A stretch of 64,000 bases of DNA from the IMG/VR virus record IMGVR_UViG_3300044612_002649. The stretch is one strand, 5' to 3'. The stretch comes from an uncultured virus (IMG/VR IMGVR_UViG_3300044612_002649) (taxonomy: Duplodnaviria; Heunggongvirae; Uroviricota; Caudoviricetes). A model generated the notes under the pieces. It was not told the DNA's origin. It was given only the letters and a program-made list of their open reading frames with translations, and did no database searches. The position numbers were made by a program, and so were the translations under genes. Below, piece after piece: positions 1 through 64,000 of this stretch; the stretch's first letter is position 1; the number at the start of each line of letters is the position of its first letter.

Positions 1-138
1 ACCAGCGCCGATCTTATCACCTCTGGCGTTTACTTTCATATTACCAACTGCCAGTGTTAACTCATTACGGTTAATAAGTTTATTTAAATCGATTTCTTTC
101 CCTTGTGCTGTTCTATAAACAGTTCTAATATTTGCCAT
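1..138 (-). CDS. Hypothetical phage protein, N-terminal part (runs off the window)
   Basis: ATG at 138 with AAGGA RBS; open frame MANIRTVYRTAQGKEIDLNKLINRNELTLAVGNMKVNARGDKIG. Confidence 0.7.
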   Translation of the reverse strand, partial: MANIRTVYRTAQGKEIDLNKLINRNELTLAVGNMKVNARGDKIGAG

Positions 139-149
139 AATTATTCCTT

Positions 150-653
150 TTATCTTAAGAATTCTTTCCAGTCTAACTTATATTTAATACTATTGATCCG
201 GTGAACACCAATTAAATATAACACAAAACTAGATACACTAGACCCTCTTCCAACCCCCCAGAATACATTATTATTATTGCATGTATCAACAAAATATTTC
301 AGCCATTGAAGTAAAAGAAGCATGCCATGTTTCTCAAACGCATGTAGTTCTTCCTCAACTCTGTTTTTTTCATCATCGGTTGTACATTTAGTCAAACAAT
401 ATTGTTTGATATCAAAATGATAATATTCTTCAGGCATGAACCAAATCGATTGCTGCTCTTTATCATAATCAGAAAGTTGGCGATTACTATTGATTGGTGG
501 AACGAATGCAAATTCTGATATTTCTTGTAATCGTTCAATATCATCACTCGGATCAACCATTAATGATGAAAGTTTTTCCATATGACCATGATAAATTGCA
601 TCAAAAATGTCACACTCGTTAAAAATTGGGTTACTAAATTTATCTAATCTCAT
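150..653 (-). CDS. DNA polymerase III alpha (DnaE)-like fragment
   Basis: WGVGRGSSVSSFVLYLIG matches the DnaE GRGS motif; only 167 aa. Confidence 0.75.
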   Translation of the reverse strand: MRLDKFSNPIFNECDIFDAIYHGHMEKLSSLMVDPSDDIERLQEISEFAFVPPINSNRQLSDYDKEQQSIWFMPEEYYHFDIKQYCLTKCTTDDEKNRVEEELHAFEKHGMLLLLQWLKYFVDTCNNNNVFWGVGRGSSVSSFVLYLIGVHRINSIKYKLDWKEFLR

Positions 654-662
654 TAAGAGATT

Positions 663-905
663 TTACCCTACATTTATCAGTTTGTCAAGTCCTTTATTTT
701 TATTTTCCATGGTAGTTTGCCACAATTCTTTCTGGCGTTTTGCTTGTTCAGAGGTGTACGATTCGAGTACCATTGAAATTTGTGATCTCATGTTAACATT
801 TGTTGTCATGAAATACTTTTTTGTTAAATCATAGATTCTAGATTCCAATTCGGAATCTTTTAATGTTGTCATGTCATTAATTAACGGATGCATAATATAC
901 CTCAA
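663..905 (-). CDS. Hypothetical protein
   Basis: 80-aa ORF packed between neighbours. Confidence 0.6.
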   Translation of the reverse strand: MRYIMHPLINDMTTLKDSELESRIYDLTKKYFMTTNVNMRSQISMVLESYTSEQAKRQKELWQTTMENKNKGLDKLINVG

Positions 906-2881
906 TGATTGAATACGACATATTGTGGATTAATAAAATCATTAACAATATACCGGTCAACAGTATAATCGAATGATGATAAATTAATACCTGACAATTC
1001 AATGTTTCGTAAAATCTGTGAAGAAGTACCAACTTTACAATAGCATAATGGAACTGCTAGTGTAAACCCAATTCTCGATCTATCTGATGGTTGAATACTT
1101 CTCATCCATAACGGAACAAATTCAATATTAGTTGATAATACAGTTCCACTATCTACATCAGTTACAGTGACTAATCGTTCTCTCCATAATGTCACACTAC
1201 TTGGATAATATGTGCCAATATATTCATTATTAATACTCAATGGCAAATGTTCTCCATTTGGCTCTAATGGATCAAGCATGTTTATATAAACTACTTCATA
1301 TAATTCAGCAAATGTAGTTTGGTCAATAGCCTTCGCTGATGTAATACTACCAAATTGGAATCTTTTTTTGGCATTGTTAAGATTAGCAGCATTAACAAAC
1401 GTTTCTATCGACGATGTATCGATACCAGGAAATATTAACATTTCTAATTGTTTCTGTATTCCAAAATTAGTGTCATATGGTCTATACATCATTGAAAGTG
1501 GAAATATTTCTTGGTTTGTAATGAACGAACCCCATCTTTCTCGTTGTTCTATTTCCAAATAAGGTTTTACAATGATATTGCTATACATTTTTTCAGATTG
1601 GATAACAGTTATCGTAAATATTTTTTCAAAAACCCCATAATGAGTAATAGAATCAGAAAAAATTCCACTATATTGATTAGAAACTCTAACCGTAAACGTG
1701 TAATAATCAATAAAGTCATCAGAAGCTGAACTAAAATGTACACCTGTAATAATACCATCTGTTCCCATTGTAACGCCATTAGGTAATATCCCATCTATAA
1801 TTTCATATATAAGATTTGAATTTGATAACGAACTAACCGCAATAATGGAAAGATTAACCGGAATTCCTTCAGTAATAGTGCCAGCATTAGTCGGCGTTAA
1901 CCATTCCAAAGTATCATCAAACTTTCCAATTATATCTATTGAAAATGTTCTTTTATTAGTAATAGATTCACCTGAAACATTGTTAGTTCTAATAGCAGCA
2001 ATTTCAAAGTCATAAGCAGTATTATAGGTTGTTTGTGATGGTATATACCCAGATAAAATTCCATCGGTGAGTGTTGTACCAGGTGGAATAGGTTGATTTA
2101 TATCCAATGAGTATAAGATAGAATCACTTTCATATGTTTCGAATTCCACAGTTAAATAATTATCGTAACGATATGGTCCTAAATATGGATTGGTTATCCA
2201 TTGTACAGGTCTAATATTAGTAACATCTGCAGTAAAAATACTGGTCCCAGTATGCATTAATGTATTGTCAGCAGTTAAATAATATGGTCCAACAACAATA
2301 AATATAAAACTTTGTGTTATTGAATATGCTTGGTTGCTTGCCCGAATTATGAATTGTGATTCTTGATATTCATGATCCAGCTCGTCCGTTGATAGTTTTG
2401 AAAGAAATCCAGAAATAATTCCGTCAGTTGAAAGCGATAGGCCACCTGGCAATGAACCAGATTCCAACCTGAAAGTTACGATATCATTTGGAATGTCCGA
2501 TTCAACCAGTATTTGAAAATTAACATTAGTATTATCAATAGCAAAAAGTTGCTGATTTATTCCACAATGCAATCTACCAGACGGTGTAACGAATGATAAT
2601 GGATTTTTGCTAGTAATGGTAAGATAGAAAGTTCTATCTGCCGTTTGACTATCGTGAGAAGCTCTTATACAAAATTTATAAATACTGTCGGTTTTGACAA
2701 TATTAGCAATCCCAGTAATTTGATTCCCATTAATATACAATCCTTCTGGAAGTGCACCCGCAATTATCCCATACGTAACTCCGGTATCATTAGTCACTGG
2801 AAGATCTATGACTAATGTAATTTGATCATTAAATGATCCAATATCGTATCCAGAAGGCTTCGTCCATATATCAAGAGTCAT
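902..2881 (-). CDS. Virion structural/baseplate protein with repeated putative Ig domains
   Basis: Repeated GxLPxGLxLxxxGxIxG motifs; TAATG overlap with upstream gene. Confidence 0.7.
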   Translation of the reverse strand: MTLDIWTKPSGYDIGSFNDQITLVIDLPVTNDTGVTYGIIAGALPEGLYINGNQITGIANIVKTDSIYKFCIRASHDSQTADRTFYLTITSKNPLSFVTPSGRLHCGINQQLFAIDNTNVNFQILVESDIPNDIVTFRLESGSLPGGLSLSTDGIISGFLSKLSTDELDHEYQESQFIIRASNQAYSITQSFIFIVVGPYYLTADNTLMHTGTSIFTADVTNIRPVQWITNPYLGPYRYDNYLTVEFETYESDSILYSLDINQPIPPGTTLTDGILSGYIPSQTTYNTAYDFEIAAIRTNNVSGESITNKRTFSIDIIGKFDDTLEWLTPTNAGTITEGIPVNLSIIAVSSLSNSNLIYEIIDGILPNGVTMGTDGIITGVHFSSASDDFIDYYTFTVRVSNQYSGIFSDSITHYGVFEKIFTITVIQSEKMYSNIIVKPYLEIEQRERWGSFITNQEIFPLSMMYRPYDTNFGIQKQLEMLIFPGIDTSSIETFVNAANLNNAKKRFQFGSITSAKAIDQTTFAELYEVVYINMLDPLEPNGEHLPLSINNEYIGTYYPSSVTLWRERLVTVTDVDSGTVLSTNIEFVPLWMRSIQPSDRSRIGFTLAVPLCYCKVGTSSQILRNIELSGINLSSFDYTVDRYIVNDFINPQYVVFNH

Positions 2882-4200
2882 TACGCTCTCCAAACTGATA
2901 TTTCAATAATACCAGCCTCACCATATTCTTTATCTTCTAACGATTTTCCAACAATAGCACCTATTTTTGGATCTAATGCTTTAATCGCATGTCCAGATGA
3001 ATTAGATGTAGTCAATAAATCACCTTTTTTTGTTTTACCAATTACCTTACATGGTACACGTCCTGCTAGTGCTATGCAAATCTTAACACCTGATTGGTTA
3101 ATATTCATCACATATGCAGGATCTGTTGTAACAACTCCCGCTACTTTTGTATCATTCACTACCGATGAACTAGTGACTTCTTTAGATCCGCCAAATACAA
3201 GAACAGTACCAGGTTGGTAGACTACGTCCGATTCATAATATTCAGCCAAGTCAGCGTAGGTTGATTGAAGTGTACTACCAGCGGACAATTGCCAATCGCC
3301 ATGAAATAATCCCGGCCCGGTTGCACCATTACCATTGTATATATTTTTTACAGTAATATCATCAGTTGTTACACTATCTGCTAATGATAATTTTGAAACA
3401 TATAATTCATCAACATAATGTTGAGTCACAGCCTGGCGTGAGCCGATTTCCCCTTCCAATGGATGCGGATGATCGGATAGTGTCAATACCCCGGTCATGG
3501 TGTCACCACCTCGATAAACAACATCTTTTCGTTGCATTACTTCTGTAGCAAGATAATTACTTGTTAATGTAGAATCATAATCTGGATCATCAGTTTGCTC
3601 AATACTTGGTTGATCTCTTGTTTTTAATGCAGTCGATACAATATATGTAGCAATATCATTATGTGTAATAATTGGTTCACCATTAGATTGTCTAGGAACA
3701 CCAGCTACGTAGTTATGCAATCCGTGATGGACAGTTACTGGTAATTCCAAAATTGATGTTGTGTAATCTGGGTTTAAGACCGCCCATGTATCATTAAATG
3801 CATTTACGGCATCTACACTCGGGTTACGAAGACGACCTATTGTGAAATAATTAGCATTCAATGGACCAAACAGTTCAGGCGATGTATCTGCTTCAACTGA
3901 TGCTACAGTAATATCTAATTCAGCATTATTTGATGCATCAATTTGTATGCTAGAGTCACTTGATTTAATAGTTCTAGCAGTTAAGGCTGATCCCGTAGTA
4001 TTGGCAATTATTACTTGATTTGCAGCATATGATGATGGGGCATCTCCAAGAGCAGTGAATCTAATAGCACCAGATGCACCAAAAACCCCATATAACACAT
4101 CAAAATTGGCATTTACTTTTTCAAATGCAACTCTAATGCTATCACCAGTTCCATCATTACCTGGTCCGGTAGCACCAGTATTAATATGTTGTTGTTCCAT
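2881..4200 (-). CDS. Baseplate/tail fibre protein (gp9/gp10-like N-terminus, chaperone-like C-terminus)
   Basis: N-terminal GNDGTGDSIRVAFEKVNANF; C-terminal YADLAEYY...IALAGRVPCKV; GATAAATA late-type motif upstream. Confidence 0.75.
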   Translation of the reverse strand: MEQQHINTGATGPGNDGTGDSIRVAFEKVNANFDVLYGVFGASGAIRFTALGDAPSSYAANQVIIANTTGSALTARTIKSSDSSIQIDASNNAELDITVASVEADTSPELFGPLNANYFTIGRLRNPSVDAVNAFNDTWAVLNPDYTTSILELPVTVHHGLHNYVAGVPRQSNGEPIITHNDIATYIVSTALKTRDQPSIEQTDDPDYDSTLTSNYLATEVMQRKDVVYRGGDTMTGVLTLSDHPHPLEGEIGSRQAVTQHYVDELYVSKLSLADSVTTDDITVKNIYNGNGATGPGLFHGDWQLSAGSTLQSTYADLAEYYESDVVYQPGTVLVFGGSKEVTSSSVVNDTKVAGVVTTDPAYVMNINQSGVKICIALAGRVPCKVIGKTKKGDLLTTSNSSGHAIKALDPKIGAIVGKSLEDKEYGEAGIIEISVWRA

Positions 4201-4296
4201 GTTAAACGTTTCCTTAAATTTGATTATTGTTGTATTTATCAACAATTTTTTAATCTATTGTAATTCTGAATATAAATAATTAACAAAGGAGATTTT

Positions 4297-4665
4297 ATGT
4301 TTGATTTTATAAAAAAATTATTTGGGTTCAAGCCAACACAAATCGAAGAAACAGTCGAGATAGTTAAAACTGCATCAAAACGTGTAAAAAAGTTAGCTGA
4401 TGTAAATAAAGATGGTGTTGTTAATGTTGATGATGTTAAAGAAGCTAAAAAAAGACTTACAAAAAAACTTAAAGAAATTAAAAAACTTAAAGAAGTTGCA
4501 GATGTGAATAATGATGGTGTTGTTAATGTTGATGATGTTAAAGAAGCAGTAAAAGCTGTATCTAAAAAAATTAAAAAACCAGTCGCACCAAAATCAGTTG
4601 TCAAGCCAGAAATTGTAGAACCACCTCTACCTAAAAAACGTGGTAGAAAACCGAAAGCAAAATAA
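4297..4665 (+). CDS. Lys-rich protein with two EF-hand/dockerin-like loops
   Basis: DVNKDGVVNVDD and DVNNDGVVNVDD; KKRGRKPK tail; TATAAATA and AGGAG upstream. Confidence 0.7.
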   Translation: MFDFIKKLFGFKPTQIEETVEIVKTASKRVKKLADVNKDGVVNVDDVKEAKKRLTKKLKEIKKLKEVADVNNDGVVNVDDVKEAVKAVSKKIKKPVAPKSVVKPEIVEPPLPKKRGRKPKAK

Positions 4666-4668
4666 ATC

Positions 4669-4692
4669 AAAGGGGCTATACGCCCCTTTTTT
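4669..4692. terminator. Intrinsic terminator between convergent genes
   Basis: AAGGGGC-TATAC-GCCCCTT followed by T run. Confidence 0.75.
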
Positions 4693-4942
4693 ATATCGTG
4701 CCTTTTATTTTACCAAAAATAAATTCTTGTTTTGTAATCCAACGTGTACCAATTACTAGGTGTTTATTCATACCCATATCTGCAGGCAAGTAATACGTAC
4801 TTATACCTCGATATGCATATGTAAGCCACATTATTTTTTTCGATAAATCGCATCTGGTTGGAAACCAAACAAATTTAAGTTTCCATTTAGCATTATTATA
4901 AAACCACTGATTGGTCCAGATATTTTCTTGTTCTATAATCAT
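4691..4942 (-). CDS. Hypothetical protein
   Basis: 83-aa ORF. Confidence 0.5.
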   Translation of the reverse strand: MIIEQENIWTNQWFYNNAKWKLKFVWFPTRCDLSKKIMWLTYAYRGISTYYLPADMGMNKHLVIGTRWITKQEFIFGKIKGTI

Positions 4943-5930
4943 ATAATTTAAAACTCGCTAAATTTTTGGCTTTTGATTCACAAAGTATATCAAATTTATC
5001 TGAGAATGTCAATGCCCAGTTATTAACAGCATCGTTCCAGTAGAAATCAGAATGTGCGCGAAGTTTTTGTTTAGAATGTCCAGCTTCTAAAAGTAAGTTA
5101 AGATCTGGTTTAGTGCTGGCGCAATGATTGACCAAAACATCTTCCCTACTAATAGAATAATGTAAAGTAGGGCGAACACCTCGCCAACTTTGAATAACCA
5201 TTTCAACCCGTGGGTCATCGGGGTTGATGTATTCTCCAGTTTTGATAAAATGATGGTGAATATCGAGAACGACAGGAATCCTGTCAGCAATAGTAAGACA
5301 AGCATCAAGTCCATGGGTCATTTCCTCATTTTCAATTGTTATACAGTTTTTAGCAACATCACTTAATTTTTCATATGCTTCAAGCATTCCTGCAGGACCA
5401 CGTTTACCAGCAATGTGTACATTAATTTTCATATCTTGGAAGGTTTTACCATATCCCATCCAACGTGCCATATCAGCGTGGTATTCAAATTCTGCAATAC
5501 TATTTTCTACCACATCTGGTCGATCGCTTGCTAAACAACAAAATTGTCCAGGATGAAAAGATAATCGCACATCGTGGTGTCTTGCTAAATCACCAATTGC
5601 CGCAAATTTTTGCTGTAATAGTTGTTGAATAGATTCTGATTGATAAAAATATGTCCAGTCCGTATGAGTATAGACTGGTAAAATATCAGACGTTAATCTG
5701 AAAAGTCTCAATGATGGATTTTGTTTAGAAACATATTCTACTGCTTTACAAGTTGCTTCTAAATTATGCCGTAATAATAACATCAATTTAGTTTCAGCAG
5801 TTTTTTTAGTTTGTTTATTCAACCATGCAATAGTTGTTGTTTTTGTATTATATTTTGGGATAGAAACAATTTCATTTTTATCATTAACAGCAGAAATTTT
5901 ACAGGCAAATCCAATCTTATTAAAATTCAT
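4896..5930 (-). CDS. uvsE: UV damage endonuclease (UVDE)
   Basis: IGFACK, FRLTSD, RLSFHPGQF, IENEE, LDIHHH, RAHSD motifs. Confidence 0.9.
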   Translation of the reverse strand: MNFNKIGFACKISAVNDKNEIVSIPKYNTKTTTIAWLNKQTKKTAETKLMLLLRHNLEATCKAVEYVSKQNPSLRLFRLTSDILPVYTHTDWTYFYQSESIQQLLQQKFAAIGDLARHHDVRLSFHPGQFCCLASDRPDVVENSIAEFEYHADMARWMGYGKTFQDMKINVHIAGKRGPAGMLEAYEKLSDVAKNCITIENEEMTHGLDACLTIADRIPVVLDIHHHFIKTGEYINPDDPRVEMVIQSWRGVRPTLHYSISREDVLVNHCASTKPDLNLLLEAGHSKQKLRAHSDFYWNDAVNNWALTFSDKFDILCESKAKNLASFKLYDYRTRKYLDQSVVL

Positions 5931-5974
5931 AATTTTTATAAATAGGTAATAACTCAGTTAAAAGGAAAATAATT

Positions 5975-6742
5975 ATGTTTGTGGAAAATAAATATCATAA
6001 ATGGTATTTTAATATTATAGATAAAGCTAAAACTAGAAACACCAATGGATATACAGAATTGCATCACATTATACCGAAATCAATGGGCGGTGTCAATGAT
6101 AAATCCAATTTAGTTAAATTAACAGCTAGAGAACATTTTATTTGTCATTTATTATTAGTCAAATTCGTTACAGGTACATTTAAAAGAAATATGGCGTTTG
6201 CGCTCAATGCGATGTCAACTTTATCAAATAAACATCAAGATAGGTATATCCCTACATCCAAACTTTATGCAATTTCCCGTAAATTATACTCTGAAGAACA
6301 ATCAAAATTCATGGCTGAAAGTGGGAATCCTATGTATGGAAAAACACATACAGAAGACGCTAGATTAAAGATGTCTAAATTTCATAAAGGAAGAATTCCT
6401 GCAAATAAAGGAAAACATCATACAGAAGACACTAAAATAAAAATTTCTAAAGCAACATCTGGTTCTAATAATCCGATGTATGGAAGAACTCACACAGAAG
6501 AAACAAAATTAAAACAATCAAAAGCTAAATTAGACAAACGAAATGTTAAATTACAAGGAAAACCTAAATCTGAATCGCACAGAAAAAAATTATCCGAAGC
6601 TAATGCAGGGAAATTATTTACTGAAGAACGAAAATTAAAATTAAAACAAATACCAAAAATTAGTTGCGTATATTGTGGGAAATTATCTAGCCCAGCTATG
6701 CATAAGAGATGGCACGGCGAACAATGTAAACATAAAATATAA
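5975..6742 (+). CDS. HNH homing endonuclease with NUMOD3 repeats
   Basis: HHIIPKSMGG...NLVKLTAREHFICH; NPMYGKTH repeats. Confidence 0.9.
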   Translation: MFVENKYHKWYFNIIDKAKTRNTNGYTELHHIIPKSMGGVNDKSNLVKLTAREHFICHLLLVKFVTGTFKRNMAFALNAMSTLSNKHQDRYIPTSKLYAISRKLYSEEQSKFMAESGNPMYGKTHTEDARLKMSKFHKGRIPANKGKHHTEDTKIKISKATSGSNNPMYGRTHTEETKLKQSKAKLDKRNVKLQGKPKSESHRKKLSEANAGKLFTEERKLKLKQIPKISCVYCGKLSSPAMHKRWHGEQCKHKI

Positions 6743-6759
6743 AATGCTAGATATAGAAA

Positions 6760-6958
6760 CCGGTCTATAGACCGGTTTAATATTTTGTTTGATTAAAGAC
6801 CAAAGCTTTGATTCAGCAGTTGATTTCGTTTGACGATTGAGCCATGCTACTGTAGTAGTACCAGTGTTATATTTTTTACAATCATCAGTTGCTTTAATAC
6901 CATTGACTTGGGCCGGTGTGTCAATCCATTTACAACAAAACCCGATTCTGTGTGTCAT
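6760..6958 (-). pseudogene. Orphaned N-terminal fragment of uvsE
   Basis: MTHRIGFCCK...KYNTGTTTVAWLNRQTKSTAESKL parallels the N-terminus of 4896-5930. Confidence 0.8.
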
Positions 6959-7006
6959 TTGAGCTCTCCGCAGTAAAATTATATTCAAAGACATAGAATA
7001 TGCTAA

Positions 7007-7369
7007 TTATTTTGTATTGTCAACGGTAAGTTCTTTCACAAGGATATTTAAATCTTTAATTTCGCGTAATAAATCATCTATCAGTTCATATTCAGTACGT
7101 CGATGATCCAATAACTGATTGATAAACTTCAATGTCCACAACCACCAGCTAATACATGTAATTGCGAGCAATGATACAATAGCCCACCAGATTGGAATAT
7201 TGTGAAGACTGGTAAACCAGTCCCATTTAAGGATTATCCATATTACAGATGCAAACATCAATAAACTCACAATTAGCCACCATTGGCGTCGTTTGTTTAT
7301 AGCATTCATCAAAGTATCATGTTGGTTGATTAACATAGAAAATCGTATCATATAGTATTTAGGATACAT
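7007..7369 (-). CDS. Membrane protein
   Basis: Two Trp-rich hydrophobic segments. Confidence 0.6.
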   Translation of the reverse strand: MYPKYYMIRFSMLINQHDTLMNAINKRRQWWLIVSLLMFASVIWIILKWDWFTSLHNIPIWWAIVSLLAITCISWWLWTLKFINQLLDHRRTEYELIDDLLREIKDLNILVKELTVDNTK

Positions 7370-7381
7370 GATACGAATATT

Positions 7382-8572
7382 TTATCCCATCTTTAATAGA
7401 ATGGTTTCTTCATTTATTCGGCCATTTAGTTTTGTATCAGTTGAATTAATATCATCAAGAAATTTTCTGAGTGCAATCTTTCCAGCTGCTTTAAACTCTT
7501 TAAGTTTTTCATCTGGTTTGCGAATTGTTTTTTGAATGCTTTTATGTTCGTCAAACCCTATAATGGTTGTACCTTTTACACTTAATGGCCCAGTTAACTC
7601 ATCTGCAATGTATTTTCCAAGTTTACGTAGCTTTGTATTATAAACCCACAATTCTTTTGACCCTATTATATCAGTCGGATTAATTGATACTAATTTCAAT
7701 GGCTCGAATGTTTTCAAATATTTGAGTTTTTCTACTACTTTATCTTTTGGAACTGCTTTTTTAGCTTTAGGTTTTCGAGTTACTTTTGCTTCTTCCATGA
7801 TCATCGTACAGGCCGAATCAATTTCTTTATAGAATACTAATAGATTATTAATTTGCTTTTTAGATCGATGTTTATACCCTTCTTTTAAATCATCATCGGT
7901 TCCTTCCATTACCGCTGTCAATTCAACCAATCCAGATGAATAATAATCCTTAATTACTCGCGCATGTGCTGCTTTAACCTCTTTTCCCTTTAATAAATTA
8001 AGAATTTTGAACTGTTTGGGATCGAACTTATCGGGTTTTTCCATCCAAACTTCAATAGCATCCTCAATTTCTTCAGTCATTTTAAAGGTAGCCTCTCTAA
8101 CACGCTCTTGGATACTGATAACAGGAGCACTCGGTTTTGATTCCGTCTCTTCCTCAACATCTATGTCGTTTTTACTATCATTTAACACAACATTAATTGC
8201 ATTAACTAGCCAATCTTTAGTGTTAGCACCATTATTAAAATCATCACGTTGTTCTGGCATTCCTCTTGAAAGACAACTTGCTACTGCACCCATTGTTGTA
8301 CTAACTCGCCAATCTTTAGATTTTTTAAATTCAGTGATTACATCTTTTTCATACCCATTCTCGCCCATCCATGTCAATACTGCTGGTTTAAGATCTTTGC
8401 CACTGAATTGAAGATTATAATATTGCATAGCAGTATGGTAATGCTTTAGATATTCGGTGGCCGACAATGACTCAGTATCATCCCACCGAGGACTCCAATC
8501 TTTATTACGATTTTCGCGGATGGTAACACTAGTGATTTTAGCTTTTTTAGGTTTTTTAGTTACTTTTGCCAT
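7382..8572 (-). CDS. Hypothetical phage protein
   Basis: 396-aa ORF with AAGGA RBS. Confidence 0.75.
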   Translation of the reverse strand: MAKVTKKPKKAKITSVTIRENRNKDWSPRWDDTESLSATEYLKHYHTAMQYYNLQFSGKDLKPAVLTWMGENGYEKDVITEFKKSKDWRVSTTMGAVASCLSRGMPEQRDDFNNGANTKDWLVNAINVVLNDSKNDIDVEEETESKPSAPVISIQERVREATFKMTEEIEDAIEVWMEKPDKFDPKQFKILNLLKGKEVKAAHARVIKDYYSSGLVELTAVMEGTDDDLKEGYKHRSKKQINNLLVFYKEIDSACTMIMEEAKVTRKPKAKKAVPKDKVVEKLKYLKTFEPLKLVSINPTDIIGSKELWVYNTKLRKLGKYIADELTGPLSVKGTTIIGFDEHKSIQKTIRKPDEKLKEFKAAGKIALRKFLDDINSTDTKLNGRINEETILLKMG

Positions 8573-8582
8573 AAAATTCCTT

Positions 8583-8768
8583 TTATTTGGTCGGTTGAGT
8601 AATTATTTGACTTGGTTTTTCTGGTCTGGAATTACAAAAAACACAATCTGAGTCTTTACATTTTGGTTCCAACCATTTATTACATAATTCGCAGTAGTAA
8701 GCGTCATACTTATTACTGTATTGACGCTCACTACCACATTTACAAAAATTGTTAGATATTATGTCCAC
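8583..8768 (-). CDS. Small Cys-rich zinc-binding protein
   Basis: Several CxC/CxxC pairs. Confidence 0.55.
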   Translation of the reverse strand: MDIISNNFCKCGSERQYSNKYDAYYCELCNKWLEPKCKDSDCVFCNSRPEKPSQIITQPTK

Positions 8769-9607
8769 AGTGATTTTCTTACTTTAATCAATCTGATGAG
8801 CATATCATCTTCTTCTTGCTCATACTGTGCTTCGATCTCAGCTAAACGATTGTGTGAATTTGAACGTACAGCACGTTCATCTGGTGTTTCACTTTCGGTA
8901 TCAAACAAGTCCATTATATCTGATCCATCAGTACGTTTTTTTGCACAAACAGCAGACCAACCACTAATGTCATATGGATCTGGGCGATTTGGGTATACTT
9001 CTTTCCACCAAGTATATAGTTCTTTAATTTCAACTGCAATTAATGCTTGATGAGTTAATTTTCCATATTCTGGGTCAGTAGGTTTATAACCCCATGATTC
9101 ATCATTAACCAATGAAGCCGCCCAATCTAAATGTGCAACCCCAGCTTCTGCACATCGCCAAGTTCTCCATTTGAAAAAATTAGTCCTCCACCATGGTACA
9201 CAATATTTTTTTCTTTCCTCTTCATCCCACATGACATGATGCCATGCAGTTTCTACCTCAACAAAATCAACTAACTCATTAAATAAACATGGTAGAAAAC
9301 GATATCCAACATCTTGCCAATTACCTGGCTTAATATCGTTTGGATGTGCAGTTAATGAATGACTTTTCGTAACCCACCGATTATTAATGTAATATCTGAT
9401 AGAGTGAAACCTATTGTATGGCCAATATACAAAATCTTGGAGATATCTCAATCCTTCTTCTGCCAACCAATATCGAACTGGGTGTTTTAATTGTGCTTCT
9501 TTTCGCCATTCTCGCCATTGTCGTGCAGTACCTGCTTCTGGTTTTGGCGTACCAGAAAGCCATTTCGCAAACGTAGAGCAAGACCAGTAATTTGCATATT
9601 GTGCCAT
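8759..9607 (-). CDS. Hypothetical Trp-rich protein
   Basis: 282-aa ORF with GAGGA RBS. Confidence 0.7.
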   Translation of the reverse strand: MAQYANYWSCSTFAKWLSGTPKPEAGTARQWREWRKEAQLKHPVRYWLAEEGLRYLQDFVYWPYNRFHSIRYYINNRWVTKSHSLTAHPNDIKPGNWQDVGYRFLPCLFNELVDFVEVETAWHHVMWDEEERKKYCVPWWRTNFFKWRTWRCAEAGVAHLDWAASLVNDESWGYKPTDPEYGKLTHQALIAVEIKELYTWWKEVYPNRPDPYDISGWSAVCAKKRTDGSDIMDLFDTESETPDERAVRSNSHNRLAEIEAQYEQEEDDMLIRLIKVRKSLWT

Positions 9608-9620
9608 ATTTTTCCTCTTA

Positions 9621-9992
9621 TTATTTTACTAAAAATGGTTCTAAATTTGGTGGTGAAAAACTGGCAGGTTTTAAAACTTTTCCATCTTCACGTTTTTTAA
9701 CCCTACCGGTCTCTGGATCGATTTTGCTCATATTAGAACGAATTACTTCATTCCATCCGCCTTCTCCATCGAATCCAGCTGAATGAATTGCGCCAGCAAT
9801 AACAACAATCATATCCAACAATGCATCTAACTGTTCAGTTTTATCATTGTCATCGATTGCAACTTGTAATTCATTAAATTCTTCTCTAATGAGGTTCAAG
9901 TATAGATTATACTGTGCTTCATTGAATTTGTCAACTGTTTGATCACTCGCTTGCATAAACTTACGTTGATCTTCAAATATTGAATTGTTCAT
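9621..9992 (-). CDS. MazG-like nucleoside triphosphate pyrophosphohydrolase
   Basis: LIREEFNEL...DALLD...SNMSK...REDGKVLKP. Confidence 0.85.
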   Translation of the reverse strand: MNNSIFEDQRKFMQASDQTVDKFNEAQYNLYLNLIREEFNELQVAIDDNDKTEQLDALLDMIVVIAGAIHSAGFDGEGGWNEVIRSNMSKIDPETGRVKKREDGKVLKPASFSPPNLEPFLVK

Positions 9993-10014
9993 TTGTATTC
10001 CTTTTGTTTAAGTA

Positions 10015-10085
10015 GATAAATAAGTGTGGTTCACGGAACTACCAATTCCCAACCACTTTAATGCTTTGAAGGAGCATCAACAATG
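10015..10085 (+). promoter_or_regulatory. Conserved homing-endonuclease leader (late-type promoter plus two hairpins), copy 1
   Basis: GATAAATA; GTGGTT..GGAA/TTCC..AACCAC; ATGCT...AGGAGCAT. Confidence 0.65.
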
Positions 10086-11009
10086 TTATTTAGTAAACAT
10101 ATTTTACCACATGAAATCGATTCTGTCAATCAACCTCAAAATTTATTTGTAGAGGATATAAGTAATCTACCAGAAGATATAAAAAATTATCTAAATCCTA
10201 CATTATTAACACATATCAAACAACTTTCTGGGTGTTGTGTATATGGGTATTTACGTGAACACGATGATGAATACGGCCCCTCTGGTAGTTTATATTATAT
10301 TGGAGAAGGAAGATCTAATAGACCATCTGAAAAACATAATAATGTAAAAACACCAGACCCATCATTAATTGTAATTTTTTCTGATAATATTACAAAAGAT
10401 ACTGCTACCAATTATGAAATTATTTTAATAAATCATTATGGTAGAATTGATATTCATACTGGAATATTGATGAATAAAACCAGTGGAGCAAATAATTGGG
10501 GACCGCTTGGAAAAGTATATGAAACAACACAATGTAAATTTTGCGGAGAACATTTTGCAAAAAATAGTGCAATTTTGCTTCATGAAATGTTTTGCATTAA
10601 CAACCCTAATAAGAAAATTCATAAATATGCCGGGGAAAAATTTACAAAGGCTCCATGTAAATACTGTAATAAATTATTTTCAATTGGTAATGGTATCGTA
10701 TTTCACGAAACCTATTATTGTACTCACAATCCTAATAAAAAAACCCCATTAGTTAAATCAAAACCTGCAATTGTTAGTTGTAAGTTTTGTTCATCAAATA
10801 TTGCGACTAATAACATAAAGGCACACGAATCTAGATGTTTGCATAACCCAAATAAAATTGCGAATCCATTAACAGGTAAATTAATTGAAAAAGAATCATG
10901 TCCATTTTGTCATCAACTGTTTGGACAAGGTACAGGAATCACTAGACATGTTAAATCATGTAAAGAAAATCCAAAACGAATAACTAGAAAATATAAAAAG
11001 TTAAAATAA
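10083..11009 (+). CDS. GIY-YIG-like homing endonuclease with C-terminal zinc-finger repeats
   Basis: VYGY...YYIGEG...R; repeated CKFC...HE..C..NPNK. Confidence 0.75.
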   Translation: MLFSKHILPHEIDSVNQPQNLFVEDISNLPEDIKNYLNPTLLTHIKQLSGCCVYGYLREHDDEYGPSGSLYYIGEGRSNRPSEKHNNVKTPDPSLIVIFSDNITKDTATNYEIILINHYGRIDIHTGILMNKTSGANNWGPLGKVYETTQCKFCGEHFAKNSAILLHEMFCINNPNKKIHKYAGEKFTKAPCKYCNKLFSIGNGIVFHETYYCTHNPNKKTPLVKSKPAIVSCKFCSSNIATNNIKAHESRCLHNPNKIANPLTGKLIEKESCPFCHQLFGQGTGITRHVKSCKENPKRITRKYKKLK

Positions 11010-11050
11010 TTGTATAAAGTTATTATCGAGTATTATTCATTTTAATTTCC

Positions 11051-11404
11051 TTATTGTTGTTCTTCACTGAACCACCGTAGTGTAAACCACGTGGCATCTT
11101 CTGGTCGTTCAAACAGCCATTGTTCACGATAGCCGTTAAAATTACCTTTTAAATTTTCTGAACACCATGTTTTAATCACGTGTTCATTTAATGACCTAGC
11201 TATTGGATATGGAAGTTTTATTTGTGTCCAATCTGGGAAAGCTGTTTTAAATAACTCCCAAAAGATTTCTCTATCCATTTCTTCTTGAATTTCTTTTGCA
11301 AGAGTTGCAGACATCAAATCTTGTGCTGGTTCAATAGCCCAAGAAGCTTTTAATTTTCTAGGCGTAGCGTTTATTGTTTTTGATGTTATTTGAATTGTAG
11401 ACAT
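11051..11404 (-). CDS. Small protein with a major-capsid (gp23)-like N-terminal segment
   Basis: PRKLKASWAIEPAQDL...LAKEIQEEMDREI resembles a conserved gp23 block. Confidence 0.6.
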   Translation of the reverse strand: MSTIQITSKTINATPRKLKASWAIEPAQDLMSATLAKEIQEEMDREIFWELFKTAFPDWTQIKLPYPIARSLNEHVIKTWCSENLKGNFNGYREQWLFERPEDATWFTLRWFSEEQQ

Positions 11405-11420
11405 CCTTGTCCTTAAATAT

Positions 11421-11807
11421 TTATTCTACTTTACCACCAAGGTCTCTTAACTTCCTAGTAAAGTCCTTTCGTTTTCGATAATCAATTATGATAACAGTAC
11501 TTGTAGAAAAATCTGACTGATCAACCGCAATTTTCGAGTCTCTGAGACTATATCCAGTATACTCTCTAACGAGTTTTATAGCTGAAATAACTGAACCATT
11601 AGCCCGAATATTTCCTATTCTAAATTTTACTTCAGATGCAGACGAACCTTCAATCATTCTAAAGAACACCCGACCTTTTACTTCTGTACCAAGTGCCACA
11701 TTCATTGCTTCCCAAACTTCCATTGCTTTATCAGCCCCATAATGTCTGGTTAAACTTTTAACAAACATAACACCATCATTTACAACGTCTTCTAATGTCT
11801 CGCTCAT
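11421..11807 (-). CDS. Protein with a ribosomal bL12 C-terminal-like domain
   Basis: ISAIKLVREYTGYSLRDSKIAVD...LRDLGGKVE. Confidence 0.65.
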   Translation of the reverse strand: MSETLEDVVNDGVMFVKSLTRHYGADKAMEVWEAMNVALGTEVKGRVFFRMIEGSSASEVKFRIGNIRANGSVISAIKLVREYTGYSLRDSKIAVDQSDFSTSTVIIIDYRKRKDFTRKLRDLGGKVE

Positions 11808-12055
11808 ATAATCCTCAACGTGTCTTTCCAAGTAAACTCACAATAATGTTCACAATTATCAGAACCATACTCATATCTTTCAGACTGCCATACGTATACG
11901 ACCCCATGTTCATCTAGTGAAATACCTTTCACTATTTTTACAACAATGCCTTTGTTTTTGTCAATATCAACGACTTCATCACCAACTTTCAACGTGTTAG
12001 ATTCATTTAATCGTCTAGTTTTTTCTAACCATTGTTGTCTTTCAATTTTTTTCAC
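11804..12055 (-). CDS. Hypothetical protein
   Basis: 83-aa ORF overlapping its neighbours. Confidence 0.55.
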   Translation of the reverse strand: MKKIERQQWLEKTRRLNESNTLKVGDEVVDIDKNKGIVVKIVKGISLDEHGVVYVWQSERYEYGSDNCEHYCEFTWKDTLRII

Positions 12056-12312
12056 AGTGGATTACTCTTTAATAATAAAAATGTAAATTCAACTTGGTCA
12101 ACTACTGCTGTTTTTATATCTTCAGTGCGATGTTTTAAATATCGTAAATCATCACCGTCTTTCCTCCATATTCTTTCAGAGTGCATAACTAATTTCCAAT
12201 CAGAAATTATTACTTTGTCAGTATGTGAAATAAGAGGTGAATAATTAGTAAAATATTTCCCATTATACCATGATACTAATGCATCTGAAATCTCGTAAAG
12301 AACAATACTCAT
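12052..12312 (-). CDS. Hypothetical protein
   Basis: 86-aa ORF. Confidence 0.5.
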   Translation of the reverse strand: MSIVLYEISDALVSWYNGKYFTNYSPLISHTDKVIISDWKLVMHSERIWRKDGDDLRYLKHRTEDIKTAVVDQVEFTFLLLKSNPL

Positions 12313-12619
12313 CGTTGATGTTGTATAAGAGATGCTTGACCTTCTTTTAGATACCAGTCAAATTCAGTTCTACAATCTGAACAGCATTTTTTGTTCATTG
12401 ATCTAAAATGCAGTAATGCCCCATTACATTTAGGGCATCTTTCTAATGGCTCTGAATGGTTCATTGTGGATCTACTTTATTAAGTTCTACTACTGTAGTT
12501 TCCGATACTGGTGTTTCTTCCACTGGACCAATCTTTACATATGCAAAAACAATTACCATCATAGTGATTGTTATCATCACAAATAGTGATACCAGAACAT
12601 TTCGAATTAGTTCCATTGT

Positions 12620-12916
12620 TTAGTCCTCGTCGTTGTTATCGTGGGTTTCGTTTACTTCTTTAACTGTAGATTCTATCCACAACATAGCTCGTAAAAAGCC
12701 TTCTGCCTCAACCGTATTGATAGTTAAGCCGTCAGCTTTAATACTTTCGTAAAAGTCTTTAGCACGTCTAACTTCCCACTCAATTGTTTCAGTTAAGTGT
12801 TCGTACTTTTCTTGGGCTATTCTATTTGGTTTTGAACGGTTATTTGCTTCGCGTTCGATTAAGCATTTAATCGTGTCTACAATTGTTTTATCGATATCTA
12901 TCATGTTGGATCTCAT
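12620..12916 (-). CDS. Hypothetical protein
   Basis: 98-aa ORF downstream of a TTGACA/TATAAT promoter. Confidence 0.6.
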   Translation of the reverse strand: MRSNMIDIDKTIVDTIKCLIEREANNRSKPNRIAQEKYEHLTETIEWEVRRAKDFYESIKADGLTINTVEAEGFLRAMLWIESTVKEVNETHDNNDED

Positions 12917-12984
12917 AAAAGTAAATGAAAACTTATTATATCAGATTTATCTGTGATGTCAAGATAAATTTTAAAAACGGACTA

Positions 12985-14040
12985 TCAGAGGTGTAAAATT
13001 TCACCAGTGAAGTTCAACTCATTTCGCAAAAACTGTTCTATCTCAGATTTATACAACACTGAAGTATTTACTACTACCGATGTTGTAATCATTTTTGGAA
13101 GTGTGATTGGAATAGTGCATCCAGGAATGAATTTACCACTTTTTCGCTGATCTTTATCAATAATAGCTACTATATTCTTGCGAATTTCAATTGGAATACT
13201 ACCAACAAACGTAGAGGCATGTGCCCCTGCTCCGTAAATCGTAAAATCAATATTCAACGCTGACAGAATGTTGTCATACGCCAGTTTAGAACGTGATATG
13301 GCGTTTGTAATCTGTTGCTTTTTGATAGGTGTAATTATAATTCCAATATGTGACTTGTTTAATAAATCTATTTGGTATGCAGTAGTAAACCCAGATAATG
13401 CGGAACACAAGTTTAAACTATTAATACTAAAATGTTGCACATGGTCATTAAAAAAATCTACTACCTGGTCATTCATAAGAGTAGAATCCAGATTTGGGAC
13501 TTCAATATACACCTGGCCAGTGTCTGAAAGCCGTGATTTACAAAGTTTTAAAAATTCGATTGGGTTATCGATATGTTCTATTATATGTCTAGCAATTATT
13601 AAGTCATATTGGTTATCAGGGAATGATACATCAAAAAATTGCTGATAATGGGTGATTGCTGTGTTTTCGTATCCAGTAATACATGGATCAACAGTAGTGA
13701 CATTGCAACCATGTTCAGAATAGTAATTTGCAATTTCACCAGACCCAGATCCTATTTCTAAAATAGATATGTTAGATACATTTAAAAAATTTATTATATT
13801 TGTTAAATTATTATTCATGGATACACTTATTGCTTTTTTTGTAACATAACTATCGGCAGTGTATATAGATGGCTGAAAGTTAAAATTAGTCACATGGTTA
13901 CAGTTATCACAGACACGCACATTCATTGATGTTGTTTGTACATTTGTAGCAGTATCAAACAATTGTGCCGAGGAAACCGGTACCGAATCAAAAACACTTA
14001 CAATTTCCATTGGTGATTGGCATATTGGGCATTTACTCAT
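12985..14040 (-). CDS. Class I SAM methyltransferase (NDP-sugar C-methyltransferase-like)
   Basis: N-terminal CPIC/CDNC; ILEIGSGSG; RHIIEH; C-terminal YGAG. Confidence 0.8.
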   Translation of the reverse strand: MSKCPICQSPMEIVSVFDSVPVSSAQLFDTATNVQTTSMNVRVCDNCNHVTNFNFQPSIYTADSYVTKKAISVSMNNNLTNIINFLNVSNISILEIGSGSGEIANYYSEHGCNVTTVDPCITGYENTAITHYQQFFDVSFPDNQYDLIIARHIIEHIDNPIEFLKLCKSRLSDTGQVYIEVPNLDSTLMNDQVVDFFNDHVQHFSINSLNLCSALSGFTTAYQIDLLNKSHIGIIITPIKKQQITNAISRSKLAYDNILSALNIDFTIYGAGAHASTFVGSIPIEIRKNIVAIIDKDQRKSGKFIPGCTIPITLPKMITTSVVVNTSVLYKSEIEQFLRNELNFTGEILHL

Positions 14041-15056
14041 ATAAAATCTCCTAAATTATCGGAATCCCGTGCTATATTAACAGCAATTGCTGTCGGGTAT
14101 GGATTACTATTGGCATAGTCATTAATTACCACTCTTTTAGAATGATGAACTTCCATAATTAAATCACAATCTCCAAATCCCAATTCATCAAGCATATTCA
14201 TAGTCAAATTTTTGTATTGTTTTCCACGGGCAGTACAAAATATAATTTTACATCCCCTAGCCATTTCGGATTTCAGCTTATTGATATTGTTTGTTAATGG
14301 TATATATGGTTCATAATAATTCATAGTTGATTTGATTATAGTTCCATCAATATCACAAAAATAGGTTGGCCTGTTATTATATTCAAACCACTCAGGCGCG
14401 GTTCCTATATCGATAAAATTTGTTACATACTGTTCAATAAATATAGTACCGTTTAAAATTAAATAATCAATAACATTAGATACATATATTTCTGATCTAC
14501 TGTTACTGTATAACGCCTCAAATGATTTAATAAAATCACGTGCAGTACCAAATTGATACCCACCAACGCAAAAACTGCTGCTTACTATTTGTTTTTCTAC
14601 AATACTTGTTATGATTCCTTGATTATTTGATAGTGTATAACTTTTTCCGGCAGTATTATGCATATGCGGGTTATCCTTCAAGTCTGAAACATATACATTA
14701 TTACCAGGTTCTATCGTACAATCAAAATAACTATCACAATCTTTAATGAATATAGGAGATTCCTCATCAATTCCAGCTATTTTAAGTGCTTTGTAAACAG
14801 TTTCGGCTGGACCAGATGTTATCTCTGGTAATATAATAATATTAATATTGTCACCAAAAACTTCTTTTAATTTTTGGGATGCATTAAATTGTTTATCGTG
14901 AGTTTCTAATATAACAAGCGTTACATTATATTTACCAATGAATTGTTTTGCTGAATTTTCGACCATCATTAACCCTTTGTAATCGGTTAATAGATACTTT
15001 GGTCGTAGATTAGGAAATCTAGATGACATTCCGGCGCAGGGTATAATTATTTCCAT
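14037..15056 (-). CDS. Sugar nucleotidyltransferase fused to a HAD-like domain
   Basis: IIPCAGMSSRF..PKYL; FCDIDGT...CTARG. Confidence 0.8.
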   Translation of the reverse strand: MEIIIPCAGMSSRFPNLRPKYLLTDYKGLMMVENSAKQFIGKYNVTLVILETHDKQFNASQKLKEVFGDNINIIILPEITSGPAETVYKALKIAGIDEESPIFIKDCDSYFDCTIEPGNNVYVSDLKDNPHMHNTAGKSYTLSNNQGIITSIVEKQIVSSSFCVGGYQFGTARDFIKSFEALYSNSRSEIYVSNVIDYLILNGTIFIEQYVTNFIDIGTAPEWFEYNNRPTYFCDIDGTIIKSTMNYYEPYIPLTNNINKLKSEMARGCKIIFCTARGKQYKNLTMNMLDELGFGDCDLIMEVHHSKRVVINDYANSNPYPTAIAVNIARDSDNLGDFI

Positions 15057-15799
15057 AAGTTATTAATCTCGTTAATTAAGTAAGTCTCATCCATTAATGA
15101 TTTGGTATACGGTAGTATTCTCATTAACATTAATATCAATAGATAATCATTATTACAATTGAATTTGGATATTTCTTCATCTATATTTTTAAGTTTGGAA
15201 TTTATGTATAAGTCTGGCTCATTTCGAATAAACCATTTACATTTAAGATCCTGTCTTAATTTTGCTATATCAAACACATACGATGAATATTCGGTTGTTA
15301 TTGGATCTATTAAAATAAAATCATTTTTGTGTGTTGAATATAAAATATTCTCAAGTGTGAAATCACCATGATATTGTGATACAGGTATATTTTTTGGTAG
15401 TTTAAACAATAAAGATTCTTTATCAAACACAAATTTATATTTTTCAAAATCTATACTATCTAATTTCTGTTTATATATTTCAGTAAAATCAAACGTACCA
15501 GTAGTACTGGTTTTTAGTGTAGATAATACTTTTTTAATGAAAGAGTTTAGTATATTGTTATCATAATGAGTTATGAATGTTTTAATATCTAAATTTGGTA
15601 TATATTCCATATCATAACTGTTAGATGTTATATTAAATATTTTTGGGAATTGCAAATCCAATTCGCTCAATTCGGAAAATCTAGCAATATTTCTTTCAAT
15701 ATTGTTAATTTTTCTTACTATTGTATTCCCGTTGTCATTTATTAAATATAATTCACTTGTTGAATACCCATTTTTTAGTTTTTTTAAGATTTCGTCCAT
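15047..15799 (-). CDS. APH/choline-kinase-like phosphotransferase
   Basis: YHGDFTLENIL...LIDP. Confidence 0.75.
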   Translation of the reverse strand: MDEILKKLKNGYSTSELYLINDNGNTIVRKINNIERNIARFSELSELDLQFPKIFNITSNSYDMEYIPNLDIKTFITHYDNNILNSFIKKVLSTLKTSTTGTFDFTEIYKQKLDSIDFEKYKFVFDKESLLFKLPKNIPVSQYHGDFTLENILYSTHKNDFILIDPITTEYSSYVFDIAKLRQDLKCKWFIRNEPDLYINSKLKNIDEEISKFNCNNDYLLILMLMRILPYTKSLMDETYLINEINNLWK

Positions 15800-16488
15800 G
15801 GAGTATTCTCTATTCCATACTTTCTGACATGTTCAGCTCTTTCTATATCCCTGCCTTTAGTGCACAAAGTATAGAACGAACTTTCATCACTTGGCTCTGG
15901 AATATTTGATATAAAATGAATATTTTCATGACCAATGCTTAATGCCAATTTGTGTATCAATGGGTGTGTGTCTGCTGATTCTGGTCTTAAATTTCGATAA
16001 GTATAATGTAATGATTGATGGACTTGATTAGTTAAATGCATTGGCCACATATATACATTGTCAGTGGTCCAGCGTAATATATCCCACCAAAATCCACCAG
16101 TTTCTGGATATAAAAAATTAAATTTGGTGTAATCTATATTTTCATTAAATAACACTTTATGAAAATGTATATCAAAGCGTGTTAAGATAATGAAATCTAA
16201 ATTTTCATTTTGAAATGCATCAAATGCACCTTTACAAGTAAATGGATCAGATCCTTCAAATTCACAAAAATGAATCTTTTCTGGTTTCACAGTGGCATAG
16301 AATTCTTGTTCTATATCTGGGTCAGAGAATGGATAGGTTGTGACATATATATTAGCCTCATGCCCATTATCAATGAATGGTTGGACGAGCATTTCATGAA
16401 TGTTTGTCCAACAATGTCTGTAATCTTTAAATCCTTTAGTTGATTGTGTACCGTAGGTTATCCCGTAAAAACAAAATCCAATTTTCAT
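15784..16488 (-). CDS. Putative glycosyltransferase-like protein
   Basis: MKIGFCFYG start, ILTRFD motif; located in the sugar cluster. Confidence 0.5.
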   Translation of the reverse strand: MKIGFCFYGITYGTQSTKGFKDYRHCWTNIHEMLVQPFIDNGHEANIYVTTYPFSDPDIEQEFYATVKPEKIHFCEFEGSDPFTCKGAFDAFQNENLDFIILTRFDIHFHKVLFNENIDYTKFNFLYPETGGFWWDILRWTTDNVYMWPMHLTNQVHQSLHYTYRNLRPESADTHPLIHKLALSIGHENIHFISNIPEPSDESSFYTLCTKGRDIERAEHVRKYGIENTPWTKS

Positions 16489-16522
16489 ATACTTCCTTGT
16501 AATATTTTATTTATATTAGGAT

Positions 16523-16954
16523 TTAATTACTATTATTTTCTTTGTCGTTCGCACTCAATGCTATTAATGCGCTAGCATGCTTCTGTGCATTTTCTGCAGT
16601 CAAATGAATCAACCCAGATTCAAGATACTTCATATCTTCTGAACAAGAACCCCACCATTTTGGTATATAAAATTCAGAGAATGATGGTATGTAATACACC
16701 TTATTTTTTGGTAATGGTTTTCTAACTGGGGCTGGAACTTCTACATCACCAATTTTAATAGTTTTCATTTTTATGGCCAATAAATTGAAGCTTGTTTTCA
16801 ATTCGGACGGCACCCATGTTTTACCATGATCTAGTGATCGGGTGAGGTTGTTATTAATGAGTTTGTATAAGATATGTTGATAATCATCAGTTCTCTTTAA
16901 TGTTTCTCCAGATAATAATGCTTCATAAACTTCTTTATCGTTATTAAATGACAT
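16523..16954 (-). CDS. Hypothetical protein
   Basis: 143-aa ORF with RBS. Confidence 0.6.
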   Translation of the reverse strand: MSFNNDKEVYEALLSGETLKRTDDYQHILYKLINNNLTRSLDHGKTWVPSELKTSFNLLAIKMKTIKIGDVEVPAPVRKPLPKNKVYYIPSFSEFYIPKWWGSCSEDMKYLESGLIHLTAENAQKHASALIALSANDKENNSN

Positions 16955-17006
16955 AATTGTTCCTATAAATTAAGTTTAGTTTATTATAGCAGGTGATTTA
17001 ATTTTG

Positions 17007-17216
17007 TCAAGAGTTCTTAAAGAATTGTTTGAAAACACTTTCTAATGCATCATGTAATTCATCGTCTAGTTTTTTAAATTCATCTTCTGATAAGTCTAAT
17101 GAAAATGGCAGCGTAACTGTTGAAATAACTTTTTTACCATGTATTTCAAATTTGTAATTTGCACCAGGAGTTTGGCATTTTGTTTTTGATTCTATTAAAT
17201 CAATTAAATCTCTCAT
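17007..17216 (-). CDS. Hypothetical protein
   Basis: 69-aa ORF with ATAAATA motif and RBS upstream. Confidence 0.55.
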   Translation of the reverse strand: MRDLIDLIESKTKCQTPGANYKFEIHGKKVISTVTLPFSLDLSEDEFKKLDDELHDALESVFKQFFKNS

Positions 17217-17249
17217 TGTAGTTCCTTGATAACTACAATATTTATGAGA

Positions 17250-17519
17250 TTATTTGAACAATTTAAGGAATGTTTTAGACAACTGGTTAGCTGTTCGTAC
17301 TGTTTGGTTCAACGTGCGCGAATGCGCTCTTAATTCTGCACGTTGCAACCTTAATTCTCGTCTTGCTTCTAGTTTAGTCATCCCTTCGTCTAGTAGTTCC
17401 TGTTCTGACATGATCGAAGGAGGGTTTTCCAAACCAACTGTTAAAAAACGATATATTAATATTACTAATATAACAATCAATAATAACCCTATTGTAGGTA
17501 TAATAACTTGCATATTCAT
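17250..17519 (-). CDS. Membrane-anchored protein
   Basis: N-terminal hydrophobic helix. Confidence 0.55.
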   Translation of the reverse strand: MNMQVIIPTIGLLLIVILVILIYRFLTVGLENPPSIMSEQELLDEGMTKLEARRELRLQRAELRAHSRTLNQTVRTANQLSKTFLKLFK

Positions 17520-17528
17520 GTTTATCTC

Positions 17529-18584
17529 CTATTGATTAAAATTTATAGGTTCTCGTCCAATTGTCCAAATTTCTTCAGATTGATACACGTTTTTTACAGT
17601 ATCAACAGGTTTTACTTCTGGAACATTATCTTTAAAATATTTAGGCTTTTCTTTTTTATTTGGTTTATCTCCATGTATTGTATGCAGGTTCGTGTATTTA
17701 AAGATAACATCTTTGTTAAAATCTATCAAGGATTCAACATATGTTTTGTTGTCTAATACTCCTCTAACTCTAGTACACATGGTTAATTTATCACCCGGGT
17801 TAAGTATCCAATCCGATTTAAAATTGCTGTCATTTCTTATGACATGATCCAAACGCCACGCATCAGTATATGAAAAAGTTTCTGTCATTAAATCAGTAGA
17901 TCGGTTTGGCTTATATGCTTGCAAAGTTAGATTTATACTATTAACCGTATAAATTCCTGTATTTTTAATTGTAATTTTTATAGGGTAGGTTGTATCCGAA
18001 CACACCGTTCTATCTATTTTAATTGCAATTTCTACAGACTTACTTCCACCGGGACGATATAAATAATCAATTTTTTCTAATCCTAACGCAACCGCTTCTT
18101 CGTCTGATAATTCTTTTTTACTCGGTGTAGTAATATATTTGTCAATTTCTTCTTGTGTCATCGGAACTTCTTTTGGAGAACTTGAAGATACTTCAGTTGC
18201 TTTAGTTGTATGGGTTGGTTGTTGACTGGTTTTATTGATATTGTTGTAGGAAACAAATAACACGTACCCTAAAAAAAGCGATATTTTAACCCAATCCCAT
18301 TTTAATTCTTTATTATCTGAAGTATCAACATCATTAACATTATTATTGTTATTGTTATTGTTATTGTTATTGTTTTTTACCTCCACTTTTTTTAAGGAAG
18401 AATCATATTGTGTTCTTTTTGTTGCGTTTGATAATATAGCATAAGCTAGTTGGATTTGTTTAAATGATTCGACATTTCCGCCTTTATCTGGGTGGAAAAT
18501 CATAGCTAATTTTTTATAAGCAGCTTTAATTTCTTCAGTAGAAGCAGTTTCAGAAACTCCTAATACAATATAATGTGTTGTCAT
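17529..18584 (-). CDS. DnaJ-domain membrane protein
   Basis: HYIVLGV...YKKLA..FHPDKGG J-domain; poly-Asn tract; one TM helix. Confidence 0.85.
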
Positions 18585-18649
18585 AAAAAGTCATATACAC
18601 TAGTTTAAAAGCATATTGTAGCAGATTTTAAATTTTTGTCAATGTTAAT

Positions 18650-18718
18650 GATAAATAAGGATGTAGTTCGCGGATGGCCGTCCCAACTACTTTAATACTG
18701 AAAAGGAGTATCAACATG
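18650..18718 (+). promoter_or_regulatory. Conserved homing-endonuclease leader, copy 2
   Basis: GATAAATA; GTAGTT-CGC-GGA..TCC-CAACTAC; AATACT...AGGAGTATCAACATG. Confidence 0.7.
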
Positions 18719-19396
18719 AATATTTATATTTTAGAATCAACTAGACAAAAATTTAAACCAACGTTTTTAATGATCAAACAGCACAATATTACGGGTTTAA
18801 AATACTTATGTAAAACTATGAGAAAAGATCCAATAAAATATAAAGGATCTGGAACACGCTGGCGGAGACATATCACAAAACACGGAAGTTGTCACGTAAC
18901 AACCATATGGTATAAATTATATACAGATATCGATGCGTTAGTTAATACTGCAATTGCTCTGTCGGAATTATTTGATGTAACATCCTCGGAATATTGGGCC
19001 AATCTTAAACCAGAAACTGGTTTAGATGGTGGAAGTGGTGCAACATTTACTGATATCGAACGCAAAAAACGCAGCGAACGGGTATTTGGTGCAAATAATC
19101 CAATGTTTGGAACATCACGTGTTGGTACTACCAATCCATTTTATAATAAAGTGCATTCTAAAGAATCGAAAGATAAAATGGGACCATATGGGCAAAATAT
19201 GCCAGAATCTCAAAAAAATGCAACTAAAAAGAGAATGTTAGTCTACAATCCAATGAATAATCCAGAATCCATTCAAAAAATTAAAAATAGCATGGCATCT
19301 GCATGTTGTATTCTGTGCAGAGAAATTCGTGTTGGTGAACAAAATATGCACCAACACTATGATAGTAAAACATGCAGATCAAAAAGGAAAAACTAA
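18716..19396 (+). CDS. GIY-YIG-like homing endonuclease with NUMOD3-like repeats
   Basis: LMIKQHNITGLKYLCKT...YKGSG..W; NPMFG/NPFYN; ATG at 18716 follows AGGAG. Confidence 0.8.
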   Translation: MNIYILESTRQKFKPTFLMIKQHNITGLKYLCKTMRKDPIKYKGSGTRWRRHITKHGSCHVTTIWYKLYTDIDALVNTAIALSELFDVTSSEYWANLKPETGLDGGSGATFTDIERKKRSERVFGANNPMFGTSRVGTTNPFYNKVHSKESKDKMGPYGQNMPESQKNATKKRMLVYNPMNNPESIQKIKNSMASACCILCREIRVGEQNMHQHYDSKTCRSKRKN

Positions 19397-20712
19397 AGTT
19401 TTTCACCAGGGGTAAATCCTCTAAAACATTTGAATCTTGGAAACCGTAAGCTATAGGTACCGTCTCTGTTTTTAGTTATTGCATCAGCACGGATTTCAGC
19501 CAATTCACCAACAATTGTGTTACGGGACTGCCATATATCAAATCGAAGCTGGTCGCTAAACCCACTGCCAACGTTAACCAAGATTTCTCTGCCATCGTCG
19601 ATGCCTTTACATACCAGCGCACCTGTGGCTCCTTCATTTTTTCCAGTTCCTTCTTCGACACCTACAATCTCCAAGGTTACTTCAATAAAAGGTTTTAATT
19701 TAAGCCATGCAACTGATCTTTTTAATTCATATGGCGCACTTGGGTCTTTTAACATAATCCCCTCAAACCCACCATCAATTGCTTGTTTGTTTATTTCTAA
19801 ATATCGTTGTTTACCTTCAGTAGTATCCAAATCAACTAATTCTTGGCCAACTACCCTAACATTCAATAATTTTAAAAATAAACCGTCATTCTCAAACCAG
19901 GTTTTTAATTGTTCTGATCTCGTCGATTGTGGTATATTACATACACCTTTTTCAAAATCTGCCAATGGCAGCATATCGAAAAAATGAAGTACTGCATCGG
20001 ATGTTTCCACATTATCTTTACGATACACTTGTTTCATCAAATCTTGAAACGATGAACTCATTATTTCGCCATCTAATACCATTGGCTCTGAGAATCGTTT
20101 AGCCAATGTAGACAATTGCATTTTAACAGTATCAAAATTATGCAATTCTTTTCCGTTTCTACTGAACTGATCTACTTTCCCAGATGGATACATGATAGTA
20201 ATTACCCGAACTCCATCAAGTTTTACTTCAATAAGTTTTTTACCAGTGACTTTTGTTTCATGATTAGCACTGTCATGTGCTAACTGACAACTGAAAACTG
20301 GTATTAAATATTTATTATATTTTTTTACAGCTTTGTTGATTGTTTTATCACTGACACCACACCGCAAATCTTTAATTAGAATTCTGCGATACCAATTATT
20401 CCACTGTTCTTTAGTGGCGGTATTCATCAGTTCGTTTACTGCATCTCTAGCAGCGTTGCCAGTGCATGAACGATCAATAAAAGTAGAAACAGTGTTAAAA
20501 AAATCATCCCAAGCAAGTCCAGGTCCTGTTTCATCGGATTTCTCCCCAACTTGTTTAATACCAAATGTAACAGTTGAATCTAACGCAAGTTTGCATCCAG
20601 TAAAGAATACATCATTAGATTCAATTGCTTCTTCATTGATAATTGATTCTTTTGCTAATCGGCTGTTGTCTGCTTCAAGCAAAGACATCACCATCCATGG
20701 TTCTCTCATCAT
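19393..20712 (-). CDS. lig: ATP-dependent DNA ligase
   Basis: EVKLDGVR, LDGE, FEGIMLK, WLKLKP, LRFPRF motifs. Confidence 0.92.
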   Translation of the reverse strand: MMREPWMVMSLLEADNSRLAKESIINEEAIESNDVFFTGCKLALDSTVTFGIKQVGEKSDETGPGLAWDDFFNTVSTFIDRSCTGNAARDAVNELMNTATKEQWNNWYRRILIKDLRCGVSDKTINKAVKKYNKYLIPVFSCQLAHDSANHETKVTGKKLIEVKLDGVRVITIMYPSGKVDQFSRNGKELHNFDTVKMQLSTLAKRFSEPMVLDGEIMSSSFQDLMKQVYRKDNVETSDAVLHFFDMLPLADFEKGVCNIPQSTRSEQLKTWFENDGLFLKLLNVRVVGQELVDLDTTEGKQRYLEINKQAIDGGFEGIMLKDPSAPYELKRSVAWLKLKPFIEVTLEIVGVEEGTGKNEGATGALVCKGIDDGREILVNVGSGFSDQLRFDIWQSRNTIVGELAEIRADAITKNRDGTYSLRFPRFKCFRGFTPGEKL

Positions 20713-20870
20713 TAATCCTTAATTGTCTGGTCTACCTAAAATCAACAGCATCAACGCCGCTATTACTGGTGATAAAAATACACTAATTATAAACCACCAT
20801 AATCCGCTGCGTCCACGGTTGTCAGCCCCGAATGCAACTATCACACTAAATAAAAGCCAAAGCATCATAA

Positions 20871-21461
20871 TTATTTTCTCTTTGTAATAATTTCATCAAT
20901 CAACCCATACGCAAGTGCTTCTTCGGCAGACATGAATTTATCACGTTCCATATCCAAAGAGAACTCGTCAAACGTTTTACCTTTACTGTTATGATCAACA
21001 TAGATCTGGGTTAAGTTCTTTTTCATTTTCAAGATTTCTTCAACTTGAATTTGCATGTCAGTAGCTTGCCCACCAGCACCACCACTCGGTTGATGAATCA
21101 TATGCCTAGCATTTGGAAGCATGAATCTTTTTCCAGGGGCACCAGCAGTTGCTAATAAAGATCCCATTGAACATGCTTGACCCATGACAATTGTACTTAC
21201 ATCTGGTTTGATGAATTGCATTGTGTCGTAGATAGCCATACCTGCAGTAACCACACCACCTGGACTGTTAATAAAGAAGTTAATGTCTTCATTCCCTTGA
21301 CTTTCTAAAAATAAAAGTTGAGCAACAATCACACTAGCAGAATGCTCATTCACGCCTGTATCAAGCATGATGATCCGATCTTTCATCAATCTGCTGTACA
21401 GGTCATACGAACGTTCACCTCGGGCTTCTTGTTCTACTACCATTGGGATTAAACTAGGCAT
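20871..21461 (-). CDS. clpP: ATP-dependent Clp protease proteolytic subunit
   Basis: FINSPGG, ACSMG, MIHQP, MERD. Confidence 0.95.
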
Positions 21462-21474
21462 ATTTGTTCCTTTG

Positions 21475-21777
21475 TTATTGTATGTTAAAGTTAATAGTAA
21501 GTGATGTCAGCCTGTCCCATGAGAAAGATCTCCATGCAGAGTTATCCAAATCGTAGACCGGTAAAACATTCTCATTAATTATACGCTCTTTCTTCGGTGT
21601 GTCAACTGATTTTTCAATTTGTGGAATCAATGATGTATCCAAGGTGCATTTCATTTCCCGACTAGTACCATCCAATTTCAAAAATGAAATATTAACAGTA
21701 CCGTTTTCCAAACAATATTTTACGCATTCTTTGAATTGTTCTCTATCTTCTGATGTCATTTCATTTATGGTCATCAA
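21475..21777 (-). CDS. WYL/SH3-like phage protein
   Basis: [15 protein letters not shown]...[12 protein letters not shown]. Confidence 0.65.
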
Positions 21778-21931
21778 TTTCTTTCTCCGTGAGTTGTTTA
21801 AAATTTTCTAATTCTGATTCAAGATACCCAACTTTAGCTTCTAATTCATCAATATAAGTCGCAATTAGCTCATAAAATGAAGTAGAATTTGAAGTTGTTT
21901 GTCGTAGTAATGCACTTATAGTGTTAGACAT

Positions 21932-22789
21932 TTAAATCTCCAATAAAATATTTGGGTCCCAACCAGTGTTTTCGTTGTATCTTTCGTTTTCATACCCCCT
22001 AGGATTGCATACCACTCTAGTTCCGCCAATCATATAATCGAACGGAGAGTGAGTATGCCCATGAGTAAATAAAATTATTTCTGGATTATCCAAAATGAAT
22101 TCACTCAAGTCACTGTGATATCCACCATTCATTTCATGATCTGTGGCGTACCGTGGATGTATACTTAAATGACTTGGACTATGATGAGTTACCATCACAA
22201 ATTTTTCAACGCCGTTATCTTTTAATTCTTTGATTGTTTTTTTAAAATAGTTTAGGGTTTCATTATGCCTAGTCACGGTATCTTCCGGTCGTATTTTACG
22301 ATACCCAGATCTATCATGTTTAATCATATGATAATCATTCATGCTAGCTTTCAACATGTACATGGTCATATGATCCATTTTGTTACAATCAGTCCACAAT
22401 GTTCCACCAATAAATGCGATATTATCAATTATTGTATAATCTTTTTCCAAGAAAAAGATATTTGGATATTGGCGACATTCTTCATAAAGATATTCAATAC
22501 CTGCATAGAATTTCCCACCGTATAATTCGTGATTACCGGCTACATATACTACTTTAGGAAAATCAGAGCTAACCTGTTTTAAAAAAGTTCTAAATCGATC
22601 AGCTGCATCCATCCTATGACTATATTTTTCCATTGCGCCATATTCGTATGGATCAGGTGCTGGAAAATCATGTAGATATTCAGCAATCATTATATCACCA
22701 GAAAGAATCAATACATCATAATCTTTATCATTAGGAATGACAAGATTTGAGAATTCTAAATGGGCATCACTTACTAGTTTTATTTTCAT
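21932..22789 (-). CDS. Calcineurin-like metallophosphoesterase
   Basis: SDAH, GD, GNHE, THH, HGHTH. Confidence 0.9.
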   Translation of the reverse strand: MKIKLVSDAHLEFSNLVIPNDKDYDVLILSGDIMIAEYLHDFPAPDPYEYGAMEKYSHRMDAADRFRTFLKQVSSDFPKVVYVAGNHELYGGKFYAGIEYLYEECRQYPNIFFLEKDYTIIDNIAFIGGTLWTDCNKMDHMTMYMLKASMNDYHMIKHDRSGYRKIRPEDTVTRHNETLNYFKKTIKELKDNGVEKFVMVTHHSPSHLSIHPRYATDHEMNGGYHSDLSEFILDNPEIILFTHGHTHSPFDYMIGGTRVVCNPRGYENERYNENTGWDPNILLEI

Positions 22790-23160
22790 TAAGTATTTTC
22801 TCCCTGTATTCAAGCCAATTAGTCATCCAATCTATGTGAGCTTGAACCAAATCTGGCCTGGAAGCAAGTATAGGCGTCCATAATTTATAATACAATGAAT
22901 AAACCCACCAATGATAAAATCTAATTTTCATTATCGTCTTCCTCGTCATATGGTTCAACTGACAACACATTTGCCGCATCAGCGGCAATTGTACTGTGTG
23001 ATATAGCAACGTTCGCCAACTTATCAGCAATACCTTTAGGCTGGCAATCAACTGGTAATGATTCAACATCATAGTTACCAAAATCAACTATTGCTTCTAT
23101 TACAATTTTATATTTCATTGTTAATTATACTCGCATTATCGTGTTCTGTCAACATAAACT

Positions 23161-23397
23161 TCATAGACGGTATGTAATGCGACCTTTATTAAGGTCATAT
23201 GGACTGGTTTCAAGTTTCACCTTATCACCTTGTATGACTCGGATTTTATGTTGTTTGAGTTTTCCACCCAAATAGCATATTAAAATGTGATTTGTATTTT
23301 CAATTTGAACTTTAAACATATTACCTGGTAATACGTCGTTGACCATACCGGTCATTTCTATCATATCTTCTTTACTCATGTGTTTGGATTTATCCAC
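23161..23397 (-). CDS. infA: Translation initiation factor IF-1
   Basis: KEDMIEMTG.V...LP...GK...IRV..GDKV..E.SPYDL.KGRI.YR. Confidence 0.92.
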   Translation of the reverse strand: MDKSKHMSKEDMIEMTGMVNDVLPGNMFKVQIENTNHILICYLGGKLKQHKIRVIQGDKVKLETSPYDLNKGRITYRL

Positions 23398-23404
23398 TTT
23401 TCTC

Positions 23405-23854
23405 CTAATTATCTTTGACTACTATCCACCCAAGTGAACGCAGATCATTTTTTATTTCGTCAGTAACTCTGCCTTCTGGTACATAACCAATCGGCAGTGG
23501 AAATTCATCATCTTGATTTTCACTTCCTATACCAGAAGAATACCAATCCATATAATCACCGGTGCCGATAATGTCAGCAACAATGCTACCAGCAGATCGC
23601 CAGCTCACACTCCAAAATTTTGTTGCTAGCATATCCCAGGTATTATCGGATTGAATGAACCTATTGTTACAAAATGCAGCATATAAGTTTTGTGCGTAAA
23701 CTTCTGAGTTACGAACTTTCTCTAGCATCCATTCAGAATGCAATATATGATGTTCTAAATCTTTGTCATTAAATTCTTCAGATGGAAGTATAAAATTTTC
23801 ATCATCATTTAATGCGGAAAGTATATCCTGTAATCTTTGATTATCCTTATTCAT
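23405..23854 (-). CDS. Hypothetical phage protein
   Basis: 149-aa ORF. Confidence 0.65.
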   Translation of the reverse strand: MNKDNQRLQDILSALNDDENFILPSEEFNDKDLEHHILHSEWMLEKVRNSEVYAQNLYAAFCNNRFIQSDNTWDMLATKFWSVSWRSAGSIVADIIGTGDYMDWYSSGIGSENQDDEFPLPIGYVPEGRVTDEIKNDLRSLGWIVVKDN

Positions 23855-23856
23855 TA

Positions 23857-24183
23857 TTACTTATGAAATTCTCCCTGGAAACAATGGCGCATCTCATGCC
23901 CAATTGTCCACATATCAACAGTTTTAGATGTTATCACGTGACATACATACTGTTTACTTTTATTTTGAAATCTGAACGAACATGCATCAATTGCATATCC
24001 AAATCCAGCATTACCATACTCTTTACTTTTAGCTTCACATGCAGCTTGGATATTGTCTGCATAATCCCAAACCATAATTGTTTGATTTGTAAAATTCTTT
24101 GATGCTGAGAACTTATCATATGGGGTCTCACAGTATGCAACCGATGAGAATAAAGCAATTAGCAAAGTGATTTGTAATTTCAT
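23857..24183 (-). CDS. Secreted protein with an HExxH motif
   Basis: Signal peptide; GHEMRHC. Confidence 0.6.
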   Translation of the reverse strand: MKLQITLLIALFSSVAYCETPYDKFSASKNFTNQTIMVWDYADNIQAACEAKSKEYGNAGFGYAIDACSFRFQNKSKQYVCHVITSKTVDMWTIGHEMRHCFQGEFHK

Positions 24184-24240
24184 TGTGTATAGGTGTGTAA
24201 AATGACTGATATATAATTATATATCAGTCATTGAAGATTA

Positions 24241-25134
24241 TCAAGCAGTTTCTAAAAAATTTCTAACCCACGCTAACCGTTCTTGCTCAGAAAGATTATA
24301 AAATTCTTCAATGTTAGCTTGAATGTGATCTATGAGTGGATAATATTCCTCATCGACTTTTTGTTTCACACCTGGTGACATTAATTTACCAGTAGTTGGA
24401 TTTCGTGATACAAATTTTTTTACCAAGTAATATGGGCTTTTAATTTTAGCACTACGACCATCTTCTGTATAAAAAACAAATCCTTCATGCTTCACATGTT
24501 TAACCATGTTACGCAATGTACCAAACTGTAAATGATGGGACCCAATAGTATGGCATCCAAACTGGTTTGCTAAAATATAAAGAGTATCCAATTCATATTG
24601 TACATCACTTTCCCATGAATTTTCACGGTAACCCAAAAGATACATACCGATATCTTCTGGTATGATGTGTGGATCATTTTGATGAACACATTCAAACATG
24701 AATGTGAACCCACTCCATCGTTTACAAATATCTCGATATCTATTTTTGTCAATTAATTCCAATGCCATTTTCACGTAATCAGAATCAGTTGAGCCGGTAG
24801 TAGACACTAGAATATCATTATCATACCATGTGATAGCCACCATGAATCCATTGACTTTACGAAATGCAGTAACTAATGTTGATGGAGATATAATAGGCGC
24901 TCTATCTTCAATACCATAGTTATAAATCTTTGTGAATGATCTTGAAACAACATTATATTCATCATCAACCAATGTACCACGACATTCTTCAAGATAATTA
25001 TTCCACAAGTTATCGTAAAATACTCGTTTTTTGTATTTCAGTACATATACACCAGGATAAGATGTGGTTTTGCGTGAAACCAACTGTGAATTAGTTTCAA
25101 CAAATTTTTTAATATCATCTTTCATTATTTCCAC
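24241..25134 (-). CDS. RNA ligase, T4 Rnl1-like
   Basis: ECRG, KVNG adenylation motif, TFMFE, HEGFV, KIKSPYY. Confidence 0.8.
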   Translation of the reverse strand: MEIMKDDIKKFVETNSQLVSRKTTSYPGVYVLKYKKRVFYDNLWNNYLEECRGTLVDDEYNVVSRSFTKIYNYGIEDRAPIISPSTLVTAFRKVNGFMVAITWYDNDILVSTTGSTDSDYVKMALELIDKNRYRDICKRWSGFTFMFECVHQNDPHIIPEDIGMYLLGYRENSWESDVQYELDTLYILANQFGCHTIGSHHLQFGTLRNMVKHVKHEGFVFYTEDGRSAKIKSPYYLVKKFVSRNPTTGKLMSPGVKQKVDEEYYPLIDHIQANIEEFYNLSEQERLAWVRNFLETA

Positions 25135-25673
25135 CCATGAGTTCTAATACCACTGGTTAATGCATCATTTACAATGTCATCCAATAATGATACTACATTC
25201 CCAGTCGCGTCAAATCCAACATCGCGTACTCGACAATGTGTTAATCCACTAGGATTCCCATGTAAGTGGCCATGAAGCATGATTGATCCATGATGACATT
25301 GATTCCATTCAGAAATAGGATAATGCATCATACAAATTTTATGACCATTGTGTTTGATTTCATGGTATGTATAAACTGCTTCAAAACAATTCCTAAATTC
25401 ATCATTTTCAACTAATCGACTATCATGATTTCCTTCAATAAGAATTTTACGACCATTCAGTGCACGTACATGGGAAATTGCTTTTGATGGTTTGCAAAAT
25501 GCAACATCCCCCAATATATAAACCAAGTCAGTAGGGGAAACTTTTTCATTCCATATGTTTTTCATTTCTGAATTCATATGTTCGATATCATTAAATACAC
25601 CCCGAGTAGCAGGATTATATTTCAGGATATTAGCATGATCGAAATGTAAATCAGATGTTATCCAACTGTTCAT
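25125..25673 (-). CDS. Metallophosphoesterase
   Basis: TSDLHF, LGD, GNHD, HGHLH. Confidence 0.85.
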   Translation of the reverse strand: MNSWITSDLHFDHANILKYNPATRGVFNDIEHMNSEMKNIWNEKVSPTDLVYILGDVAFCKPSKAISHVRALNGRKILIEGNHDSRLVENDEFRNCFEAVYTYHEIKHNGHKICMMHYPISEWNQCHHGSIMLHGHLHGNPSGLTHCRVRDVGFDATGNVVSLLDDIVNDALTSGIRTHGWK

Positions 25674-25945
25674 GAGAGTTCCATATGTAATTAAATAAAA
25701 AAATTATTGTATCACGCTATTTTTATTTGTCAATTACTTTCAAATTTAAAATTCGATCCATTGCAAATATGTAGCAGTGTTTAAATTCCTCGCCGGTTGG
25801 ACAGGGTTTTGTCAATTCAGCTAAATTATTACACACATCTGCACACTCGTCAATTGTTTTGTTGCGAATTTCTGTTATTAGTTGATTAAGTTCTCGTGTA
25901 TTAAATACGTAGCCATGTTCCCGCTCATTAAATGAATCTAGATTA

Positions 25946-26200
25946 TCAAGTATGCTCATAATTACTCCACTTTTCCACAAATTGTGTAAATTGCTCATTT
26001 GTCATGAAATGCAACGTATTAACACCAGATCTGTACGCATATAAAGGGTTTAGCATTCCACCAAATCGTTGCAATTCGTGGTAAGTTAATGAAACCATCG
26101 CCGAGTAATTGCTGTTTGTGCTTTTTAGTACATATGATTGGAAATTAGACCAGTAAATAGGCTGTGTTTTATCTGTGAATTCTACTTTAATACCGTACAT
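25946..26200 (-). CDS. Hypothetical protein
   Basis: 84-aa ORF with RBS. Confidence 0.5.
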   Translation of the reverse strand: MYGIKVEFTDKTQPIYWSNFQSYVLKSTNSNYSAMVSLTYHELQRFGGMLNPLYAYRSGVNTLHFMTNEQFTQFVEKWSNYEHT

Positions 26201-26208
26201 ACATCACC

Positions 26209-27009
26209 TTATCGAATTTTTAACATTGTTTCATATGAATAATTACATTCCATATATTTTGACGGTGTTTTTAGATATGTTTCTGCTAAATCACCATCAC
26301 GTTTTGGAAGAATTTTCACATCAAACTCGGATTTATTAACTTTTTTATAAGTTTCTATAATTTGTTTAACAGATCGAGGGTCACCATATGCCAAATTTTC
26401 AATATTATTAGCCGGGTTACCTATTGCATTAATAATTCCGAGACAAATATCATTTACATGGATGTATTCCCTAATACAAGTTCCATCAAAGGTATCATAA
26501 TCATCCCCATACAAGTTGATATACCCACGTTCCTCTGCTTTAACCAAATTATAGAATAACCCATCTGGATTAGTTGGTTCAAAACCATCAGAACCAATGA
26601 CATTATAAAATCTGAAGATTGTATAGTCAGTTTTATTAACTCTTGCATACTCCTTGACTATATCTTCCGCTGCTCGTTTAGACAACCCGTAAGGTGATCC
26701 TGGGTTTTCAGCAGCACCAGTACTTGCAAATATAAAATGCTTATATTTAACCTTACTCAAGACATTATTCGTACCATTTATGTTGGTATTATAATATATT
26801 GTTGGTTTATCAACAGATTCACCCACTTTAACTAATGCAGCTAGGTGGATAACCGTATCCACCTCAATTTCCGGCACATTGTAGGTAATATCCACGATAT
26901 TGTCAACTTTATCAATGCCTATAACCTCAATTCCACCAATTTGTTCCAGCATTTTACACAAATGCTGACCAATATATCCTTTATATCCTGTTACAAGTAT
27001 CTTTCTCAT
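26209..27009 (-). CDS. NAD-dependent epimerase (GalE-like)
   Basis: VTGYKGYIG, HLAA, YGLSK, FRFYNV, DGTCIREYIHV. Confidence 0.88.
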   Translation of the reverse strand: MRKILVTGYKGYIGQHLCKMLEQIGGIEVIGIDKVDNIVDITYNVPEIEVDTVIHLAALVKVGESVDKPTIYYNTNINGTNNVLSKVKYKHFIFASTGAAENPGSPYGLSKRAAEDIVKEYARVNKTDYTIFRFYNVIGSDGFEPTNPDGLFYNLVKAEERGYINLYGDDYDTFDGTCIREYIHVNDICLGIINAIGNPANNIENLAYGDPRSVKQIIETYKKVNKSEFDVKILPKRDGDLAETYLKTPSKYMECNYSYETMLKIR

Positions 27010-27159
27010 TATTCCTCTTTTTTATGTTTATGTTCTACACTAATACATGTAAAAACCTTGTTACCAACATAGAATTTACCCAATTTTTCACATTCGGTTG
27101 CAATAATGTTGTGTGCATATATCCACCCAACGAACATACCTAGTAAAAATAGTATCATT

Positions 27160-27624
27160 TTACCCACCATACCATATTTCATCAAATCCCTCCGCTAATG
27201 TAGGAATTTCCAAAGATGATTTCATTCTACACAATGTGTTATATGAAATGGATTTACCAGGACGCGAATTTAATCGTATGGTTAATTCAGCTTCATCCGG
27301 TACTTTAAAAAAAACTGCTATTTTATAATAATCAGTAAATTTTGCAAGTTTTTTCTTACGTACTTTTGCTGATGTATTGGTTTGATCCCAGATTACATCT
27401 TTATTGTTTGATATTGCATTAATTACATCTTGCTTTACCAATTTTTCGGCAATTTTGATGTATTTTCTATATACTTCGTCATGAGTTTTTCCAACACTGA
27501 TGGCATACTTATCAATATGATTATCACTGCTGATATAAAATGCATCTTTAAGCCAATCTTGATTATTAACCCAAGTACTTTTTCCAGAACCAGGTATACC
27601 TATCATCATGTACAGTTTTTTCAT
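27160..27624 (-). CDS. P-loop polynucleotide-kinase-like protein
   Basis: GIPGSGKST; WDQTN...R; EGFDEI. Confidence 0.8.
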   Translation of the reverse strand: MKKLYMMIGIPGSGKSTWVNNQDWLKDAFYISSDNHIDKYAISVGKTHDEVYRKYIKIAEKLVKQDVINAISNNKDVIWDQTNTSAKVRKKKLAKFTDYYKIAVFFKVPDEAELTIRLNSRPGKSISYNTLCRMKSSLEIPTLAEGFDEIWYGG

Positions 27625-27639
27625 TTATTTGGTACCTCA

Positions 27640-28017
27640 TCATGTTATCGATACCACCACACTGTTACGAATAACGATAGTGTAAGTATCTCGATTAATT
27701 TTTCCATTTTTCATAAACTTAATTGCGGCCTTTGTGTTAGCATCCATAATCTCAGTAACAATCGGGTCAATCTCAATACCTTTAACCCGTTCTAAATATC
27801 GGATGATAGCATGCTCAGAAACGATTGGTTCTTTTTCTGTTTGTTCTTCTAATAGAGTGTTGTATTGAGTTTGTATTGCATTCAGTTTATTGCGAATTTT
27901 TGCTAATTCAGCTTGTTTTTCCGAAACTTCTTTCCCCATAACTTCAGATTCGGCGGTCAACTTAACAATCTGTGTTTTTAAACTTTTTAATTCGGTTGAA
28001 CTTTTGTAGTTGGTCAT
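27640..28017 (-). CDS. Hypothetical coiled-coil protein
   Basis: Heptad region then VSEHAIIRYLER. Confidence 0.6.
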   Translation of the reverse strand: MTNYKSSTELKSLKTQIVKLTAESEVMGKEVSEKQAELAKIRNKLNAIQTQYNTLLEEQTEKEPIVSEHAIIRYLERVKGIEIDPIVTEIMDANTKAAIKFMKNGKINRDTYTIVIRNSVVVSIT

Positions 28018-28084
28018 TTTATTACACCGTTTATCGAAAATGTAATTATATATGGCCAAGTGTGGAATGTCAATAAATATTTCA

Positions 28085-29122
28085 ATGAGTACATTAATAA
28101 AACCATTAGAACCCAGAGAAATTTTGAAAAGATTGCGGTCATCTGCAAAAAAGAGAGGAATTGAGTAGGTTCAATGAAGGCGATTAGAGTGACGGTTTAC
28201 AAGTTTAGTTGAGTTTGCATAAATACATCATACAGTGTTAGTCGCAGATTGCCGTCTCACTAACTCTAGTCATTCTTTCATTAATTACAGGAACTAATAT
28301 GACCAGCAATACTATTTATACCCCATTTACTTATTGTATTACATTTACAATAACTGGACAGAAATATTACGGTGTTCGATATGCAAAAAACTGTCATCCA
28401 ATGCAATTATGGACAACATACTTTACGTCATCAGTTACTATTAAAAATTTAATTATTTTATATGGGAAGGATGTATTTTTGTACGAAATACGAAAAACAT
28501 TTTCTTCTGCAGCTGATGCTCGTAATTATGAACATAAATTCTTATCAAAAATAAATGCTGCAAAGAATCCAAAATGGTTAAATTCATCAAATGGCAGTGG
28601 TAAGTTTCATTGTACTCCAGAAAGTTCGGCGAAAGCTGGATTTAAACATAGAGGAAGAACAATCTCGGTTGAAACAAGAGAAAAGATAAGAAATTCGTCT
28701 AAAGGAAGACAAAATGTAAGAAAGGGGAAATGTGGAGTAGTATCGAATGAAACTAAATTAAAAATTTCTGCTTCTTCGAAAGGAATATCAAAACCCTCAA
28801 AAACAATATGTTGTCCATATTGTTTTTTAGAAATTAAAGGTGCATCAAATGCTAAAAGATGGCATTTTGAAAATTGTAAAAAACATCCAGATTATATAAA
28901 GCCGGTTGCACTACAAAAACCAATGATTCATTGTCCATTTTGTAGTTCTTCCAGTTCTAATAGATTAAATATGCAACGATGGCATTTTGAAAATTGTAAA
29001 AATAAGTAATTACTTATCTTTATTTAGCAGACAACATTGAAATTATATCTTTTAGAGCAAATAGGGCCAAGAATAATTTATCTGCTGATGAATTGAAAAA
29101 GTTTAGCCAATATTTTGGCTAA
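28085..29122 (+). pseudogene. Remnants of a gene disrupted by the 28299-29009 endonuclease
   Basis: MSTLIKPLEPREILKRLRSSAKKRGIE* at 28085-28168 and YLADNIEIISFRANRAKNNLSADELKKFSQYFG* at 29021-29122. Confidence 0.55.
28299..29009 (+). CDS. GIY-YIG (Seg-like) homing endonuclease
   Basis: FTY...KYYGVR...YFTSS; two CPxC...RWHFENCK repeats. Confidence 0.8.
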   Translation: MTSNTIYTPFTYCITFTITGQKYYGVRYAKNCHPMQLWTTYFTSSVTIKNLIILYGKDVFLYEIRKTFSSAADARNYEHKFLSKINAAKNPKWLNSSNGSGKFHCTPESSAKAGFKHRGRTISVETREKIRNSSKGRQNVRKGKCGVVSNETKLKISASSKGISKPSKTICCPYCFLEIKGASNAKRWHFENCKKHPDYIKPVALQKPMIHCPFCSSSSSNRLNMQRWHFENCKNK

Positions 29123-29143
29123 ACTTTTCACAATGATGATACG

Positions 29144-30736
29144 TTATTTTGCACAAGTGTTAGATTCACGTAATGTATTAAATAACAGTTTTATATCACC
29201 GGTTTCCATGTTAATTCGATTGAATAGCTCAGGATATTTCAAACTCAAAAGCGTATAAATCGATTCTTCTGTACCAATAGTATTATGGATTACTGAATTA
29301 TTCAATTCTTCAGTATACAACTTGGTAATTTCATTAATTTGATCGGGTGTGCCACCGAAAAATGAGGCTCGGCATACGTAATTTTCATATCCACCTGCAA
29401 ATTCTTTCAATTTAAAAATATTGTATCCATGAATTTCAGAATTTGTATAATAAGTAAATGACGGCATGAAAAATTTATCTTTTGGAAGTTTCGTAAAATA
29501 AAATGTATCAAGCGGTTCAGTTATGTTAAAACTGCTGCATATTCCAGAATCAATCCAATAATAATACGAACTATGTGAGTACTTCATAGCCCGTTGCAAT
29601 AATTCTTGTTTTGCAAGAGTTAATGGTACATACTCCGGTGTTGCCAACGCACTATCTTTAATCCAATCAGATTGGGTCACCCACGTGCTTTGATTGGTTA
29701 TTAGATTTACTACATCATAAAAATGCAGATTATGAATATCATTAATATCATATTTTATTAGTACAATTGGTCGATGGGCACGAATTTCTCTAATTTTATC
29801 AAAGTATTTTTCCTCAGTATACAACACAATTGGGTGTCTACTGTGTAATAACTTTGTCAAACTAGGGAGATAATGCTCCTCAAAATCCCTATCAGAACGC
29901 CCGATATTCACCGCCATTGAAACCAACGTGATATCAGTAGGCGGTTTCCAATGGGTATCCCATTGCAAATAATCGAATTTAGGGAATGTTCTAGCATCTT
30001 GTAATTCTGCTGGGTAATAATCTTCGGGAGTTGTGCCGTCATTTGGTCTCTTCCCAGCCATTTTACTACACGAGTCACCTAAATGAACAACATATTGACC
30101 ATTTAGAAATACTGATTTAAGACCCAATCCTAAAAACCGTCTATCAATATTCCATTCGTTATGCCATTTTTCAACACGCCCTAATAGGATTAAATCATCA
30201 CGACGTTTCAAATTTGGACTACCAACCCATCCATACCAATGCAAATGATAGTCAGAAATCCGCCACAATTTTTTATAATAGAACATTTCATCAATTAATT
30301 CCGGCTCATAACTATCAATTCCTTGCCAATCAAACGTTCTCCAGGAAATGTCGATAACACCAATGTGCCTATGTTTTTCTAGGATTGATTTTGATTGTTG
30401 CATGTACCCACCTTTTGTGAATTCCCAATCATCTTCAAGATAAAAAATATAATCAGTATCACAATAGGAAACCATGAAATCCATGGCCCACCATTGACTG
30501 CGATTTGACGGAAAGCATACTACATCACAAAATGACCCATAGCGTTCAACAAGAGTTTCGAAAACTCCATCAGCAGCACTATCATCAACGATCACCATTT
30601 TTGTAGGATAGTCATTAGTGTTAAGAAATGATCTCAGAGTCTTTTCTAATACATCTAATCGATCACAACTTAATACAAAAGTTGTAATATCGGTTTCCGG
30701 CTGATCTACCGTGTGAATATGTAATTTGTTTAACAT
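29144..30736 (-). CDS. Two-domain glycosyltransferase (GT-A plus HtrL/YibB-like)
   Basis: IVDD, FYLEDDW; C-terminal YYWIDSG, FFGG, IGTEES. Confidence 0.7.
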   Translation of the reverse strand: MLNKLHIHTVDQPETDITTFVLSCDRLDVLEKTLRSFLNTNDYPTKMVIVDDSAADGVFETLVERYGSFCDVVCFPSNRSQWWAMDFMVSYCDTDYIFYLEDDWEFTKGGYMQQSKSILEKHRHIGVIDISWRTFDWQGIDSYEPELIDEMFYYKKLWRISDYHLHWYGWVGSPNLKRRDDLILLGRVEKWHNEWNIDRRFLGLGLKSVFLNGQYVVHLGDSCSKMAGKRPNDGTTPEDYYPAELQDARTFPKFDYLQWDTHWKPPTDITLVSMAVNIGRSDRDFEEHYLPSLTKLLHSRHPIVLYTEEKYFDKIREIRAHRPIVLIKYDINDIHNLHFYDVVNLITNQSTWVTQSDWIKDSALATPEYVPLTLAKQELLQRAMKYSHSSYYYWIDSGICSSFNITEPLDTFYFTKLPKDKFFMPSFTYYTNSEIHGYNIFKLKEFAGGYENYVCRASFFGGTPDQINEITKLYTEELNNSVIHNTIGTEESIYTLLSLKYPELFNRINMETGDIKLLFNTLRESNTCAK

Positions 30737-30739
30737 TAT

Positions 30740-31174
30740 TTAAATTGCCCATGATAAAATTAAGTTGTCAACAACCGTTGATGCAACTTTTCCATCATAT
30801 TGTCCTGCATACGTTTCTTTTAAAGCCTTCATTGCGGATGGTTTACCACCTTCTCTCACAAATGGTATGACAAATGCTTCGATTTCCATCTCTGTTAATT
30901 GTTGCGGCAAGTATGCATTTAATATGTCGCGTTCTGCTTCATATTTTGAAACATCTACTTGTTTAGTTATCCCAACAGAGATGCATTCATTTAAATTTTT
31001 AATAAATTTTCTAATGACACTAACTTCTGCATCTGTCGATTCACGCTTACCATCATTCAAACCAACATTTGCTGCTTCGCTATACAATGTAGTTAAAAGG
31101 TTTATTGACAATTTATCTGTTCCAGCTTTTCGTAATCCAAACAGGTCTGTTTTAATTTTTAATAATAGTTCCAT
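30740..31174 (-). CDS. GatB/YqeY domain protein
   Basis: E.DILNAYLPQQLTE...YAGQYDGK. Confidence 0.8.
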   Translation of the reverse strand: MELLLKIKTDLFGLRKAGTDKLSINLLTTLYSEAANVGLNDGKRESTDAEVSVIRKFIKNLNECISVGITKQVDVSKYEAERDILNAYLPQQLTEMEIEAFVIPFVREGGKPSAMKALKETYAGQYDGKVASTVVDNLILSWAI

Positions 31175-31364
31175 GATTATACCCCTCGTGTGGTGTATTG
31201 AGCCACGCAGATGCTTCATCAGCTAACGATGCTTGTAAATTAGCAGAGATGATGACTTCTGCCAAAATATCACCAATATCATGCAAATCTGGTTGATAAA
31301 GTCCGCAGCCGTTTTCTAATAAAATTTCGTTAATACGATCTAATGTTTTTTCAATATAACTCAT
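31152..31364 (-). CDS. Hypothetical protein
   Basis: 70-aa ORF. Confidence 0.45.
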   Translation of the reverse strand: MSYIEKTLDRINEILLENGCGLYQPDLHDIGDILAEVIISANLQASLADEASAWLNTPHEGYNHGTIIKN

Positions 31365-31807
31365 AAAAGTTTTAAATGTCCTGTTATTGGATCAATATTT
31401 TCTGGGTAATCCGGCCCAAGCGCTAAACAAGTAAGTGTCGGTATCCCATTAAATTCAGTTAAACCTGCATCTTTAATTAGTTTAACATTAACCTTATTGT
31501 CCAATGCTTTTTGGTAAATATCAAGTAATTCTTGCTCACTATCAACAGAAACACAAACTTTGGTAAATCTACCTTCTAACCATTCTTTAAGAGGCTGTTT
31601 ATTTAATTGGATTACAGCACAATTTCCTAGCTGAGATGCATAATTGTGATAACCATCGTTATAATCGATAGTTGCATCTAAATATATCTCGCTGTAGTTA
31701 AGAATAGCTCCTAATGATGCGTGGCTTGCTTGAGCTGCAATTTTGCCTTTTCTCATATTAAGGTCTTTTCTAACTACAATTACTTGTTTTGGTTCATTTT
31801 TTGACAT
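31361..31807 (-). CDS. pth2: Peptidyl-tRNA hydrolase 2
   Basis: KQVIVVRKDL.M.KGKIAAQASHA...KVC...DAGLTE...GP. Confidence 0.92.
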   Translation of the reverse strand: MSKNEPKQVIVVRKDLNMRKGKIAAQASHASLGAILNYSEIYLDATIDYNDGYHNYASQLGNCAVIQLNKQPLKEWLEGRFTKVCVSVDSEQELLDIYQKALDNKVNVKLIKDAGLTEFNGIPTLTCLALGPDYPENIDPITGHLKLL

Positions 31808-31820
31808 AATTATCCTAAAT

Positions 31821-31847
31821 AAAAAAGGTGCCGAAGCACCTTTTTTT
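31821..31847. terminator. Bidirectional intrinsic terminator
   Basis: AAAAAAGGTGC-CGAA-GCACCTTTTTT. Confidence 0.8.
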
Positions 31848-31861
31848 GTTTTTACATTGAT

Positions 31862-33274
31862 TTAAACAGCGTATCGATCGACCATAATGGTTTTTAACAT
31901 GATTCCTTCTGGTGTGAATTCACTCATATCTGCCGCCAATAATGCTTTCATGATAGCTGGACTAAAACCAGATACCAATGCTGCACCAGACTTATCAGAC
32001 TTAACCGGTACATTATCAGATGAATTAATATTCCAGAATACAATTTGTGGAGCTGTGTAACCAGCTGCCGCATATTTGCGTTCTACCATTTGCATCGCAC
32101 TATCATCAAAACTAATGCAACGATCAAATTGCATATCAGACAGGATCAATAACATTTCTGGCATTTCTGTTTGTGGAACATTGTATTTTGTTGCAACATC
32201 AAGAATTAAATCAAACGCAGCATGTAAGTTAGTGCTCATACCCCAAGTTGATTTAACCATTTGGGTTGCTTTTTCAACAACATTACCGCGAAGAGTTAAT
32301 AATTCCGGTCTTTCACTAAAAGTAATAAAAGTATCTTTAAATTTACCTTCATTTTTGTCAGCCAAGTACAAACCCAATGATACTGCAACATCCATACAGG
32401 TAATGTCCGATTTAGACATGTTACCACCAGCTCGACATGTCATCGAACCACTAACATCTACTAATGGTAGTATATTAGCATCACCAACAAAGTTTGGCAA
32501 AGCGTCCCACTGTGCAATGATATGACCTTTTTCAGTTCTATCAAACCCATAGCCACCGATACCCTTTAATACGTCATAAGGATATACCGCACCTGCATTG
32601 ACTTTAACATCAGGTTCACCCTTTACCAAAGCTTGAACGTATTCAGCAAATTTTGGAGTATGGCGATTAAAAGCTTTTTTATACCGTGTACTAGCCAATG
32701 ATGGCACATGGCTAAAGTTGATATTATCCCAATCATTCGCACACATTTGAGTTTCAACAACCTTGGTCAAAGACACTAATGTTTTGCGATATTGTTTTGG
32801 ACTCCATCCTAGAAATTTACGGAATTCAATTGCAACATTACCTTTGCGCGGTGTCCATTTAGCAGCCAAGCCATTGCCATCAGTCAATGCATTTTTTAAC
32901 ATTGTGTAAGCTTCTGTTTTCATTTCTGGTGTTTTAAACACAAAGATATCATCCCAGCGACCTAATTCAGGAACTTTAGATAACAATGCTTTTGCGGCAT
33001 CGATATCAACCGTTTCCAAATGAGATAAAATATCTCTGAACAATTTACGTTCACCTGCACCGCCTCGAACATCTCGCGACCATAATGCAACACGCATTGC
33101 TAATTCTTTATCTTCAACATACGCCGCTGTAAAAGCAGGAATTACATCTTTACCTCTACTTGCACCAATATTAAAGAACAAGTCAACAACTTTGTTTGTT
33201 GTTGACTTACGTGCTTTCATACCGTTTGAGGTATGAGATTCTTGATTTTCTACTGCTTCTACGAATGTAGTCAT
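31862..33274 (-). CDS. DUF2828-type helical plus vWA protein (Ro60/TROVE-like architecture)
   Basis: RDVRGGAGER, GRWDD, AAKWTPR, DVSGSM MIDAS, ILSDMQFD, IVFWN, VSGFSP. Confidence 0.8.
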   Translation of the reverse strand: MTTFVEAVENQESHTSNGMKARKSTTNKVVDLFFNIGASRGKDVIPAFTAAYVEDKELAMRVALWSRDVRGGAGERKLFRDILSHLETVDIDAAKALLSKVPELGRWDDIFVFKTPEMKTEAYTMLKNALTDGNGLAAKWTPRKGNVAIEFRKFLGWSPKQYRKTLVSLTKVVETQMCANDWDNINFSHVPSLASTRYKKAFNRHTPKFAEYVQALVKGEPDVKVNAGAVYPYDVLKGIGGYGFDRTEKGHIIAQWDALPNFVGDANILPLVDVSGSMTCRAGGNMSKSDITCMDVAVSLGLYLADKNEGKFKDTFITFSERPELLTLRGNVVEKATQMVKSTWGMSTNLHAAFDLILDVATKYNVPQTEMPEMLLILSDMQFDRCISFDDSAMQMVERKYAAAGYTAPQIVFWNINSSDNVPVKSDKSGAALVSGFSPAIMKALLAADMSEFTPEGIMLKTIMVDRYAV

Positions 33275-33291
33275 TGTTGTATCTCCTATGT

Positions 33292-33331
33292 CAGGTTAGT
33301 GTGTTAATTTTGTTTTGCTGTTTACTAAACT
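33292..33331 (-). promoter_or_regulatory. CAGCA-stem motif copy in the 5' UTR of the DUF2828 gene
   Basis: AGTTTAGT-AAA-CAGCA...ACTAACCTG ending a few nt before AGGAG. Confidence 0.65.
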
Positions 33332-33340
33332 ATAAGTGTG

Positions 33341-33369
33341 TATTATAGCAGATTTAATTTGTTTGTCAA
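33341..33369 (-). promoter_or_regulatory. Sigma70-type promoter of the DUF2828 gene
   Basis: TTGACA-N16-TATAAT with TG extension. Confidence 0.75.
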
Positions 33370-33426
33370 TGTTTTTTTCAAGTGAACAAGGCTCAATTCA
33401 AAAAAACTAATGTATGATTTTTAAAA

Positions 33427-33642
33427 CAGGATGACCGGAAGGATGTATTTTATTTTCTGGTTGTCATCTACCACTTGGGGACTTAATCCACAACCATATC
33501 TGATTTAGTCTAATCAGTAAACATTCATTTTCTAATGACAATATCTATCTTTCGCGTTAGAAGCTATCTAGATTTCTTCTAGAAATATCCGATTGATGTA
33601 AACATCACCGGAGCATAGGTTGTAATATGCAGAAACCATCCT
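33427..33642 (-). ncRNA. CAGCA-stem (Y-like) RNA, long cargo, CTGCA variant
   Basis: AGGATG...CTGCA / CATCCTG terminal stem. Confidence 0.6.
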
Positions 33643-33652
33643 AAAAAAGTAA

Positions 33653-33759
33653 CAGGCTAGTGTTTGTTGAAGGTTTATACTGGCTCTTCCTTCCAGTTCG
33701 ACTAGCAGTATGTTCGCCAGTCCATCCATTATGATAAATTGGATTGCTGTATCTAGCCT
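33653..33759 (-). ncRNA. CAGCA-stem (Y-like) RNA
   Basis: AGGCTAG-ATA-CAGCA / CTAGCCTG. Confidence 0.75.
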
Positions 33760-33768
33760 AAATATTAG

Positions 33769-33861
33769 CGGAATAGATTATGCCATATGTTTTACTTCTA
33801 ATAGCAAAGAAGTGTTTCTGAAGCGGGTATTAGCCGCGAAATTGTTGCTGTATCTATTCCT
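33769..33861 (-). ncRNA. CAGCA-stem (Y-like) RNA
   Basis: AGGAATAGAT-A-CAGCA / ATCTATTCCG. Confidence 0.7.
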
Positions 33862-33872
33862 AATCTTTATAT

Positions 33873-34126
33873 ATTATATAGTAATTTTATTTCTTTGTCA
33901 ATAACTTTTTGATAAATAGTTATGGTAATCAAAATACTTCCAATATTTTGAAACCTAGTCTAGAGGATCTAGGCTGTCCCATAATACATTATTTATACTA
34001 GAGGAAACACTATGGCAACATTTTGTTCTTGCATCATATGCAAAAAAGAACTATCTATCAAGGGATTTCATTCCCATTTTATTCGTTTACATACTATCGA
34101 TGGTAATATAGCTACCAAACAGTATG
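33873..34126. repeat. About 254-bp duplicated cassette head, copy 1 (copy 2 at 36240-36493)
   Basis: Near-identical block: leftward sigma70 promoter, GATAAATA, leader and first ~38 codons. Confidence 0.9.
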
Positions 34127-34818
34127 CAGCATTATCGGTTAACAAAGTTAAACAAAACACGATTATAAAAAATAATACAGCCAGGATTAACTATGCAAAT
34201 GATCCAACACATTGTAAAGAATGTGATTGTTGTTTGCCATATAACAAACGATTTAATAATTTCTGCAACAGTTCGTGCTCTGCAAAATATAATAATCTAA
34301 AAAAAGATTATAATAAATTTAAACCAGGTCCTAAAAAAGTTATCACCGTTAAATCGAAACAACGTAAGGTAAAAGAAAAAAAAGTTATCGAAAATCAATT
34401 TACTAAAATATATCTTTGTAAATGTAAAATTTCCAATAAAGTTTGGTTCTCTCCAACTATTAAAACTATTCATCCATCTATAACTGATACCAGAAAACAA
34501 TATGCATATCAATGCAGATTTACATTTAGTATTTCTAAATATCCTCAGTGGTTTAACTATTCATCAAAGTTAATATTAACGTATGGGTGGTATAGTGCAG
34601 CAAATAAAGGGAATAACTTGTCTGGGTGTTCTAGAGATCATTTATTATCAGTATATGACGGTTTTATCAATAATATTGATCCAATACTTATAAGTCATCC
34701 CGCTAATTGTGAAATAGTACCACATAAATTAAATCAATCTAAACATAAAAAATCTAAAATCTCACTCGATGAATTATTACTGAGAATAGAATTATTTGAT
34801 AAGATGCATGAGAGCTGA
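34012..34818 (+). CDS. Putative homing endonuclease (Cys-rich N-terminus, HNH-like C-terminus)
   Basis: SRDHLLS...HPANCEIV...NQSK; N-terminus shared with 36379-37212. Confidence 0.7.
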   Translation: MATFCSCIICKKELSIKGFHSHFIRLHTIDGNIATKQYAALSVNKVKQNTIIKNNTARINYANDPTHCKECDCCLPYNKRFNNFCNSSCSAKYNNLKKDYNKFKPGPKKVITVKSKQRKVKEKKVIENQFTKIYLCKCKISNKVWFSPTIKTIHPSITDTRKQYAYQCRFTFSISKYPQWFNYSSKLILTYGWYSAANKGNNLSGCSRDHLLSVYDGFINNIDPILISHPANCEIVPHKLNQSKHKKSKISLDELLLRIELFDKMHES

Positions 34819-34884
34819 ACAGGAGAATCGAACTCCTCTAACATGATTTTGCAGACCATTCCATTACCACTCTGGCAGTTCAGC
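34813..34884 (-). tRNA. tRNA-Cys(GCA), CCA not encoded
   Basis: Cloverleaf with loop CTGCAAA and discriminator U. Confidence 0.8.
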
Positions 34885-34907
34885 TCTCATGCATCTCTTG
34901 TTTTATA

Positions 34908-34993
34908 CAGGTTAGCCATCTTTTTAGGGTTTTTCATGTCCCCGACCCGATGTCCGTTCTTAAGTGAAAAGTTTTGGATGCTGTAGCTAACCT
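34908..34993 (-). ncRNA. CAGCA-stem (Y-like) RNA
   Basis: AGGTTAGC-TA-CAGCA / GCTAACCTG. Confidence 0.75.
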
Positions 34994-35000
34994 TAAATCT

Positions 35001-35288
35001 TTATTCAATAATGCCGATAATTTCACTTTCACGTAGAACGATATATTCAACACCATCAATTTTTACTTCTGTTCCCGATCCTTTAAGATACAAAGCAAGT
35101 TCCCCTACTTTCACTTCCATTGGTCGGGTAATTCCATTATCAAGTGGTTTTCCTTCACCTATTGCGACAATTTCGCCATCAATAGTTTTTTCACTTTTAT
35201 CATCTGGTATTACTAAACCAAATGAGTTAGTTTTCACCACTTCTTTCTTTTTTATAAGAACTCGGTCTTCTAAAACTTGAAAATTCAT
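35001..35288 (-). CDS. groES: Co-chaperonin GroES
   Basis: LEDRVLI...GLVIP...G.IVAIGEG...VKVG...LRESEIIG. Confidence 0.92.
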   Translation of the reverse strand: MNFQVLEDRVLIKKKEVVKTNSFGLVIPDDKSEKTIDGEIVAIGEGKPLDNGITRPMEVKVGELALYLKGSGTEVKIDGVEYIVLRESEIIGIIE

Positions 35289-35295
35289 CGTTGTC

Positions 35296-35568
35296 CTACG
35301 CAGTTCTGTTAATCAAATGGTAGCCGAATTGGGTTTGGATTGGTGCACTTAACCCACCAACTTCTAAATCAAATGAAACATCTTCAAATGGTTGAACCAT
35401 TTGTCCACGTCCAAATAGACCTAAATCACCACCACGCATTCCACTTGGGCATTTGCTAAATTGTTTGGCTAAATCACCAAATTCAGCACCTTCATTAATC
35501 TGTTTTGCTAAATCTTGCGCTTCCTCTAGTGTATCCACTAGAATATGTCTTGCTGCTACTTGTGTCAT
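35296..35568 (-). CDS. ppiC: Parvulin peptidyl-prolyl isomerase
   Basis: ARHILV, FSKCPSG..GGDLG.F.RGQMV..FE, TQFGYHLI. Confidence 0.92.
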   Translation of the reverse strand: MTQVAARHILVDTLEEAQDLAKQINEGAEFGDLAKQFSKCPSGMRGGDLGLFGRGQMVQPFEDVSFDLEVGGLSAPIQTQFGYHLINRTA

Positions 35569-35591
35569 AAATTCCTTTTTTAAAATTAGAA

Positions 35592-35703
35592 CAGGATACG
35601 TGTTTTTAGCCTGGCGCTCTCCCAACTGAGCTACATTTCTATTGAAATGGTAGGACTTGAACCTACGACATCTAGGGTGTATTAAACTTGCTGAATGTAT
35701 CCT
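35592..35703 (-). ncRNA. CAGCA-stem RNA with circularly permuted tRNA cargo
   Basis: T arm GTAGG-TTCAAGT-CCTAC, closed acceptor CATTTC-AATA-GAAATG, D arm GCTCAGTTGGGAGAGC. Confidence 0.85.
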
Positions 35704-35713
35704 AAAAAATTAG

Positions 35714-35812
35714 CAGGGTCACTGTATTATGCTGACATACAACCATTATACTTCTAGACGGAATCGAACCGTTCCTTCAGCTTGGCTTAATATAAAATGC
35801 TGAACTGACCCT
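35714..35812 (-). ncRNA. CAGCA-stem RNA with T-arm/D-arm cargo
   Basis: AGGGTCA / TGACCCTG; ACGG-TTCGATT-CCGT. Confidence 0.75.
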
Positions 35813-35817
35813 AAATT

Positions 35818-35892
35818 TGGAAGCGGGAGTTGGATTTGAACCAACGACCTCTGGGTTATGAGCCCAGCCATCTACCACTGATATACCCCGCG
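35818..35892 (-). tRNA. tRNA-Met(CAT), initiator-like
   Basis: C1 mismatch, GGG/CCC anticodon stem, CCA. Confidence 0.9.
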
Positions 35893-36023
35893 ATAATTCT
35901 TGTTATAACTGATACTATAGTTGATGTATATTTGATCTATGATCGTTATTATTAGTATATGATATAGCATCAGTTATTTTTAGTAGTATACTTGATAATA
36001 TTATAGTTGTCAAGTATTTAAAA

Positions 36024-36076
36024 CAGGCTCATTTTTTCTTGTTTGCAATAAGATTATGATATGCTGAATTGAGCCT
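36024..36076 (-). ncRNA. CAGCA-stem RNA carrying a Cys(GCA) anticodon stem-loop
   Basis: AGGCTCA / TGAGCCTG; TCTTA-TTGCAAA-CAAGA. Confidence 0.75.
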
Positions 36077-36082
36077 AAAATT

Positions 36083-36156
36083 TGGAGCGGACTACGAGAT
36101 TCGAACTCGTTTAGCTAGCTTGGAAGGCTAGAGCACAACCCATATGCCAAGTCCGC
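36083..36156 (-). tRNA. tRNA-Gly(TCC)
   Basis: Cloverleaf, loop CTTCCAA, CCA. Confidence 0.9.
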
Positions 36157-36165
36157 AATGTTTAA

Positions 36166-36220
36166 CAGGATACGTTTTATTTCACCAATTGAAAGTTTTT
36201 GTATTTGCTGAATGTATCCT
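36166..36220 (-). ncRNA. CAGCA-stem RNA with short hairpin cargo
   Basis: AGGATAC-ATT-CAGCA / GTATCCTG; TTTCA-ATTGG-TGAAA. Confidence 0.75.
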
Positions 36221-36239
36221 AAAACTGTTTATACTATAC

Positions 36240-36493
36240 ATTATATAGTAATTTTATTTCTTTGTCAATAACTTTTTGATAAATAGTTATGGTAATCAAA
36301 ATATTGGGAGTATTTTGAAACCTAGTCTAGAGGATCTAGGCTGTCCCATAATACATTATTTATACTAGAGGAAACACTATGTCAACATTTTGTTCTTGCA
36401 TCATATGCAAAAAAGAACTTTCTATCAAGGGATTTCATTCCCATTTTATTCGTTTACATACTATCGATGGTAATATAGCTACCAAACAGTATG
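36240..36493. repeat. Duplicated cassette head, copy 2
   Basis: Near-identical to 33873-34126. Confidence 0.9.
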
Positions 36494-37212
36494 GAAAACT
36501 ATCTACATTTAAAAATAAACAAAATGCAGATTTAAAAAATAATTTTATTAGAATCCAATATGCTAATATTCCTAGTCACTGTAAAGAATGTGACTGTTGC
36601 TTACCATATGAAAAACGTTCTAATAGTTTTTGTTCAAGTAGTTGCAGTGCAACTTACAATAACAACTTGCGTTCAGTAGGTGGATATAAAATGTCAATTA
36701 ATTCTAGACAAAAAATATCTGAAAAAAATACTGGGCACTTGAAACCGATTTATACCAAAATTGCATGTTGTAAAATATGCAAAAAATGGTTTGCTGGTAC
36801 AAATAAAACCTGCTCACTAACCTGTAGAAATATGAGCTTTTCATTAACCGCCAAAAAAACAAAATTAGGCGGTAATAAAAATACCAGAGCTTATGGTTGG
36901 TATTATTCAAAATTTGCTGGTAAGGTTTGGCTAGAATCATCTTATGAATACAAAGTTGCAAAAGAATTAGATGACAATAACATTAGATGGATACGTCCAT
37001 CTTTCCTTTTTTATACCTTAAATAATATAAAAAAGAGATATTACCCAGATTTCTTTTTAGAAGACTTCAATATCTTCCTAGATCCAAAAAATGATTACCT
37101 TATTATACAAGATCTTGAAAAAATAGAATGCGTTAGAAACCAAAATAATGTAAAAGTATTAGTTTTAACTAAATTTCAATTATCTTGGAAAATAATACAT
37201 TCATTGTTGTAA
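36379..37212 (+). CDS. Putative homing endonuclease (Cys-rich N-terminus, PD-(D/E)XK C-terminus)
   Basis: ESSYE...YYPDFFL...LDPKN. Confidence 0.75.
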   Translation: MSTFCSCIICKKELSIKGFHSHFIRLHTIDGNIATKQYGKLSTFKNKQNADLKNNFIRIQYANIPSHCKECDCCLPYEKRSNSFCSSSCSATYNNNLRSVGGYKMSINSRQKISEKNTGHLKPIYTKIACCKICKKWFAGTNKTCSLTCRNMSFSLTAKKTKLGGNKNTRAYGWYYSKFAGKVWLESSYEYKVAKELDDNNIRWIRPSFLFYTLNNIKKRYYPDFFLEDFNIFLDPKNDYLIIQDLEKIECVRNQNNVKVLVLTKFQLSWKIIHSLL

Positions 37213-37298
37213 TGGAGCTGAGTGTGGGACTCGAACCCACGGTGGGTGTTAACCAACGGCTTACAAGACCGCTCTAATCGCCGCTATAGGAACTCAGC
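37213..37298 (-). tRNA. tRNA-Thr(TGT) with long variable arm
   Basis: GCGGT-CTTGTAA-GCCGT; 15-nt variable region; CCA. Confidence 0.75.
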
Positions 37299-37692
37299 AT
37301 AGTTAGTACTGTTATGTGGGACCGTTTTTAAGATCCCACATAACAGTGTTCTTTACAATTTAACCTTTGTACCACACACAGTGCAGGTGCCATTGAGTTT
37401 TTTGAAATCAAGATTAAAAACTCTCATACCGGTACCGTATGTTTTATCTTGAAACTCATGTTTACAATTACATTTCTTTACTTCTACAGCCATTATGCAC
37501 CTCTTTTAATAAGAATGTTAATACGATTTTGATATTTACGTTTATCACGTGGTCTAACAGTTTTTTCAACTAGTTCTTGTAATTTAGCTAAACTAAAATT
37601 ACCAATTCTAACCTTACCATTTTTAGTTTGATTAGGGTTAGCTTTTCTGTTTCCTTTACTAATAGTTGCCATTTGATGTCCTTATTATACTA

Positions 37693-37998
37693 TTACTTAT
37701 TATTGTTGTCAAGTGTTTTTATATTTTCTTCGATAAATTTAATTGCTTCATCGACTGGTAATTCACCCACTTCTACATGAAATACATTTCTGTCTTGTGC
37801 ATGAGCACCATGTGAATTAAATGCTACTGTTGGCAATTCTTTATCAAATTTAGATACCAATCGTTCATCATTGTATGTATCTAACACTTCTTCAACAACT
37901 TCCTTTTTCTTACTGAAAATTGCATCCCAGTTATCTGCAAACTTCTGCCTGTTAACTGGTCTAGCTGCACTTCCTTTGCCGCCATGCCATCCTGCCAT
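37693..37998 (-). CDS. Hypothetical protein
   Basis: 101-aa ORF with GGAG RBS. Confidence 0.6.
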   Translation of the reverse strand: MAGWHGGKGSAARPVNRQKFADNWDAIFSKKKEVVEEVLDTYNDERLVSKFDKELPTVAFNSHGAHAQDRNVFHVEVGELPVDEAIKFIEENIKTLDNNNK

Positions 37999-38210
37999 TG
38001 TATCTCCGTTACATTTTTGTTGCCAATATAGTTTTGGCTAATTCTTTTGTTGCGATTAAATCATTCTGACTAAATGAACTTTTAATCTTTTCTGAAAATT
38101 CAATTCTTTCTTCTATTGTCATTAATCTATAAATTATTTTTATCAATTCATAATCAAATTCAGTTGGTTCTTCTAAATTTTCAAACATAAAAGTATTCTT
38201 GTCAGTGTGT

Positions 38211-38543
38211 TTAAATTTCAGGTTGAGTTTTTATGAATCGATCAATGTTTTGAATCATCAATTGTTTCAACCTAACTTTATCATATCCTGGTTCTTCTAA
38301 ACATTCTGGAAGTGTTAACCGGAATAAAGTTTCTTTTTCTTCATCATATATGGATAATGCCCATATCTGTGTTCCACAGAATCCACTAGCAGCTAATAAT
38401 ATCATTTGCCACCCATCACCTTTAATAAAACTATGGGTACGTTGCAATTGTGGTCCAACATTTGTTTTAAGAAAATCAAAAGTATTAGCTAATCTTTTTT
38501 GATAATCTTCTCCATATGATTCGTTTCCGTGTATTACTAGCAT
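38211..38543 (-). CDS. Hypothetical protein
   Basis: ATG at 38543 after GAGG; the ORF-track start lies inside tRNA-Ala. Confidence 0.55.
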   Translation of the reverse strand: MLVIHGNESYGEDYQKRLANTFDFLKTNVGPQLQRTHSFIKGDGWQMILLAASGFCGTQIWALSIYDEEKETLFRLTLPECLEEPGYDKVRLKQLMIQNIDRFIKTQPEI

Positions 38544-38563
38544 TTGTGCCTCTGTGTTAAAAT

Positions 38564-38637
38564 TGGTGGAGACTAGGAGAGTTGAACTCCTGATAACGCC
38601 GTGCAAGGGCGTGGTTATACCATTTAACTAAATCCCC
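38564..38637 (-). tRNA. tRNA-Ala(TGC)
   Basis: G3.U70 pair, loop CTTGCAC, CCA. Confidence 0.9.
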
Positions 38638-38642
38638 GATAT

Positions 38643-38720
38643 TGGCTCCCATCGCTGGTAACGATCCAGCCTCATTCTCGGTTAACAGCCGAGCGCATTC
38701 ACCATGATTGCTAGATGGGA
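38643..38720 (-). tRNA. tRNA-Asn(GTT)
   Basis: Loop CTGTTAA, GCCA end, atypical T loop. Confidence 0.85.
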
Positions 38721-39418
38721 TTTATTCTTTTTTTACCGTTTTGTGGTATAAATTCAGGAACTAATTTAGAGAATGCTATTACTAAATTTGGTTTAGAATA
38801 TTTATACCCAGTTATTCTTACAAACTCATCAAATCCAACATTTTTGTATATACTATACCATTCTATATGTTGGTTAATTCGTTGATTTTGTTTTTCTTCT
38901 TTTTCTGTTTTTATTTTTGTAAGAAGATTTTCATTTTTAACCAGTCTGGTAGAATATTCATCGAAATCTATAATTCGTTTTTTAATCCACCCATCTGGAA
39001 TTATATCAGTTTTTTTAACTTTTTTGGTTTCACGTAAAGCAATATTACTTATCCATATTGATCCATATTGTGAATTTTTTTTACCGGATTGTAATTCACT
39101 TTGGATTTTACTAAACTGATATCTTAATAGTTCATATTTCCTTGATGATACGTATCTACATTGATTTCCAGATTTACAATATAACATCATAATAAATGCT
39201 TTTATCATTTTATTACCATTTGCAGTTCCTGGTTTATATATTTTCATCAATAAGTAATGACATATATAATGTTCTCTAGCAGATAATTTTACTAAATTCA
39301 TAGGATTATCTGTTCCACCCAATGATTTAGGTATTATATGATGTGTCTCTGTGTATCCATTATATTTTTCATTTTGTCTTTTATCAATAATTTGATTGTA
39401 AATTTTTCTGTAATTCAT
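38711..39418 (-). CDS. HNH homing endonuclease
   Basis: HHIIPKSLGG...NLVKLSAREHYICH; stop codon lies inside tRNA-Asn. Confidence 0.9.
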   Translation of the reverse strand: MNYRKIYNQIIDKRQNEKYNGYTETHHIIPKSLGGTDNPMNLVKLSAREHYICHYLLMKIYKPGTANGNKMIKAFIMMLYCKSGNQCRYVSSRKYELLRYQFSKIQSELQSGKKNSQYGSIWISNIALRETKKVKKTDIIPDGWIKKRIIDFDEYSTRLVKNENLLTKIKTEKEEKQNQRINQHIEWYSIYKNVGFDEFVRITGYKYSKPNLVIAFSKLVPEFIPQNGKKRINPI

Positions 39419-39691
39419 ACTGTTAATCCATTTAACAGTATTTATGCATTTAACAGTTTTATTTAAAATAGTTTTTGATACTGTTGAAAAAAATCAATCA
39501 GTACATCTAACTTTTCCATTGCTTCTTGCTCTGTCATGTTAAATATCCTTTTTGATATATCGACAATTATTCTTTTTATAGTTTAGTATCAAGAGTGAGT
39601 TGTACCAAGATACCGATCATTCAAAATATTGTTATACAATATCTAAATCTCGCACCGCATGTTATTGTAAACTATTTTTTATTTATATTTT

Positions 39692-39753
39692 ATCAGGATG
39701 CGTTTTAACATTTTCAATTTATCAGGATGCGTTTTAACATTTTCAATTTATCA
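39692..39753. repeat. 29-bp tandem duplication of a CAGCA-stem RNA 3' end
   Basis: ATCAGGATGCGTTTTAACATTTTCAATTT occurs twice. Confidence 0.85.
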
Positions 39754-39785
39754 GATTGACGTTTAAAGTTTGCTGAATGCATCCT
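39723..39785 (-). ncRNA. CAGCA-stem RNA carrying an Ile(GAT) anticodon stem-loop
   Basis: AGGATGC / GCATCCTG; TCAAT-CTGATAA-ATTGA. Confidence 0.8.
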
Positions 39786-39794
39786 AAAACTTTA

Positions 39795-39883
39795 CAGGAT
39801 CTTTTATTTAGTGGACTTGAACCACTTAACTTACGATTTAGAGTCGTTTGTATTATCCAAAGGAAAGTTGCTGTAAAGATCCT
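39795..39883 (-). ncRNA. CAGCA-stem RNA carrying a CUA anticodon arm plus T arm
   Basis: ACGA-CTCTAAA-TCGT then AGTGG-TTCAAGT-CCACT. Confidence 0.8.
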
Positions 39884-39889
39884 AAATTT

Positions 39890-39978
39890 TGGCGGAAGAT
39901 GTGAGATTCGAACTCACGCAACCCTTTCGAGGTTGACGGTTTAGCAAACCGCTCCATTAACCACTCTGGCAACCTTCC
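39890..39978 (-). tRNA. tRNA-Ser(GCT)
   Basis: Long variable arm, loop TTGCTAA, GCCA. Confidence 0.92.
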
Positions 39979-39986
39979 TATATTCA

Positions 39987-40072
39987 TGGTAGCCGAGGGC
40001 GGAGTTGAACCGCCACGCCCGAAAGCAATGGATTTTAAGTCCATCATGTACTACCAATTTCATCACTCGGCC
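39987..40072 (-). tRNA. tRNA-Leu(TAA)
   Basis: Loop CTTAAAA, long variable arm, ACCA. Confidence 0.9.
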
Positions 40073-40085
40073 ATTAATTTTGTAT

Positions 40086-40164
40086 CAGGTTAGTTGCTTA
40101 CCTAAAGCTAATCGCATATAGCGACCGGAATCGAACCGACTGTTTATTTTGCTGTAGCTAACCT
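40086..40164 (-). ncRNA. CAGCA-stem RNA with minimal permuted tRNA cargo
   Basis: T arm CGG-TTCGATT-CCG, TCGC-TATAT-GCGA, D-like GCTTTAGGTAAGC. Confidence 0.8.
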
Positions 40165-40173
40165 AACATTTAT

Positions 40174-40308
40174 CAGAATGCATTTTATTTTTTCACCATC
40201 GCGTTTACCAGTTTCGCCACTTAAAACCAGGTTTTAAGGTAGGACTTGAACCTACAAATCAAAGATAACGGTTTCCTATTAATAAAATATAGTTGCTGTA
40301 AGCATTCT
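40174..40308 (-). ncRNA. CAGCA-stem RNA with permuted Leu-type tRNA cargo
   Basis: AGAATGC / GCATTCTG; T arm, CTTAAAAC-CTG-GTTTTAAG, D arm GCGAAACTGGTAAACGC. Confidence 0.85.
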
Positions 40309-40314
40309 AAATCT

Positions 40315-40389
40315 TGGAGGCAGAGGAGGGAATCGAACCCCCGACCTTCGGGTTATGAGCCCGACAATCTACCGCTGATATACTCTGCG
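40315..40389 (-). tRNA. tRNA-Met(CAT), initiator-like, second copy
   Basis: TCGGG-CTCATAA-CCCGA; CCA. Confidence 0.88.
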
Positions 40390-40445
40390 TTAATTCTTTG
40401 TGTATATTATACACGATTTTTTAATCTTGTCAATATTAATTTTAA

Positions 40446-40567
40446 CAGGATCCTTTTTTACGTCGCTCTACCAGACTGAGCTAATCCCCGGTAGTTTTTC
40501 GGGGATGTCGGATTCGAACCGACGACCAACGGCTCCCAATGCAATTATTGTATGCTGAACGGATCCT
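40446..40567 (-). ncRNA. CAGCA-stem RNA with permuted Pro-like tRNA cargo
   Basis: GTCGG-TTCGAAT-CCGAC, ATCCCCG-loop-CGGGGAT, GCTCAGTCTGGTAGAGC. Confidence 0.88.
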
Positions 40568-40765
40568 AAAACTTTAAAATTGTTAAAGAGCTTATTAACT
40601 AATATGTGTACATTATACACTAATTAAATTATATGTCAAGATATTTTTGAATTTAAATCATTAATAATTTGTTTTCCAACTGATTCATACGGCGTGGCTC
40701 CAGTAATCATATCTTGATTATCGTATTTATCCATATATTATACACAAACTAATTTATTAGTCAAT

Positions 40766-42259
40766 TCATTTTTCTAGTACATCATTACCAATAAACATCG
40801 CATTTAAGCTTGTTGTTTTAAACAATTCTATAGCATTTTCTGGAAAGCCAGCTAGTGGTTTGCCAGCGATATTCAAACTGGTGTTTAATAATACTGGGCA
40901 TCCTGTTATTTTATAAAACTCTTCCATCAATGTTCTAAATGTATTATTTGTTCTATCAACAATCTGTATTCTACAAGTTCTATCAACATGTGTAATACCT
41001 GGGAGTTCATCACGCCTGACATTAGCTGTATATAGCATAAATGCATCGTTAACATTAATATCAAAATAATCTTTTGCATACTCTTCCAAAACAGAACCAC
41101 CAAAAGGACGGTATCTTTCTCGTTTTTTGATTTTATTAACTAGATCCTTACTGCATTTCATTCTCGGATCACATAGTATTGATCTATTTCCCAATGCTCG
41201 TGGTCCAATTTCACCATTGCCCTGATACCACCCAATAACATTACCATCTGCCAATAATTTAGCAGCTTTTTTTATAGTATCAATAGTTGGCGTAGATGCT
41301 GGACAAATATCATTTTGAATGTATGGAAAATTGTGTAATGTGAATGGTGGTAATTGATTTTTTATTCGTAACCATTCTATTCCTCCAAGGCTTGTCCCTT
41401 CATCAGATGAATGTGGTGGGATTATAACATTGTTAAAATTCTTTTTTATTTCTGTATTCCAAATAACATTTTGTGCAACTCCACCAGAATAAGTTATAAT
41501 ATCTTCGGACGATGCATATTTTTTAAATAAATCAACTATGATTTCTCCAATTCTTACATGCACAGTATGGATCCAATCAAGTAATGTATTAGCTGATATG
41601 ACTTTATCATTTATAAATGTGTGCCAAGTTTCCGGTGAATAAATGGTATTTATAGAATTTATGTCGAAGTTACGCAAGAACTCAAGAAATTCAGTATGTA
41701 TTCTCCCATAAGATTGAATGCCCATCACTTTTCCAGCAATATCATTGTAGTGTCCAGCGTTAATATTAAGATATTTCCCAGCATCTCTCATCCCCCAGCC
41801 TATTGATCCATTAGTAATATTGCCAAAGGCTATTAATGAGTTATTTTTATACACAGACCATGGCCGTGAATCTCCTAATCCATCTATTACTATATGAATA
41901 GTAGGGGTGACTGAAGATAGCATCCAAGAACTCAATGCATGTGAATAATGATGCCCAATAAACCATATATTTTTATCGTATGGAAGAGAATCGATCAGTA
42001 GTTTAATTCCAGAACCACACACACCACCAAACTTATAATTGTTATGTTTAGATAAGTCAATATCAAGTACTATTTCATCAATATCAGATAATTTAACATC
42101 CCATAAATGTTTTATATCATCAACCCATGCTAATGGATCAGTGTGATGATAACGTTTTATTTGTGTTGATCTTTCAAGTTTATGATAATGTAATTTTTTA
42201 CCATCATAGTAACATATGTTATGATCATGGTTTAATGCTGATATTGATAATAGTTTCAT
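40766..42259 (-). CDS. Carbamoyltransferase (NodU/CmcH family)
   Basis: HHYSHA, DG.GD, GKVMG, GGVAQN, EIGPRALGNRSIL, LLNTSLN. Confidence 0.9.
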   Translation of the reverse strand: MKLLSISALNHDHNICYYDGKKLHYHKLERSTQIKRYHHTDPLAWVDDIKHLWDVKLSDIDEIVLDIDLSKHNNYKFGGVCGSGIKLLIDSLPYDKNIWFIGHHYSHALSSWMLSSVTPTIHIVIDGLGDSRPWSVYKNNSLIAFGNITNGSIGWGMRDAGKYLNINAGHYNDIAGKVMGIQSYGRIHTEFLEFLRNFDINSINTIYSPETWHTFINDKVISANTLLDWIHTVHVRIGEIIVDLFKKYASSEDIITYSGGVAQNVIWNTEIKKNFNNVIIPPHSSDEGTSLGGIEWLRIKNQLPPFTLHNFPYIQNDICPASTPTIDTIKKAAKLLADGNVIGWYQGNGEIGPRALGNRSILCDPRMKCSKDLVNKIKKRERYRPFGGSVLEEYAKDYFDINVNDAFMLYTANVRRDELPGITHVDRTCRIQIVDRTNNTFRTLMEEFYKITGCPVLLNTSLNIAGKPLAGFPENAIELFKTTSLNAMFIGNDVLEK

Positions 42260-42710
42260 TAGTCACGTTCGTATATTTTGCTTCCCATCCATCTTTTTCA
42301 GTAAAAAATCTTACTGCCTTGATATTTGGATATTCACCAGCATCGAACCAATGTTTTACATTAGCAGGAACACTGATTAAATCATTTGGTCCCACATCAA
42401 GTTCATAAACAGTATCAGATACATTAAAAAAGAACTTTGCAGTACCATGAGTAAATAAACGCATTTCATAATCAGTATGATAATGCTCTTTTTTAAACTG
42501 CTCTCTTAATGATTGATAGTTTTTAGTTGAACTATCTAATACAATAGTATCATTGTAAGGAACATCATAATCATATTTTATTTGTTCTATAATGTTCTCA
42601 TCTGTTGGAATTCGAACATATAATACATGAATATTATCTAATTGTCTAGCAATTTCTTCATATTCCACGTAAGTAGTAAAATCTTCTGTTTTATCATAAA
42701 TTTTTAACAT
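42225..42710 (-). CDS. Acireductone dioxygenase-like cupin
   Basis: EHYHTDYEMR...LISVPANVKHWFDAG...AVRFF...GW. Confidence 0.8.
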   Translation of the reverse strand: MLKIYDKTEDFTTYVEYEEIARQLDNIHVLYVRIPTDENIIEQIKYDYDVPYNDTIVLDSSTKNYQSLREQFKKEHYHTDYEMRLFTHGTAKFFFNVSDTVYELDVGPNDLISVPANVKHWFDAGEYPNIKAVRFFTEKDGWEAKYTNVTNETIINISIKP

Positions 42711-42748
42711 ATTACTACTTATCGTTTGCACTATAATAGTGCTAAATT

Positions 42749-42822
42749 TGGCAGCGCGGGAGGGATTTGAACCCCCAAGAATGGTTTTGGAGACCATCAT
42801 GATACAATTTCATCACCAGGCT
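42749..42822 (-). tRNA. tRNA-Trp(CCA)
   Basis: Loop CTCCAAA, GCCA end. Confidence 0.85.
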
Positions 42823-42959
42823 AAAAAAATAAATTCCAGGATAGTTTAATCTCTATGAAACCTCTATCTTCCTATTGAAAGTTATCTGGAACGGGCTAAC
42901 TCACTCTTGTTTATTTTAATAGGTTAAGAGCTTAACCGCCACAAAGGGCTCCTATTGTT

Positions 42960-43049
42960 TGGCGGAAGCGGTGAGATTCGAACTCACGGAACCTTGCGGT
43001 TCGCCAGTTTTCAAGACTGGTGCAATAGGCCATGCTCTGCCACACTTCC
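42960..43049 (-). tRNA. tRNA-Ser(TGA)
   Basis: Loop CTTGAAA, long variable arm. Confidence 0.92.
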
Positions 43050-43086
43050 ATAATTTGGAGGCCGGTCTATGACCTGCCTCAATAAT

Positions 43087-43164
43087 TGGTACCCTCTCTC
43101 AGATTCGAACTGAGACTATACGGTATCTAAAACCGTCTCCTCTACCAGATTGGGATAAGAGGGC
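43087..43164 (-). tRNA. tRNA-Leu(TAG) with short variable loop
   Basis: ACGGT-TTTAGAT-ACCGT; 5-nt variable loop; ACCA. Confidence 0.8.
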
Positions 43165-43251
43165 AAAATTTATTTATTCTAGTTTGCATAAACTATAGAA
43201 TGCTAGATGTCGGTTGTTTTTAATACAAATCATGGATCTATATTAAGTGCT

Positions 43252-43857
43252 TTACTTTATAATTCTTTCAAAATGCACATCTGCCTCATTACCGGTATGA
43301 CATTCGAGCTCTATAAAGCATCTAAATCCTCGCTCTTCTAACCATTTAACCACATCTTCAGTTCGGTTGTCTGTATTTTTATACAAATCTGCTTTATATG
43401 CGGTTTCACACTTTCCACGTTTAATATTGGTTATTTTATCACCTAAACTACGCAAAACATTAAAATCATTACCTTGTGCATCAATCCACAAATATTCTAC
43501 TTCACCTATACCATACATTTCCATAAATGTATCTAGCCGAAGAGTCATCACTCGTGCAATATCAGTGATTTGTAGATTCCTACCAGGCCAGTGCTCATAA
43601 CGATCTTCTTTGAATTCAAATAATGAAGAACAACCCCAATCTTCGACGCCTGCAATATTAAATTGTTTAAATCCATTTGTTAAATCAACAGCAGCTGGAA
43701 TTAGATTCCAATTTGAATTGAATTTAAATTTATTTTGTAAATTTACAACTAATGCTGGCGTTGGCTCGAATGAATACACTATATTCCCAGGATCTTGAAG
43801 AAAAGTAGCGGTATCATGCCCATCTTTTGCACCTATTTCTATAATTGTTTTATTCAT
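43252..43857 (-). CDS. FkbM-family methyltransferase
   Basis: IEIGAKDG, SFEP, WIDAQGND. Confidence 0.85.
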   Translation of the reverse strand: MNKTIIEIGAKDGHDTATFLQDPGNIVYSFEPTPALVVNLQNKFKFNSNWNLIPAAVDLTNGFKQFNIAGVEDWGCSSLFEFKEDRYEHWPGRNLQITDIARVMTLRLDTFMEMYGIGEVEYLWIDAQGNDFNVLRSLGDKITNIKRGKCETAYKADLYKNTDNRTEDVVKWLEERGFRCFIELECHTGNEADVHFERIIK

Positions 43858-43875
43858 AATTCCCTTTTTTATGTT

Positions 43876-43954
43876 TGGCACCCTTGGAAGGACTTGAACC
43901 TCCGACAAACCCACGTTCGTAGCGTGGTGCTCTAATCCACTGAGCTACAAGGGC
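43876..43954 (-). tRNA. tRNA-Arg(ACG)
   Basis: Loop CTACGAA, GCCA. Confidence 0.9.
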
Positions 43955-43964
43955 TTTATTTCAT

Positions 43965-44753
43965 CAGGATCTGCTTTTTACGGTTTCCTATCCACTAGAA
44001 GAACTCTTAAAGTTTGTGTTTGCAATTATCAAAGTGATATCGTTTCATATTTCCAATTCCACCTATTATATCACAATGAGGACAGCATACTTTAACTTGT
44101 GGTCCGCTTTTTATATCTTTGTTCCATGGAGTTTGCAATCCTGTTTTACCTTTATTCCATGGGGTTTGTCCAGTTTTTCCTTTCTTAATAGCAGACATTT
44201 TAGCTCTTTCTGCTGCTGTCCATATTTTTTTAGGTTTATTAGATCTTTGTTCTTTCAATATTGGCATTACTCTACCCAATCTCCAATTGTCAGGAATTGC
44301 AGTGTCAATATCAATAGATCTATTTTCATGTCCGTTTGTTATCCAGCGTCTTCCATACATCGAGTTGTTGTGACCAGTTCTAGTTTTGGCAGCCAGCTGC
44401 ATCTTTCGACGTAACCAACCATATAACTTATTATTTCTATTTTGATTATCACTGGTCACAGTCATCATAGTAGCAGCATATACTAGTGAGTAATTATCAT
44501 ATATTTTAACCAACAATAGATGTGCTACATAATGTTCTTCTGGCGTTAATTTAACCACATTGTCCGGGTCATCTTTCCCGCCCATACATCGTGGAATAAT
44601 ATGATGTTTCTCAAAGTATTCATTATCGAGAAACGTTCTATTTTTTCCACGATGTATTAATTTTTCATATATAATTTTATAGTTCATATAGTATTTATAC
44701 TTATGAACCTACGTTCCCGGCCTGGAATGCTAATTGTATGCGGTATAGATCCT
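43965..44753 (-). ncRNA. CAGCA-stem RNA (CCGCA variant) interrupted by an HNH gene
   Basis: 5' arm AGGATCT at 44753 and 3' arm AGATCCTG at 43965 flank the ORF. Confidence 0.7.
44007..44687 (-). CDS. HNH homing endonuclease
   Basis: HHIIPRCMGG...NVVKLTPEEHYVAH; PWNKG repeats. Confidence 0.9.
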   Translation of the reverse strand: MNYKIIYEKLIHRGKNRTFLDNEYFEKHHIIPRCMGGKDDPDNVVKLTPEEHYVAHLLLVKIYDNYSLVYAATMMTVTSDNQNRNNKLYGWLRRKMQLAAKTRTGHNNSMYGRRWITNGHENRSIDIDTAIPDNWRLGRVMPILKEQRSNKPKKIWTAAERAKMSAIKKGKTGQTPWNKGKTGLQTPWNKDIKSGPQVKVCCPHCDIIGGIGNMKRYHFDNCKHKL

Positions 44754-44762
44754 AAAATTGTT

Positions 44763-45038
44763 TTACTTCAATTGTGACTTTCTAAACATTCGGTCCAATT
44801 TAGTATTGATATCTTTGCAGAGTTGTTCAGATCGTTCTGCTGCTTTTACTGCATTATCAACTTTTGAACTAACAGTTGATAGAGCGCGATTAGTATCTAC
44901 TAATCCAGTACTCAATGTTTTTTGATTTGTAGTAATTACATCGATTTCACCTTGTAATTTGGCGATATCTGTGTTTGTTGCACATCCAGTAACCAATGCT
45001 AAAGCACCAACCATGAATAACATATTTAATTTTCTCAT
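44763..45038 (-). CDS. Lpp/OprI-like alanine-zipper lipoprotein
   Basis: Lipobox VTGC; coiled coil; KLDRMFRKS end. Confidence 0.75.
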   Translation of the reverse strand: MRKLNMLFMVGALALVTGCATNTDIAKLQGEIDVITTNQKTLSTGLVDTNRALSTVSSKVDNAVKAAERSEQLCKDINTKLDRMFRKSQLK

Positions 45039-45063
45039 TTTACACCTTTGTTAATTAAAATCA

Positions 45064-45154
45064 CAGGATGATATATTGTTTCGGAGCCGGGAGATTCGAA
45101 CTCCCAGAAGATACCCGCTTATCGGCTTCGGCATTTTTGTGCTGTAATCACCCT
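45064..45154 (-). ncRNA. CAGCA-stem RNA with T-arm cargo
   Basis: AGGGTGAT / ATCATCCTG; GGGAG-TTCGAAT-CTCCC. Confidence 0.75.
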
Positions 45155-45164
45155 TATTAATCAG

Positions 45165-45578
45165 TTAAGATAATCGTTCTTTTTCTGATTCCATAAAGCG
45201 TGTTCGTTTTACAAGTGATAAAACGAATTCTGACTCAGCAATTGATTTGGAATCAAGATCAACTCGCAAGTTCAAGAAGTAAGAAACATCATTATGAACC
45301 AGTTTAATGGAACTATAGTCTGTTACTTCCGCAGTGAATGATTTTGGAATTTGAATTACAACATCCATCAATCGTTCGAAATGTTTATCCGCATCAACAA
45401 AGTATTGTTCAACAAATGTTTTTAAGTGATGTGGTGTATTTCTTAATGTTTCGGATTTATAGTTTCTATAATTTCCGACTGAAACTGTTACCGCTTCAAT
45501 AAGGTCAGTACCAGTGTATCTAGGATACTCAGGGATTAAGTTGTAAGGTTTTTTTACTTCTTGTTCAATTACTAGCAT
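45165..45578 (-). CDS. Hypothetical protein
   Basis: ORF with GGA RBS. Confidence 0.55.
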   Translation of the reverse strand: MLVIEQEVKKPYNLIPEYPRYTGTDLIEAVTVSVGNYRNYKSETLRNTPHHLKTFVEQYFVDADKHFERLMDVVIQIPKSFTAEVTDYSSIKLVHNDVSYFLNLRVDLDSKSIAESEFVLSLVKRTRFMESEKERLS

Positions 45579-45606
45579 TATATCATTCCGATAATAGTTA
45601 AAAAAT

Positions 45607-45680
45607 TGGCAGGGATACACGGATTCGAACCATGGATGACTGGATCAAAACCAGTTGTGTTACCACTACACCATATCCCA
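45607..45680 (-). tRNA. tRNA-Gln(TTG)
   Basis: U1-start, loop TTTTGAT, GCCA. Confidence 0.9.
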
Positions 45681-45690
45681 ATTGTTATTA

Positions 45691-45808
45691 CAGGTTAGCA
45701 TTTTAAGTTTTCCCAATTAAACTACATTAGTGACCAACCCTAACGCTGGGATTCGAACCCAGAACTTTCTTTTACAATAAGATTTAATAAAATTGCTGAA
45801 ACTAACCT
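45691..45808 (-). ncRNA. CAGCA-stem RNA with permuted tRNA cargo
   Basis: CTGGG-TTCGAAT-CCCAG, CGTTAG-loop-CTAATG, GTTTAATTGGGAAAAC. Confidence 0.85.
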
Positions 45809-45848
45809 ATTGGTCTTATTCGCTGGTGACTAGCCTCGAATATTCTGT

Positions 45849-45911
45849 CAGGATACACATTTTACGGGTTTGATTAGCTGTCAAATGTATGATTGTTGCT
45901 GTAGGTATCCT
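45849..45911 (-). ncRNA. CAGCA-stem RNA with a 7-nt-loop hairpin (GCT triplet)
   Basis: AGGATAC / GTATCCTG; TTTGA-CAGCTAA-TCAAA. Confidence 0.75.
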
Positions 45912-45967
45912 AGAACTGTTTATGCTATGTATTATACATCATTTTTATTCATTGTCAATATTTATTT

Positions 45968-46042
45968 TGGAGCGGGTAATGAGATTCGAACTCACGACAT
46001 TCAGGTTGGCAACTTGAAGCTCTACCACTGAGCTATACCCGC
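45968..46042 (-). tRNA. tRNA-Gly(GCC)
   Basis: Loop TTGCCAA, TCCA. Confidence 0.9.
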
Positions 46043-46049
46043 TCAAAAT

Positions 46050-46124
46050 TGGCGGACTGTACGGAATTTGAATCCGTGATACCACCGTGACAGGGTGGCG
46101 TGATAACCGCTTCACTAACAGTCC
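46050..46124 (-). tRNA. tRNA-Asp(GTC)
   Basis: Loop CTGTCAC, GCCA. Confidence 0.9.
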
Positions 46125-46246
46125 AAAATTGTTGAGTATCTAACATCATACAATACTCGGGAGACCTCTACCAGCCTCGTTTTTATTACTGAGCCTATCC
46201 GAAGATAGTGTTTAAAATGATATTAAGGTTGCCCAGCTCTAGAGTT

Positions 46247-46323
<77 letters not shown>

Positions 46324-46629
46324 ATAATTCTATTTAAACGGAGTTTTTTCACAGGCTAATGCATGATGATATGCTATTTTCATAGACTCATATTTTTCCG
46401 TTGCTTCGCTTAATTGTTGCTGTAATTTTAGCATATCTTGTTCTACATAATCAAGATTTCTTTTAACGATATCCGATGTTCTTTTACCTGCCATATATAG
46501 ACCTTTTAGAAATAAAAGAATCACCCCAGTCGGTAGCATGAAATACCGCATATTTTTTAGATTTTTCACCATGTTTTTCATGGAATTTTTTAGTAGCTTC
46601 TTCGTTTACTATTGCGGTTCTTTTCATAC

Positions 46630-47004
46630 TTACCTCGCAAATCCACGATTTCTCAGTAATTGTGATAATTCATATTCGAATGTACCAAAATCAGACCTTT
46701 CACGCCCATAAATTGTATCAGGAACAATAATACCAATACTAGTCAATGCATTGTCAATCGATGGTTCATTAAAAATCGCCCATGGATATTCGTTTGTTTC
46801 ATTGTTTAACAAATTGACAATGTTTGCCATCTGTTCACTAGTACCACCATTCAATACAATTGCAGTTTTGTGGTTTTCAGCCCAATCTACCAATAGTTCG
46901 TTAGTTGTACCATATTTGTTGTTGATCTCTTGCAGTGCATGCAAAGATTGTATACCGTGTTGTATAGAACTCAGGTACATGTTTGTTAAAAAATAAGCTC
47001 TCAT
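46630..47004 (-). CDS. Phage Pth2-fold (peptidyl-tRNA hydrolase-like) protein
   Basis: LSSIQHGIQSLHA...W...HKTAIVLNGG...F.EP...LTSIG. Confidence 0.6.
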   Translation of the reverse strand: MRAYFLTNMYLSSIQHGIQSLHALQEINNKYGTTNELLVDWAENHKTAIVLNGGTSEQMANIVNLLNNETNEYPWAIFNEPSIDNALTSIGIIVPDTIYGRERSDFGTFEYELSQLLRNRGFAR

Positions 47005-47079
47005 AGTTTTCCTATATGTTACTGAGTATTTATTATTTGAGGTTATCAATCATCTGGGTAGTTACCAAAACTAATTAGG

Positions 47080-47153
47080 GGTGACCGATAGGACTTGAAC
47101 CCATAAAATTCTGAATCACAATCAGGGTCGTCTACCAATTCCGACACGGCCAC
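47080..47153 (-). tRNA. tRNA-His(GTG), no encoded CCA or G-1
   Basis: Loop TTGTGAT, discriminator C. Confidence 0.8.
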
Positions 47154-47171
47154 ACCTAATTAGTCTAATTT

Positions 47172-47654
47172 TATAATAAACCACACTACGGAAGGATTCG
47201 AACCTTCGGTTGCCGTCGCACTCAACACGCCAGTGTACCTCGATACGAATCGAACGTATCTTACCACCATTTATAGTGTAGTTTATTATATAATCATATA
47301 GTAAAGTGCATTAAACGAGGGAACACGAATGCTACACATCCTCCTGTCTCCGGCCCTCAAGCTTAACATCCTTCTGGCCAGTGATGTTAAGGTGACTGAT
47401 TAATACACTTTAATATAAAATTATATAGAAACACATGCTGAAGGACGAACGGCGTATTTCCATCGAAGAACTATATCTTTCTCATCGCCGTATAGCTTCC
47501 CGCACGATATAGTCTGAGTTGCGCTTCAGGATGTGTTTTTATATAATCATATAATAAAGCATACTACACGGAATTGAACCGTCTTCATTCAAGCCCGGAG
47601 CTCAAACTGTGATCCACACAACGCTGATCAGACGCTAATATGCTTTATTATATG
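47172..47654 (-). ncRNA. Tandem array of four long-terminal-stem RNA units (family 2)
   Basis: Units 47172-47290, 47297-47416, 47421-47546 and 47548-47654, each closed by an approx. 16-20-bp AT-rich imperfect inverted repeat. Confidence 0.65.
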
Positions 47655-47657
47655 ATT

Positions 47658-47733
47658 TGGTAGGACCGCCGAGACTCGAACTCGAATTCCCGGATTAAAA
47701 GTCCGGTGTTCTAACCAATTGAACTACGATCCC
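47658..47733 (-). tRNA. tRNA-Lys(TTT)
   Basis: CCGGA-CTTTTAA-TCCGG; ACCA. Confidence 0.92.
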
Positions 47734-47799
47734 AAATTTTCTTGCCTTCTTTTTCTGTTTTTGTCTTTCGTTTCATAATTATTTCCTATGTTGTTATAG

Positions 47800-47861
47800 C
47801 AGGATACGTTTTTACTAGTTGAATTAAAAGTTCAGTGTAAATTGTTTGCTGAATGTATCCT
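47800..47861 (-). ncRNA. CAGCA-stem RNA carrying a Lys(TTT) anticodon stem-loop
   Basis: AGGATAC / GTATCCTG; TGAA-CTTTTAA-TTCA. Confidence 0.8.
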
Positions 47862-47894
47862 AAAACTGTTTATGCTGTTAATTATACAGCATTT

Positions 47895-48221
47895 TTATAC
47901 GTTGTCAATTATTTTATCTGGATATTGTGCATCACGGCGTTCAATTTCAGCATATGGACTGTAGCCAGGCTGTAATTCCGTGATATTAGTAAATCCATTG
48001 GTTTCTGTAATCAAACTATCATTAGAATCGATAGAACCACGATATTTACTACCATAACTACCTTCTAATTTACCAGTACTCGGATTAAGATCACCCCATT
48101 TAGTGTGATTACCACCGATAACTTCAATATAGTAGGTTTTACCAGTTCGGTATGAATAAACAACATGTCTACCGGTATCTTCAGTTTTTGTAAAAAATTT
48201 CTTTCGGGTTTCTTCGTCCAT
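47895..48221 (-). CDS. Hypothetical phage protein
   Basis: ATG at 48221 after AAGGA. Confidence 0.65.
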   Translation of the reverse strand: MDEETRKKFFTKTEDTGRHVVYSYRTGKTYYIEVIGGNHTKWGDLNPSTGKLEGSYGSKYRGSIDSNDSLITETNGFTNITELQPGYSPYAEIERRDAQYPDKIIDNV

Positions 48222-48239
48222 AATAGTTTCCTTTGTGTT

Positions 48240-48313
48240 TGGTGCTTTAGAAATGAATCGAACCTCTGTCTGCTCGGTGTAAACGAACGGCCCTACCATT
48301 AGACGACTAAAGC
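48240..48313 (-). tRNA. tRNA-Val(TAC)
   Basis: Loop TTTACAC, ACCA; weak T stem. Confidence 0.75.
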
Positions 48314-48492
48314 TATAATTGTTGCTTTCTTATTCCCGGCTATCACAGAGGTTGCCACTTGTACTTCATGGTTCTCAACTTGCAGGTTCTGGCGGAACAG
48401 AATTCTCGTATTGCCAACGTGCTTTTGGTTCAAAGCATACCACCCGTGTGTATCACCACACTTCTTATCCTCTGGGTCAGAGTATCCGTTGA

Positions 48493-48780
48493 TTAGACGG
48501 TTCGTTCTTCAAGTACTTGTTGTTCCCATTTACTTTTTAAATAGATTTTTTTACCATGCAACCAATATTCTTCTTCTGTGAAATTAGTAATAACAGCAGG
48601 GCCGTGTTCATTATGATATTTCCCATCTTGGCAATAACAAGTTCTGCGGCCATCATATCTAATAATTGCTGGTCCATCTGTGTTATGCGATCTTCCATTT
48701 TTCATAAAAACTGTTGTTGTATCAGATACGCTAATAGTGAGTTCAGGATTGTCTGGGTTAATATATTCCATAATTACCAA
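48493..48780 (-). CDS. Hypothetical protein with HxxxGPA repeats
   Basis: HNTDGPA and HNEHGPA. Confidence 0.6.
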   Translation of the reverse strand: MVIMEYINPDNPELTISVSDTTTVFMKNGRSHNTDGPAIIRYDGRRTCYCQDGKYHNEHGPAVITNFTEEEYWLHGKKIYLKSKWEQQVLEERTV

Positions 48781-48796
48781 ATTGTAAAGTTAAAAT

Positions 48797-48872
48797 TGGT
48801 GCTACCGACTGGGATCGAACCAGTATAGCTGGATTTTCAGTCCAGTGCATGAACCATCACTGCCACAGTAGC
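48797..48872 (-). tRNA. tRNA-Phe(GAA)
   Basis: Loop CTGAAAA, ACCA. Confidence 0.9.
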
Positions 48873-48880
48873 AAAATTAT

Positions 48881-48934
48881 CAGGATACGCTTTTTCATTT
48901 TTCAAGAATGTTTTTTAATTGCTGCATGTATCCT
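48881..48934 (-). ncRNA. CAGCA-stem RNA carrying a Ser(TGA) anticodon stem-loop
   Basis: AGGATAC / GTATCCTG; CATT-CTTGAAA-AATG. Confidence 0.8.
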
Positions 48935-48957
48935 AAAACTGTGTAAATTATAACGTA

Positions 48958-49488
48958 TTATTTGAACATTTGCAAGATATTTTTCATAGCATCTGTATTA
49001 CTATCCCATGTTTGTCCGCCAAATCGTCCGTATTCTATACGGTTATCAGCAGACCATTTATTATAATAATCGGACAATTCACCATTGCATTCCAATAGTG
49101 TATCACCGTAATTGATTATCATTACATTAGGATTCATGCAATCACGAATTGAATAAACCTTCTCAAACGCTTCTTTAATACCCATGCCATGTTGTATTAG
49201 TACTAGAATAGCAGTTGCTGTACTTCTACTAACACCAGCATGACAATGAATTAAAACTTTATCAGTATCAGTAAATGTTTTACTGAATTCTAAAATATTT
49301 TCAATATTTTGTAAAGTAGGATGTTGATATCCTTCTAATGGTACTTCAATATCATGAAATCTTTCTACGTGATGTTCCACATCACAATCAAATACTTTGG
49401 TATTTGGATCAACAATGCTAATGACTTTAGTATGGGTTGGTACCCATAAACTTGCTTCGTATAATCCTGATATAGTTATATCTAACAT
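48958..49488 (-). CDS. Protein-tyrosine/dual-specificity phosphatase fold
   Basis: HCHAGVSRS CX5R motif. Confidence 0.88.
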   Translation of the reverse strand: MLDITISGLYEASLWVPTHTKVISIVDPNTKVFDCDVEHHVERFHDIEVPLEGYQHPTLQNIENILEFSKTFTDTDKVLIHCHAGVSRSTATAILVLIQHGMGIKEAFEKVYSIRDCMNPNVMIINYGDTLLECNGELSDYYNKWSADNRIEYGRFGGQTWDSNTDAMKNILQMFK

Positions 49489-49504
49489 TTTTTACCTCAA
49501 AAAT

Positions 49505-49556
49505 TGGCGGGGCTATAATTGCTGTTAAAATCCTTGACAGGATTTATTTTGGCCCC
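49505..49556 (-). ncRNA. Inside-out CAGCA-stem RNA with acceptor stem and CCA end
   Basis: GGGGCCA...ATCCTG-TC-AAGGAT...CAGCA...TAGCCCC-GCCA. Confidence 0.6.
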
Positions 49557-49564
49557 ATTATATT

Positions 49565-49640
49565 TGGCGACCCTACCCGGTGACGATCCGGGTTTACTAT
49601 CGTGAAAGGATAGTGTTCTACCAACGTAAACTATAGGGTC
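49565..49640 (-). tRNA. tRNA-Glu(TTC)
   Basis: Loop CTTTCAC, GCCA; atypical T loop. Confidence 0.85.
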
Positions 49641-50467
49641 TTATTTTTCGTATATTGGTTTCTACCCGTAATATTCCCAGGTGTTACCCGTTTTCCATTA
49701 CAAGTTCTTGAACAATATACATTAATTGTTTTTAATTTTTTATCACGTGTAAAATTTTTACCACAATGTGAACATGTGTACTCGTATAAAGGTTTATACC
49801 CATCGTATAGTGTATAATATTTTTCAGTATTATAAGTTTCTTTTACATATGTAAAAGCATATTTCAAATCATTAAATCGTAAAACATGTACATTATATCC
49901 AAAACTTTCAGCAACCTGTGTTTTTAAATCCACTGATTTTTGATTTTCATAACCTTTTGTTTCTATTATAGTTTTATTATCCGATAAAATAAAATCAGGG
50001 TAATATTTAATACCATTTCTTTCCAAATAACCGTCAAATCTAGAAAATTTAATATTATGATCTAAATTGTATATTACCCAGCATAATTCATATGTTGATC
50101 CACAATAAATGCCATTATAATATCCTGATTTTGATCTACCAGAACCATTTCTATATCCACCTATGTGTTTGGAACTACATTCTTTTGAACAATATTTTTT
50201 ATTACTCGTTTTTATTATTCTAAAATCTGTTCCACACTCTACACATTGTCTAATCTCACGAATAGCAAATTCTTTGCCTTTTGTAGAGGCAGGTTTAATA
50301 CCTAGCTTCTTAAATGTAAGAGATGTTTTTATCTTTTGTTCTTCACTTGGTTTCCATCCAGAGTCTTTCCGTTTTCTGTTATTATATTTCGCTGAACACG
50401 ATCTATTACAAAACTTTTTTGCATCTTTACTGATTAAAGTGTTTCCACATTCTAAACAATTATTCAT
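49631..50467 (-). CDS. Putative PD-(D/E)XK homing endonuclease with Cys-rich repeats
   Basis: STYE...YYPDF...IETKG; FCNRSC and YCSKEC; stop lies inside tRNA-Glu. Confidence 0.8.
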   Translation of the reverse strand: MNNCLECGNTLISKDAKKFCNRSCSAKYNNRKRKDSGWKPSEEQKIKTSLTFKKLGIKPASTKGKEFAIREIRQCVECGTDFRIIKTSNKKYCSKECSSKHIGGYRNGSGRSKSGYYNGIYCGSTYELCWVIYNLDHNIKFSRFDGYLERNGIKYYPDFILSDNKTIIETKGYENQKSVDLKTQVAESFGYNVHVLRFNDLKYAFTYVKETYNTEKYYTLYDGYKPLYEYTCSHCGKNFTRDKKLKTINVYCSRTCNGKRVTPGNITGRNQYTKNKTL

Positions 50468-50524
50468 CTGTAATCTCCATATAGAGTATTTATATGGAAT
50501 TGAACTTTATTGCATTTTTTGATT

Positions 50525-50554
50525 ATAGTGTTCTAACCATTAAACTACCAGGAT
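50525..50554 (-). pseudogene. 5' fragment of a tRNA
   Basis: ATCCTGG-TA-GTTTAATGGTTAGAAC-ACTAT; shares AGAACACTAT with tRNA-Glu. Confidence 0.65.
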
Positions 50555-50562
50555 ATAAACTT

Positions 50563-50672
50563 TTATATAGAAACACACTCGTTTCTGAGCTTTCGGTATG
50601 TATGCCTACACTTTAGGATAGCCCCTGCGTCCAGTTGCTCAGTATCCCTACCGTGAATGTGTTTTTATATAA
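50563..50672 (-). ncRNA. Long-terminal-stem RNA unit (family 2)
   Basis: TTATATAGAAACACA...TGTGTTTTTATATAA; same ends as the unit at 47421-47546. Confidence 0.65.
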
Positions 50673-50674
50673 AT

Positions 50675-50753
50675 TGGTCTCCGTAGCAGGATTTGAACCT
50701 GCGAATCCTCTCGATCCCAAATCGAGCGCTCTACCAAACTGAGCTATACGGAG
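50675..50753 (-). tRNA. tRNA-Pro(TGG)
   Basis: Loop TTTGGGA, ACCA. Confidence 0.9.
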
Positions 50754-50766
50754 ATAATTAAAATAT

Positions 50767-50859
50767 TGGTGGGTGTCCACGGATTCGAACCGCGAATGTT
50801 TACCACGAGGGACTTGATTTACAGTCAAGAGAGGCACACGCCATAGCCTCAAGACACCC
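50767..50859 (-). tRNA. tRNA-Tyr(GTA)
   Basis: Loop CTGTAAA, long variable arm, atypical D arm. Confidence 0.8.
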
Positions 50860-50861
50860 AA

Positions 50862-51199
50862 TAATTTATAACACTCTCCCACTATGTGTTTAGACGGTTC
50901 GTAGCCGAATGAAGAGTGTATATTAAAACATACTCACTTTAACTTGTCAAGAACCGTAATTCTTAATGCTGATCTAGTATGTTTTAATATTAAAACACAC
51001 TGGTGGGTCGTTCAAATCCACTGTCTACATTCCGTAGAAATCAAATTCTACTATTCTCAATGTGTTTTAATATTAAATCTAACAGCACCATAAACAGGCG
51101 GTCCATATATCTTTACGATACCGCTCTTTGGGATAAGCAAAGGCTCGCTGCCCCAATTAAGTATGCTCTTATCTACTAGCCAAGCTATTAGATTTAATA
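50862..51199 (-). ncRNA. Tandem long-terminal-stem RNA units (family 2)
   Basis: Units approx. 50862-50924, 50921-50989, 50988-51071 and 51071-51199 with TATTAAA...TTTAATA-type ends. Confidence 0.55.
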
Positions 51200-51305
51200 A
51201 TGCCACGACATCCGTAGCTTGTCTATTGAAATTATCTCCAGAACCCCCTGCTTTCCGAAACTTTTTAAGTGTTTCCAGTGCCAGGTGCACCATTCACTGT
51301 GTAGC

Positions 51306-51335
51306 TATTATATTCTGTGTTTCTGTGTCTGTCAA
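51306..51335 (-). promoter_or_regulatory. Sigma70 consensus promoter
   Basis: TTGACA-N17-TATAAT. Confidence 0.8.
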
Positions 51336-51360
51336 CTACTTTTTTAAGGAGTCTAAAACT

Positions 51361-51392
51361 AAAAAACCCTGAGAGTTTTCACTTTCAGGGTT
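51361..51392 (-). terminator. Intrinsic terminator of the putative attenuator
   Basis: AACCCTGA...TCAGGGTT followed by TTTT. Confidence 0.8.
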
Positions 51393-51420
51393 CTTTGAAA
51401 AATTAACTTATAATATTAAA

Positions 51421-51558
51421 TTATGTCTTCAAAGAACCCTCACGATACTCCGGTGTGCGATCATTAATTAAACTAAATGCACACCATACAGACGCAATCG
51501 AGCCGCCTTTTAAGGTTGATTGTAGTTTAAATTGTTGATGTAATGATTGCATTTCCAT
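51421..51558 (-). CDS. Putative attenuator leader peptide (45 aa)
   Basis: AAAGGA RBS; its 3' codons are complementary to the terminator 5' arm. Confidence 0.65.
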   Translation of the reverse strand: MEMQSLHQQFKLQSTLKGGSIASVWCAFSLINDRTPEYREGSLKT

Positions 51559-51608
51559 TTGTATCAATTTTCCTTTAATTTCATCAGTTGGGGTCAACCG
51601 ATGAAGCG

Positions 51609-51638
51609 TATTATACAATTATTTAGTTTCTTTGTCAA
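51609..51638 (-). promoter_or_regulatory. Sigma70 consensus promoter upstream of the leader peptide
   Basis: TTGACA-N17-TATAAT. Confidence 0.8.
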
Positions 51639-51734
51639 GCACTTTTTAAAAAAGTTTTTATTTTTTTTATAATTGTATTTTTATTTAGTAAAAATTCTTA
51701 TTTACTAGTCAAAATAGCTGTTTTTCAGCATATT

Positions 51735-52187
51735 TTAGTAGAGTGTTAAGAATTCTACTACATTGGTGTGAAGTTCATTATAAATTTTATCACCCCATGT
51801 TACAGCATCTTGTTCAGTAACCCTAAAATTATAGTTTTCTGGTTGAATGAACAATTTATTTGTATCATTGTATCTGCTTTTTTCAATGGTGTCAACCCAT
51901 ATTGTGATAGTTGGGTTAATAATTTCCCTAAATTCAGGTAATGGTGCTACCATATCTATTAGTATATAGCCATTTTCAACCTCATCAGCAAAATTTTTCA
52001 TTCGTTGTGCTTGACGAAGTCTCCCATCATATGAAAAATCCCAATCATTAAATTTTTCTCTTACTTCATCGGCATTGTACCAATGAACTTGGTAATCTGC
52101 AAGTTCTAATTTCTTTTTTAGTTCATTGGCTAGGGTAGTTTTACCAGAGCCCGGTAATCCCATGATCAAAATTGTTTTTTTACTCAT
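51735..52187 (-). CDS. Adenylylsulfate-kinase-like P-loop protein
   Basis: GLPGSGKTT; NADEVR...DFS..GRLRQA. Confidence 0.75.
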   Translation of the reverse strand: MSKKTILIMGLPGSGKTTLANELKKKLELADYQVHWYNADEVREKFNDWDFSYDGRLRQAQRMKNFADEVENGYILIDMVAPLPEFREIINPTITIWVDTIEKSRYNDTNKLFIQPENYNFRVTEQDAVTWGDKIYNELHTNVVEFLTLY

Positions 52188-52286
52188 ATAATTCATCAGT
52201 TTCTGAAAAATGGCTTCAAACAAGCCTTACGAATGTATTTAGTACCATTTGGTTGACTGTCTATTAAAAAATCAGATTTTTTTACA

Positions 52287-52865
52287 TTACAAAGATACAG
52301 GATCCAACAATACCGGTGTATCACCACGTACCATAATGTTAGATTCTCTTAAATCTAAATCATAGACGATATTATCGCACCAATACTTCAAAAATTTGTA
52401 AATCCACGGGAATTTATTGATTGATCTCTTTTGATGATTACTGAGTTCATGATATGATCGTCGATCAATCAAAGAATAGGCCATATCATCTATAACAACT
52501 GAAATCTTATCATATTCACCAGGTAATAACGGGTGTAGTTTCTCTAATCTCACCAGATATGTATCTGAAGTAATTTGTATTATCCCACCTTTAATTTTAG
52601 GTAGATTAGGATTGTCCTGATTGCTTAATACGTATCTAATGAAGCACAAATAGGCATCATCACCACGAAATATCTTAAACACCCAAGAATAACCAGGATA
52701 CATATATGCAGAACCATTTGAACCACTACCAAGATGTTCAAAACCATAATGATTCATTACATCTTTCCATTGTTCGAATTGATCATCTAATTTTACATCC
52801 CTACAATCTTGCTCAAATATTTCTTTAGCTTTAATGTATAAAGAATTTCTTTTATACCCAATCAT
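52287..52865 (-). CDS. Protein-kinase-like fold protein
   Basis: LGSGSNG, VFK, DLRESNIM, LLDP. Confidence 0.65.
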   Translation of the reverse strand: MIGYKRNSLYIKAKEIFEQDCRDVKLDDQFEQWKDVMNHYGFEHLGSGSNGSAYMYPGYSWVFKIFRGDDAYLCFIRYVLSNQDNPNLPKIKGGIIQITSDTYLVRLEKLHPLLPGEYDKISVVIDDMAYSLIDRRSYHELSNHQKRSINKFPWIYKFLKYWCDNIVYDLDLRESNIMVRGDTPVLLDPVSL

Positions 52866-52889
52866 ATAATTCTCATGATGTATTTTATA

Positions 52890-53420
52890 ATACTAAAGGA
52901 GAACTAACGTTCTCCTGTTCTTCGCTATCGCTCATCACATTTTTTATAATTTCTATCTTACCTATTCAACTAGATTACGATTTACTTTTGCCCCCATAAA
53001 GGGAGCAAAAAAATAATTTCAACTGAGTTGACTTCATTAGTAGAGTTACACTGGTTACAGAGGCGGTTGGCCGATACCTCGAAGTGCGTTTTTGTTTCTG
53101 TTGTCCAACGGTGGCATTAGGAAAATACTCTACCATATTCCTAATACGTCCAGGAATTACCTGGTCATTTAGCCTTTTTATCTTTTGTTTAAACATTCGA
53201 AATTGGTTGTACGTAGGCGTATCCAATCATCATTTGCATCACAATGTGCAAGTAGTCGAATGAGTCGCTGCTTCTACTCAGCTGTTTCCCTCCATGCGAA
53301 GAACATTCCATTTCCTGGGGCACCTGTCAAACCACCGGTGCGAGTGTATCAGAAGTGTATAGCCTGAAAAAGTGCCTGTGAAATCATATTTATCGTTGCC
53401 TAAATTTATTTGCCTAATGC
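52890..53420 (-). ncRNA. Candidate large structured non-coding RNA
   Basis: About 530 nt, GC-enriched, many hairpins, own promoter at 53424-53453. Confidence 0.45.
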
Positions 53421-53461
53421 AAGCATTATACACCAGCTGATCTCAAATGTCTAGTTATTTT

Positions 53462-54004
53462 TTAGAAATCTTCATCGTCATCAAAGTCTGACTCTGGGTC
53501 ATCATAATACCTGTAATAACTTTCATTTTCTTTCAAAACTCTAACTTTATCTCCTAATTGAATTTGTAAAACTGTCAAATGCTCAGGTTTTAAAATCTCT
53601 GTAATGAACCATAAAGTACCACAACCGCCACCATATGTTCTAATGGGACCATGTTTTATTTTTGTTTGAGCTAATGCTTCGCGTAATGAATTACCATATT
53701 CTGTAATAATTCTAGAAATACCCTTTTCACGATTTTTTAATCTGGATTTATCAAACTCAGTTAGATCATCAATGATAGCGGTATTAGAATCATCAATAAC
53801 CAGTAAACAATCTTTGATTTTGATGGATCCTTTTGTGTGACTGGAATCTGGTGTTTCTTTTGTACACCACCCTTTACGACAATCTACGTGATCAATATAA
53901 AATGAGTCACCTTTTGCTTTAATAATCCACATTGGGATATTAGCGTCTTCTAAATGTTTTTTATTGAAGTGGAATACCACATCATCACATGCTAATTCTA
54001 TCAT
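53462..54004 (-). CDS. Hypothetical phage protein
   Basis: ATG after AAGGA; VVFHFNKKHLED motif. Confidence 0.65.
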   Translation of the reverse strand: MIELACDDVVFHFNKKHLEDANIPMWIIKAKGDSFYIDHVDCRKGWCTKETPDSSHTKGSIKIKDCLLVIDDSNTAIIDDLTEFDKSRLKNREKGISRIITEYGNSLREALAQTKIKHGPIRTYGGGCGTLWFITEILKPEHLTVLQIQLGDKVRVLKENESYYRYYDDPESDFDDDEDF

Positions 54005-54393
54005 AATTTTTCCTTGAATAATTTTTGGCATAAAAAAACCCAAGCCAACTTGATGGATCAAGCCGATACTTGGGTAAAAAAAGGAGTTTTTTAAATTGTT
54101 AAAAAGTCTTGTAATCTATAACTGTTTCATAATTCTTATTATATCAAATTTTATATTGTATGTCAATTACTATTTATAGTAACAGTCTTGGGGTTCTAGA
54201 TATTTCCTCTCAATAGGTTTCACAGCTTTTCCATAGCTCTACCTATATTATGCACTTTTTCCTGACTGTGACAGGGAACACAGTAACTTAAGCATACTAT
54301 ACACAGTCTAACTGTTCTCTATGAAAACTCTCTGTTTACCCTTTGCTACGGGCGTGTTCCTTACCGTGCTGGTCTATACTATAAAAATAAAAT

Positions 54394-54756
54394 TTACATC
54401 AATGATTTATATAATGAACCAGACAGTTGAAAGTTTGACTTCCAATTCCATTCATCTAACACTAATTGATTAAACGTGGTGTCATCTAACTCAATGACAT
54501 CGTCGATACTTAATTCGAGCATTCTGATTGCACGAGTGTAGCTTTGTTCATATGAACTAGGAACAGATGGTAAGTTTTTAACTTTTGCAATATTGTTCAA
54601 ATCGCCTGTATTGACAAGTTTTAAGTTATTTTTAGTAATGACTACCACTGCTTTTTTGAAATCTTCAACTGATTCGTTGAATTCAACAATATGTTTTTCT
54701 TTGTTTTCACGAACTACTGCGAGTAATTCTTCTCTTTTAATTTTTACTGTTTTCAT
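54394..54756 (-). CDS. Hypothetical phage protein
   Basis: ORF; the ORF-track start overlaps the tRNA. Confidence 0.65.
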   Translation of the reverse strand: MKTVKIKREELLAVVRENKEKHIVEFNESVEDFKKAVVVITKNNLKLVNTGDLNNIAKVKNLPSVPSSYEQSYTRAIRMLELSIDDVIELDDTTFNQLVLDEWNWKSNFQLSGSLYKSLM

Positions 54757-54795
54757 AACGTTATTTTCAATGTTTCTCATATAAAATGTATTGGT

Positions 54796-54870
54796 TGGTG
54801 CACCCGATGGGATTCGAACCCATTGTCGCAAGTTTTAGAGGCTTGTGCTATACCTAGTAGCTTCGGGTGC
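54796..54870 (-). tRNA. tRNA with CUA anticodon (amber suppressor)
   Basis: CAAGC-CTCTAAA-ACTTG; GCACCCG/CGGGTGC-ACCA; canonical T arm. Confidence 0.8.
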
Positions 54871-54877
54871 AAAAAAG

Positions 54878-55246
54878 TTAATCATACGAACTGGATGAGC
54901 CTGAATCACTTGAAGAACTGTAGTCATGCGAACTATGAGAATGACTAGAGGAACTACTATGTGATGATCCATAATCATGCGAACTATATGAACTATATGA
55001 ACTATGTGAGTGGTTAGCATTGTGTGAACTTGAGTCTACACTCTTTGCCGCAGCATATGAATCCCACACGTCAACTGATGCTTTGATTACGTTATCCACT
55101 GTTTCTGAATCTATATCAAGATCATGCTTTTGTGATTTATTTCGTTTATCACTATTTGAAACATACTTCGAAGACACATTAGATTTAGTATCTACTTTCT
55201 GAATTGGTTGTTTTTTAGTAAAAAAACTTTTGATTTTTTCTAACAT
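54878..55246 (-). CDS. Ser/His-rich low-complexity protein
   Basis: SSHD/SSY repeats; AAGGA RBS. Confidence 0.65.
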   Translation of the reverse strand: MLEKIKSFFTKKQPIQKVDTKSNVSSKYVSNSDKRNKSQKHDLDIDSETVDNVIKASVDVWDSYAAAKSVDSSSHNANHSHSSYSSYSSHDYGSSHSSSSSHSHSSHDYSSSSDSGSSSSYD

Positions 55247-55293
55247 AATTTTCCTTATGAAAAATGTGGGGGAATTACCCCCACAAAAATGGA

Positions 55294-55863
55294 TTATTGA
55301 TAACCGCTGACGATATCGCCTAACTCAAGACCATCGAACCCGGCTCCAATTGCCTGGAATGAGAATTGTCCATCACGTTTGAAGAATGATCCAACTTGAA
55401 CGGCTGTTTCATTTTTGTAGTCAGCATCTAGATCATAGAATGCAATTTCCTCATTGGTATCAGCATTTAAGATTTTGATACCTGCTTCAGGTACCTGACC
55501 AAAAGACTGACCACGAGATACAGCTTCATGGATGGTTACAACAATTGAAATTTCATCAACTGTTGCTGGTAACGTATTGATATCGATGAAAACCTCTTCG
55601 GTACCACCTTGACGCATATCTGGTGTTTTTGAAACACTTTTTTCAGGTGTCGCTTCATTGTTATAGAACACCAAATAGTCATCACCTAACAACTTCGGAC
55701 CATTATCGGTTGTTTTCAAAACAAACGCTGATACATCTAAATCATATTTTGGATTGTTATCTGGAACATTCCACCATAATACTGCCTTTACCTTTCCCAT
55801 GGCAGGTTGTGATTTGGTTAGGTTGATACCTTTATTTTCAGATTTTGCAAGATTAATTGCCAT
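55294..55863 (-). CDS. terD: TerD-family protein
   Basis: DLDVSAF, VFYNN, VTIHEA..RGQSFGQV, FQAIG. Confidence 0.88.
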   Translation of the reverse strand: MAINLAKSENKGINLTKSQPAMGKVKAVLWWNVPDNNPKYDLDVSAFVLKTTDNGPKLLGDDYLVFYNNEATPEKSVSKTPDMRQGGTEEVFIDINTLPATVDEISIVVTIHEAVSRGQSFGQVPEAGIKILNADTNEEIAFYDLDADYKNETAVQVGSFFKRDGQFSFQAIGAGFDGLELGDIVSGYQ

Positions 55864-55886
55864 GTTATTACCTCTTGGTAGTTTAA

Positions 55887-56894
55887 TTAAATTGATTTGT
55901 GTTTGATTGAAGAGATCAATGATGCACCAATGAATGCAGCACCAATCAACCCTGTAATGCTTTCTGGAATTTCGTATACAGTATTTACGAACATGATGAT
56001 AGCCAATCCAAATATTGCATAGAATGCACCATGCTCTAGGTAAATGAATTCATCAACAGTGCCCTTATCTACCATTAGTAATGTTAAGCTTCTTACGAAT
56101 AACGCACCGATACCAAGGCCAATCATGATGATGAAAATATTGTTTGTCAATGCTAATGCACCTAATACTCCGTCGAAACTGAAGCTTGCATCTAATACTT
56201 CCAAGTAAAGAAACGATGCTAACCCGGATTTGGCTACTGCACCTGTAACCGTGCCATCATCAGTCCCGATTACTGCTTCTAAACCATCGACAAGAATGTA
56301 CGTTACTAATCCGAATACACTTGCGACCAAGAATGCTGATGCTTCTGTTTCATTATGTGTGGATCCGATGATTTTGTAAACAATATATACCAATACTAAT
56401 GTAATTGCAGATTGTATTGCTTCAATTTTGCCTAATTTAGTGAATCTTTCTTCAATTGGTTTAAGCCAATGCGTATCTTTGTCATGATCGATGAAAAACT
56501 TTAATGCAACCATCATTAGGAATGTGCCACCGAAACCCATGACTGAGGTATGGACTGATTCTAGCGCATGAGAATACTGTTCTGGGTCATTAACTGCTAA
56601 CATGAATGATGAATATGGGTTAATTCCCAATGCAACTGACACAATTGCTAATGGAAACACCATTCTCATACCAAATACAGCAATAGCCATACCCCAGGTA
56701 ATGAAACGATGACGCCATATATCATCCATTCCTTTTAGAACTTGTGCATTCACGACGGCATTATCAAAACTCAAACTAACTTCAAGAATTGATAGAACTA
56801 ACGTGATCCAGGCTGCTTCGAGCCCACCGATCAAATATGCTAGTACGATACCGATACCAGCAATCAAAAAAGAACCTTTAAAATATTGTAACAT
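55887..56894 (-). CDS. DUF475 TerC-like membrane protein
   Basis: LEVSLSFDNAVVNA; YLEVLDASFSFDGV; YLEHGA. Confidence 0.88.
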   Translation of the reverse strand: MLQYFKGSFLIAGIGIVLAYLIGGLEAAWITLVLSILEVSLSFDNAVVNAQVLKGMDDIWRHRFITWGMAIAVFGMRMVFPLAIVSVALGINPYSSFMLAVNDPEQYSHALESVHTSVMGFGGTFLMMVALKFFIDHDKDTHWLKPIEERFTKLGKIEAIQSAITLVLVYIVYKIIGSTHNETEASAFLVASVFGLVTYILVDGLEAVIGTDDGTVTGAVAKSGLASFLYLEVLDASFSFDGVLGALALTNNIFIIMIGLGIGALFVRSLTLLMVDKGTVDEFIYLEHGAFYAIFGLAIIMFVNTVYEIPESITGLIGAAFIGASLISSIKHKSI

Positions 56895-56957
56895 TGATTA
56901 TTACCTGTGTGTTTGTTGAAAGAATCTTCATTCTACCTGTAAATTCAGGTATGTCAA

Positions 56958-57638
56958 TTATTTTTTAAACTTTCCGACCCAATCAGCAAATTCTTGGCTG
57001 ATAATGTCTTCATATAAGTCTTCATCACTGATACTTTCGATATCATCTATCTTCAAATAACCGGCATTTGGGTATTTTTCGCCCAAATATTCGATAAATG
57101 AGAAGTTCCCACCACCAATACCGATCAAAACCCAATATAAATCTTTAGATTGTGATTCTATGATAACCTTTTCAGTTGCTTGTTGATCGAAATTCTCGCC
57201 ATCGGTGATGAAAATAGCTAATGATGGGTCAGTTGAATTAGATTTCTTCCCAAACAACTTCCCAAATAGGCCAGTTTGTACTGGTGCGGCACTATTAACG
57301 ATGTCTTTCATGACTGGTGCATACTCTGTACCACCTTCACTAATTTTTTTGACGATTTCACGGTCAACAAAGTCTTCGATGTTGCTAATATTGACTGATG
57401 GCAGCTCAAATGAATCATTATGAAATGCCCAAATGTCAATAATTTTATCTTTATCGATGTTCATACCAATTGCTAGCACTCGTTCTACCACATCTTGAAC
57501 GACTTTGTTGCGATATAGGGTATTCATGGACCCACTGCGATCAATTGCCAGTTTTACTTGGCATGGAATGTCACGGATTTGTTTTTTAGTTAGGATGATA
57601 CCTACTTTTTCTGCTCTTTTAGTTAAATCAATAGCCAT
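56958..57638 (-). CDS. vWA-domain protein, TerF-associated type
   Basis: DRSGSM, GGTEY, FITDG. Confidence 0.85.
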   Translation of the reverse strand: MAIDLTKRAEKVGIILTKKQIRDIPCQVKLAIDRSGSMNTLYRNKVVQDVVERVLAIGMNIDKDKIIDIWAFHNDSFELPSVNISNIEDFVDREIVKKISEGGTEYAPVMKDIVNSAAPVQTGLFGKLFGKKSNSTDPSLAIFITDGENFDQQATEKVIIESQSKDLYWVLIGIGGGNFSFIEYLGEKYPNAGYLKIDDIESISDEDLYEDIISQEFADWVGKFKK

Positions 57639-57668
57639 TTTTACTTATCTCGGTTGATTGTTAAAAAA

Positions 57669-58808
57669 TTAATGGGTTTTTGGTCCTGCAATAGTGGTCC
57701 GTCCAGCATTAGATGAAATGGAAGCATACATGCGCTTCATTTCATCCATTCTCGATGCACTTTTAATTCTAGTTTCTTTACCAGTATTGTTTATTTGCAC
57801 AATTTCTCCTAATGTACTGATTAGGTTTTGATGTACATGTTCTATTGTAGCATCATCTATCAATGAACGTTGGTTTAATTTTGCTGATTCAATTGAATTA
57901 GCACTAATGATGTTTGAATTGGTTTTAATTAGAGTATTGTTTGCATCATCTACTGCTGCTGCTAATGCTGCACTTTTTCTTAATTCTTGACCATCTATAT
58001 ACATTCTGATTTGTCTTTTCCATAATGGAATAGTCATAGTTTTGATATCATGGAATTTTTGGAGTAATGTTGCAGCACTATCTTCCATTTGACTAATTGA
58101 AGGTGCATTTTGAATAGCCATCATTTGAAATTTCTTCAAATAATCGATTTTCTTCTCCAATCGATCTAAATTTTTTGTACTTCTATTAACTTCTTCGGCG
58201 GCAAGGAGATCTGATGCGTTAACCCGCATTTTTTCAATTTCTTTTGCCATTATTTGGTATGCTTCTTCTGCATCTTTGATCAAATTTTCTAATCTGTGAT
58301 ATTCATTCAAATTTTCACGGTATTGCACTTGCAGACCGTTTAATTTGGCAATAATTCTGTGATTGGCTTGATCAATTTCGTCAATAATTTTGTCCATTTG
58401 TGTGGACACATCAGTGAATTCTGCTGAAAGTTGTTCACGGACATTAATAAACTTTTCTTTGATCTTTCCAAAGAGTTTTGAGATATTTGAATCTGAATTA
58501 TTGTTCGTATTCAGGTGAAATGTCTTCGCCATTGTTAGAATACTAGTTAACTGTTGTTCAACGAAGTCAACGTCAGCATCTTTGACTTCATTTAATAAAG
58601 CTTCTGATTTTTTGGCAATATCTGACATAACATCCGCCCCGTAATCGATAATCCCGGTTGGTGAATCAAATGTTGAAAGTAATTGGAGTACACGAGGATT
58701 GGATGCGCCTAAATCTGACAATTGTTTAGGTGAAACTGGTGTAAATGACTGTTTAACTGAAACTTCAGTACCAGATGATGACACTTGAACAGGTTTAAAA
58801 GACTTCAT
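57669..58808 (-). CDS. TelA/KlaB toxic anion resistance protein
   Basis: Coiled-coil; QNAPSI, TIPLWK motifs; Ter context. Confidence 0.8.
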   Translation of the reverse strand: MKSFKPVQVSSSGTEVSVKQSFTPVSPKQLSDLGASNPRVLQLLSTFDSPTGIIDYGADVMSDIAKKSEALLNEVKDADVDFVEQQLTSILTMAKTFHLNTNNNSDSNISKLFGKIKEKFINVREQLSAEFTDVSTQMDKIIDEIDQANHRIIAKLNGLQVQYRENLNEYHRLENLIKDAEEAYQIMAKEIEKMRVNASDLLAAEEVNRSTKNLDRLEKKIDYLKKFQMMAIQNAPSISQMEDSAATLLQKFHDIKTMTIPLWKRQIRMYIDGQELRKSAALAAAVDDANNTLIKTNSNIISANSIESAKLNQRSLIDDATIEHVHQNLISTLGEIVQINNTGKETRIKSASRMDEMKRMYASISSNAGRTTIAGPKTH

Positions 58809-58841
58809 AATACCCTTTTGAATGTGAATGTGTAAAAAGAT

Positions 58842-59215
58842 AGTAGGGATTTCTCCCTACTAGGTATTTTTGGTTATAAGGTATTTCCTACCCCAGAATT
58901 CGCTGGTTATTAAGCAGCGATAGCATCAAAGATGCCATCTACAGTGTAGAATTCAAATTTAGAATCGTTTGCGATTACTATGTTTATGCTGATTAGGTCA
59001 GTCATCTCTCCTGTTGCCTTCTCTAACTCTTCGCCCAATCGAATCCAATACAGCCCCATCATAAAAACATAGATACTCCCCTTTTAAGGGGCAGGGAGTT
59101 TATGGCTATGGCCCCACTCTGATACCAACCTATGTTCTTATGGTGGAGCTGGCGGGTTTCGAACCCGCGTCTTGAACGCTTCCTCGTTGAAGGAATTACA
59201 ACAATTCTGTATATC
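58842..59215 (-). ncRNA. ssrA: Circularly permuted (two-piece) tmRNA
   Basis: Acceptor piece ending CAGCTCCACCA (59141) precedes GGGGCTG (59057); tag ANDSKFEFYTVDGIFDAIAA at 58972-58910; outer ends approximate. Confidence 0.9.
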
Positions 59216-59574
59216 TATACCGCACACCCTTGCGACTTCAGCCTGTTAAGGTAGAGCTACTAAATAGAACTCTATGACTTCTATATGTTAGCATAGATAA
59301 ATTAAATATCTAACTATGGTTCAATAATGGCGTACCACTCCTGATCATTTATACTATGTACCAGATTTAAGTTAGACTATTTGCTTATTATAGCATTATA
59401 TTTATATTTGTCAAGAATTATTTGTTACGTTTTACACGTGCTTTTGTTCTTGGTTGACCGGTTACTTTGTTATTTCTACTTCTAGCCATTTTCGGTACCT
59501 CTGTTGTTTAAGATGAGCTTATTATACATCAGCCAAACGTGATGTCAAGCATTTTTTAATAAATACTACTATTA

Positions 59575-60024
59575 ATGGAGAAGTATGTGGACATAGGTAT
59601 CCCTAATTTTGATTTTTTTAGTCTGGTACAACAAGCAGGATTCCCAATAGCCCTTGCAGTCGTGTGTGGCTGGTTTGTTATGCAAGCAATTCAGCTGGTG
59701 TTGGGTTCAGTGGTCAAATCCATTAAGAAGATGACATTTTTAATTAAATCAATGGATGGACGAGTGAAACAGATGAATGTTGATATTATTGAGATTGATA
59801 AATTGATTTCACAAGCATTAAATGTTCAATCATTGCCAGAAAAAATACATCATGAAGTAGCAGCGGTAATGAATAGTCATGATGTGAAACAACCAATACA
59901 AACTAACCCAGCTCCTGAGATTCCTAAAAAATCAATTCGTGAGAAACTTAAGAATGCGGTTGATAATGCAATCGATAAAAACGTTGATTCAATTATGGAA
60001 AAAGTAGAAGGAATTACAAAATGA
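59575..60024 (+). CDS. Holin-like membrane protein
   Basis: VQQAGFPIA TM helix plus coiled coil. Confidence 0.55.
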   Translation: MEKYVDIGIPNFDFFSLVQQAGFPIALAVVCGWFVMQAIQLVLGSVVKSIKKMTFLIKSMDGRVKQMNVDIIEIDKLISQALNVQSLPEKIHHEVAAVMNSHDVKQPIQTNPAPEIPKKSIREKLKNAVDNAIDKNVDSIMEKVEGITK

Positions 60025-60302
60025 GCCCAGAATATATAAAATTTTTTTCTGATACAATAACCCCAATTCTTGGTAGTTGTGTGTTAGGTGCATTTATATT
60101 CACCGCATTAAAATTTGTACTTGGTGATGTAATTACATCTGTTAGGACATTTGCTAGTATAGTTACTGCATTAGAGAACAGAGTTAGAATAACATCTAAT
60201 GAATTGGTAAAAATCGATGTTACAGTTTCTGCAAAACTGGGATTACGCCCTGATTTGGACAGAATTGCGAGATCAGTTAGAGATGATTGTAGGAGAGATT
60301 AA
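60021..60302 (+). CDS. Holin-like membrane protein (paralog)
   Basis: TM helix plus LENRV..ELVKID similar to 59575. Confidence 0.55.
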   Translation: MSPEYIKFFSDTITPILGSCVLGAFIFTALKFVLGDVITSVRTFASIVTALENRVRITSNELVKIDVTVSAKLGLRPDLDRIARSVRDDCRRD

Positions 60303-60560
60303 ATGGATATAACACAAATAGCAGATATTATAAATCGTTATGGATTTCCAATAATTGCCGCAGGATATATGTTGAAAATGGTGAAATATGTTTGGGATTT
60401 TACAATAAATGAGATTAATCCGGTACTGGTAGATGCAAATAAAGAATTAATTTCACTAATTGATAAAATTCGTCTAGTTGATGCGGATTGCCTTCGAATT
60501 ACTGCAAAATTGAATACAGTTCTTCAAATGCGAGAAAGTGAACAAAAAAATGATAAATAA
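60303..60560 (+). CDS. Holin-like membrane protein (paralog)
   Basis: INRYGFPIIA. Confidence 0.55.
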   Translation: MDITQIADIINRYGFPIIAAGYMLKMVKYVWDFTINEINPVLVDANKELISLIDKIRLVDADCLRITAKLNTVLQMRESEQKNDK

Positions 60561-60622
60561 GAATGTAGTTCGCGGAATGGGGATTCCCAACTACTTTAAT
60601 ACTTTACAGGAGTATCAACATG
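60552..60622 (+). promoter_or_regulatory. Conserved homing-endonuclease leader, copy 3
   Basis: GATAAATA; GTAGTT-CGC-GGAAT..ATTCC-CAACTAC; AATACT...AGGAGTATCAACATG. Confidence 0.7.
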
Positions 60623-61579
60623 AATATTTATCAACATCAAGGTGTGTTTGCTGCTAATTTAGCAACACAACACTATTATACTATAATAGAATATGCAATT
60701 CAACAACCTCGTAAAAAATATAGAAAGACAAACCCTCTGTATCAATATTACGAAGAGCATCACGTACTACCAAAATCAATATTTCCAGAATATAAAAAAT
60801 CATTATGGAACAAAGTTTTATTGACAGCAGAAGAACATTATAATTGTCATAAATTATTACTAGAAATGACAGATGGTAAAAATAGATCAAAAATGGTTTG
60901 TGCATTATGGTATATGACATCTGCAAGAACTCTAGACATGCATAGAAAAATACAGTCTGGTGAAGAATTTGAACAAGCAAAAATAAATTGGTCTGAATAT
61001 ATGTCAGAATTAAAATTGGGTAAAAAATGTTCTCAGGAAACAAAAGATAAAATATCAGCTTCTAATAAAGGGCGAAAACCATCTGCAGCTGCAATAGAAG
61101 CAGTAATAAAATATAATACTGGAAGAAAGAAATGCCCGATTTCTATTGAAAAATCAAGATTGGCACAACTTGGTAATACTAATGTAAAAGGGAGAAAATG
61201 TTGGACGAACGGTATAGAAGATACATTTTCAAACGACTGCCCGGGTGAAGGATGGTATATAGGAAAAACGTATAAGCACTCTGAACTCACCAAACGAAAA
61301 ATTGGAGAAGCCGGTAAAGGAAGAGTAATATCTGATGAAACAAGAAAGAAGATGAGTGAAAAAAGTAAAGGTATTAAAAAGGCTGAAGATTTTGGTGCTA
61401 AAATAAGTATAGCCAAAAAAGGAAAGAAAACCAACCAACAAGAAATAATGGGAAGAAAATATGCTTCAATGAATGATGAAGAATTTAATTCTTATATTTC
61501 TAAAATGAAATCATTATTGGCAAAAAACAGAGCAACTAATCTTCGTACAAAATGGATAAATATTGTACGAAGACCTTGA
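60620..61579 (+). CDS. HNH homing endonuclease with NUMOD3 repeats
   Basis: EEHHVLPKSIFP...NKVLLTAEEHYNCH; SQETKDKIS-type repeats. Confidence 0.88.
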   Translation: MNIYQHQGVFAANLATQHYYTIIEYAIQQPRKKYRKTNPLYQYYEEHHVLPKSIFPEYKKSLWNKVLLTAEEHYNCHKLLLEMTDGKNRSKMVCALWYMTSARTLDMHRKIQSGEEFEQAKINWSEYMSELKLGKKCSQETKDKISASNKGRKPSAAAIEAVIKYNTGRKKCPISIEKSRLAQLGNTNVKGRKCWTNGIEDTFSNDCPGEGWYIGKTYKHSELTKRKIGEAGKGRVISDETRKKMSEKSKGIKKAEDFGAKISIAKKGKKTNQQEIMGRKYASMNDEEFNSYISKMKSLLAKNRATNLRTKWINIVRRP

Positions 61580-61593
61580 TATTAGGGACAGTA

Positions 61594-61884
61594 ATGAGAG
61601 CAAGTGAATTTATAAATGAAGATTGGCAAAAAGTAAATAAAAAAGACAATACGGATGGTATGAGTCAAAAAGCAGTTAATTCTTATAAACGGGAAAATCC
61701 TGGTTCTAAATTAAAAACAGCAGTTACTACTAAACCTAGTGAGATTAAGAAAGGAAGTAAAGATGCCAATCGAAGAAAAAGTTTTTGTGCAAGATCAAAT
61801 GGACAAAAAAAGATGCATAACATAGATTGTTCAAGCACACCTGATAAGCCAATATGTAAAGCTCGTAAACGATGGAATTGTTAA
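61594..61884 (+). CDS. Small basic phage protein
   Basis: ENPGSKLKTAVT...RRKSFCAR...RWNC. Confidence 0.7.
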   Translation: MRASEFINEDWQKVNKKDNTDGMSQKAVNSYKRENPGSKLKTAVTTKPSEIKKGSKDANRRKSFCARSNGQKKMHNIDCSSTPDKPICKARKRWNC

Positions 61885-61893
61885 GGAAACAAA

Positions 61894-62448
61894 ATGGGAA
61901 TTGAAGATTTAGGATTAAAAGCAGCGAGGAAAGCTGAAGAAAAGCAAATATCCTCTGCTGGGGATAAAATCAAAAGTAGAGCTGGACTAGTAATTAATAT
62001 TTTTGCTGCATTATTAGCTGCTAATACATATATCAGCGGAACATTGAACAGTACTATAATGAATAACACTATTAAAGCTAATGATTTATGGAACTTTTAT
62101 CAAGCAAAAAGTATGAAACAAACCATGTATGAATTAGCAGCATCAGATGCTGACACGCCTGAACTTTCTAAAAAGTTTTTAGATAAGGCTGCCAGTTATG
62201 AAAGTGATCCAACCACACGTGAAGGAAAACAGGAGTTATTAGAAGATGCCAAAGCTTTGGAAGAAGCACGTGATGTTGCTAAAACAAAAACACCTTGGAT
62301 TTCTTATGCGAGTTCAGCATATCAATTAGCCATTGTATTATTGTCAACCAGTATATTATCAGCTAACATCTATTTGTTTTTTGGAAGTTTTATTGTGGCC
62401 GCCAGTGGTCTTGTACTAATGTTACAAGGAATATTTTTGTGGTGGTAA
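61894..62448 (+). CDS. DUF4337-like membrane protein
   Basis: ANDLWNFYQAKSMKQ; three TM segments. Confidence 0.7.
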   Translation: MGIEDLGLKAARKAEEKQISSAGDKIKSRAGLVINIFAALLAANTYISGTLNSTIMNNTIKANDLWNFYQAKSMKQTMYELAASDADTPELSKKFLDKAASYESDPTTREGKQELLEDAKALEEARDVAKTKTPWISYASSAYQLAIVLLSTSILSANIYLFFGSFIVAASGLVLMLQGIFLWW

Positions 62449-62543
62449 GAATTGCCGTAGGACCGTGACTCTGTTACGAAGGCGATAGGTGGCTACCACC
62501 TTTGGAACGCTGATTCGCTACCAGCGTTCCAAGAAGTGTAGTA

Positions 62544-64000
62544 TTACTTACTAGTGGCAACAAATGTGCCATCCCAATCTTCTGGTAATGAATTACTGTT
62601 TTTGTATTCAGCAATACGATCAATCATCATTTCATAATAATGATCCATGTCACCATCAAACTCACATAATAATTGTTTACACATTTCAGAAGCCACATCC
62701 CAATGTTTGCTTCGATAGGTATTTAACATTTGGTTGTGGTAAGATAATGCTGGATAATAATAATCATCATGATTAAAATCATCCAAATGGCTTAACACAG
62801 TAAAAATGTGTACTCCTTCTTTCTTACCTTTTACCGCGATTTTATCAAGTTCGATTATAAAGTATTCGTCTTTGATATAGTCTGCTGTCTTCGTGCCCAG
62901 AACGATTTTGACGCCGTATGGCTTGCTTTGGCCTTCAAGACGTGAAGCGAGGTTAACCCCATCTCCAAGGCAAGTATAATCAAAGCGCTGATTGCTACCC
63001 ATATTACCAACAACGACAGTATCAGTGTTAATACCAAGTCCCATACCGAATGCAGGTACCCCCTCTTTCTCGATCTCATCATTAAACTCCTTTAAGTTAA
63101 TTAACATTTGTAATGCTGTTTTTACAGCATGTTTTGCATGATCGGGGTCATCTAGTGGGGCATTCCAAAACGCCATTTGAGCATCGCCGATATATTTGTC
63201 TAATGTTCCATCGTTTTCAATGATTTTTGCGGTCATAGCAGTCATATAACGGTTCATTATTTGTGTCAATCCTTGTACATTTTTACCATAATGTTCTGAA
63301 ATAGATGTGAATCCACGTACATCTGTAAACATAATTGAAAGTTCACGTGACTCACCGCCTAATGTTAATAATTCAGGATTTTTCTGTAATTTTTCTACTA
63401 AAGCAGGGCTTAAATAAGTGCCAAATTGTTTTTTAATTTGTTGCTTTTGAAAGAATTCACTGAGGAATTTAACACCGTAAGCATGTAAACCAACCAACAC
63501 TATACCACTTACGAAAGCAGTTATGTCAAACAGATACAAATATGTTAAAAATACATAGTGACTGGCGAATACGGCACCAACTGACAGTGCAATTATTGAT
63601 GCTAGCCCAATATAAATCCATCTAGTGAGGAATAACAATATAGTACCAGTTATTAATAATACTAATACCTCCACGCCATCTGCATAATCAGGGCGTTGGA
63701 TAACAACCCCATTCATCATTGTTCCTATTACTGCTGCTTGTGCTTCATGTGGAAAGATAGCACCATTGGCAGTTGGTATTGGGTTACCAATCCCTGCTGC
63801 GGTTGGTCCAACAATGACGATCCCACCAATAAAATCGTAATCATCTGTGATAGTATTTAAACCTTTGTTGATAGACTTCTGACTCCAATCAATCCAGATA
63901 CGGCCTAAATTATCAGTAGTGATCGGTCCAAATTTAGGAATTCTCAGTTTTTCAACACCATTTTCATTTAGTTTGATTTGGAATGTAGTATCACCAGCCG
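62544..64000 (-). CDS. CHASE2-domain class III adenylate/guanylate cyclase (5' part outside the window)
   Basis: FTDVRGFT, DKYIGDA, GDGVNLASRLE, VKGK; frame stays open to the window edge with CHASE2-like IVIVGPTAAG..P..HE. Confidence 0.9.
   Translation of the reverse strand, partial: AGDTTFQIKLNENGVEKLRIPKFGPITTDNLGRIWIDWSQKSINKGLNTITDDYDFIGGIVIVGPTAAGIGNPIPTANGAIFPHEAQAAVIGTMMNGVVIQRPDYADGVEVLVLLITGTILLFLTRWIYIGLASIIALSVGAVFASHYVFLTYLYLFDITAFVSGIVLVGLHAYGVKFLSEFFQKQQIKKQFGTYLSPALVEKLQKNPELLTLGGESRELSIMFTDVRGFTSISEHYGKNVQGLTQIMNRYMTAMTAKIIENDGTLDKYIGDAQMAFWNAPLDDPDHAKHAVKTALQMLINLKEFNDEIEKEGVPAFGMGLGINTDTVVVGNMGSNQRFDYTCLGDGVNLASRLEGQSKPYGVKIVLGTKTADYIKDEYFIIELDKIAVKGKKEGVHIFTVLSHLDDFNHDDYYYPALSYHNQMLNTYRSKHWDVASEMCKQLLCEFDGDMDHYYEMMIDRIAEYKNSNSLPEDWDGTFVATSK

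Follow-up and report, generated by a model that had tools for sequence, protein, structure and literature searches.

The mRNA of a DUF2828/DUF7788 gene in an uncultured virus is predicted to begin with a copy of the likely partner RNA of the encoded Ro-like protein, set against the ribosome-binding site, so that the protein is probably able to limit its own synthesis through this stripped-down RNA copy. The window, that is, the whole stretch of 64,000 nucleotides analysed here, contains a family of RNAs with the motif CAGCA(A), and the leader of the gene is a weak, short-cargo member of this family, at least 18 other copies of which are located in the upstream tRNA array. The leader motif is real and goes beyond a chance match. 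The family RNAs among the phage tRNAs are likely partners of the Ro-like protein, and a comparison of related loci supports a functional link of the leader, the RNA family, and the gene. From these observations we infer that the protein binds the RNAs, binds the leader, and acts negatively. Judged by sequence comparison, the regulatory mechanism would be a plausible and specific proposal.

On the minus strand, the leader reads TAGTTTAGT-AAA-CAGCA-15 nt-ACTAACCTG, followed by ACAT, AGGAG, and the ATG at 33274 (Table 1). The original prediction, made from the letters alone, had placed this layout between the promoter and the AGGAG of the DUF2828 gene, and the layout is present there with one mismatch, ending 4 nt before the Shine-Dalgarno. 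The two arms form eight of nine standard pairs, and the single T x C mismatch is located at 33329/33295. The promoter P2 consists of a TTGACA box (33369-33364) and a TGcTATAAT box (33350-33342) with a spacer of 16 nt, and its predicted start is 1-5 nt 5' of the leader element.

The occurrence of the motif has been measured with a strict pattern consisting of AG, a 5-7 nt stem, 2-4 nt, CAGCA, 8-150 nt, the complementary arm, and CTG. The window contains 16 perfect copies on the minus strand vs 0 on the plus strand. With up to one mismatch the counts are 19 and 2, and the leader is one of the three minus-strand matches gained in this way, the other two (54380-54304 and 7980-7933) looking like chance. 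Random 64-kb strands (200, Markov-1) contain on average 0.075 perfect matches and 0.68 matches with up to one mismatch, so that ~6e-4 matches are expected by chance in a leader of 60 nt. For the simpler TAGK-N7-CAGCA, the window has 14 occurrences, always on the minus strand, with 0.46 expected. When any 7-bp stem near CAGCA was allowed, nearly every CAGCA on both strands matched (62 vs 59), and this loose scan was replaced by the AG...CTG pattern.

The seed of a covariance model, R1, comprises 34 copies from relatives, taken from leaders and short array elements, and excludes the window sequence. R1 recovers ten array copies of the window (E 1.6e-6 to 0.015) and ranks the leader 11th after them, with 17.9 bits and an E of 0.27 in the whole window; when the 161-nt leader region is searched, the leader has an E of 6.7e-4. 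The leader shows two operator-like traits, namely its resemblance to the RNA family (by R1 score and by the strict pattern with one mismatch) and a 3' arm that abuts the ribosome-binding site, 4 nt from AGGAG.

Table 1. Positions of the leader, the Ro-like gene, and the RNA family in the window.
Feature	Position	Strand	Basis
Palindromic G+C hairpin flanked by T/A runs, terminator-like, between the DUF2828 stop and the PTH2 gene	31821..31846		Sequence scan, listed on the plus strand; symmetric
DUF2828/DUF7788 gene, 470 aa, predicted Ro60-like TROVE ring and vWA domain with DxSxS MIDAS	31862..33274	minus	Pfam, AlphaFold2, Foldseek
Shine-Dalgarno AGGAG, 4 nt past the 3' arm, 8 nt before ATG	33283..33287	minus	Sequence
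Leader element, 41 nt	33292..33332	minus	Sequence, strict pattern, R1 17.9 bits, folding
Leader 5' arm TAGTTTAGT	33332-33324	minus	Sequence
Leader spacer AAA	33323-33321	minus	Sequence
Leader CAGCA	33320-33316	minus	Sequence
A-rich linker, 15 nt	33315-33301	minus	Sequence
Leader 3' arm ACTAACCTG	33300-33292	minus	Sequence
Promoter P2, sigma-70-type, TG-extended TATAAT	33342..33369	minus	Promoter scan, 12/12
Large family member, 217 nt, CTGCA replacing CAGCA, TAGGATGG-TTT-CTGCA ... CATCCTG, just upstream of P2	33427..33643	minus	Sequence, folding
Array element TAGGCTAG-ATA-CAGCAA ... CTAGCCTG	33653..33759	minus	Strict pattern, folding
Array element, 9-bp stem GGAATAGAT/ATCTATTCC, variant stem end, directly behind P1	33768..33863	minus	Sequence, folding
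Promoter P1, 12/12, geometry to its element as P2 to the leader	33873..33901	minus	Promoter scan
Remaining 15 copies among tRNA genes	34908..48934	minus	Strict pattern, R1, folding
First five of the 15	48934-48881, 47861-47800, 45911-45849, 45808-45691, 45154-45064	minus	
Next five of the 15	40567-40446, 40308-40174, 40164-40086, 39883-39795, 39785-39723	minus	
Last five of the 15	36220-36166, 36076-36024, 35812-35714, 35703-35592, 34993-34908	minus	
ORFs behind array elements: 90-aa parvulin-like, 91-aa lipoprotein-like, 21-codon	35296-35568, 44763-45038, 47711-47776	minus	

The members of the family share a common plan: (U/A)AG, a stem of 5-7 nt, 2-4 nt, CAGCA (usually CAGCAA), a cargo of 30-190 nt, the complementary arm, and CUG. 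Besides the leader, 18 copies are located from 33427 to 48934, including two variants spotted by eye, and all are on the strand of the 24 interleaved tRNA genes (34812 to 50859). The stem sequences vary between the copies yet remain complementary. Six of the copies are short, with a cargo of 30-40 nt. A T-loop-like GTTCRANTC is found in 8 of the 19 elements, the leader copy not being among them. Two cargos resemble the Rfam YrlA family (RF02553), at 40427-40551 (50.5 bits, E 6e-9) and 35589-35689 (41.8 bits, E 2e-6), both below the 69-bit cut-off, and the resemblance runs through the T-arm and D-arm of a tRNA-like module. The GNCGAA(N)G motif of YrlA has not been found in the window family, in which CAGCA(A) is the invariant motif. 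Promoter-plus-element units recur in the array, with TATAAT ~19 nt before the AGG of the elements at 48934, 47861, 45911, and 36220; these repeated units recall the mobile promoter/stem-loop cassettes of T4-type phages. Three array elements precede unrelated ORFs, 12-15 nt from their Shine-Dalgarno, which could be a small regulon or mere packing.

An IMG/VR protein search returned 222 relatives, from which 80 loci were kept; two of these (L007 and L074) begin inside the gene. All 78 loci with a leader on the contig have the motif in that leader. Looking for the motif in the 5' UTRs of DUF2828 homologues had been proposed together with the prediction, and the outcome is positive: in addition to the 78 of 78 close loci, the motif is present in 4 of 10 distant named phages, with one further CAACA variant. 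The leaders of 77 relatives, whose proteins are 64-100% identical, comprise 54 distinct sequences; the 78th, L075, was added later. The strict pattern is passed without mismatch by 54 of the 77 leaders, and the remaining 23 deviate by a mismatch, by a stem of 6 bp, or by CAG at the 3' end. From the end of the 3' arm to the ATG the distance is 7-28 nt, mostly 12-15 nt, and in most relatives the Shine-Dalgarno starts 0-4 nt past the arm.

The stem of the leader covaries. Lineage-specific versions include AGAATGT/ACATTCT, AGAATGC/GCATTCT, AGGTTA/TAACCT, AGTTTAG/CTAAACT, and TGAATGC/GCATTCA. In an alignment of 29 leader sequences, 98.1% of the cells are paired and four of the eight pairs have changed on both sides; none of 500 shuffles reaches the covariation score, and slid controls pair 25-49%. 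Across 64 family matches, in an alignment that is fitted to R1, 96.1% of the cells are paired and six of the eight pairs have changed on both sides (in 114 cells), with 29-38% paired for a slid partner. Among the 54 leader rows, the 3' arms of L005, L010, L020, L058, and L062 were assigned by eye. The 3' arms of the shortest leaders were misplaced by MAFFT; L021, L022, and L058 (A2) were left out of the R1 seed and L020 is misaligned in A3.

Most relatives lack a promoter dedicated to the gene; their leader copy is located ~9 nt past the 3' arm of another element, and therefore the gene is fed by the array transcript. This arrangement admits a different explanation, in which the leader copy is simply the last (or 5'-terminal) array RNA, is cut off, and acts in trans, its closeness to the Shine-Dalgarno being tight packing. 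The leader copies of the promoter-less relatives look like any short array RNA and score as high as any family member, and compaction could place the Shine-Dalgarno there, as elements also abut tRNAs, one another, and other ORFs. The spacing is, however, different: the gap from the leader element to the Shine-Dalgarno is 0-4 nt, while other window elements are 9-15 nt away from the next tRNA, element, or Shine-Dalgarno.

The lineages with their own promoter also bear on this question. A promoter scoring at least 11/12 is present in eleven distinct leaders, and the end of its -10 box is 18-23 nt before CAGCA, which places the predicted start at the foot of the 5' arm. None of these eleven leaders has a promoter between the element and the Shine-Dalgarno. 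Cargos are shortest (11-20 nt) in the promoter-bearing leaders, which are without the small hairpin of the longer ones. On a FastTree phylogeny of 54 proteins, the combination of own promoter and short cargo requires four changes, at least three of them forced by well-supported branches; L058/L062, which have this combination, are nested within an array-fed clade. L075 also has a short leader with its own promoter, with a mismatch at the third stem position as in the window. A passive array RNA does not account for a promoter always placed before the element and never after it, for an element reduced to a stem and CAGCAA, or for a window version that would be too unstable as a free-standing RNA, and we consider this explanation unlikely.

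The closing helix of the window leader is weak (-0.8 kcal/mol, pair probabilities of 0.13-0.28) and is missing from the minimum-energy fold, whereas a typical short array copy reaches -10 kcal/mol and array copies folded alone have the closing stem in their minimum-energy structure. When compared with shuffles, the 82-nt window leader has no extra stability (fold z 0.06) and neither do ten other leaders (z -1.5 to +1.0). Folding energy was dropped as evidence of leader structure, since no leader is distinct from shuffles, and with so weak a helix any leader structure in the window would need to be induced by a protein. The same result bears on a role of the element in cis that is positive or neutral, in which a 5' end that is folded or capped by the protein would shield the mRNA from 5'-end-dependent decay, or would help the new protein to meet RNA during its synthesis. 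It is well established that 5'-terminal hairpins stabilise mRNAs, and the predicted starts of the 11 promoter-bearing leaders, 1-5 nt before the 5' arm, would suit such a role. The window helix by itself is, however, too weak to protect an mRNA, and a positive or neutral role appears to us rather improbable.

RNA libraries contain this region. In two metatranscriptome runs from one freshwater sample, contigs matching 31856-33856 and 31580-33883 bridge the upstream elements, the leader, and the gene, and a metatranscriptome contig of a separate study is located at 33437-33633, inside the large element 33427-33643; the runs were read as contigs, which show presence and bridging in the libraries and not transcript ends, strand, or level.

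A DNA-level search among named phages returned no close relative of the window. The comparison also covers ten distant named phages with a DUF2828 gene. Their leaders have the motif in four cases. In Aeromonas APT65 the leader reads AGAATGT-TTA-CAGCAA...ACATTCTG, TT, AAGGA; in Campylobacter CPX 22 nt separate the 3' arm from the ATG; in Sinorhizobium phiM12 an own promoter is followed by AAAACGA-CAA-CAGCAA, 12 nt, TCGTTTTG, and AAAAGGAA; and in Synechococcus BUCT-ZZ01 a copy with CAGCAT was identified by eye. Serratia BF has the same layout with CAACA for CAGCA, and Vibrio R10Z is ambiguous. In the remaining four (FelixO1, Listeria LP-048, Mycobacterium Wilder, and Bacillus Thrax3), no element is found beside the Shine-Dalgarno, and family RNAs are located up to 2 kb before or after the gene. 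In Wilder (L089 4472-4728) the family RNAs are downstream of the gene, the foot of the stem is UGG...CCAG and not UAG...CUG, a compensated change, and one cargo is annotated as tRNA-Asn. Listeria LP-048 (L088 1469-2020) has a match to ROOL RNA of 90 bits (cut-off 99.1) between tRNAs, ~1 kb upstream of DUF2828.

The RNA family goes with the gene. On eleven named loci (the ten DUF2828 phages and CcrColossus), R1 gives 19 matches, all on the strand of the gene. When whole genomes are searched, R1 matches six of six DUF2828 phages and none of the four tRNA-rich phages without DUF2828 (T4, T5, Bxz1, and CcrColossus). In five of the six genomes, all matches with E < 0.01 are within ~2 kb of the gene; in Thrax3 the whole-genome search gives a weak match alone, far from the gene, and the near-gene match (E 0.076) comes from the locus search. 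Bxz1 and CcrColossus encode canonical TROVE proteins with GNCGAA-type Y RNAs (PMC4201824, Table S2). The original prediction regarded the leader as the best sequence-level link between the protein and the RNA family, a rank that belongs instead to this whole-genome co-occurrence, which is stronger. The co-occurrence also makes it very unlikely that the RNA family has a different partner, be it a phage or a host protein (for example a nuclease for processing), and that the leader copy serves this other factor. The elements do flank tRNAs, whose processing needs nucleases, but the family is missing from the four tRNA-rich phages that lack DUF2828, and in six phages with the gene it is on the gene's strand and no more than ~2 kb away.

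Within the subclade of the window, L003 and L008 are identical to it from the promoter to CAGCAAA and in both arms. The linker differs in length, with 15 nt in the window and 14 and 11 nt in these two. Leader identity to the window is 91/98 and 89/102 for L003 and L008, vs 84% and 81% for the coding DNA; the leader of L005 (71/104) is less conserved than its gene. It is highly improbable that the window's copy is a decaying relic left after the gene gained its own promoter: the stem mismatch, the cargo cut to 15 nt, the helix of -0.8 kcal/mol, and the further divergence of L005 would fit decay, but the arms and CAGCAAA are unchanged in L003 and L008 despite 16-19% divergence of the coding DNA, and the minimal form recurs in the separate lineages L058/L062, L075, and phiM12, with the L075 mismatch at the same stem position.

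The DUF2828 protein resembles Ro60 in its predicted fold. Pfam assigns solely DUF7788 (1e-48) and DUF2828 (2e-20) to the 470-aa product at E <= 0.01, and the TROVE domain has not been found at this threshold. Similarly, phmmer gives no match among PDB sequences at E <= 10, and the alignment with the CcrColossus TROVE protein is restricted to the MIDAS stretch. An AlphaFold2 model from 132 diverse homologues has a pLDDT of 94 and a pTM of 0.92; in it a ring of HEAT-like repeats precedes a MIDAS-bearing vWA domain, as in Ro60/TROVE proteins. Against the PDB, Foldseek ranks 13 Ro60/TROVE entries first (E 6e-8 to 5e-6, TM 0.40-0.62), including Xenopus Ro60, human Ro60, Deinococcus Rsr, and the Ro60 of Thermus phage phiLo, and vWA/MIDAS domains come next. 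The DxSxS residues D273, S275, and S277 are invariant in the 132 sequences. The frame of a Ro-like protein with Y-like RNAs, in which the prediction had been cast, is supported by these 13 fold matches and by the two sub-cut-off YrlA cargos, and it is therefore justified by fold and not by membership in a sequence family.

In a tblastn search the protein was found in 711 of 50,697 phage records, with 27-49% identity among the matches listed, and a protein atlas search returned phage DUF2828 clusters alone. Homologues longer than 823 aa gave 11 matches, six of them named (four fungal and two plant), and Dictyostelium is not among these six. In the available text of a tardigrade preprint, DUF2828 homologues are called mimivirus-like. 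Fusion to other domains is seen in the protein P0271 (905 aa), which combines DUF2828/DUF7788 with PF13563. This domain we take to be of the 2'-5' RNA ligase type, and it would then be another hint at RNA repair.

The surroundings of the Ro-like gene are a tRNA or RNA-repair neighbourhood. Downstream of it are genes for a PTH2 peptidyl-tRNA hydrolase (31361-31807, minus strand) and a YqeY-like protein (30740-31219, minus strand), and relatives elsewhere adjoin genes for RNA ligase, RtcB, and tRNA nucleotidyltransferase. An ORF that runs in the opposite direction (28299-29009, plus strand) has weak GIY-YIG (SegE-like) and NUMOD3 matches and may be a homing endonuclease. The minus strand of the window has further RNA genes: a match to Polynucleobacter-1 RNA that exceeds the cut-off (64.6 bits, 53191-53346), a tRNA with anticodon CUA, of the amber-reading type (54796-54870), and a tmRNA gene (58819-59233).

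Feedback on the synthesis of the Ro-like protein would proceed in four steps, of which the first two are based on sequence and folding and the last two are inferred. P2 would begin the mRNA almost exactly at the 5' arm of the element. The free leader would be nearly unstructured, leaving the Shine-Dalgarno open, and translation would be the default. New protein would first be absorbed by the many array RNAs, which are predicted to be far more stably folded. Surplus protein could then close on the leader, clamping its weak helix together with CAGCA at a distance of 4 nt from the Shine-Dalgarno, within the region occupied by the 30S subunit, and either block initiation or hand the mRNA to decay. 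The net effect would be a protein output matched to the supply of partner RNA. The footprint of the 30S subunit reaches over the leader near the Shine-Dalgarno, and thrS and the ribosomal proteins are precedents for control at this place.

We counted in favour of feedback the motif in all 78 leaders, the covarying stem, the tight spacing to the Shine-Dalgarno, the promoter geometry, the layout kept in distant cultured phages, the RNA family that goes with the gene, the Ro60 fold, and the conservation of the leader in the subclade. Counted against it were the marginal helix of the window, the four distant phages with no leader copy, the elements before unrelated ORFs, and the divergence of the L005 leader. 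On this evidence, feedback repression of translation by a leader mimic of the protein's RNA ligand is the best reading, one that we hold in even balance between belief and doubt.

Ro60-Y RNA particles have been studied from bacteria to human autoimmunity, and their regulation is poorly understood. For the Ro-like DUF2828 family there is now a candidate RNA partner, whose signature is simple and can be searched for, and a testable feedback loop in which a weak copy of this candidate RNA is set against the ribosome-binding site of the gene. Phage biologists obtain a handle on a gene that has been linked to countering bacterial defence in a Felix O1-type phage (10.1101/2024.10.10.617714), and for RNA biologists the Dictyostelium Class I RNAs acquire an unexpected look-alike. 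The literature on DUF2828, phage Ro60/YrlA, and Dictyostelium Class I RNAs, as far as its available text goes, describes no CAGCAA family with DUF2828 and no leader copy. A wider reading, which is tentative and on balance doubtful, would be that DUF2828/DUF7788 and the (A/U)AG-stem/CAGCAA/stem-CUGU RNAs form a second, undescribed class of Ro/Y-type ribonucleoprotein, spread over hundreds of phages whose hosts are Gram-negative, Gram-positive, actinobacterial, and cyanobacterial, and self-limiting through the leader mimic, and that the eukaryotic counterpart of this class is the Dictyostelium Class I RNAs, whose missing core partner would be a DUF2828-type protein.

The closest known system is Ro60/Rsr with YrlA, of which phage examples have been described (Chen et al. 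2014, PMC4201824; Thermus phage phiLo, PMC12135203). The fold and the RNA logic are common to both systems, while the sequence family, the motif, and the copy number differ. In both, a ring of HEAT repeats is joined to a vWA/MIDAS domain (predicted for the window protein), the RNAs pair their two ends in a closing stem and have a conserved 5'-side motif and a variable, sometimes tRNA-like module, and the RNA genes adjoin the protein gene on the same strand. Ro60 proteins bind Y RNA by its terminal stem, and for the DUF2828 family the observation that bears on such binding is the co-occurrence of RNA and gene. On the other hand, the window protein has neither the Pfam TROVE domain nor a sequence match to a solved Ro60, and the motif of the Y RNAs is GNCGAA/CGAA (PMC4201824) and that of the window family is CAGCA(A). 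The window also has 19 copies spread through a tRNA array, and one of them is located in the protein's own leader, for which no parallel is reported in the available text of the Ro60 literature examined. The canonical TROVE phage CcrColossus has neither CAGCAA elements nor R1 matches.

The short window copies also resemble the Dictyostelium Class I RNAs (RF01414). Both are ~55-60 nt long, start with (A/U)AG, end with CUG(U), and are closed by a short terminal stem; a conserved motif (Rfam consensus CUUACAGCAA) comes right after the 5' arm, and the variable part is rich in A/U. The architecture of the Class I RNAs, as in the short copies, is (A/U)AG, stem, [C/U]UACAGCAA, A/U-rich part, stem, and CUGU, and the leader copy of the window, with 41 nt, is shorter than the Class I-like ~60 nt. 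Matches to RF01414 are below its 41.5-bit cut-off, with 29.9 and 29.2 bits in the window, 28.4 bits in the Aeromonas phage, and 27.1 bits in the L076 leader. Class I RNAs, which are eukaryotic, have a DUSE promoter of their own and the RRM protein Rnp1A as the known binder, and have been reported as unique to Dictyostelia (Kjellin et al. 2021, PMC7919456). The window differs in that its content is phage-type throughout and its elements have sigma-70-type promoters, not DUSE. Avesson et al. (2011) reportedly list four proteins that bind Class I RNA.

The nearest published statement concerns Bas63 gp130, a protein found to be Ro60-like by structure comparison, whose gene immediately precedes a stretch of tRNAs in a phage of the Felix O1 type and which was reported to have a role against the Ppl defence system; the PhageMaP authors suspected Y RNAs among the neighbouring tRNA genes, and the available text of the preprint identifies no RNA motif or leader element (10.1101/2024.10.10.617714). 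Felix O1 itself has a DUF2828 gene and three to four family RNAs, without a leader copy.

Autogenous operators that mimic an RNA ligand are known from the E. coli thrS leader, the ribosomal-protein operons, T4 RegA and gp32, and archaeal L7Ae. In these operators, a weaker copy of the ligand is located at or just 5' of the ribosome-binding site, and the target RNA and the mRNA compete for the protein. None of these operator proteins is, to our knowledge, Ro-like. The DUF2828 leader of the window has the same arrangement, a ligand-like copy that abuts the ribosome-binding site, with the CAGCA(A) family as the putative ligand.

What the first reader, a model, noticed from the sequence alone, without database searches (positions are those of the whole stretch)
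36024..48934. Short copies display isolated anticodon stem-loops: a candidate decoy library
Seen: in the short copies the cargo hairpin has a 7-nt loop of anticodon form. These are TTGCAAA (Cys, 36037-36053), CTGATAA (Ile, 39743-39759), CTTTTAA (Lys, 47820-47834), CTTGAAA (Ser UGA, 48896-48910) and CAGCTAA (45869-45885, lacks U33). The 39795 copy has CTCTAAA (CUA, 39833-39847) together with a T arm. Four of these loops are identical to loops of full tRNAs in this window (Ile, Lys, Ser-UGA, CUA). Established: antiphage anticodon nucleases such as PrrC cleave tRNA-Lys(UUU). Inference: a protein-protected scaffold presents anticodon loops as decoys for such nucleases or as ligands for modification enzymes or synthetases.
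Basis: partly seen in the sequence, partly recalled or inferred. Interest (0 to 1): 0.85.

Follow-up and report, generated by a model that had tools for sequence, protein, structure and literature searches.

The report
Anticodon-arm mimics on phage Ro-like RNAs
A large freshwater phage encodes, next to a Ro60-like protein gene, a family of small scaffolded RNAs whose variable middle is built from tRNA parts, and in several of the shortest ones that part is a look-alike of a tRNA anticodon arm, which may bait or tether proteins that read tRNA anticodons.

Summary
All six hairpins lie at the stated coordinates on the minus strand. Four loops (CTGATAA, CTTTTAA, CTTGAAA, CTCTAAA) equal those of the window's own tRNAs. 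The "Cys" one is weak: an A·C mismatch leaves 4 bp and a 9-nt loop.

- **Family:** 17 scaffolded RNAs lie upstream of a DUF2828/DUF7788 gene whose model matches Ro60/TROVE structures. The scaffold is a 7-bp terminal stem followed by NUNCAGCA(A).
- **Relatives:** in 80 related viral loci the same rule finds 306 copies on the gene strand and 4 on the other.
- **Enrichment:** 32 of 89 unique short copies carry a 4-5 bp stem with a YU-NNN-RA loop. Shuffles give 2.5, natural background 0.8-2%.
- **tRNA-like detail:** no triplet starts with A, and stems never exceed 5 bp.
- **Distant phages:** strict anticodon-arm look-alikes recur beside DUF2828 genes in Mycobacterium, Campylobacter, Enterococcus and Klebsiella phages.

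Caveats: only about a third of short copies are of this type. The hairpins are thermodynamically marginal and absent from MFE folds. Expression and protein binding are not shown.

The decoy function is untested. Long copies resemble YrlA but lack its Ro-binding motif. The scaffold resembles Dictyostelium Class I RNAs below Rfam's threshold. I rate this a new variant of the Y-RNA kind.

The parts
36024..36076 (-). Short copy (53 nt). The hairpin at 36037-36053 has loop TTGCAAA only if an A·C pair is accepted; otherwise it is 4 bp with a 9-nt loop. This is the weakest of the listed cases.
36166..36220 (-). Short copy (55 nt) with hairpin TTTC-AATTGGT-GAAA. It is not anticodon-like. Its GG-containing loop is reminiscent of a D loop.
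   Evidence: the same hairpin motif occurs in Klebsiella phage KP13-26; Rfam RF01414 29.9 bits
39723..39785 (-). Short copy (63 nt) with an anticodon-arm look-alike at 39743-39759: TCAAT-CTGATAA-ATTGA. The loop equals that of tRNA-Ile(GAU).
   Evidence: orthologues carry CTGAAAA (L005, L006) and CTCAAAA (L004)
39795..39883 (-). Mid-size copy (89 nt): anticodon-arm look-alike at 39833-39847 (ACGA-CTCTAAA-TCGT), then AAGTT and a T arm. The loop equals that of the window's tRNA(CUA).
   Evidence: (Rfam tRNA 27.9 bits, gathering 29)
45849..45911 (-). Short copy (63 nt). Hairpin at 45869-45885: TTTGA-CAGCTAA-TCAAA, with A instead of U at position 33. The orthologue in L004 has CTGCTAA.
47800..47861 (-). 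Short copy (62 nt) with an anticodon-arm look-alike at 47820-47834: TGAA-CTTTTAA-TTCA. The loop equals that of tRNA-Lys(UUU).
   Evidence: RF01414 23.1 bits
48881..48934 (-). Short copy (54 nt) with an anticodon-arm look-alike at 48896-48910: CATT-CTTGAAA-AATG. The loop equals that of tRNA-Ser(UGA).
   Evidence: RF01414 29.2 bits
40446..40567 (-). Long copy (122 nt) with the same scaffold. Its cargo is a T arm, a loop-closed acceptor stem and a D arm, as in YrlA.
   Evidence: Rfam YrlA 50.5 bits, gathering 69
35592..35703 (-). Long copy (112 nt), YrlA-like cargo.
   Evidence: (YrlA 41.8 bits)
33427..35812 (-). Stretch holding further copies on the same scaffold at 33427-33642, 33653-33759, 34908-34993 and 35714-35812. 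It also spans the 35592-35703 copy listed separately.
40086..40308 (-). Two further copies with T-arm cargo, at 40086-40164 and 40174-40308.
45064..45808 (-). Two further long copies, at 45064-45154 and 45691-45808. The second has ATCTT-ATTGTAA-AAGAA before a variable stretch and a T arm.
31862..33274 (-). Gene for a 470-aa DUF2828 + DUF7788 protein with a Ro60-like fold (helical ring plus vWA). It lies just downstream of the RNA array on the same strand and is the presumed protein partner.
24241..31807 (-). Downstream translation and RNA-repair context: PTH2 (31361-31807), YqeY (30740-31219), AAA_33 kinase (27160-27624) and a T4 Rnl1-type RNA ligase (24241-25134).

Best explanation
**What it is**
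- The short copies are the smallest members of a family of 17 structured RNAs.
- They are interleaved with the tRNA array of a roughly 367-kb T4-like freshwater phage.
- They lie upstream of, and on the same strand as, a gene for a Ro60-like protein (DUF2828 plus a vWA domain).

**Anatomy**
- Every member has one scaffold. The ends pair (5' AGGNNNN with 3' NNNNCCU, followed by G), and the 5' arm is followed by NUNCAGCA(A).
- By analogy with Ro60 and Y RNAs, I take this scaffold to be the protein's binding site. This step is inferred.
- Between the scaffold halves sits a variable cargo made of tRNA parts. It can be a T arm with a closed acceptor stem and a D arm (as in YrlA), an anticodon arm with a T arm, or one small hairpin in the short copies.
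- In 4 of the window's 6 short copies, and in 32 of 89 in the lineage, that hairpin copies a tRNA anticodon arm. It has a 4-5 bp stem and a 7-nt loop reading C-U-NNN-A-A with a free middle triplet. This is shown.

**How I think it works (inferred)**
- The particle displays tRNA parts as ligands for proteins that recognise tRNA.
- The anticodon-arm copies engage proteins that read anticodon loops.
- The most plausible partners are host anticodon nucleases, or tRNA modification and repair enzymes.
- The RNA could soak such proteins up (decoy) or tether the Ro-like protein to them.
- Which partner is involved, and whether the RNA acts as decoy or tether, is open.
For: **The family is real**
- Scaffold arms co-vary: AGGATAC/GTATCCT, AGGCTCA/TGAGCCT, AGGTTAG/CTAACCT, AGGGTCA/TGACCCT and others.
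- In the window, 17 copies lie on the minus strand and 0 on the plus strand. In 80 related loci, 306 lie on the gene strand and 4 on the other.

**The protein is Ro60-like**
- The AlphaFold2 model has pLDDT 89.9.
- The top 13 Foldseek matches are all Ro60/TROVE structures, with E from 2e-8 to 6e-6 and TM 0.38-0.64.

**RNA and gene travel together**
- I found the same scaffold next to the DUF2828 gene in 11 of 12 distant phage loci. This is my reading.
- These include E. coli HY02, Listeria LMTA-57, Mycobacterium Whirlwind, Campylobacter F361, Enterococcus EfV12-phi1, Klebsiella KP13-26 and Bacillus vB_BcoS-136.

**The anticodon-arm likeness is real**
- 32 of 89 short copies qualify, against 2.5 +/- 1.6 in shuffles and 0.8-2.1% in natural background.
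- In a subfamily defined only by its 3' linker, 16 of 18 qualify.
- Of 25 distinct stem-loop combinations, 17 have 5-bp stems, 8 have 4-bp stems and none is longer.
- None of the 13 distinct triplets starts with A, although A makes up 47% of cargo bases. Six start with G, which makes up 7.7%.
- In an alignment of 40 segments, positions 32, 33 and 38 are at least 90% conserved and position 37 is invariant, while 34-36 vary.
- Orthologous copies differ in the triplet: GAU, GAA and CAA in one group; UGA, GUA and CGA in another.
- In 9 sources with more than one such copy, none repeats a triplet.
- Strict look-alikes also occur in Whirlwind (TTTCA-CTGCTAA-TGAAA), F361 (CTGATAA), EfV12-phi1 (CTGAAAA, then a variable stretch and a T arm) and KP13-26 (CTGCTAA, then a T arm).

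**Context**
- An Rnl1-type RNA ligase, a kinase and PTH2 lie downstream in the window.
- RtcB lies near the gene in LMTA-57, and an RNA ligase beside it in fHe-Yen9-04.
- LeBron encodes an RNA ligase and a polynucleotide kinase as well as its Ro-like gp53 (PMC13148394, passages).

**Precedent**
- Thermus phage Ro60 binds two Y-like RNAs encoded upstream of its gene and recruits host PNPase (PMC12135203, passages).
- YrlA mimics tRNA and is a substrate of tRNA enzymes (PMC4201824, passages).
Against: - No expression or end mapping exists for this phage. Metatranscriptome contigs cover the region only at low depth and cannot show transcripts.
- Protein-RNA binding is inferred from linkage only.
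- The hairpins are AU-rich, absent from MFE structures and worth -0.8 to +1.7 kcal/mol.
- 57 of 89 short copies are not anticodon-like. They fall into CATA-type loops (24), GG loops (9), a T arm (1) and others (23).
- The copy closest to the gene in most loci is of the CATA type.
- The orthologues of the 39795 copy have loops CTCTAAA, CTCGTAA, TTAATAT, CAAAAT and CTAATCA, so constraint is relaxed there.
- The covariation count on alignment A2 is circular, because those rows were chosen for having a stem.
- Many of the 89 copies are orthologues. By cargo similarity there are 18 clusters, and 6 hold anticodon-like members.
- Real targets of anticodon nucleases carry modified bases and GC-rich stems, and AriB also contacts the D loop (PMC12409363, passages).
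Confidence: 0.45

Rival explanations
1. The hairpin is a relic. Only the scaffold matters: the short RNAs gate or stabilise the Ro-like protein, as the short Y RNAs (YrlB, Yrn2) may do. The anticodon-arm shape is then left over from a tRNA-derived ancestor and has no partner of its own.
For: - Two thirds of short copies have other hairpins.
- The hairpins are thermodynamically marginal.
- Loops drift in the orthologues of the 39795 copy.
- Long copies in several phages hold an anticodon-arm-like hairpin before a variable stretch and a T arm. Short copies could therefore be deletion products.
Against: - C32, U33, A37 and A38 are kept while the stems change by compensating pairs: six different stems carry CTTTTAA.
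- The form recurs in phages whose proteins are only 31-38% identical to the window's.
- The stems are AU-rich, unlike the window's own tRNA stems, so these are not recent copies.
- A34 is avoided.
Confidence: 0.2
2. The hairpin is a structural module. The C-U-NNN-A-A loop is kept because it folds into a compact U-turn that docks on the Ro-like protein or on another RNA. The likeness to anticodon loops would then be convergence of shape, not mimicry of tRNA identity.
For: - Only the four flanking loop positions are conserved; the middle three are free.
- Other short copies have their own conserved loops (AATTGGT, GCATA), which suggests several docking modules.
Against: - A pure shape constraint does not explain why no triplet begins with A, or why G is favoured at position 34.
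- It also does not explain why the arm is followed by a variable stretch and a T arm in tRNA order in the mid-size and long copies.
Confidence: 0.15
3. The hairpin is a sentinel or a repair substrate. The displayed anticodon arm is cut by a host nuclease during infection. The broken RNA, held together by the scaffold, then signals to or is resealed by the phage's ligase and kinase. This would couple the Ro-like protein to tRNA repair, as in the rsr-yrlBA-rtcBA operon.
For: - RNA ligase and kinase genes lie near DUF2828 in the window and in other phages (PMC13148394, passages).
- The Salmonella repair operon that holds rsr and yrlA is switched on by damaged tRNAs (PMC7790460, search listing and abstract only).
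Against: There is no direct evidence. This rival rests on the same untested steps as the decoy idea, plus a further one.
Confidence: 0.1
4. These are not separate RNAs. The elements would be processing or punctuation signals of the tRNA polycistron, and the inner hairpins incidental.
For: Many copies start within about 10 nt of a tRNA 3' end.
Against: - In Mycobacterium phage Whirlwind and Campylobacter phage F361 the elements sit by the DUF2828 gene with only one tRNA nearby.
- The loop statistics are not expected of spacers.
- Long copies are YrlA-like.
Confidence: 0.05

Closest known systems
Ro60 (Rsr) with Y RNAs: bacterial YrlA/YrlB (Rfam RF02553) and Thermus phage phiLo Ro60 with Yrl1/Yrl2
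   Same: - A ring-plus-vWA protein of Ro60 fold.
- Several small RNAs are encoded beside its gene on the same strand.
- The RNA ends pair into a stem.
- The long copies carry a T arm, a closed acceptor stem and a D arm, like YrlA.
- RNA-repair genes lie nearby.
   Different: - The protein belongs to Pfam DUF2828/DUF7788, not TROVE. Sequence profiles do not link it significantly to Ro60 (E 0.25).
- The motif next to the 5' arm is NUNCAGCA(A), not GNCGAAN0-1G or CGAA (PMC4201824 and PMC12135203, passages).
- Rfam YrlA scores stay under gathering (50.5 and 41.8 against 69).
- There are many copies (17) spread through a tRNA array.
- YrlA has no anticodon-arm hairpin; here an anticodon arm is displayed alone.
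- Two cluster L phage names, LeBron and Faith1, are absent from the phage table of PMC4201824 (one supplementary file could not be searched).
Dictyostelid Class I RNAs (Rfam RF01414)
   Same: - Length of 42-65 nt.
- A short terminal stem kept by compensating changes.
- A conserved motif directly after the 5' arm whose core, UUACAGCAA, is shared (alignment).
- Conserved ends: AAG...CUGU in Dictyostelia against (U/A)AGG...CCUG(U/A) here (PMC7919456, passages).
- All five RF01414 matches that I saw fall on short copies.
   Different: - Scores are 20.6-29.9 bits against a gathering score of 41.5.
- There are no matches with E up to 1 in the Listeria, E. coli and Mycobacterium phage loci.
- Class I RNAs are eukaryotic, have their own promoter element, and have a known binder in the RRM protein Rnp1A.
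- Whether dictyostelids have a DUF2828 protein was not tested here.
tRNA anticodon arms, and phage tRNAs that evade anticodon nucleases
   Same: - A 4-5 bp stem and a 7-nt loop with C32, U33, A37 and A38, and no A34.
- Triplets include UUU, UGU and GUU, which are the AriB targets named in PMC12409363 (passages).
- The copies sit in a phage tRNA array.
   Different: - They have no acceptor stem, D arm or CCA end, and ARAGORN does not call them.
- The stems are AU-rich and weak.
- They cannot decode. If they counter tRNA-targeting immunity, it would be by binding rather than by replacing tRNAs.
Phage T4 Rnl1 and Pnk repair of PrrC-cut tRNA-Lys
   Same: An Rnl1-type ligase and a kinase are encoded 5-9 kb downstream of the array. 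The theme is the same: conflict over anticodon loops.
   Different: The T4 system has no RNA component. A link between the ligase here and these RNAs is only positional.

Membership tests
Y RNA / YrlA (RF02553) | Encoded next to, and on the strand of, a Ro60-type protein gene | tested here: met
   The array at 33427-48934 (-) lies directly upstream of 31862-33274 (-). The protein model matches Ro60/TROVE structures. Pfam names it DUF2828/DUF7788, not TROVE.
Y RNA / YrlA (RF02553) | Reaches Rfam's gathering score (69 bits) | tested here: not met
   The best long copies score 50.5 and 41.8 bits. Short copies give no YrlA match.
Y RNA / YrlA (RF02553) | Ro-binding motif GNCGAAN0-1G near the 5' end | tested here: not met
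   All copies have NUNCAGCA(A) after the 5' arm. The YrlA motif is as given in PMC4201824 (passages).
Y RNA / YrlA (RF02553) | tRNA-like domain: T arm, closed acceptor stem, D arm | tested here: met
   This holds for long copies only, for example 40446-40567 (alignment). It does not hold for the short copies in question.
Y RNA / YrlA (RF02553) | Bound by the Ro protein | not testable with these tools
   This needs pull-down or gel shift.
Dictyostelid Class I RNA (RF01414) | 42-65 nt with a short terminal stem joining the 5' and 3' ends | tested here: met
   The window's short copies are 53-63 nt with a 7-bp stem and compensating changes.
Dictyostelid Class I RNA (RF01414) | 11-nt motif next to the 5' arm | tested here: inconclusive
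   The core (U)UACAGCAA or UUCAGCAA is present; the first bases of the motif are not.
Dictyostelid Class I RNA (RF01414) | Reaches Rfam's gathering score (41.5 bits) | tested here: not met
   Scores are 29.9, 29.2, 23.1, 20.6 and 27.2 bits. There is no match in L081-L083.
tRNA anticodon arm | 5-bp stem closing a 7-nt loop | tested here: inconclusive
Of 25 distinct stem-loop combinations, 17 have 5 bp, 8 have 4 bp and none is longer.
tRNA anticodon arm | Y32, U33, purine 37, and no A34 | tested here: met
   31 of the 32 qualifying copies have C-U...A-A. None of 13 triplets begins with A. The exception in the window is 45869-45885, with A33.
tRNA anticodon arm | Part of a whole tRNA with an acceptor stem | tested here: not met
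   ARAGORN and Rfam tRNA do not call the short copies.
Anticodon-nuclease decoy | Binds or is cut by an anticodon nuclease and protects tRNA or the phage | not testable with these tools
   This needs cleavage, competition and plating assays.

The most novel reading that the evidence does not exclude
Phage Ro-like (DUF2828) proteins carry a modular library of isolated tRNA arms on one common RNA scaffold. The arms include anticodon arms with different triplets, hairpins with D-loop-like GG loops, and T arms. The library would blunt tRNA-targeting host immunity. The same scaffold (terminal stem, UUACAGCAA, ...CUG) survives in eukaryotes as the dictyostelid Class I RNAs. That would make those RNAs relatives of this phage family and predict a DUF2828-type partner for them.
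Probability: 0.2. Interest if true: 0.9.

Novelty: new variant of a known kind. Interest (0 to 1): 0.75.

Why it matters
- DUF2828 proteins occur in 711 deposited phage genomes and in 6233 protein clusters at 50% identity. Their RNA partners appear to be undescribed. My searches for DUF2828, for YrlA with phage, and for Ro-like with phage and tRNA found no paper describing this RNA family. No Rfam 15 family reaches its gathering score on the short copies.
- If the particle displays anticodon arms, it adds an RNA-based way for phages to deal with enzymes that read or cut tRNA anticodons. Carrying spare tRNAs and repairing cut ones are the ways already known.
- It would give Y-RNA biology a clear case in which the variable module sets the partner.
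- The likeness of the scaffold to Dictyostelium Class I RNAs gives a testable lead for a class of abundant eukaryotic RNAs of unknown mechanism.

Tried and rejected
- **Rfam at gathering thresholds:** found only tRNAs, tmRNA and Polynucleobacter-1.
- **Earlier notes of this scan:** none.
- **Protein against PDB by sequence:** nothing as a single sequence. As a profile, Ro60 reaches only E 0.25. The link to Ro60 came from the fold alone.
- **ESM Atlas:** only DUF2828 clusters, with no taxa that helped on eukaryotes.
- **Pfam DUF2828 in the window's own assembly:** not held. The nearest record, G001, has the gene, and the 14 control genomes have none.
- **RF01414 on related and distant loci:** the best score is 27.2 bits, and there is no match with E up to 1 in L081-L083. 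Family membership is therefore not claimed.
- **Does each anticodon-like copy have a cognate tRNA in the same phage?** By my reading, yes for 15 of 20 copies in sources holding at least 20 tRNAs. These phages carry nearly full tRNA sets and the loci are partial, so this says nothing either way.
- **Covariation count on the 40 chosen hairpins:** 94% of cells paired and a score of 0.97 against 0.24 for shuffles. I do not count this as independent support, because the rows were chosen for having a stem.
- **Metatranscriptome contigs:** four runs from two studies hold the region, mostly at low depth. One 197-nt contig at 33437-33633 nearly coincides with the element at 33427-33642. Contigs cannot show transcripts or ends, and DNA carry-over is possible.
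- **The three highly transcribed regions upstream of the homologous gene in Listeria phage CKA15 (PMC12282133, passages):** I could not tell whether they are the three scaffold RNAs I found in LMTA-57 at 5664-5926 or the ROOL-like RNA at 4470-5021.
- **Relaxed scan in Yersinia phage fHe-Yen9-04:** found no convincing copy within 3 kb of the gene.

Full report
**Setting**

The window is AT-rich phage DNA.
- It holds 25 tRNA genes and a tmRNA, all on the minus strand.
- T4-type structural genes (gp23, gp9/10) lie elsewhere in the window.
- The protein discussed below sits on a contig of 367 kb in public data, so this is a jumbo phage.
- Its nearest relatives come from viral contigs of environmental metagenomes. 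The RNA libraries that hold the region are labelled freshwater.

**The repeat family**

A pattern search and a look at the minus strand show a repeated element.
- It begins (U)UUAGG-NNNN-N-U-N-CAGCA-(A/U) and ends NNNN-CCUG.
- For 16 of 19 candidate 5' motifs, an exact 7-nt complement of AGGNNNN lies 46-128 nt downstream.
- Two more candidates pair with one G·U. One copy (5' half near 44754) is interrupted by an HNH open reading frame. One candidate (49535) has no partner.
- The arms differ between copies by compensating changes, for example AGGATAC/GTATCCT, AGGCTCA/TGAGCCT, AGGTTAG/CTAACCT, AGGGTCA/TGACCCT and AGAATGC/GCATTCT.
- A simple rule (AG[GA], seven bases, CNGCA, then a pairing 3' arm followed by G) finds 17 copies on the minus strand of the window and none on the plus strand.

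**The neighbouring protein**

Directly downstream on the same strand lies a 470-aa protein at 31862-33274.
- It matches Pfam DUF7788 (1e-48) and DUF2828 (2e-20).
- Sequence searches against solved structures gave nothing significant.
- An AlphaFold2 model built on 50 diverse homologues has a mean pLDDT of 89.9.
- Its 13 best Foldseek matches in the PDB are all Ro60/TROVE proteins. They are the TROVE-domain entry 9KOP, which the Thermus phage phiLo paper gives as its crystal structure, then Xenopus, human and Deinococcus Ro60 and the phiLo Ro60 dimer 9L5Y. E-values run from 2e-8 to 6e-6, over about 500 or more alignment columns. After them come isolated vWA domains.
- The protein therefore has a Ro60-like fold, although Pfam does not place it in TROVE.
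- Homologues occur in 711 phage records. Cluster L mycobacteriophages annotate them as 'Ro-like RNA binding protein'.

**What the copies are**

The long copies carry a T arm, an acceptor-like stem closed by a loop, and a D arm.
- Rfam's YrlA model aligns to two of them over its whole length, but below gathering: 50.5 and 41.8 bits against 69.
- Only the tRNA-like core aligns well. The YrlA Ro-binding motif, GNCGAAN0-1G (PMC4201824, passages), is replaced here by NUNCAGCA(A).
- The family is therefore Y-RNA-like in plan and in its neighbour gene, but it is not a member of RF02553.

The window has six short copies of 53-63 nt: 36024-36076, 36166-36220, 39723-39785, 45849-45911, 47800-47861 and 48881-48934. 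A seventh copy, at 39795-39883, has an anticodon-arm-like hairpin followed by AAGTT and a T arm, in tRNA order. Rfam's tRNA model gives it 27.9 bits against a gathering score of 29.

**Checking the observation**
- Four loops equal the anticodon loops of the window's own tRNAs for Ile, Lys, Ser-UGA and CUA. These are CTGATAA, CTTTTAA, CTTGAAA and CTCTAAA.
- The 'Cys' case is weak. Its stem has an A·C mismatch at the loop, which leaves 4 bp and a 9-nt loop, and the loop differs from that of tRNA-Cys.
- The sixth short copy (36166-36220, loop AATTGGT) is not anticodon-like.
- Energetics do not help. No MFE structure contains these hairpins. Adding them to the scaffold changes the energy by -0.8 to +1.7 kcal/mol.

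**Is it more than chance?**

I fetched 80 loci around relatives of the protein at 64-100% identity.
- The same rule finds 306 copies on the gene strand and 4 on the other.
- That makes 323 copies with the window's, of which 234 are unique and 89 are unique copies of 72 nt or less.
- Of these 89, 54 have some stem of 4 bp or more with a 7-nt loop. In 32 the loop is YU-NNN-RA, and in 31 it is CU-NNN-AA.
- Dinucleotide shuffles of the same cargos give 2.5 +/- 1.6, with a maximum of 8 in 500.
- Random non-element, non-tRNA windows of the same lengths from the same loci give 0.8%, or 2.1% if AT-rich.
- The feature belongs to the short class: 32 of 89, against 2 of 20 mid-size and 12 of 125 long elements. 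The long class has far more sequence per element and probably includes mis-joined elements.

**Details that fit tRNA**
- Among 25 distinct stem-loop combinations, the stem is 5 bp in 17, 4 bp in 8 and never longer.
- There are 13 distinct triplets: UUU, UGA, GCU, UGU, GCA, UCU, GAU, CAA, GAA, CGA, GUU, GUA and UUC.
- None begins with A, although A makes up 47% of the cargo. Six begin with G, which makes up 7.7%. Twelve end in A or U.
- In an alignment of 40 such segments, loop positions 32, 33 and 38 are at least 90% conserved and position 37 is invariant, while 34-36 vary.
- Six different stems carry the loop CTTTTAA.

**Independence**

The copies are not independent of one another.
- By cargo similarity the 89 fall into 18 clusters, and 6 of these hold anticodon-like members.
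- A subfamily that I defined by its 3' linker alone, without looking at the hairpin, has the feature in 16 of 18 members.
- The covariation count on the chosen segments is circular, and I do not lean on it.

**Turnover of the triplet**
- Orthologous copies that are otherwise nearly identical differ in the triplet.
- The window copy at 39723 has GAU, while its counterparts have GAA (L005, L006) and CAA (L004).
- Another orthologous group has UGA, GUA and CGA.
- In the 9 sources that hold more than one anticodon-like copy, no triplet is repeated.
- Against this, the orthologues of the 39795 copy have CTCTAAA, CTCGTAA, TTAATAT, CAAAAT and CTAATCA. The form is not held there.

**Distant phages**

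I read 12 loci around DUF2828 genes of unrelated phages whose proteins are 30-49% identical to the window's. I scanned them with a relaxed rule. That rule gives false hits inside genes, so I counted only intergenic copies that share arms within a phage.

By that reading the scaffold is present in 11 of 12 loci:

| Phage | Copies | Scaffold or note |
|---|---|---|
| E. coli HY02 | 4 | AGACC..UACAGCAA..GGUCUGG |
| 'Staphylococcus' SA1 (classed in Ounavirinae, like HY02) | 2 | |
| Listeria LMTA-57 | 3 | directly upstream of the gene |
| Mycobacterium Whirlwind | 3 | directly downstream of the gene |
| Synechococcus BUCT-ZZ01 | at least 4 | |
| Campylobacter F361 | 2 | |
| Enterococcus EfV12-phi1 | 3 | |
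| Vibrio K575 | 1-2 | |
| Bacillus vB_BcoS-136 | 7 | |
| Klebsiella KP13-26 | 5 | |
| Fusobacterium phiKSUM | 1 | |
| Yersinia fHe-Yen9-04 | 0 | none convincing |

Strict anticodon-arm look-alikes occur in 4 of the 12:
- Whirlwind: TTTCA-CTGCTAA-TGAAA, in a 55-nt short copy.
- F361: CATTA-CTGATAA-TGATG.
- EfV12-phi1: ACAT-CTGAAAA-ATGT, then a variable stretch, T arm, closed acceptor stem and D arm.
- KP13-26: TTCA-CTGCTAA-TGAA, then a T arm.

Four more have near forms with one deviation. These are CTTTTAC and TCGTAAA in BUCT-ZZ01, TCGATAC in K575, CCGGTAA in HY02, and CTGATAT and CAGATAA in vB_BcoS-136.

In several long copies the order is anticodon arm, variable stretch, T arm, closed acceptor stem, D arm. 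That is a tRNA opened between the D arm and the anticodon arm and tied off by the scaffold.

**Other short-copy types**

The 89 short copies sort as follows.
- 32 are anticodon-like.
- 24 have loops with a GCATA-type motif. Shuffles give 4.6, with a maximum of 11. This is the copy about 70 nt upstream of the gene in most loci.
- 9 have GG-containing loops such as AATTGGT. Shuffles give 0.8, with a maximum of 4.
- 1 has a T arm only (L025:1579).
- 23 are others.

The hairpin motif (U/C)UUC-AAUUGGU-GAAA recurs in Klebsiella phage KP13-26. It has a 4-bp stem and a loop ending in GG-U, and it reminds me of a D arm. That likeness is from memory of tRNA anatomy and was not tested. The family may thus display several kinds of single tRNA arm, of which the anticodon arm is the clearest.

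**Context**
- Downstream of the protein gene lie PTH2, a YqeY-like protein, an AAA_33 kinase, a metallophosphatase and a T4 Rnl1-type RNA ligase.
- LMTA-57 has RtcB 1.3 kb downstream of its DUF2828 gene.
- fHe-Yen9-04 has an RNA ligase next to its gene.
- LeBron's Ro-like gp53, RNA ligase and polynucleotide kinase were all toxic when overexpressed (PMC13148394, passages).
- In Listeria phage CKA15, the homologous protein was found in purified virions, and highly abundant non-coding transcripts arise within 2 kb upstream of its gene (PMC12282133, passages). I could not tell which RNAs those are.

**Mechanism**

What is shown:
- the scaffold;
- its linkage to a Ro60-fold protein across phage diversity;
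- the tRNA-part nature of the cargo;
- the anticodon-arm form of a third of the short copies.

What is inferred:
- The protein binds the scaffold.
- The displayed arm is read by a protein that recognises anticodon loops.

Ro60 biology offers the model. Y RNAs bind Ro through the terminal stem and use their variable module to bring in a partner, such as PNPase in Deinococcus, Salmonella and Thermus phage phiLo (PMC4201824 and PMC12135203, passages). On that model, an anticodon-arm module would engage an anticodon-reading enzyme. Candidates are host anticodon nucleases (PrrC, RloC, colicin-type, VapC or MazF, AriB, activated Cas13a; listed in PMC12409363, passages, and in the abstract of PMC11042736 as shown in the search listing), tRNA modification enzymes, or the phage's own repair ligase.

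The turnover of triplets, their non-redundancy within a genome, and the prominence of UUU fit a conflict with tRNA-targeting defence. UUU occurs in 9 of the 32 copies. UUU, UGU and GUU are AriB targets. None of this proves the point. I put the general reading (a ligand for anticodon-reading proteins) at 0.45, and the specific nuclease-decoy reading at roughly 0.25-0.3 within it.

**The scaffold and Dictyostelium**
- Rfam's model of dictyostelid Class I RNAs (RF01414) gave five sub-threshold matches. All fall on short copies: 29.9, 29.2 and 23.1 bits in the window, 20.6 on a fourth copy, and 27.2 in L026.
- The printed consensus is GaUcuC-CUUACAGCAA-...-GagAuC-UG. It shares the terminal stem, the UUACAGCAA core right after the 5' arm, and the ...CUG end.
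- The Class I paper describes RNAs of 42-65 nt that start AAG and end CUGU, with a stem kept by compensating changes, and reports them in no other organism (PMC7919456, passages).
- From memory, Pfam describes DUF2828 as a family of eukaryotes and viruses. I could not check whether dictyostelids have it.
- The scores are under gathering, and the distant phage loci gave no match. This is a lead, not a membership.

**Novelty**
- Phage Ro60 with Y-like RNAs, and tRNA mimicry by YrlA, are known.
- I did not find this scaffold, its link to the DUF2828 branch, or the display of an isolated anticodon arm in print.
- Rfam 15 does not cover it.
- The phage table of PMC4201824 lists TROVE-type phages such as Bxz1, phage G and CcrColossus. 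Two cluster L names that I searched for, LeBron and Faith1, are not in it (one supplementary file could not be searched).
- I rate it a new variant of a known kind.

Noticed in passing
window 36166-36220, 47800-47861, 48881-48934, 39723-39785 (-); L026:1709-1771: Rfam's Dictyostelium Class I RNA model (RF01414) gives its only sub-threshold matches (20.6-29.9 bits, gathering 41.5) exactly on short copies. The shared features are a terminal stem, the UUACAGCAA core and a ...CUG end.
   Followed up: partly
window 36166-36220 (-); L094 (Klebsiella phage KP13-26) 4986-5104; L025:1579: Other short copies show other single hairpins. One is a GG-loop hairpin, UUUC-AAUUGGU-GAAA, and the same loop with a CUUC/GAAA stem recurs in a Klebsiella phage; it looks D-arm-like to me. 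One 56-nt copy has cargo that is a T arm only.
   Followed up: partly
related loci, about 70 nt upstream of the DUF2828 gene (for example L037:9934, L039:1557): The copy nearest the gene has a conserved 9-nt loop of the type AAGCAUAUC and is not anticodon-like. This class accounts for 24 of the 89 short copies.
   Followed up: partly
window 43966-44754 (-): One copy appears split. Its 5' half ends inside a T-arm-like GTAGGTTCA. An HNH/NUMOD3 reading frame follows at 44007-44687. A matching 3' arm (AGATCCTG) lies near 43966, just before tRNA-Arg.
   Followed up: partly
window 39681-39743: A 29-nt tandem duplication repeats the 3' half of the 39723-39785 copy, from ...GATAAATTGAAAATGTTAAAACGCATCCT. 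This gives the element two possible 3' arms.
   Followed up: no
window 53191-53346 (-): A Polynucleobacter-1 RNA (RF01718) match at 64.6 bits, above its gathering score of 37, inside a phage genome.
   Followed up: no
window 58819-59254 (-): A phage-borne tmRNA of the permuted (two-piece) kind, with tag ANDSKFEFYTVDGIFDAIAA. It matches RF04321 at 134 bits.
   Followed up: no
window 54796-54870 (-): A tRNA with anticodon CUA, which ARAGORN names Pyl. It is a possible amber suppressor. Its loop CTCTAAA is the one copied in the 39795-39883 element.
   Followed up: no
window 33868-34136 and 36235-36503: A 269-nt direct repeat (96% identical) that covers promoter-like sequence and the starts of two plus-strand reading frames, 34012-34818 and 36379-37212. 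Neither frame has a Pfam match.
   Followed up: no
window 55294-58808 (-): A tellurite-resistance-type cluster in the phage: TerD, a TerC-like DUF475 protein, a vWA-TerF-like protein and TelA.
   Followed up: no
L082 (Listeria phage LMTA-57) 4470-5021 and 1983-2081: A ROOL-like RNA (88.5 bits, gathering 99.1) and a drum RNA (50.2 bits, gathering 43) lie in the tRNA region upstream of the DUF2828 gene.
   Followed up: no
L042:7410-7510: ARAGORN reports a tRNA with a four-base anticodon (tacc) in a related phage's array.
   Followed up: no

Follow-up and report, generated by a model that had tools for sequence, protein, structure and literature searches.

Leader-peptide attenuators are found in amino-acid operons of bacteria, namely trp, his, leu, thr, ilv and pheA. 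RNA hairpins at the ends of short genes are also put to another use in T7-like phages, in which RNase III processing hairpins lie between the early genes; these sites are not known to share bases with a terminator. The tRNA arrays of phages, in turn, are thought to sustain translation when host tRNAs are degraded or are mismatched to the codon use of the phage.

A further point of comparison is provided by the attenuators governed by a stalled ribosome on an upstream ORF (uORF), among which one published account names vmlR of Bacillus subtilis together with msrD and bmrCD (PMC9226507). As described there, ribosome stalling on the vmlR uORF favours an antiterminator over an intrinsic terminator; the uORF has three codons and lies inside an anti-antiterminator, termination is the default, NusG-dependent pausing is needed and the controlled gene is without a promoter of its own (PMC9226507). 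Among the titles and abstract openings covered by a literature search, we found no paper in which attenuation or a leader peptide is connected with the tRNA array of a phage. Here we describe a phage locus at which an earlier note, made from the sequence alone, had proposed just such an attenuator-like switch: a leader peptide using all 20 amino acids would act as a general sensor of tRNA loss or translation arrest and thereby induce the tRNA array downstream of it.

Setting and parts of the leader cassette

The window, i.e., the whole 64,000-nucleotide stretch of viral DNA that we analysed, is AT-rich (G+C ~33%), and most of it is found in DNA runs labelled lake water or freshwater. The leader cassette is carried on two contigs of 292 and 306 kb, and its source is a giant freshwater phage of roughly 300 kb. 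A BLAST search of positions 50800-52300 against phage records gave zero matches; in the nearest record (G001) only another copy of the promoter, adjoining tRNA-Cys, is matched and the cassette is absent. The placement of the cassette at the head of the tRNA array, as given in the earlier note, holds for the 24 tRNA genes downstream of it and fails for one tRNA with a CTA anticodon and a tmRNA, both upstream of it and both also found in relatives (Table 1). The two kinase-like genes upstream code for a P-loop kinase (162 aa), which the L024 and L028 lineages lack at this position, and a homologue of the T7 gp0.7-type protein kinase (192 aa), which lies ~0.7 kb upstream of the cassette and belongs to a family whose name mentions RNase III regulation. 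The window contains 20 perfect promoters of the form TTGACA-N16-18-TATAAT against an expectation of 0.23; all of these are on the minus strand, and in many the -35 hexamer is closely preceded by an A-rich stretch and then AGT.

Table 1. Positions of the leader cassette, its parts and the surrounding features in the window
Feature	Position	Strand	Remarks
tRNA genes (n = 25)	window	minus	
24 tRNA genes	34812-50859	minus	downstream of cassette
tRNA, anticodon CTA	54796-54870	minus	upstream of cassette; amber-suppressor type, ARAGORN call Pyl
tmRNA, permuted, beta-type	58819-59233	minus	upstream of cassette; 20-residue tag
Polynucleobacter-1 RNA motif	53191-53346	minus	64.6 bits vs gathering score 37
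Two kinase-like genes	51735-52865	minus	upstream of cassette
Promoter P1, TTGACA-17-TATAAT	51610-51638	minus	12/12 match; hexamers kept in all relatives
5'-terminal hairpin of P1 transcript, 11 bp, loop ACCC	51580-51605	minus	-14 kcal/mol, z -4.2
Shine-Dalgarno-like AAGGA	51571-51575	minus	AGGA (51574-51571) 12 nt before AUG
Leader ORF, 45 codons + TAA	51421-51558	minus	ATG 51558, TAA 51423-51421
Long-range helix, 5' strand (UGAUAC, UGG of AUG region, UGC)	51549-51566	minus	pairs with 51443-51458
Long-range helix, 3' strand (GCA, CCG, GUAUCG; codons 34-39)	51443-51458	minus	
Antiterminator arm 1 (last ORF codons)	51426-51440	minus	perfect 13 nt at 51428-51440
Stop codon and inner 7-bp stem-loop of antiterminator	51402-51425	minus	
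Arm 2, common to antiterminator and terminator	51387-51401	minus	
Intrinsic terminator hairpin, 8+3 bp core, GAAA loop, U6 run	51361-51396	minus	-18.6 kcal/mol
Promoter P2	51307-51335	minus	12/12 match; begins 26 nt past U-run

Both consensus promoters recognized in the earlier note, one at the head of the leader and another just past its terminator, proved to be perfect. P2 is kept in all lineages, with the -10 hexamer reading TATAAA in L019, in which the terminator U-run is also reduced to U4. The 5'-terminal hairpin is likewise kept in all lineages, with one compensatory pair. Its form in the window is the exact reverse complement of that in L030, the loop reading GGGT in all other relatives and in the RNA-library contigs; the palindrome is inverted as one unit between the window and L030. 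The ribosome-binding site and the 45-codon ORF described earlier are both present, with a spacing that is atypical: among the 26 long ORFs with the core motif, 25 have a shorter one, which in 18 is 5-7 nt, and only one has a longer one. AAGGA is also kept in L019, at a spacing of 11 nt. Contigs from two metatranscriptome runs of one sample and study span 51438-51590, ending 2 nt into arm 1, and add 17-20 loose letters in agreement with the flipped form of the 5' hairpin; such contigs show no strand, RNA ends or translation, and the library may contain DNA. The interval 51324-51507 is bridged in a run that is probably of DNA.

Several other RNA elements were observed in the window. The Polynucleobacter-1 motif lies directly 3' of a promoter matching the consensus at 11 of 12 positions (53453-53425). 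On the minus strand, the interval 54038-54166 comprises a perfect promoter, a 4-codon ORF and, last, a strong hairpin (-19 kcal/mol) that ends in a U7 run and directly precedes the likely ATG start (54003) of an ORF listed as 199 aa; this layout separates a promoter from its gene by a terminator-like element. An inverted repeat of 14 nt without mismatches (34807-34820 and 34878-34891) flanks tRNA-Cys (34812-34884) and lengthens its acceptor stem well past the tRNA. tRNA-Lys (47733-47658), alone among the 25 tRNAs, is preceded by an ORF that both has a ribosome-binding site and is enriched in cognate codons. This 21-codon ORF (47775-47713, minus strand) follows the perfect promoter at 47908-47881, contains 6 Lys codons behind a ribosome-binding site (GGAAA) at good spacing, and enters the 5' half of the tRNA; the ribosome-binding site, ATG and first codons are kept in L022, with the DNA further upstream being unalignable. 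Between P2 and tRNA-Tyr, the minus-strand RNA of 50860-51300 is highly structured (-126.9 kcal/mol, z -4.5), with three long hairpins closed by repeated UUUAAUAUUAAAACA-type arms; it has no Rfam match, and a 78-codon ORF in it is not kept open in L019. The RNA-library contig X15, which comes from another strain with 10 differing letters, joins 50993 to 51081 and omits the 87 nt in between (50994-51080). The gap is edged by a 20-nt inverted repeat (50983-51002 and 51058-51077) and may represent a strain deletion or a removed hairpin module.

Conservation of the cassette, the reading frame and the peptide

An exact search with the sequence of arm 2 and the terminator recovered 8 viral contigs from IMG/VR, and an independent search with the peptide recovered the same 8; a metagenome scan added 3 more, resulting in 11 relative DNA loci. 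Three further loci from an 18-mer scan (L025, L026 and L031), obtained beside the 8 true ones, were dropped as chance loci. Four DNA types can be recognized: the window with L030; L021, L028 and L018; L023 and L024; and the divergent L019 and L022. In all four the cassette lies just upstream of a same-strand tRNA array. The DNA directly past P2 and the gene before P1 both vary among the types, marking the P1-to-P2 cassette as a conserved unit of its own. Protein searches yielded 11 distinct variants of the peptide, 42-46 residues in length, of which P0009 is the most distant; in a profile search, four long proteins (P0008 and P0010-P0012) partly match the middle of the profile. The comparison of the arms covers the 11 DNA loci, with the divergent P0005, P0006, P0007 and P0009, from ENA or Logan contigs, being compared as peptides only. 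A degenerate pattern for the P0009-type C-terminus recovered 0 viral contigs.

Conservation between the window and L019 is distributed very unevenly along the cassette. Codons 1-39 of the ORF are identical at 70 of 120 positions and the 5' UTR at 34 of 51; arm 1 with the stop codon is identical at 20 of 21 and arm 2 with the terminator at 35 of 35. The loop between the arms retains 16 of 22 positions, and its six changes fall in the apical loop or the junction, sparing both the 13-bp arms and the inner 7-bp stem. Among the 11 relative loci, the arms do not vary. The arm pairing is conserved without covariation, compensatory changes being confined to the 5' hairpin and the long-range helix.

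The reading frame is open in 11 of the 11 relative loci, with a conserved AUG and AAGGA. Relative to L019, all four indels inside the ORF are multiples of three (3, 6, 3 and 3 nt), as against none of the four outside it (2, 1, 1 and 1 nt). Neither lineage has a stop in the ORF frame, whereas each of the other frames has 3-5; the probability of the frame staying open after 50 random substitutions is P = 0.088. The indel pattern, the open frame and the conserved AUG and AAGGA argue for translation of the leader ORF. The peptide, as judged from substitutions, looks unconstrained: over codons 2-35 the dN/dS between the window and L019 is 1.04 (8.0 synonymous changes in 19.3 sites and 30 non-synonymous changes in 70.7 sites). 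Codons 36-45 show 0 synonymous changes in 7 synonymous sites and a single non-synonymous change in the same comparison, and these frozen codons coincide with the RNA pairing, codons 40-45 forming arm 1 and codons 34-39 the 3' strand of the long-range helix. Such a signature, with an open frame, a drifting peptide and the last ten codons frozen by RNA pairing, could be used to find regulatory ORFs elsewhere.

We found no family for the peptide in PHROGs, NCBIfam, Pfam or the ESM Atlas. The best AlphaFold model (mean pLDDT 68.6) is a beta-hairpin with pLDDT values of 80-88 at residues 11-30 and below 50 at residues 40-45; the other four models reach only 52-57, and a fold search with the model was set aside since the confidence is too weak. 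Positions 21 and 28 show an I/F swap in P0003 and P0005, which together with the moderate-confidence predicted beta-hairpin hints at a folded peptide.

The leader ORF uses all 20 kinds of amino acids in its 45 codons without any runs, Ser being the commonest (6 of 45). For the window alone this is what chance would give and is not significant: random draws from the composition of this phage yield all 20 in 1.2-2.4% of cases at 42-46 residues, sliding windows of real ORFs do so in 0.9% at 42 residues (115/12,472) and 1.5% at 45 (185/12,289), and the leader ORF is the one such case among the 59 ORFs of 40-50 aa in the window. Across the family, all 20 are kept in 9 of the 11 variants, with P0006 lacking F and P0007 lacking A, D and W. 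When the shared residues are fixed, the rest redrawn and independence assumed, the probability of at least three of the five divergent lineages keeping all 20 is 0.027; the L019 type has lost each of A, C, D, F, I and N at the positions at which the window has them and carries them at others (P = 0.047). We regard this retention as suggestive, not decisive, and the notion of an all-20 sensor that induces the array has weak support (retention p ~0.03 across the family). The GC-rich codons singled out as unusual in the earlier note (GGC, TCG, GCG, CGC and CCG) do have low within-family shares (0.06-0.11), although the codon adaptation of the leader is only mildly unusual, at the 14th percentile. 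Under strict wobble, the phage tRNAs read 42 of the 45 leader codons, versus 82% of the codons in long ORFs. The rare GC-rich codons were also considered as a conserved stall site or helix; this was rejected, the local helix being broken in L019, which has fewer rare codons.

Competing hairpins and the modelled ribosome

The perfect 13-nt complement reported between the last codons of the ORF (51440-51428) and a segment overlapping the 5' arm of the terminator (51399-51387) was confirmed, with no further copy of either arm anywhere in the window. There are 7 perfect inverted repeats of at least 13 nt with a loop of at most 60 nt in the window, against 0.16 in Markov-1 random sequences, and the complement is no chance match. 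When folded, the arms form 15 bp followed by a 2x2 internal loop and the inner 7-bp stem (-24 kcal/mol, z -7.0). Since the six bases AACCCU are common to arm 2 and the 5' arm of the terminator, the antiterminator hairpin and the terminator are mutually exclusive. The whole transcript, at its minimum energy, folds with the antiterminator formed and the terminator absent (-71 kcal/mol, z -5.9), and the L019 transcript, folded independently, shows the same architecture (z -3.8). The long-range helix, in which UGAUAC pairs with GUAUCG, UGG with CCG and UGC with GCA, is recovered in both of these folds and by RNAalifold, and two of its pairs are altered on both sides in L019, in which most inner helices of the window's fold are broken. 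Of the 22 terminator-like sites found in the window by a simple scan, the leader terminator is the only strong one (-12 kcal/mol or better) that is fully overridden by upstream pairing. In the folding model without a ribosome, the global folds with the antiterminator (-69.6 kcal/mol) and with the terminator (-67.7 kcal/mol) are only ~2 kcal/mol apart, since the terminator can form with seven antiterminator pairs still in place; the bias toward the antiterminator would therefore rest mainly on the order of synthesis.

We modelled ribosome stalls by masking a 28-nt footprint, from -15 to +12 relative to the A site, and folding the RNA available with the polymerase at the U-run. With the A site at codons 1-36, all 13 antiterminator pairs are retained, with a tie at codon 29; at codons 37-38 the predicted outcome is mixed; and from codon 39 through the stop all 8 terminator pairs form. 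With the footprint masked at the stop, the terminator is predicted in all five variants tested.

From these observations and models, we tentatively read the element as a three-segment, ribosome-dependent transcription attenuator, a reading that we place a little short of probable. P1 would give rise to a ~240-nt transcript whose only ORF would matter through its translation rather than its peptide. We infer that this ORF is translated, that translation is coupled to the polymerase, and that both termination and read-through take place. With no ribosome, or with one held in codons 1-36, arm 1 would pair with arm 2 and AACCCU would be withheld from the terminator, and RNA polymerase would continue through P2 into the tRNA array. 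With a ribosome close behind the polymerase, at codon 39 or beyond or at the stop, arm 1 would be covered, arm 2 would pair with arm 3 and transcription would end at the U-run. In the finished transcript, the long-range helix between the AUG region and codons 34-39 probably closes the start site, in which case only the first, coupled ribosome would count. On this model, the leader probably reports how well translation runs. Should the modelled behaviour hold, the leader would be a viral case of ribosome-mediated attenuation whose logic is unusual, in that the untranslated transcript reads through.

A bolder version of the attenuator, in which the leader gauges total decoding capacity through the lag of the first ribosome behind RNA polymerase, appears improbable to us. 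On this view, the only strong terminator before the array would be opened by shortage or cleavage of any tRNA or whenever translation is arrested in general, with host defences attacking tRNAs as one possible trigger; the opened terminator would then add transcription from P1 and from further upstream to that from the array's own promoters. The sensing stretch in the model, codons 1-36, holds 19 of the 20 kinds of amino acids, with Tyr 38 at the border.

The consequences for the array are likely to be limited. Seven perfect promoters lie between the terminator and the end of the array (at 51335, 47908, 45958, 40639, 40433, 37712 and 36268), and a simple scan detects no other minus-strand terminator-like site between 51363 and 31844. 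The leader element is thus the one gate before the array, and the array is not dependent on it: read-through from P1 can only add to an already strong drive, and with a perfect P2 26 nt past the terminator and six further promoters in the array it can change little. Any effect of the element on the neighbouring tRNA genes is accordingly doubtful. Thus, the anatomy of the attenuator proposed in the earlier note is supported by the stall geometry (as modelled), the invariant arms and terminator and the evolutionary pattern, and induction of the array in the form put forward there, given the array's own seven perfect promoters, is not supported. Besides these promoters, the points that count against the attenuator are the ~2 kcal/mol margin, the invariance of the arms, the 12-nt spacing of the ribosome-binding site, the hints of a folded peptide and a dN/dS of ~1, which is compatible with a non-coding RNA as well.

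Three other explanations of the locus were considered. It could be an ordinary early unit with a small, fast-evolving phage peptide and a normal terminator, in which the hairpin at the stop codon stabilises or processes the RNA, for example through RNase III, and nothing is switched. Small promoter-gene units are the rule on a strand with 20 perfect promoters, RNase III substrates are of the size of this hairpin, with its 15 + 7 bp and 2x2 internal loop, and a T7 gp0.7 kinase homologue is encoded nearby; a functional peptide would also sit well with the best AlphaFold model, the I/F swap and the retention of the peptide in 11 variants. We nevertheless hold this explanation to be rather unlikely, in view of the dN/dS of 1.04 over codons 2-35 and the low scores of the other four AlphaFold models. 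Moreover, the best-conserved residues, 36-45, are exactly those encoded by the paired RNA, with their synonymous sites frozen and the last six falling below a pLDDT of 50, and a terminator would serve poorly as a plain one when a stronger hairpin, made before it, holds its 5' arm, yet it is conserved at every position.

Alternatively, the cassette could specify a structured non-coding or dual-function phage small RNA of ~240 nt, made up of the 5' hairpin, a closed body and the terminator, with the ORF being incidental and the conserved, unpaired codons 6-9 acting by base pairing. Its very stable fold in both lineages, the enclosure of its body by a long-range helix with two compensatory pairs, the dN/dS of ~1 and the long ribosome-binding-site spacing are all in keeping with this, as are structured RNA neighbours such as the Polynucleobacter-1 motif, the tmRNA and the hairpin modules of 50860-51300. 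The indels in threes within the ORF alone, the frame that stays open in every lineage amid stops in the other frames, and the conserved AUG and AAGGA speak for a decoded ORF instead; with the inner helices of the window mostly broken in L019 and no Rfam match, we consider a small RNA of this kind quite unlikely. That the complementarity is a DNA-level palindrome, for instance a site of protein binding or recombination, and plays no part in the RNA is highly improbable. The 5' hairpin, which differs by inversion as a unit between the window and L030, does indicate that palindromes here undergo events at the DNA level, but the substitutions follow the boundaries of the RNA stem and loop, including an inner stem with a G-U pair, arm 2 is shared with a canonical terminator followed by a U-run, and the arms have no other copy in the window.

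Comparison with known attenuators and processing sites

No Rfam family passes its gathering threshold in the region of the leader cassette. At E values up to 10, the best match is His_leader, which covers the terminator part only (23.4 bits versus a gathering score of 49, E 0.22), and the rest are chance matches. Compared with the T7 RNase III sites, the leader hairpin, a candidate RNase III substrate, is similar in being a near-continuous helix of ~20 bp or more (~22 bp in all) that contains an internal loop and stands where an early gene has its 3' end, near a gene for a gp0.7-like kinase; it differs from them in that it shares bases with a terminator. Compared with vmlR, the leader would resemble that system in taking as its signal the state of translation rather than one amino acid, and would differ from it in its long ORF, its default of read-through and its lack of a known pause element.

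As in the attenuators of amino-acid operons, the leader cassette has a short ORF directly after a promoter, an intrinsic terminator and, competing with it, a second hairpin that rules it out by sharing the bases of its 5' arm, with the position of the ribosome selecting the structure according to our modelling. It differs from them in having three segments instead of four, as a result of which the untranslated leader RNA would read through rather than terminate, and in having 45 codons without a single-amino-acid run and a perfect promoter past its terminator; it is also borne by a phage and followed by tRNAs, not biosynthetic enzymes. Two features typical of attenuators, namely a leader enriched in codons for the amino acid being sensed and downstream genes that rely on read-through, are lacking here, and we therefore place the leader as a variant of the leader-peptide attenuators rather than as a member of that class.
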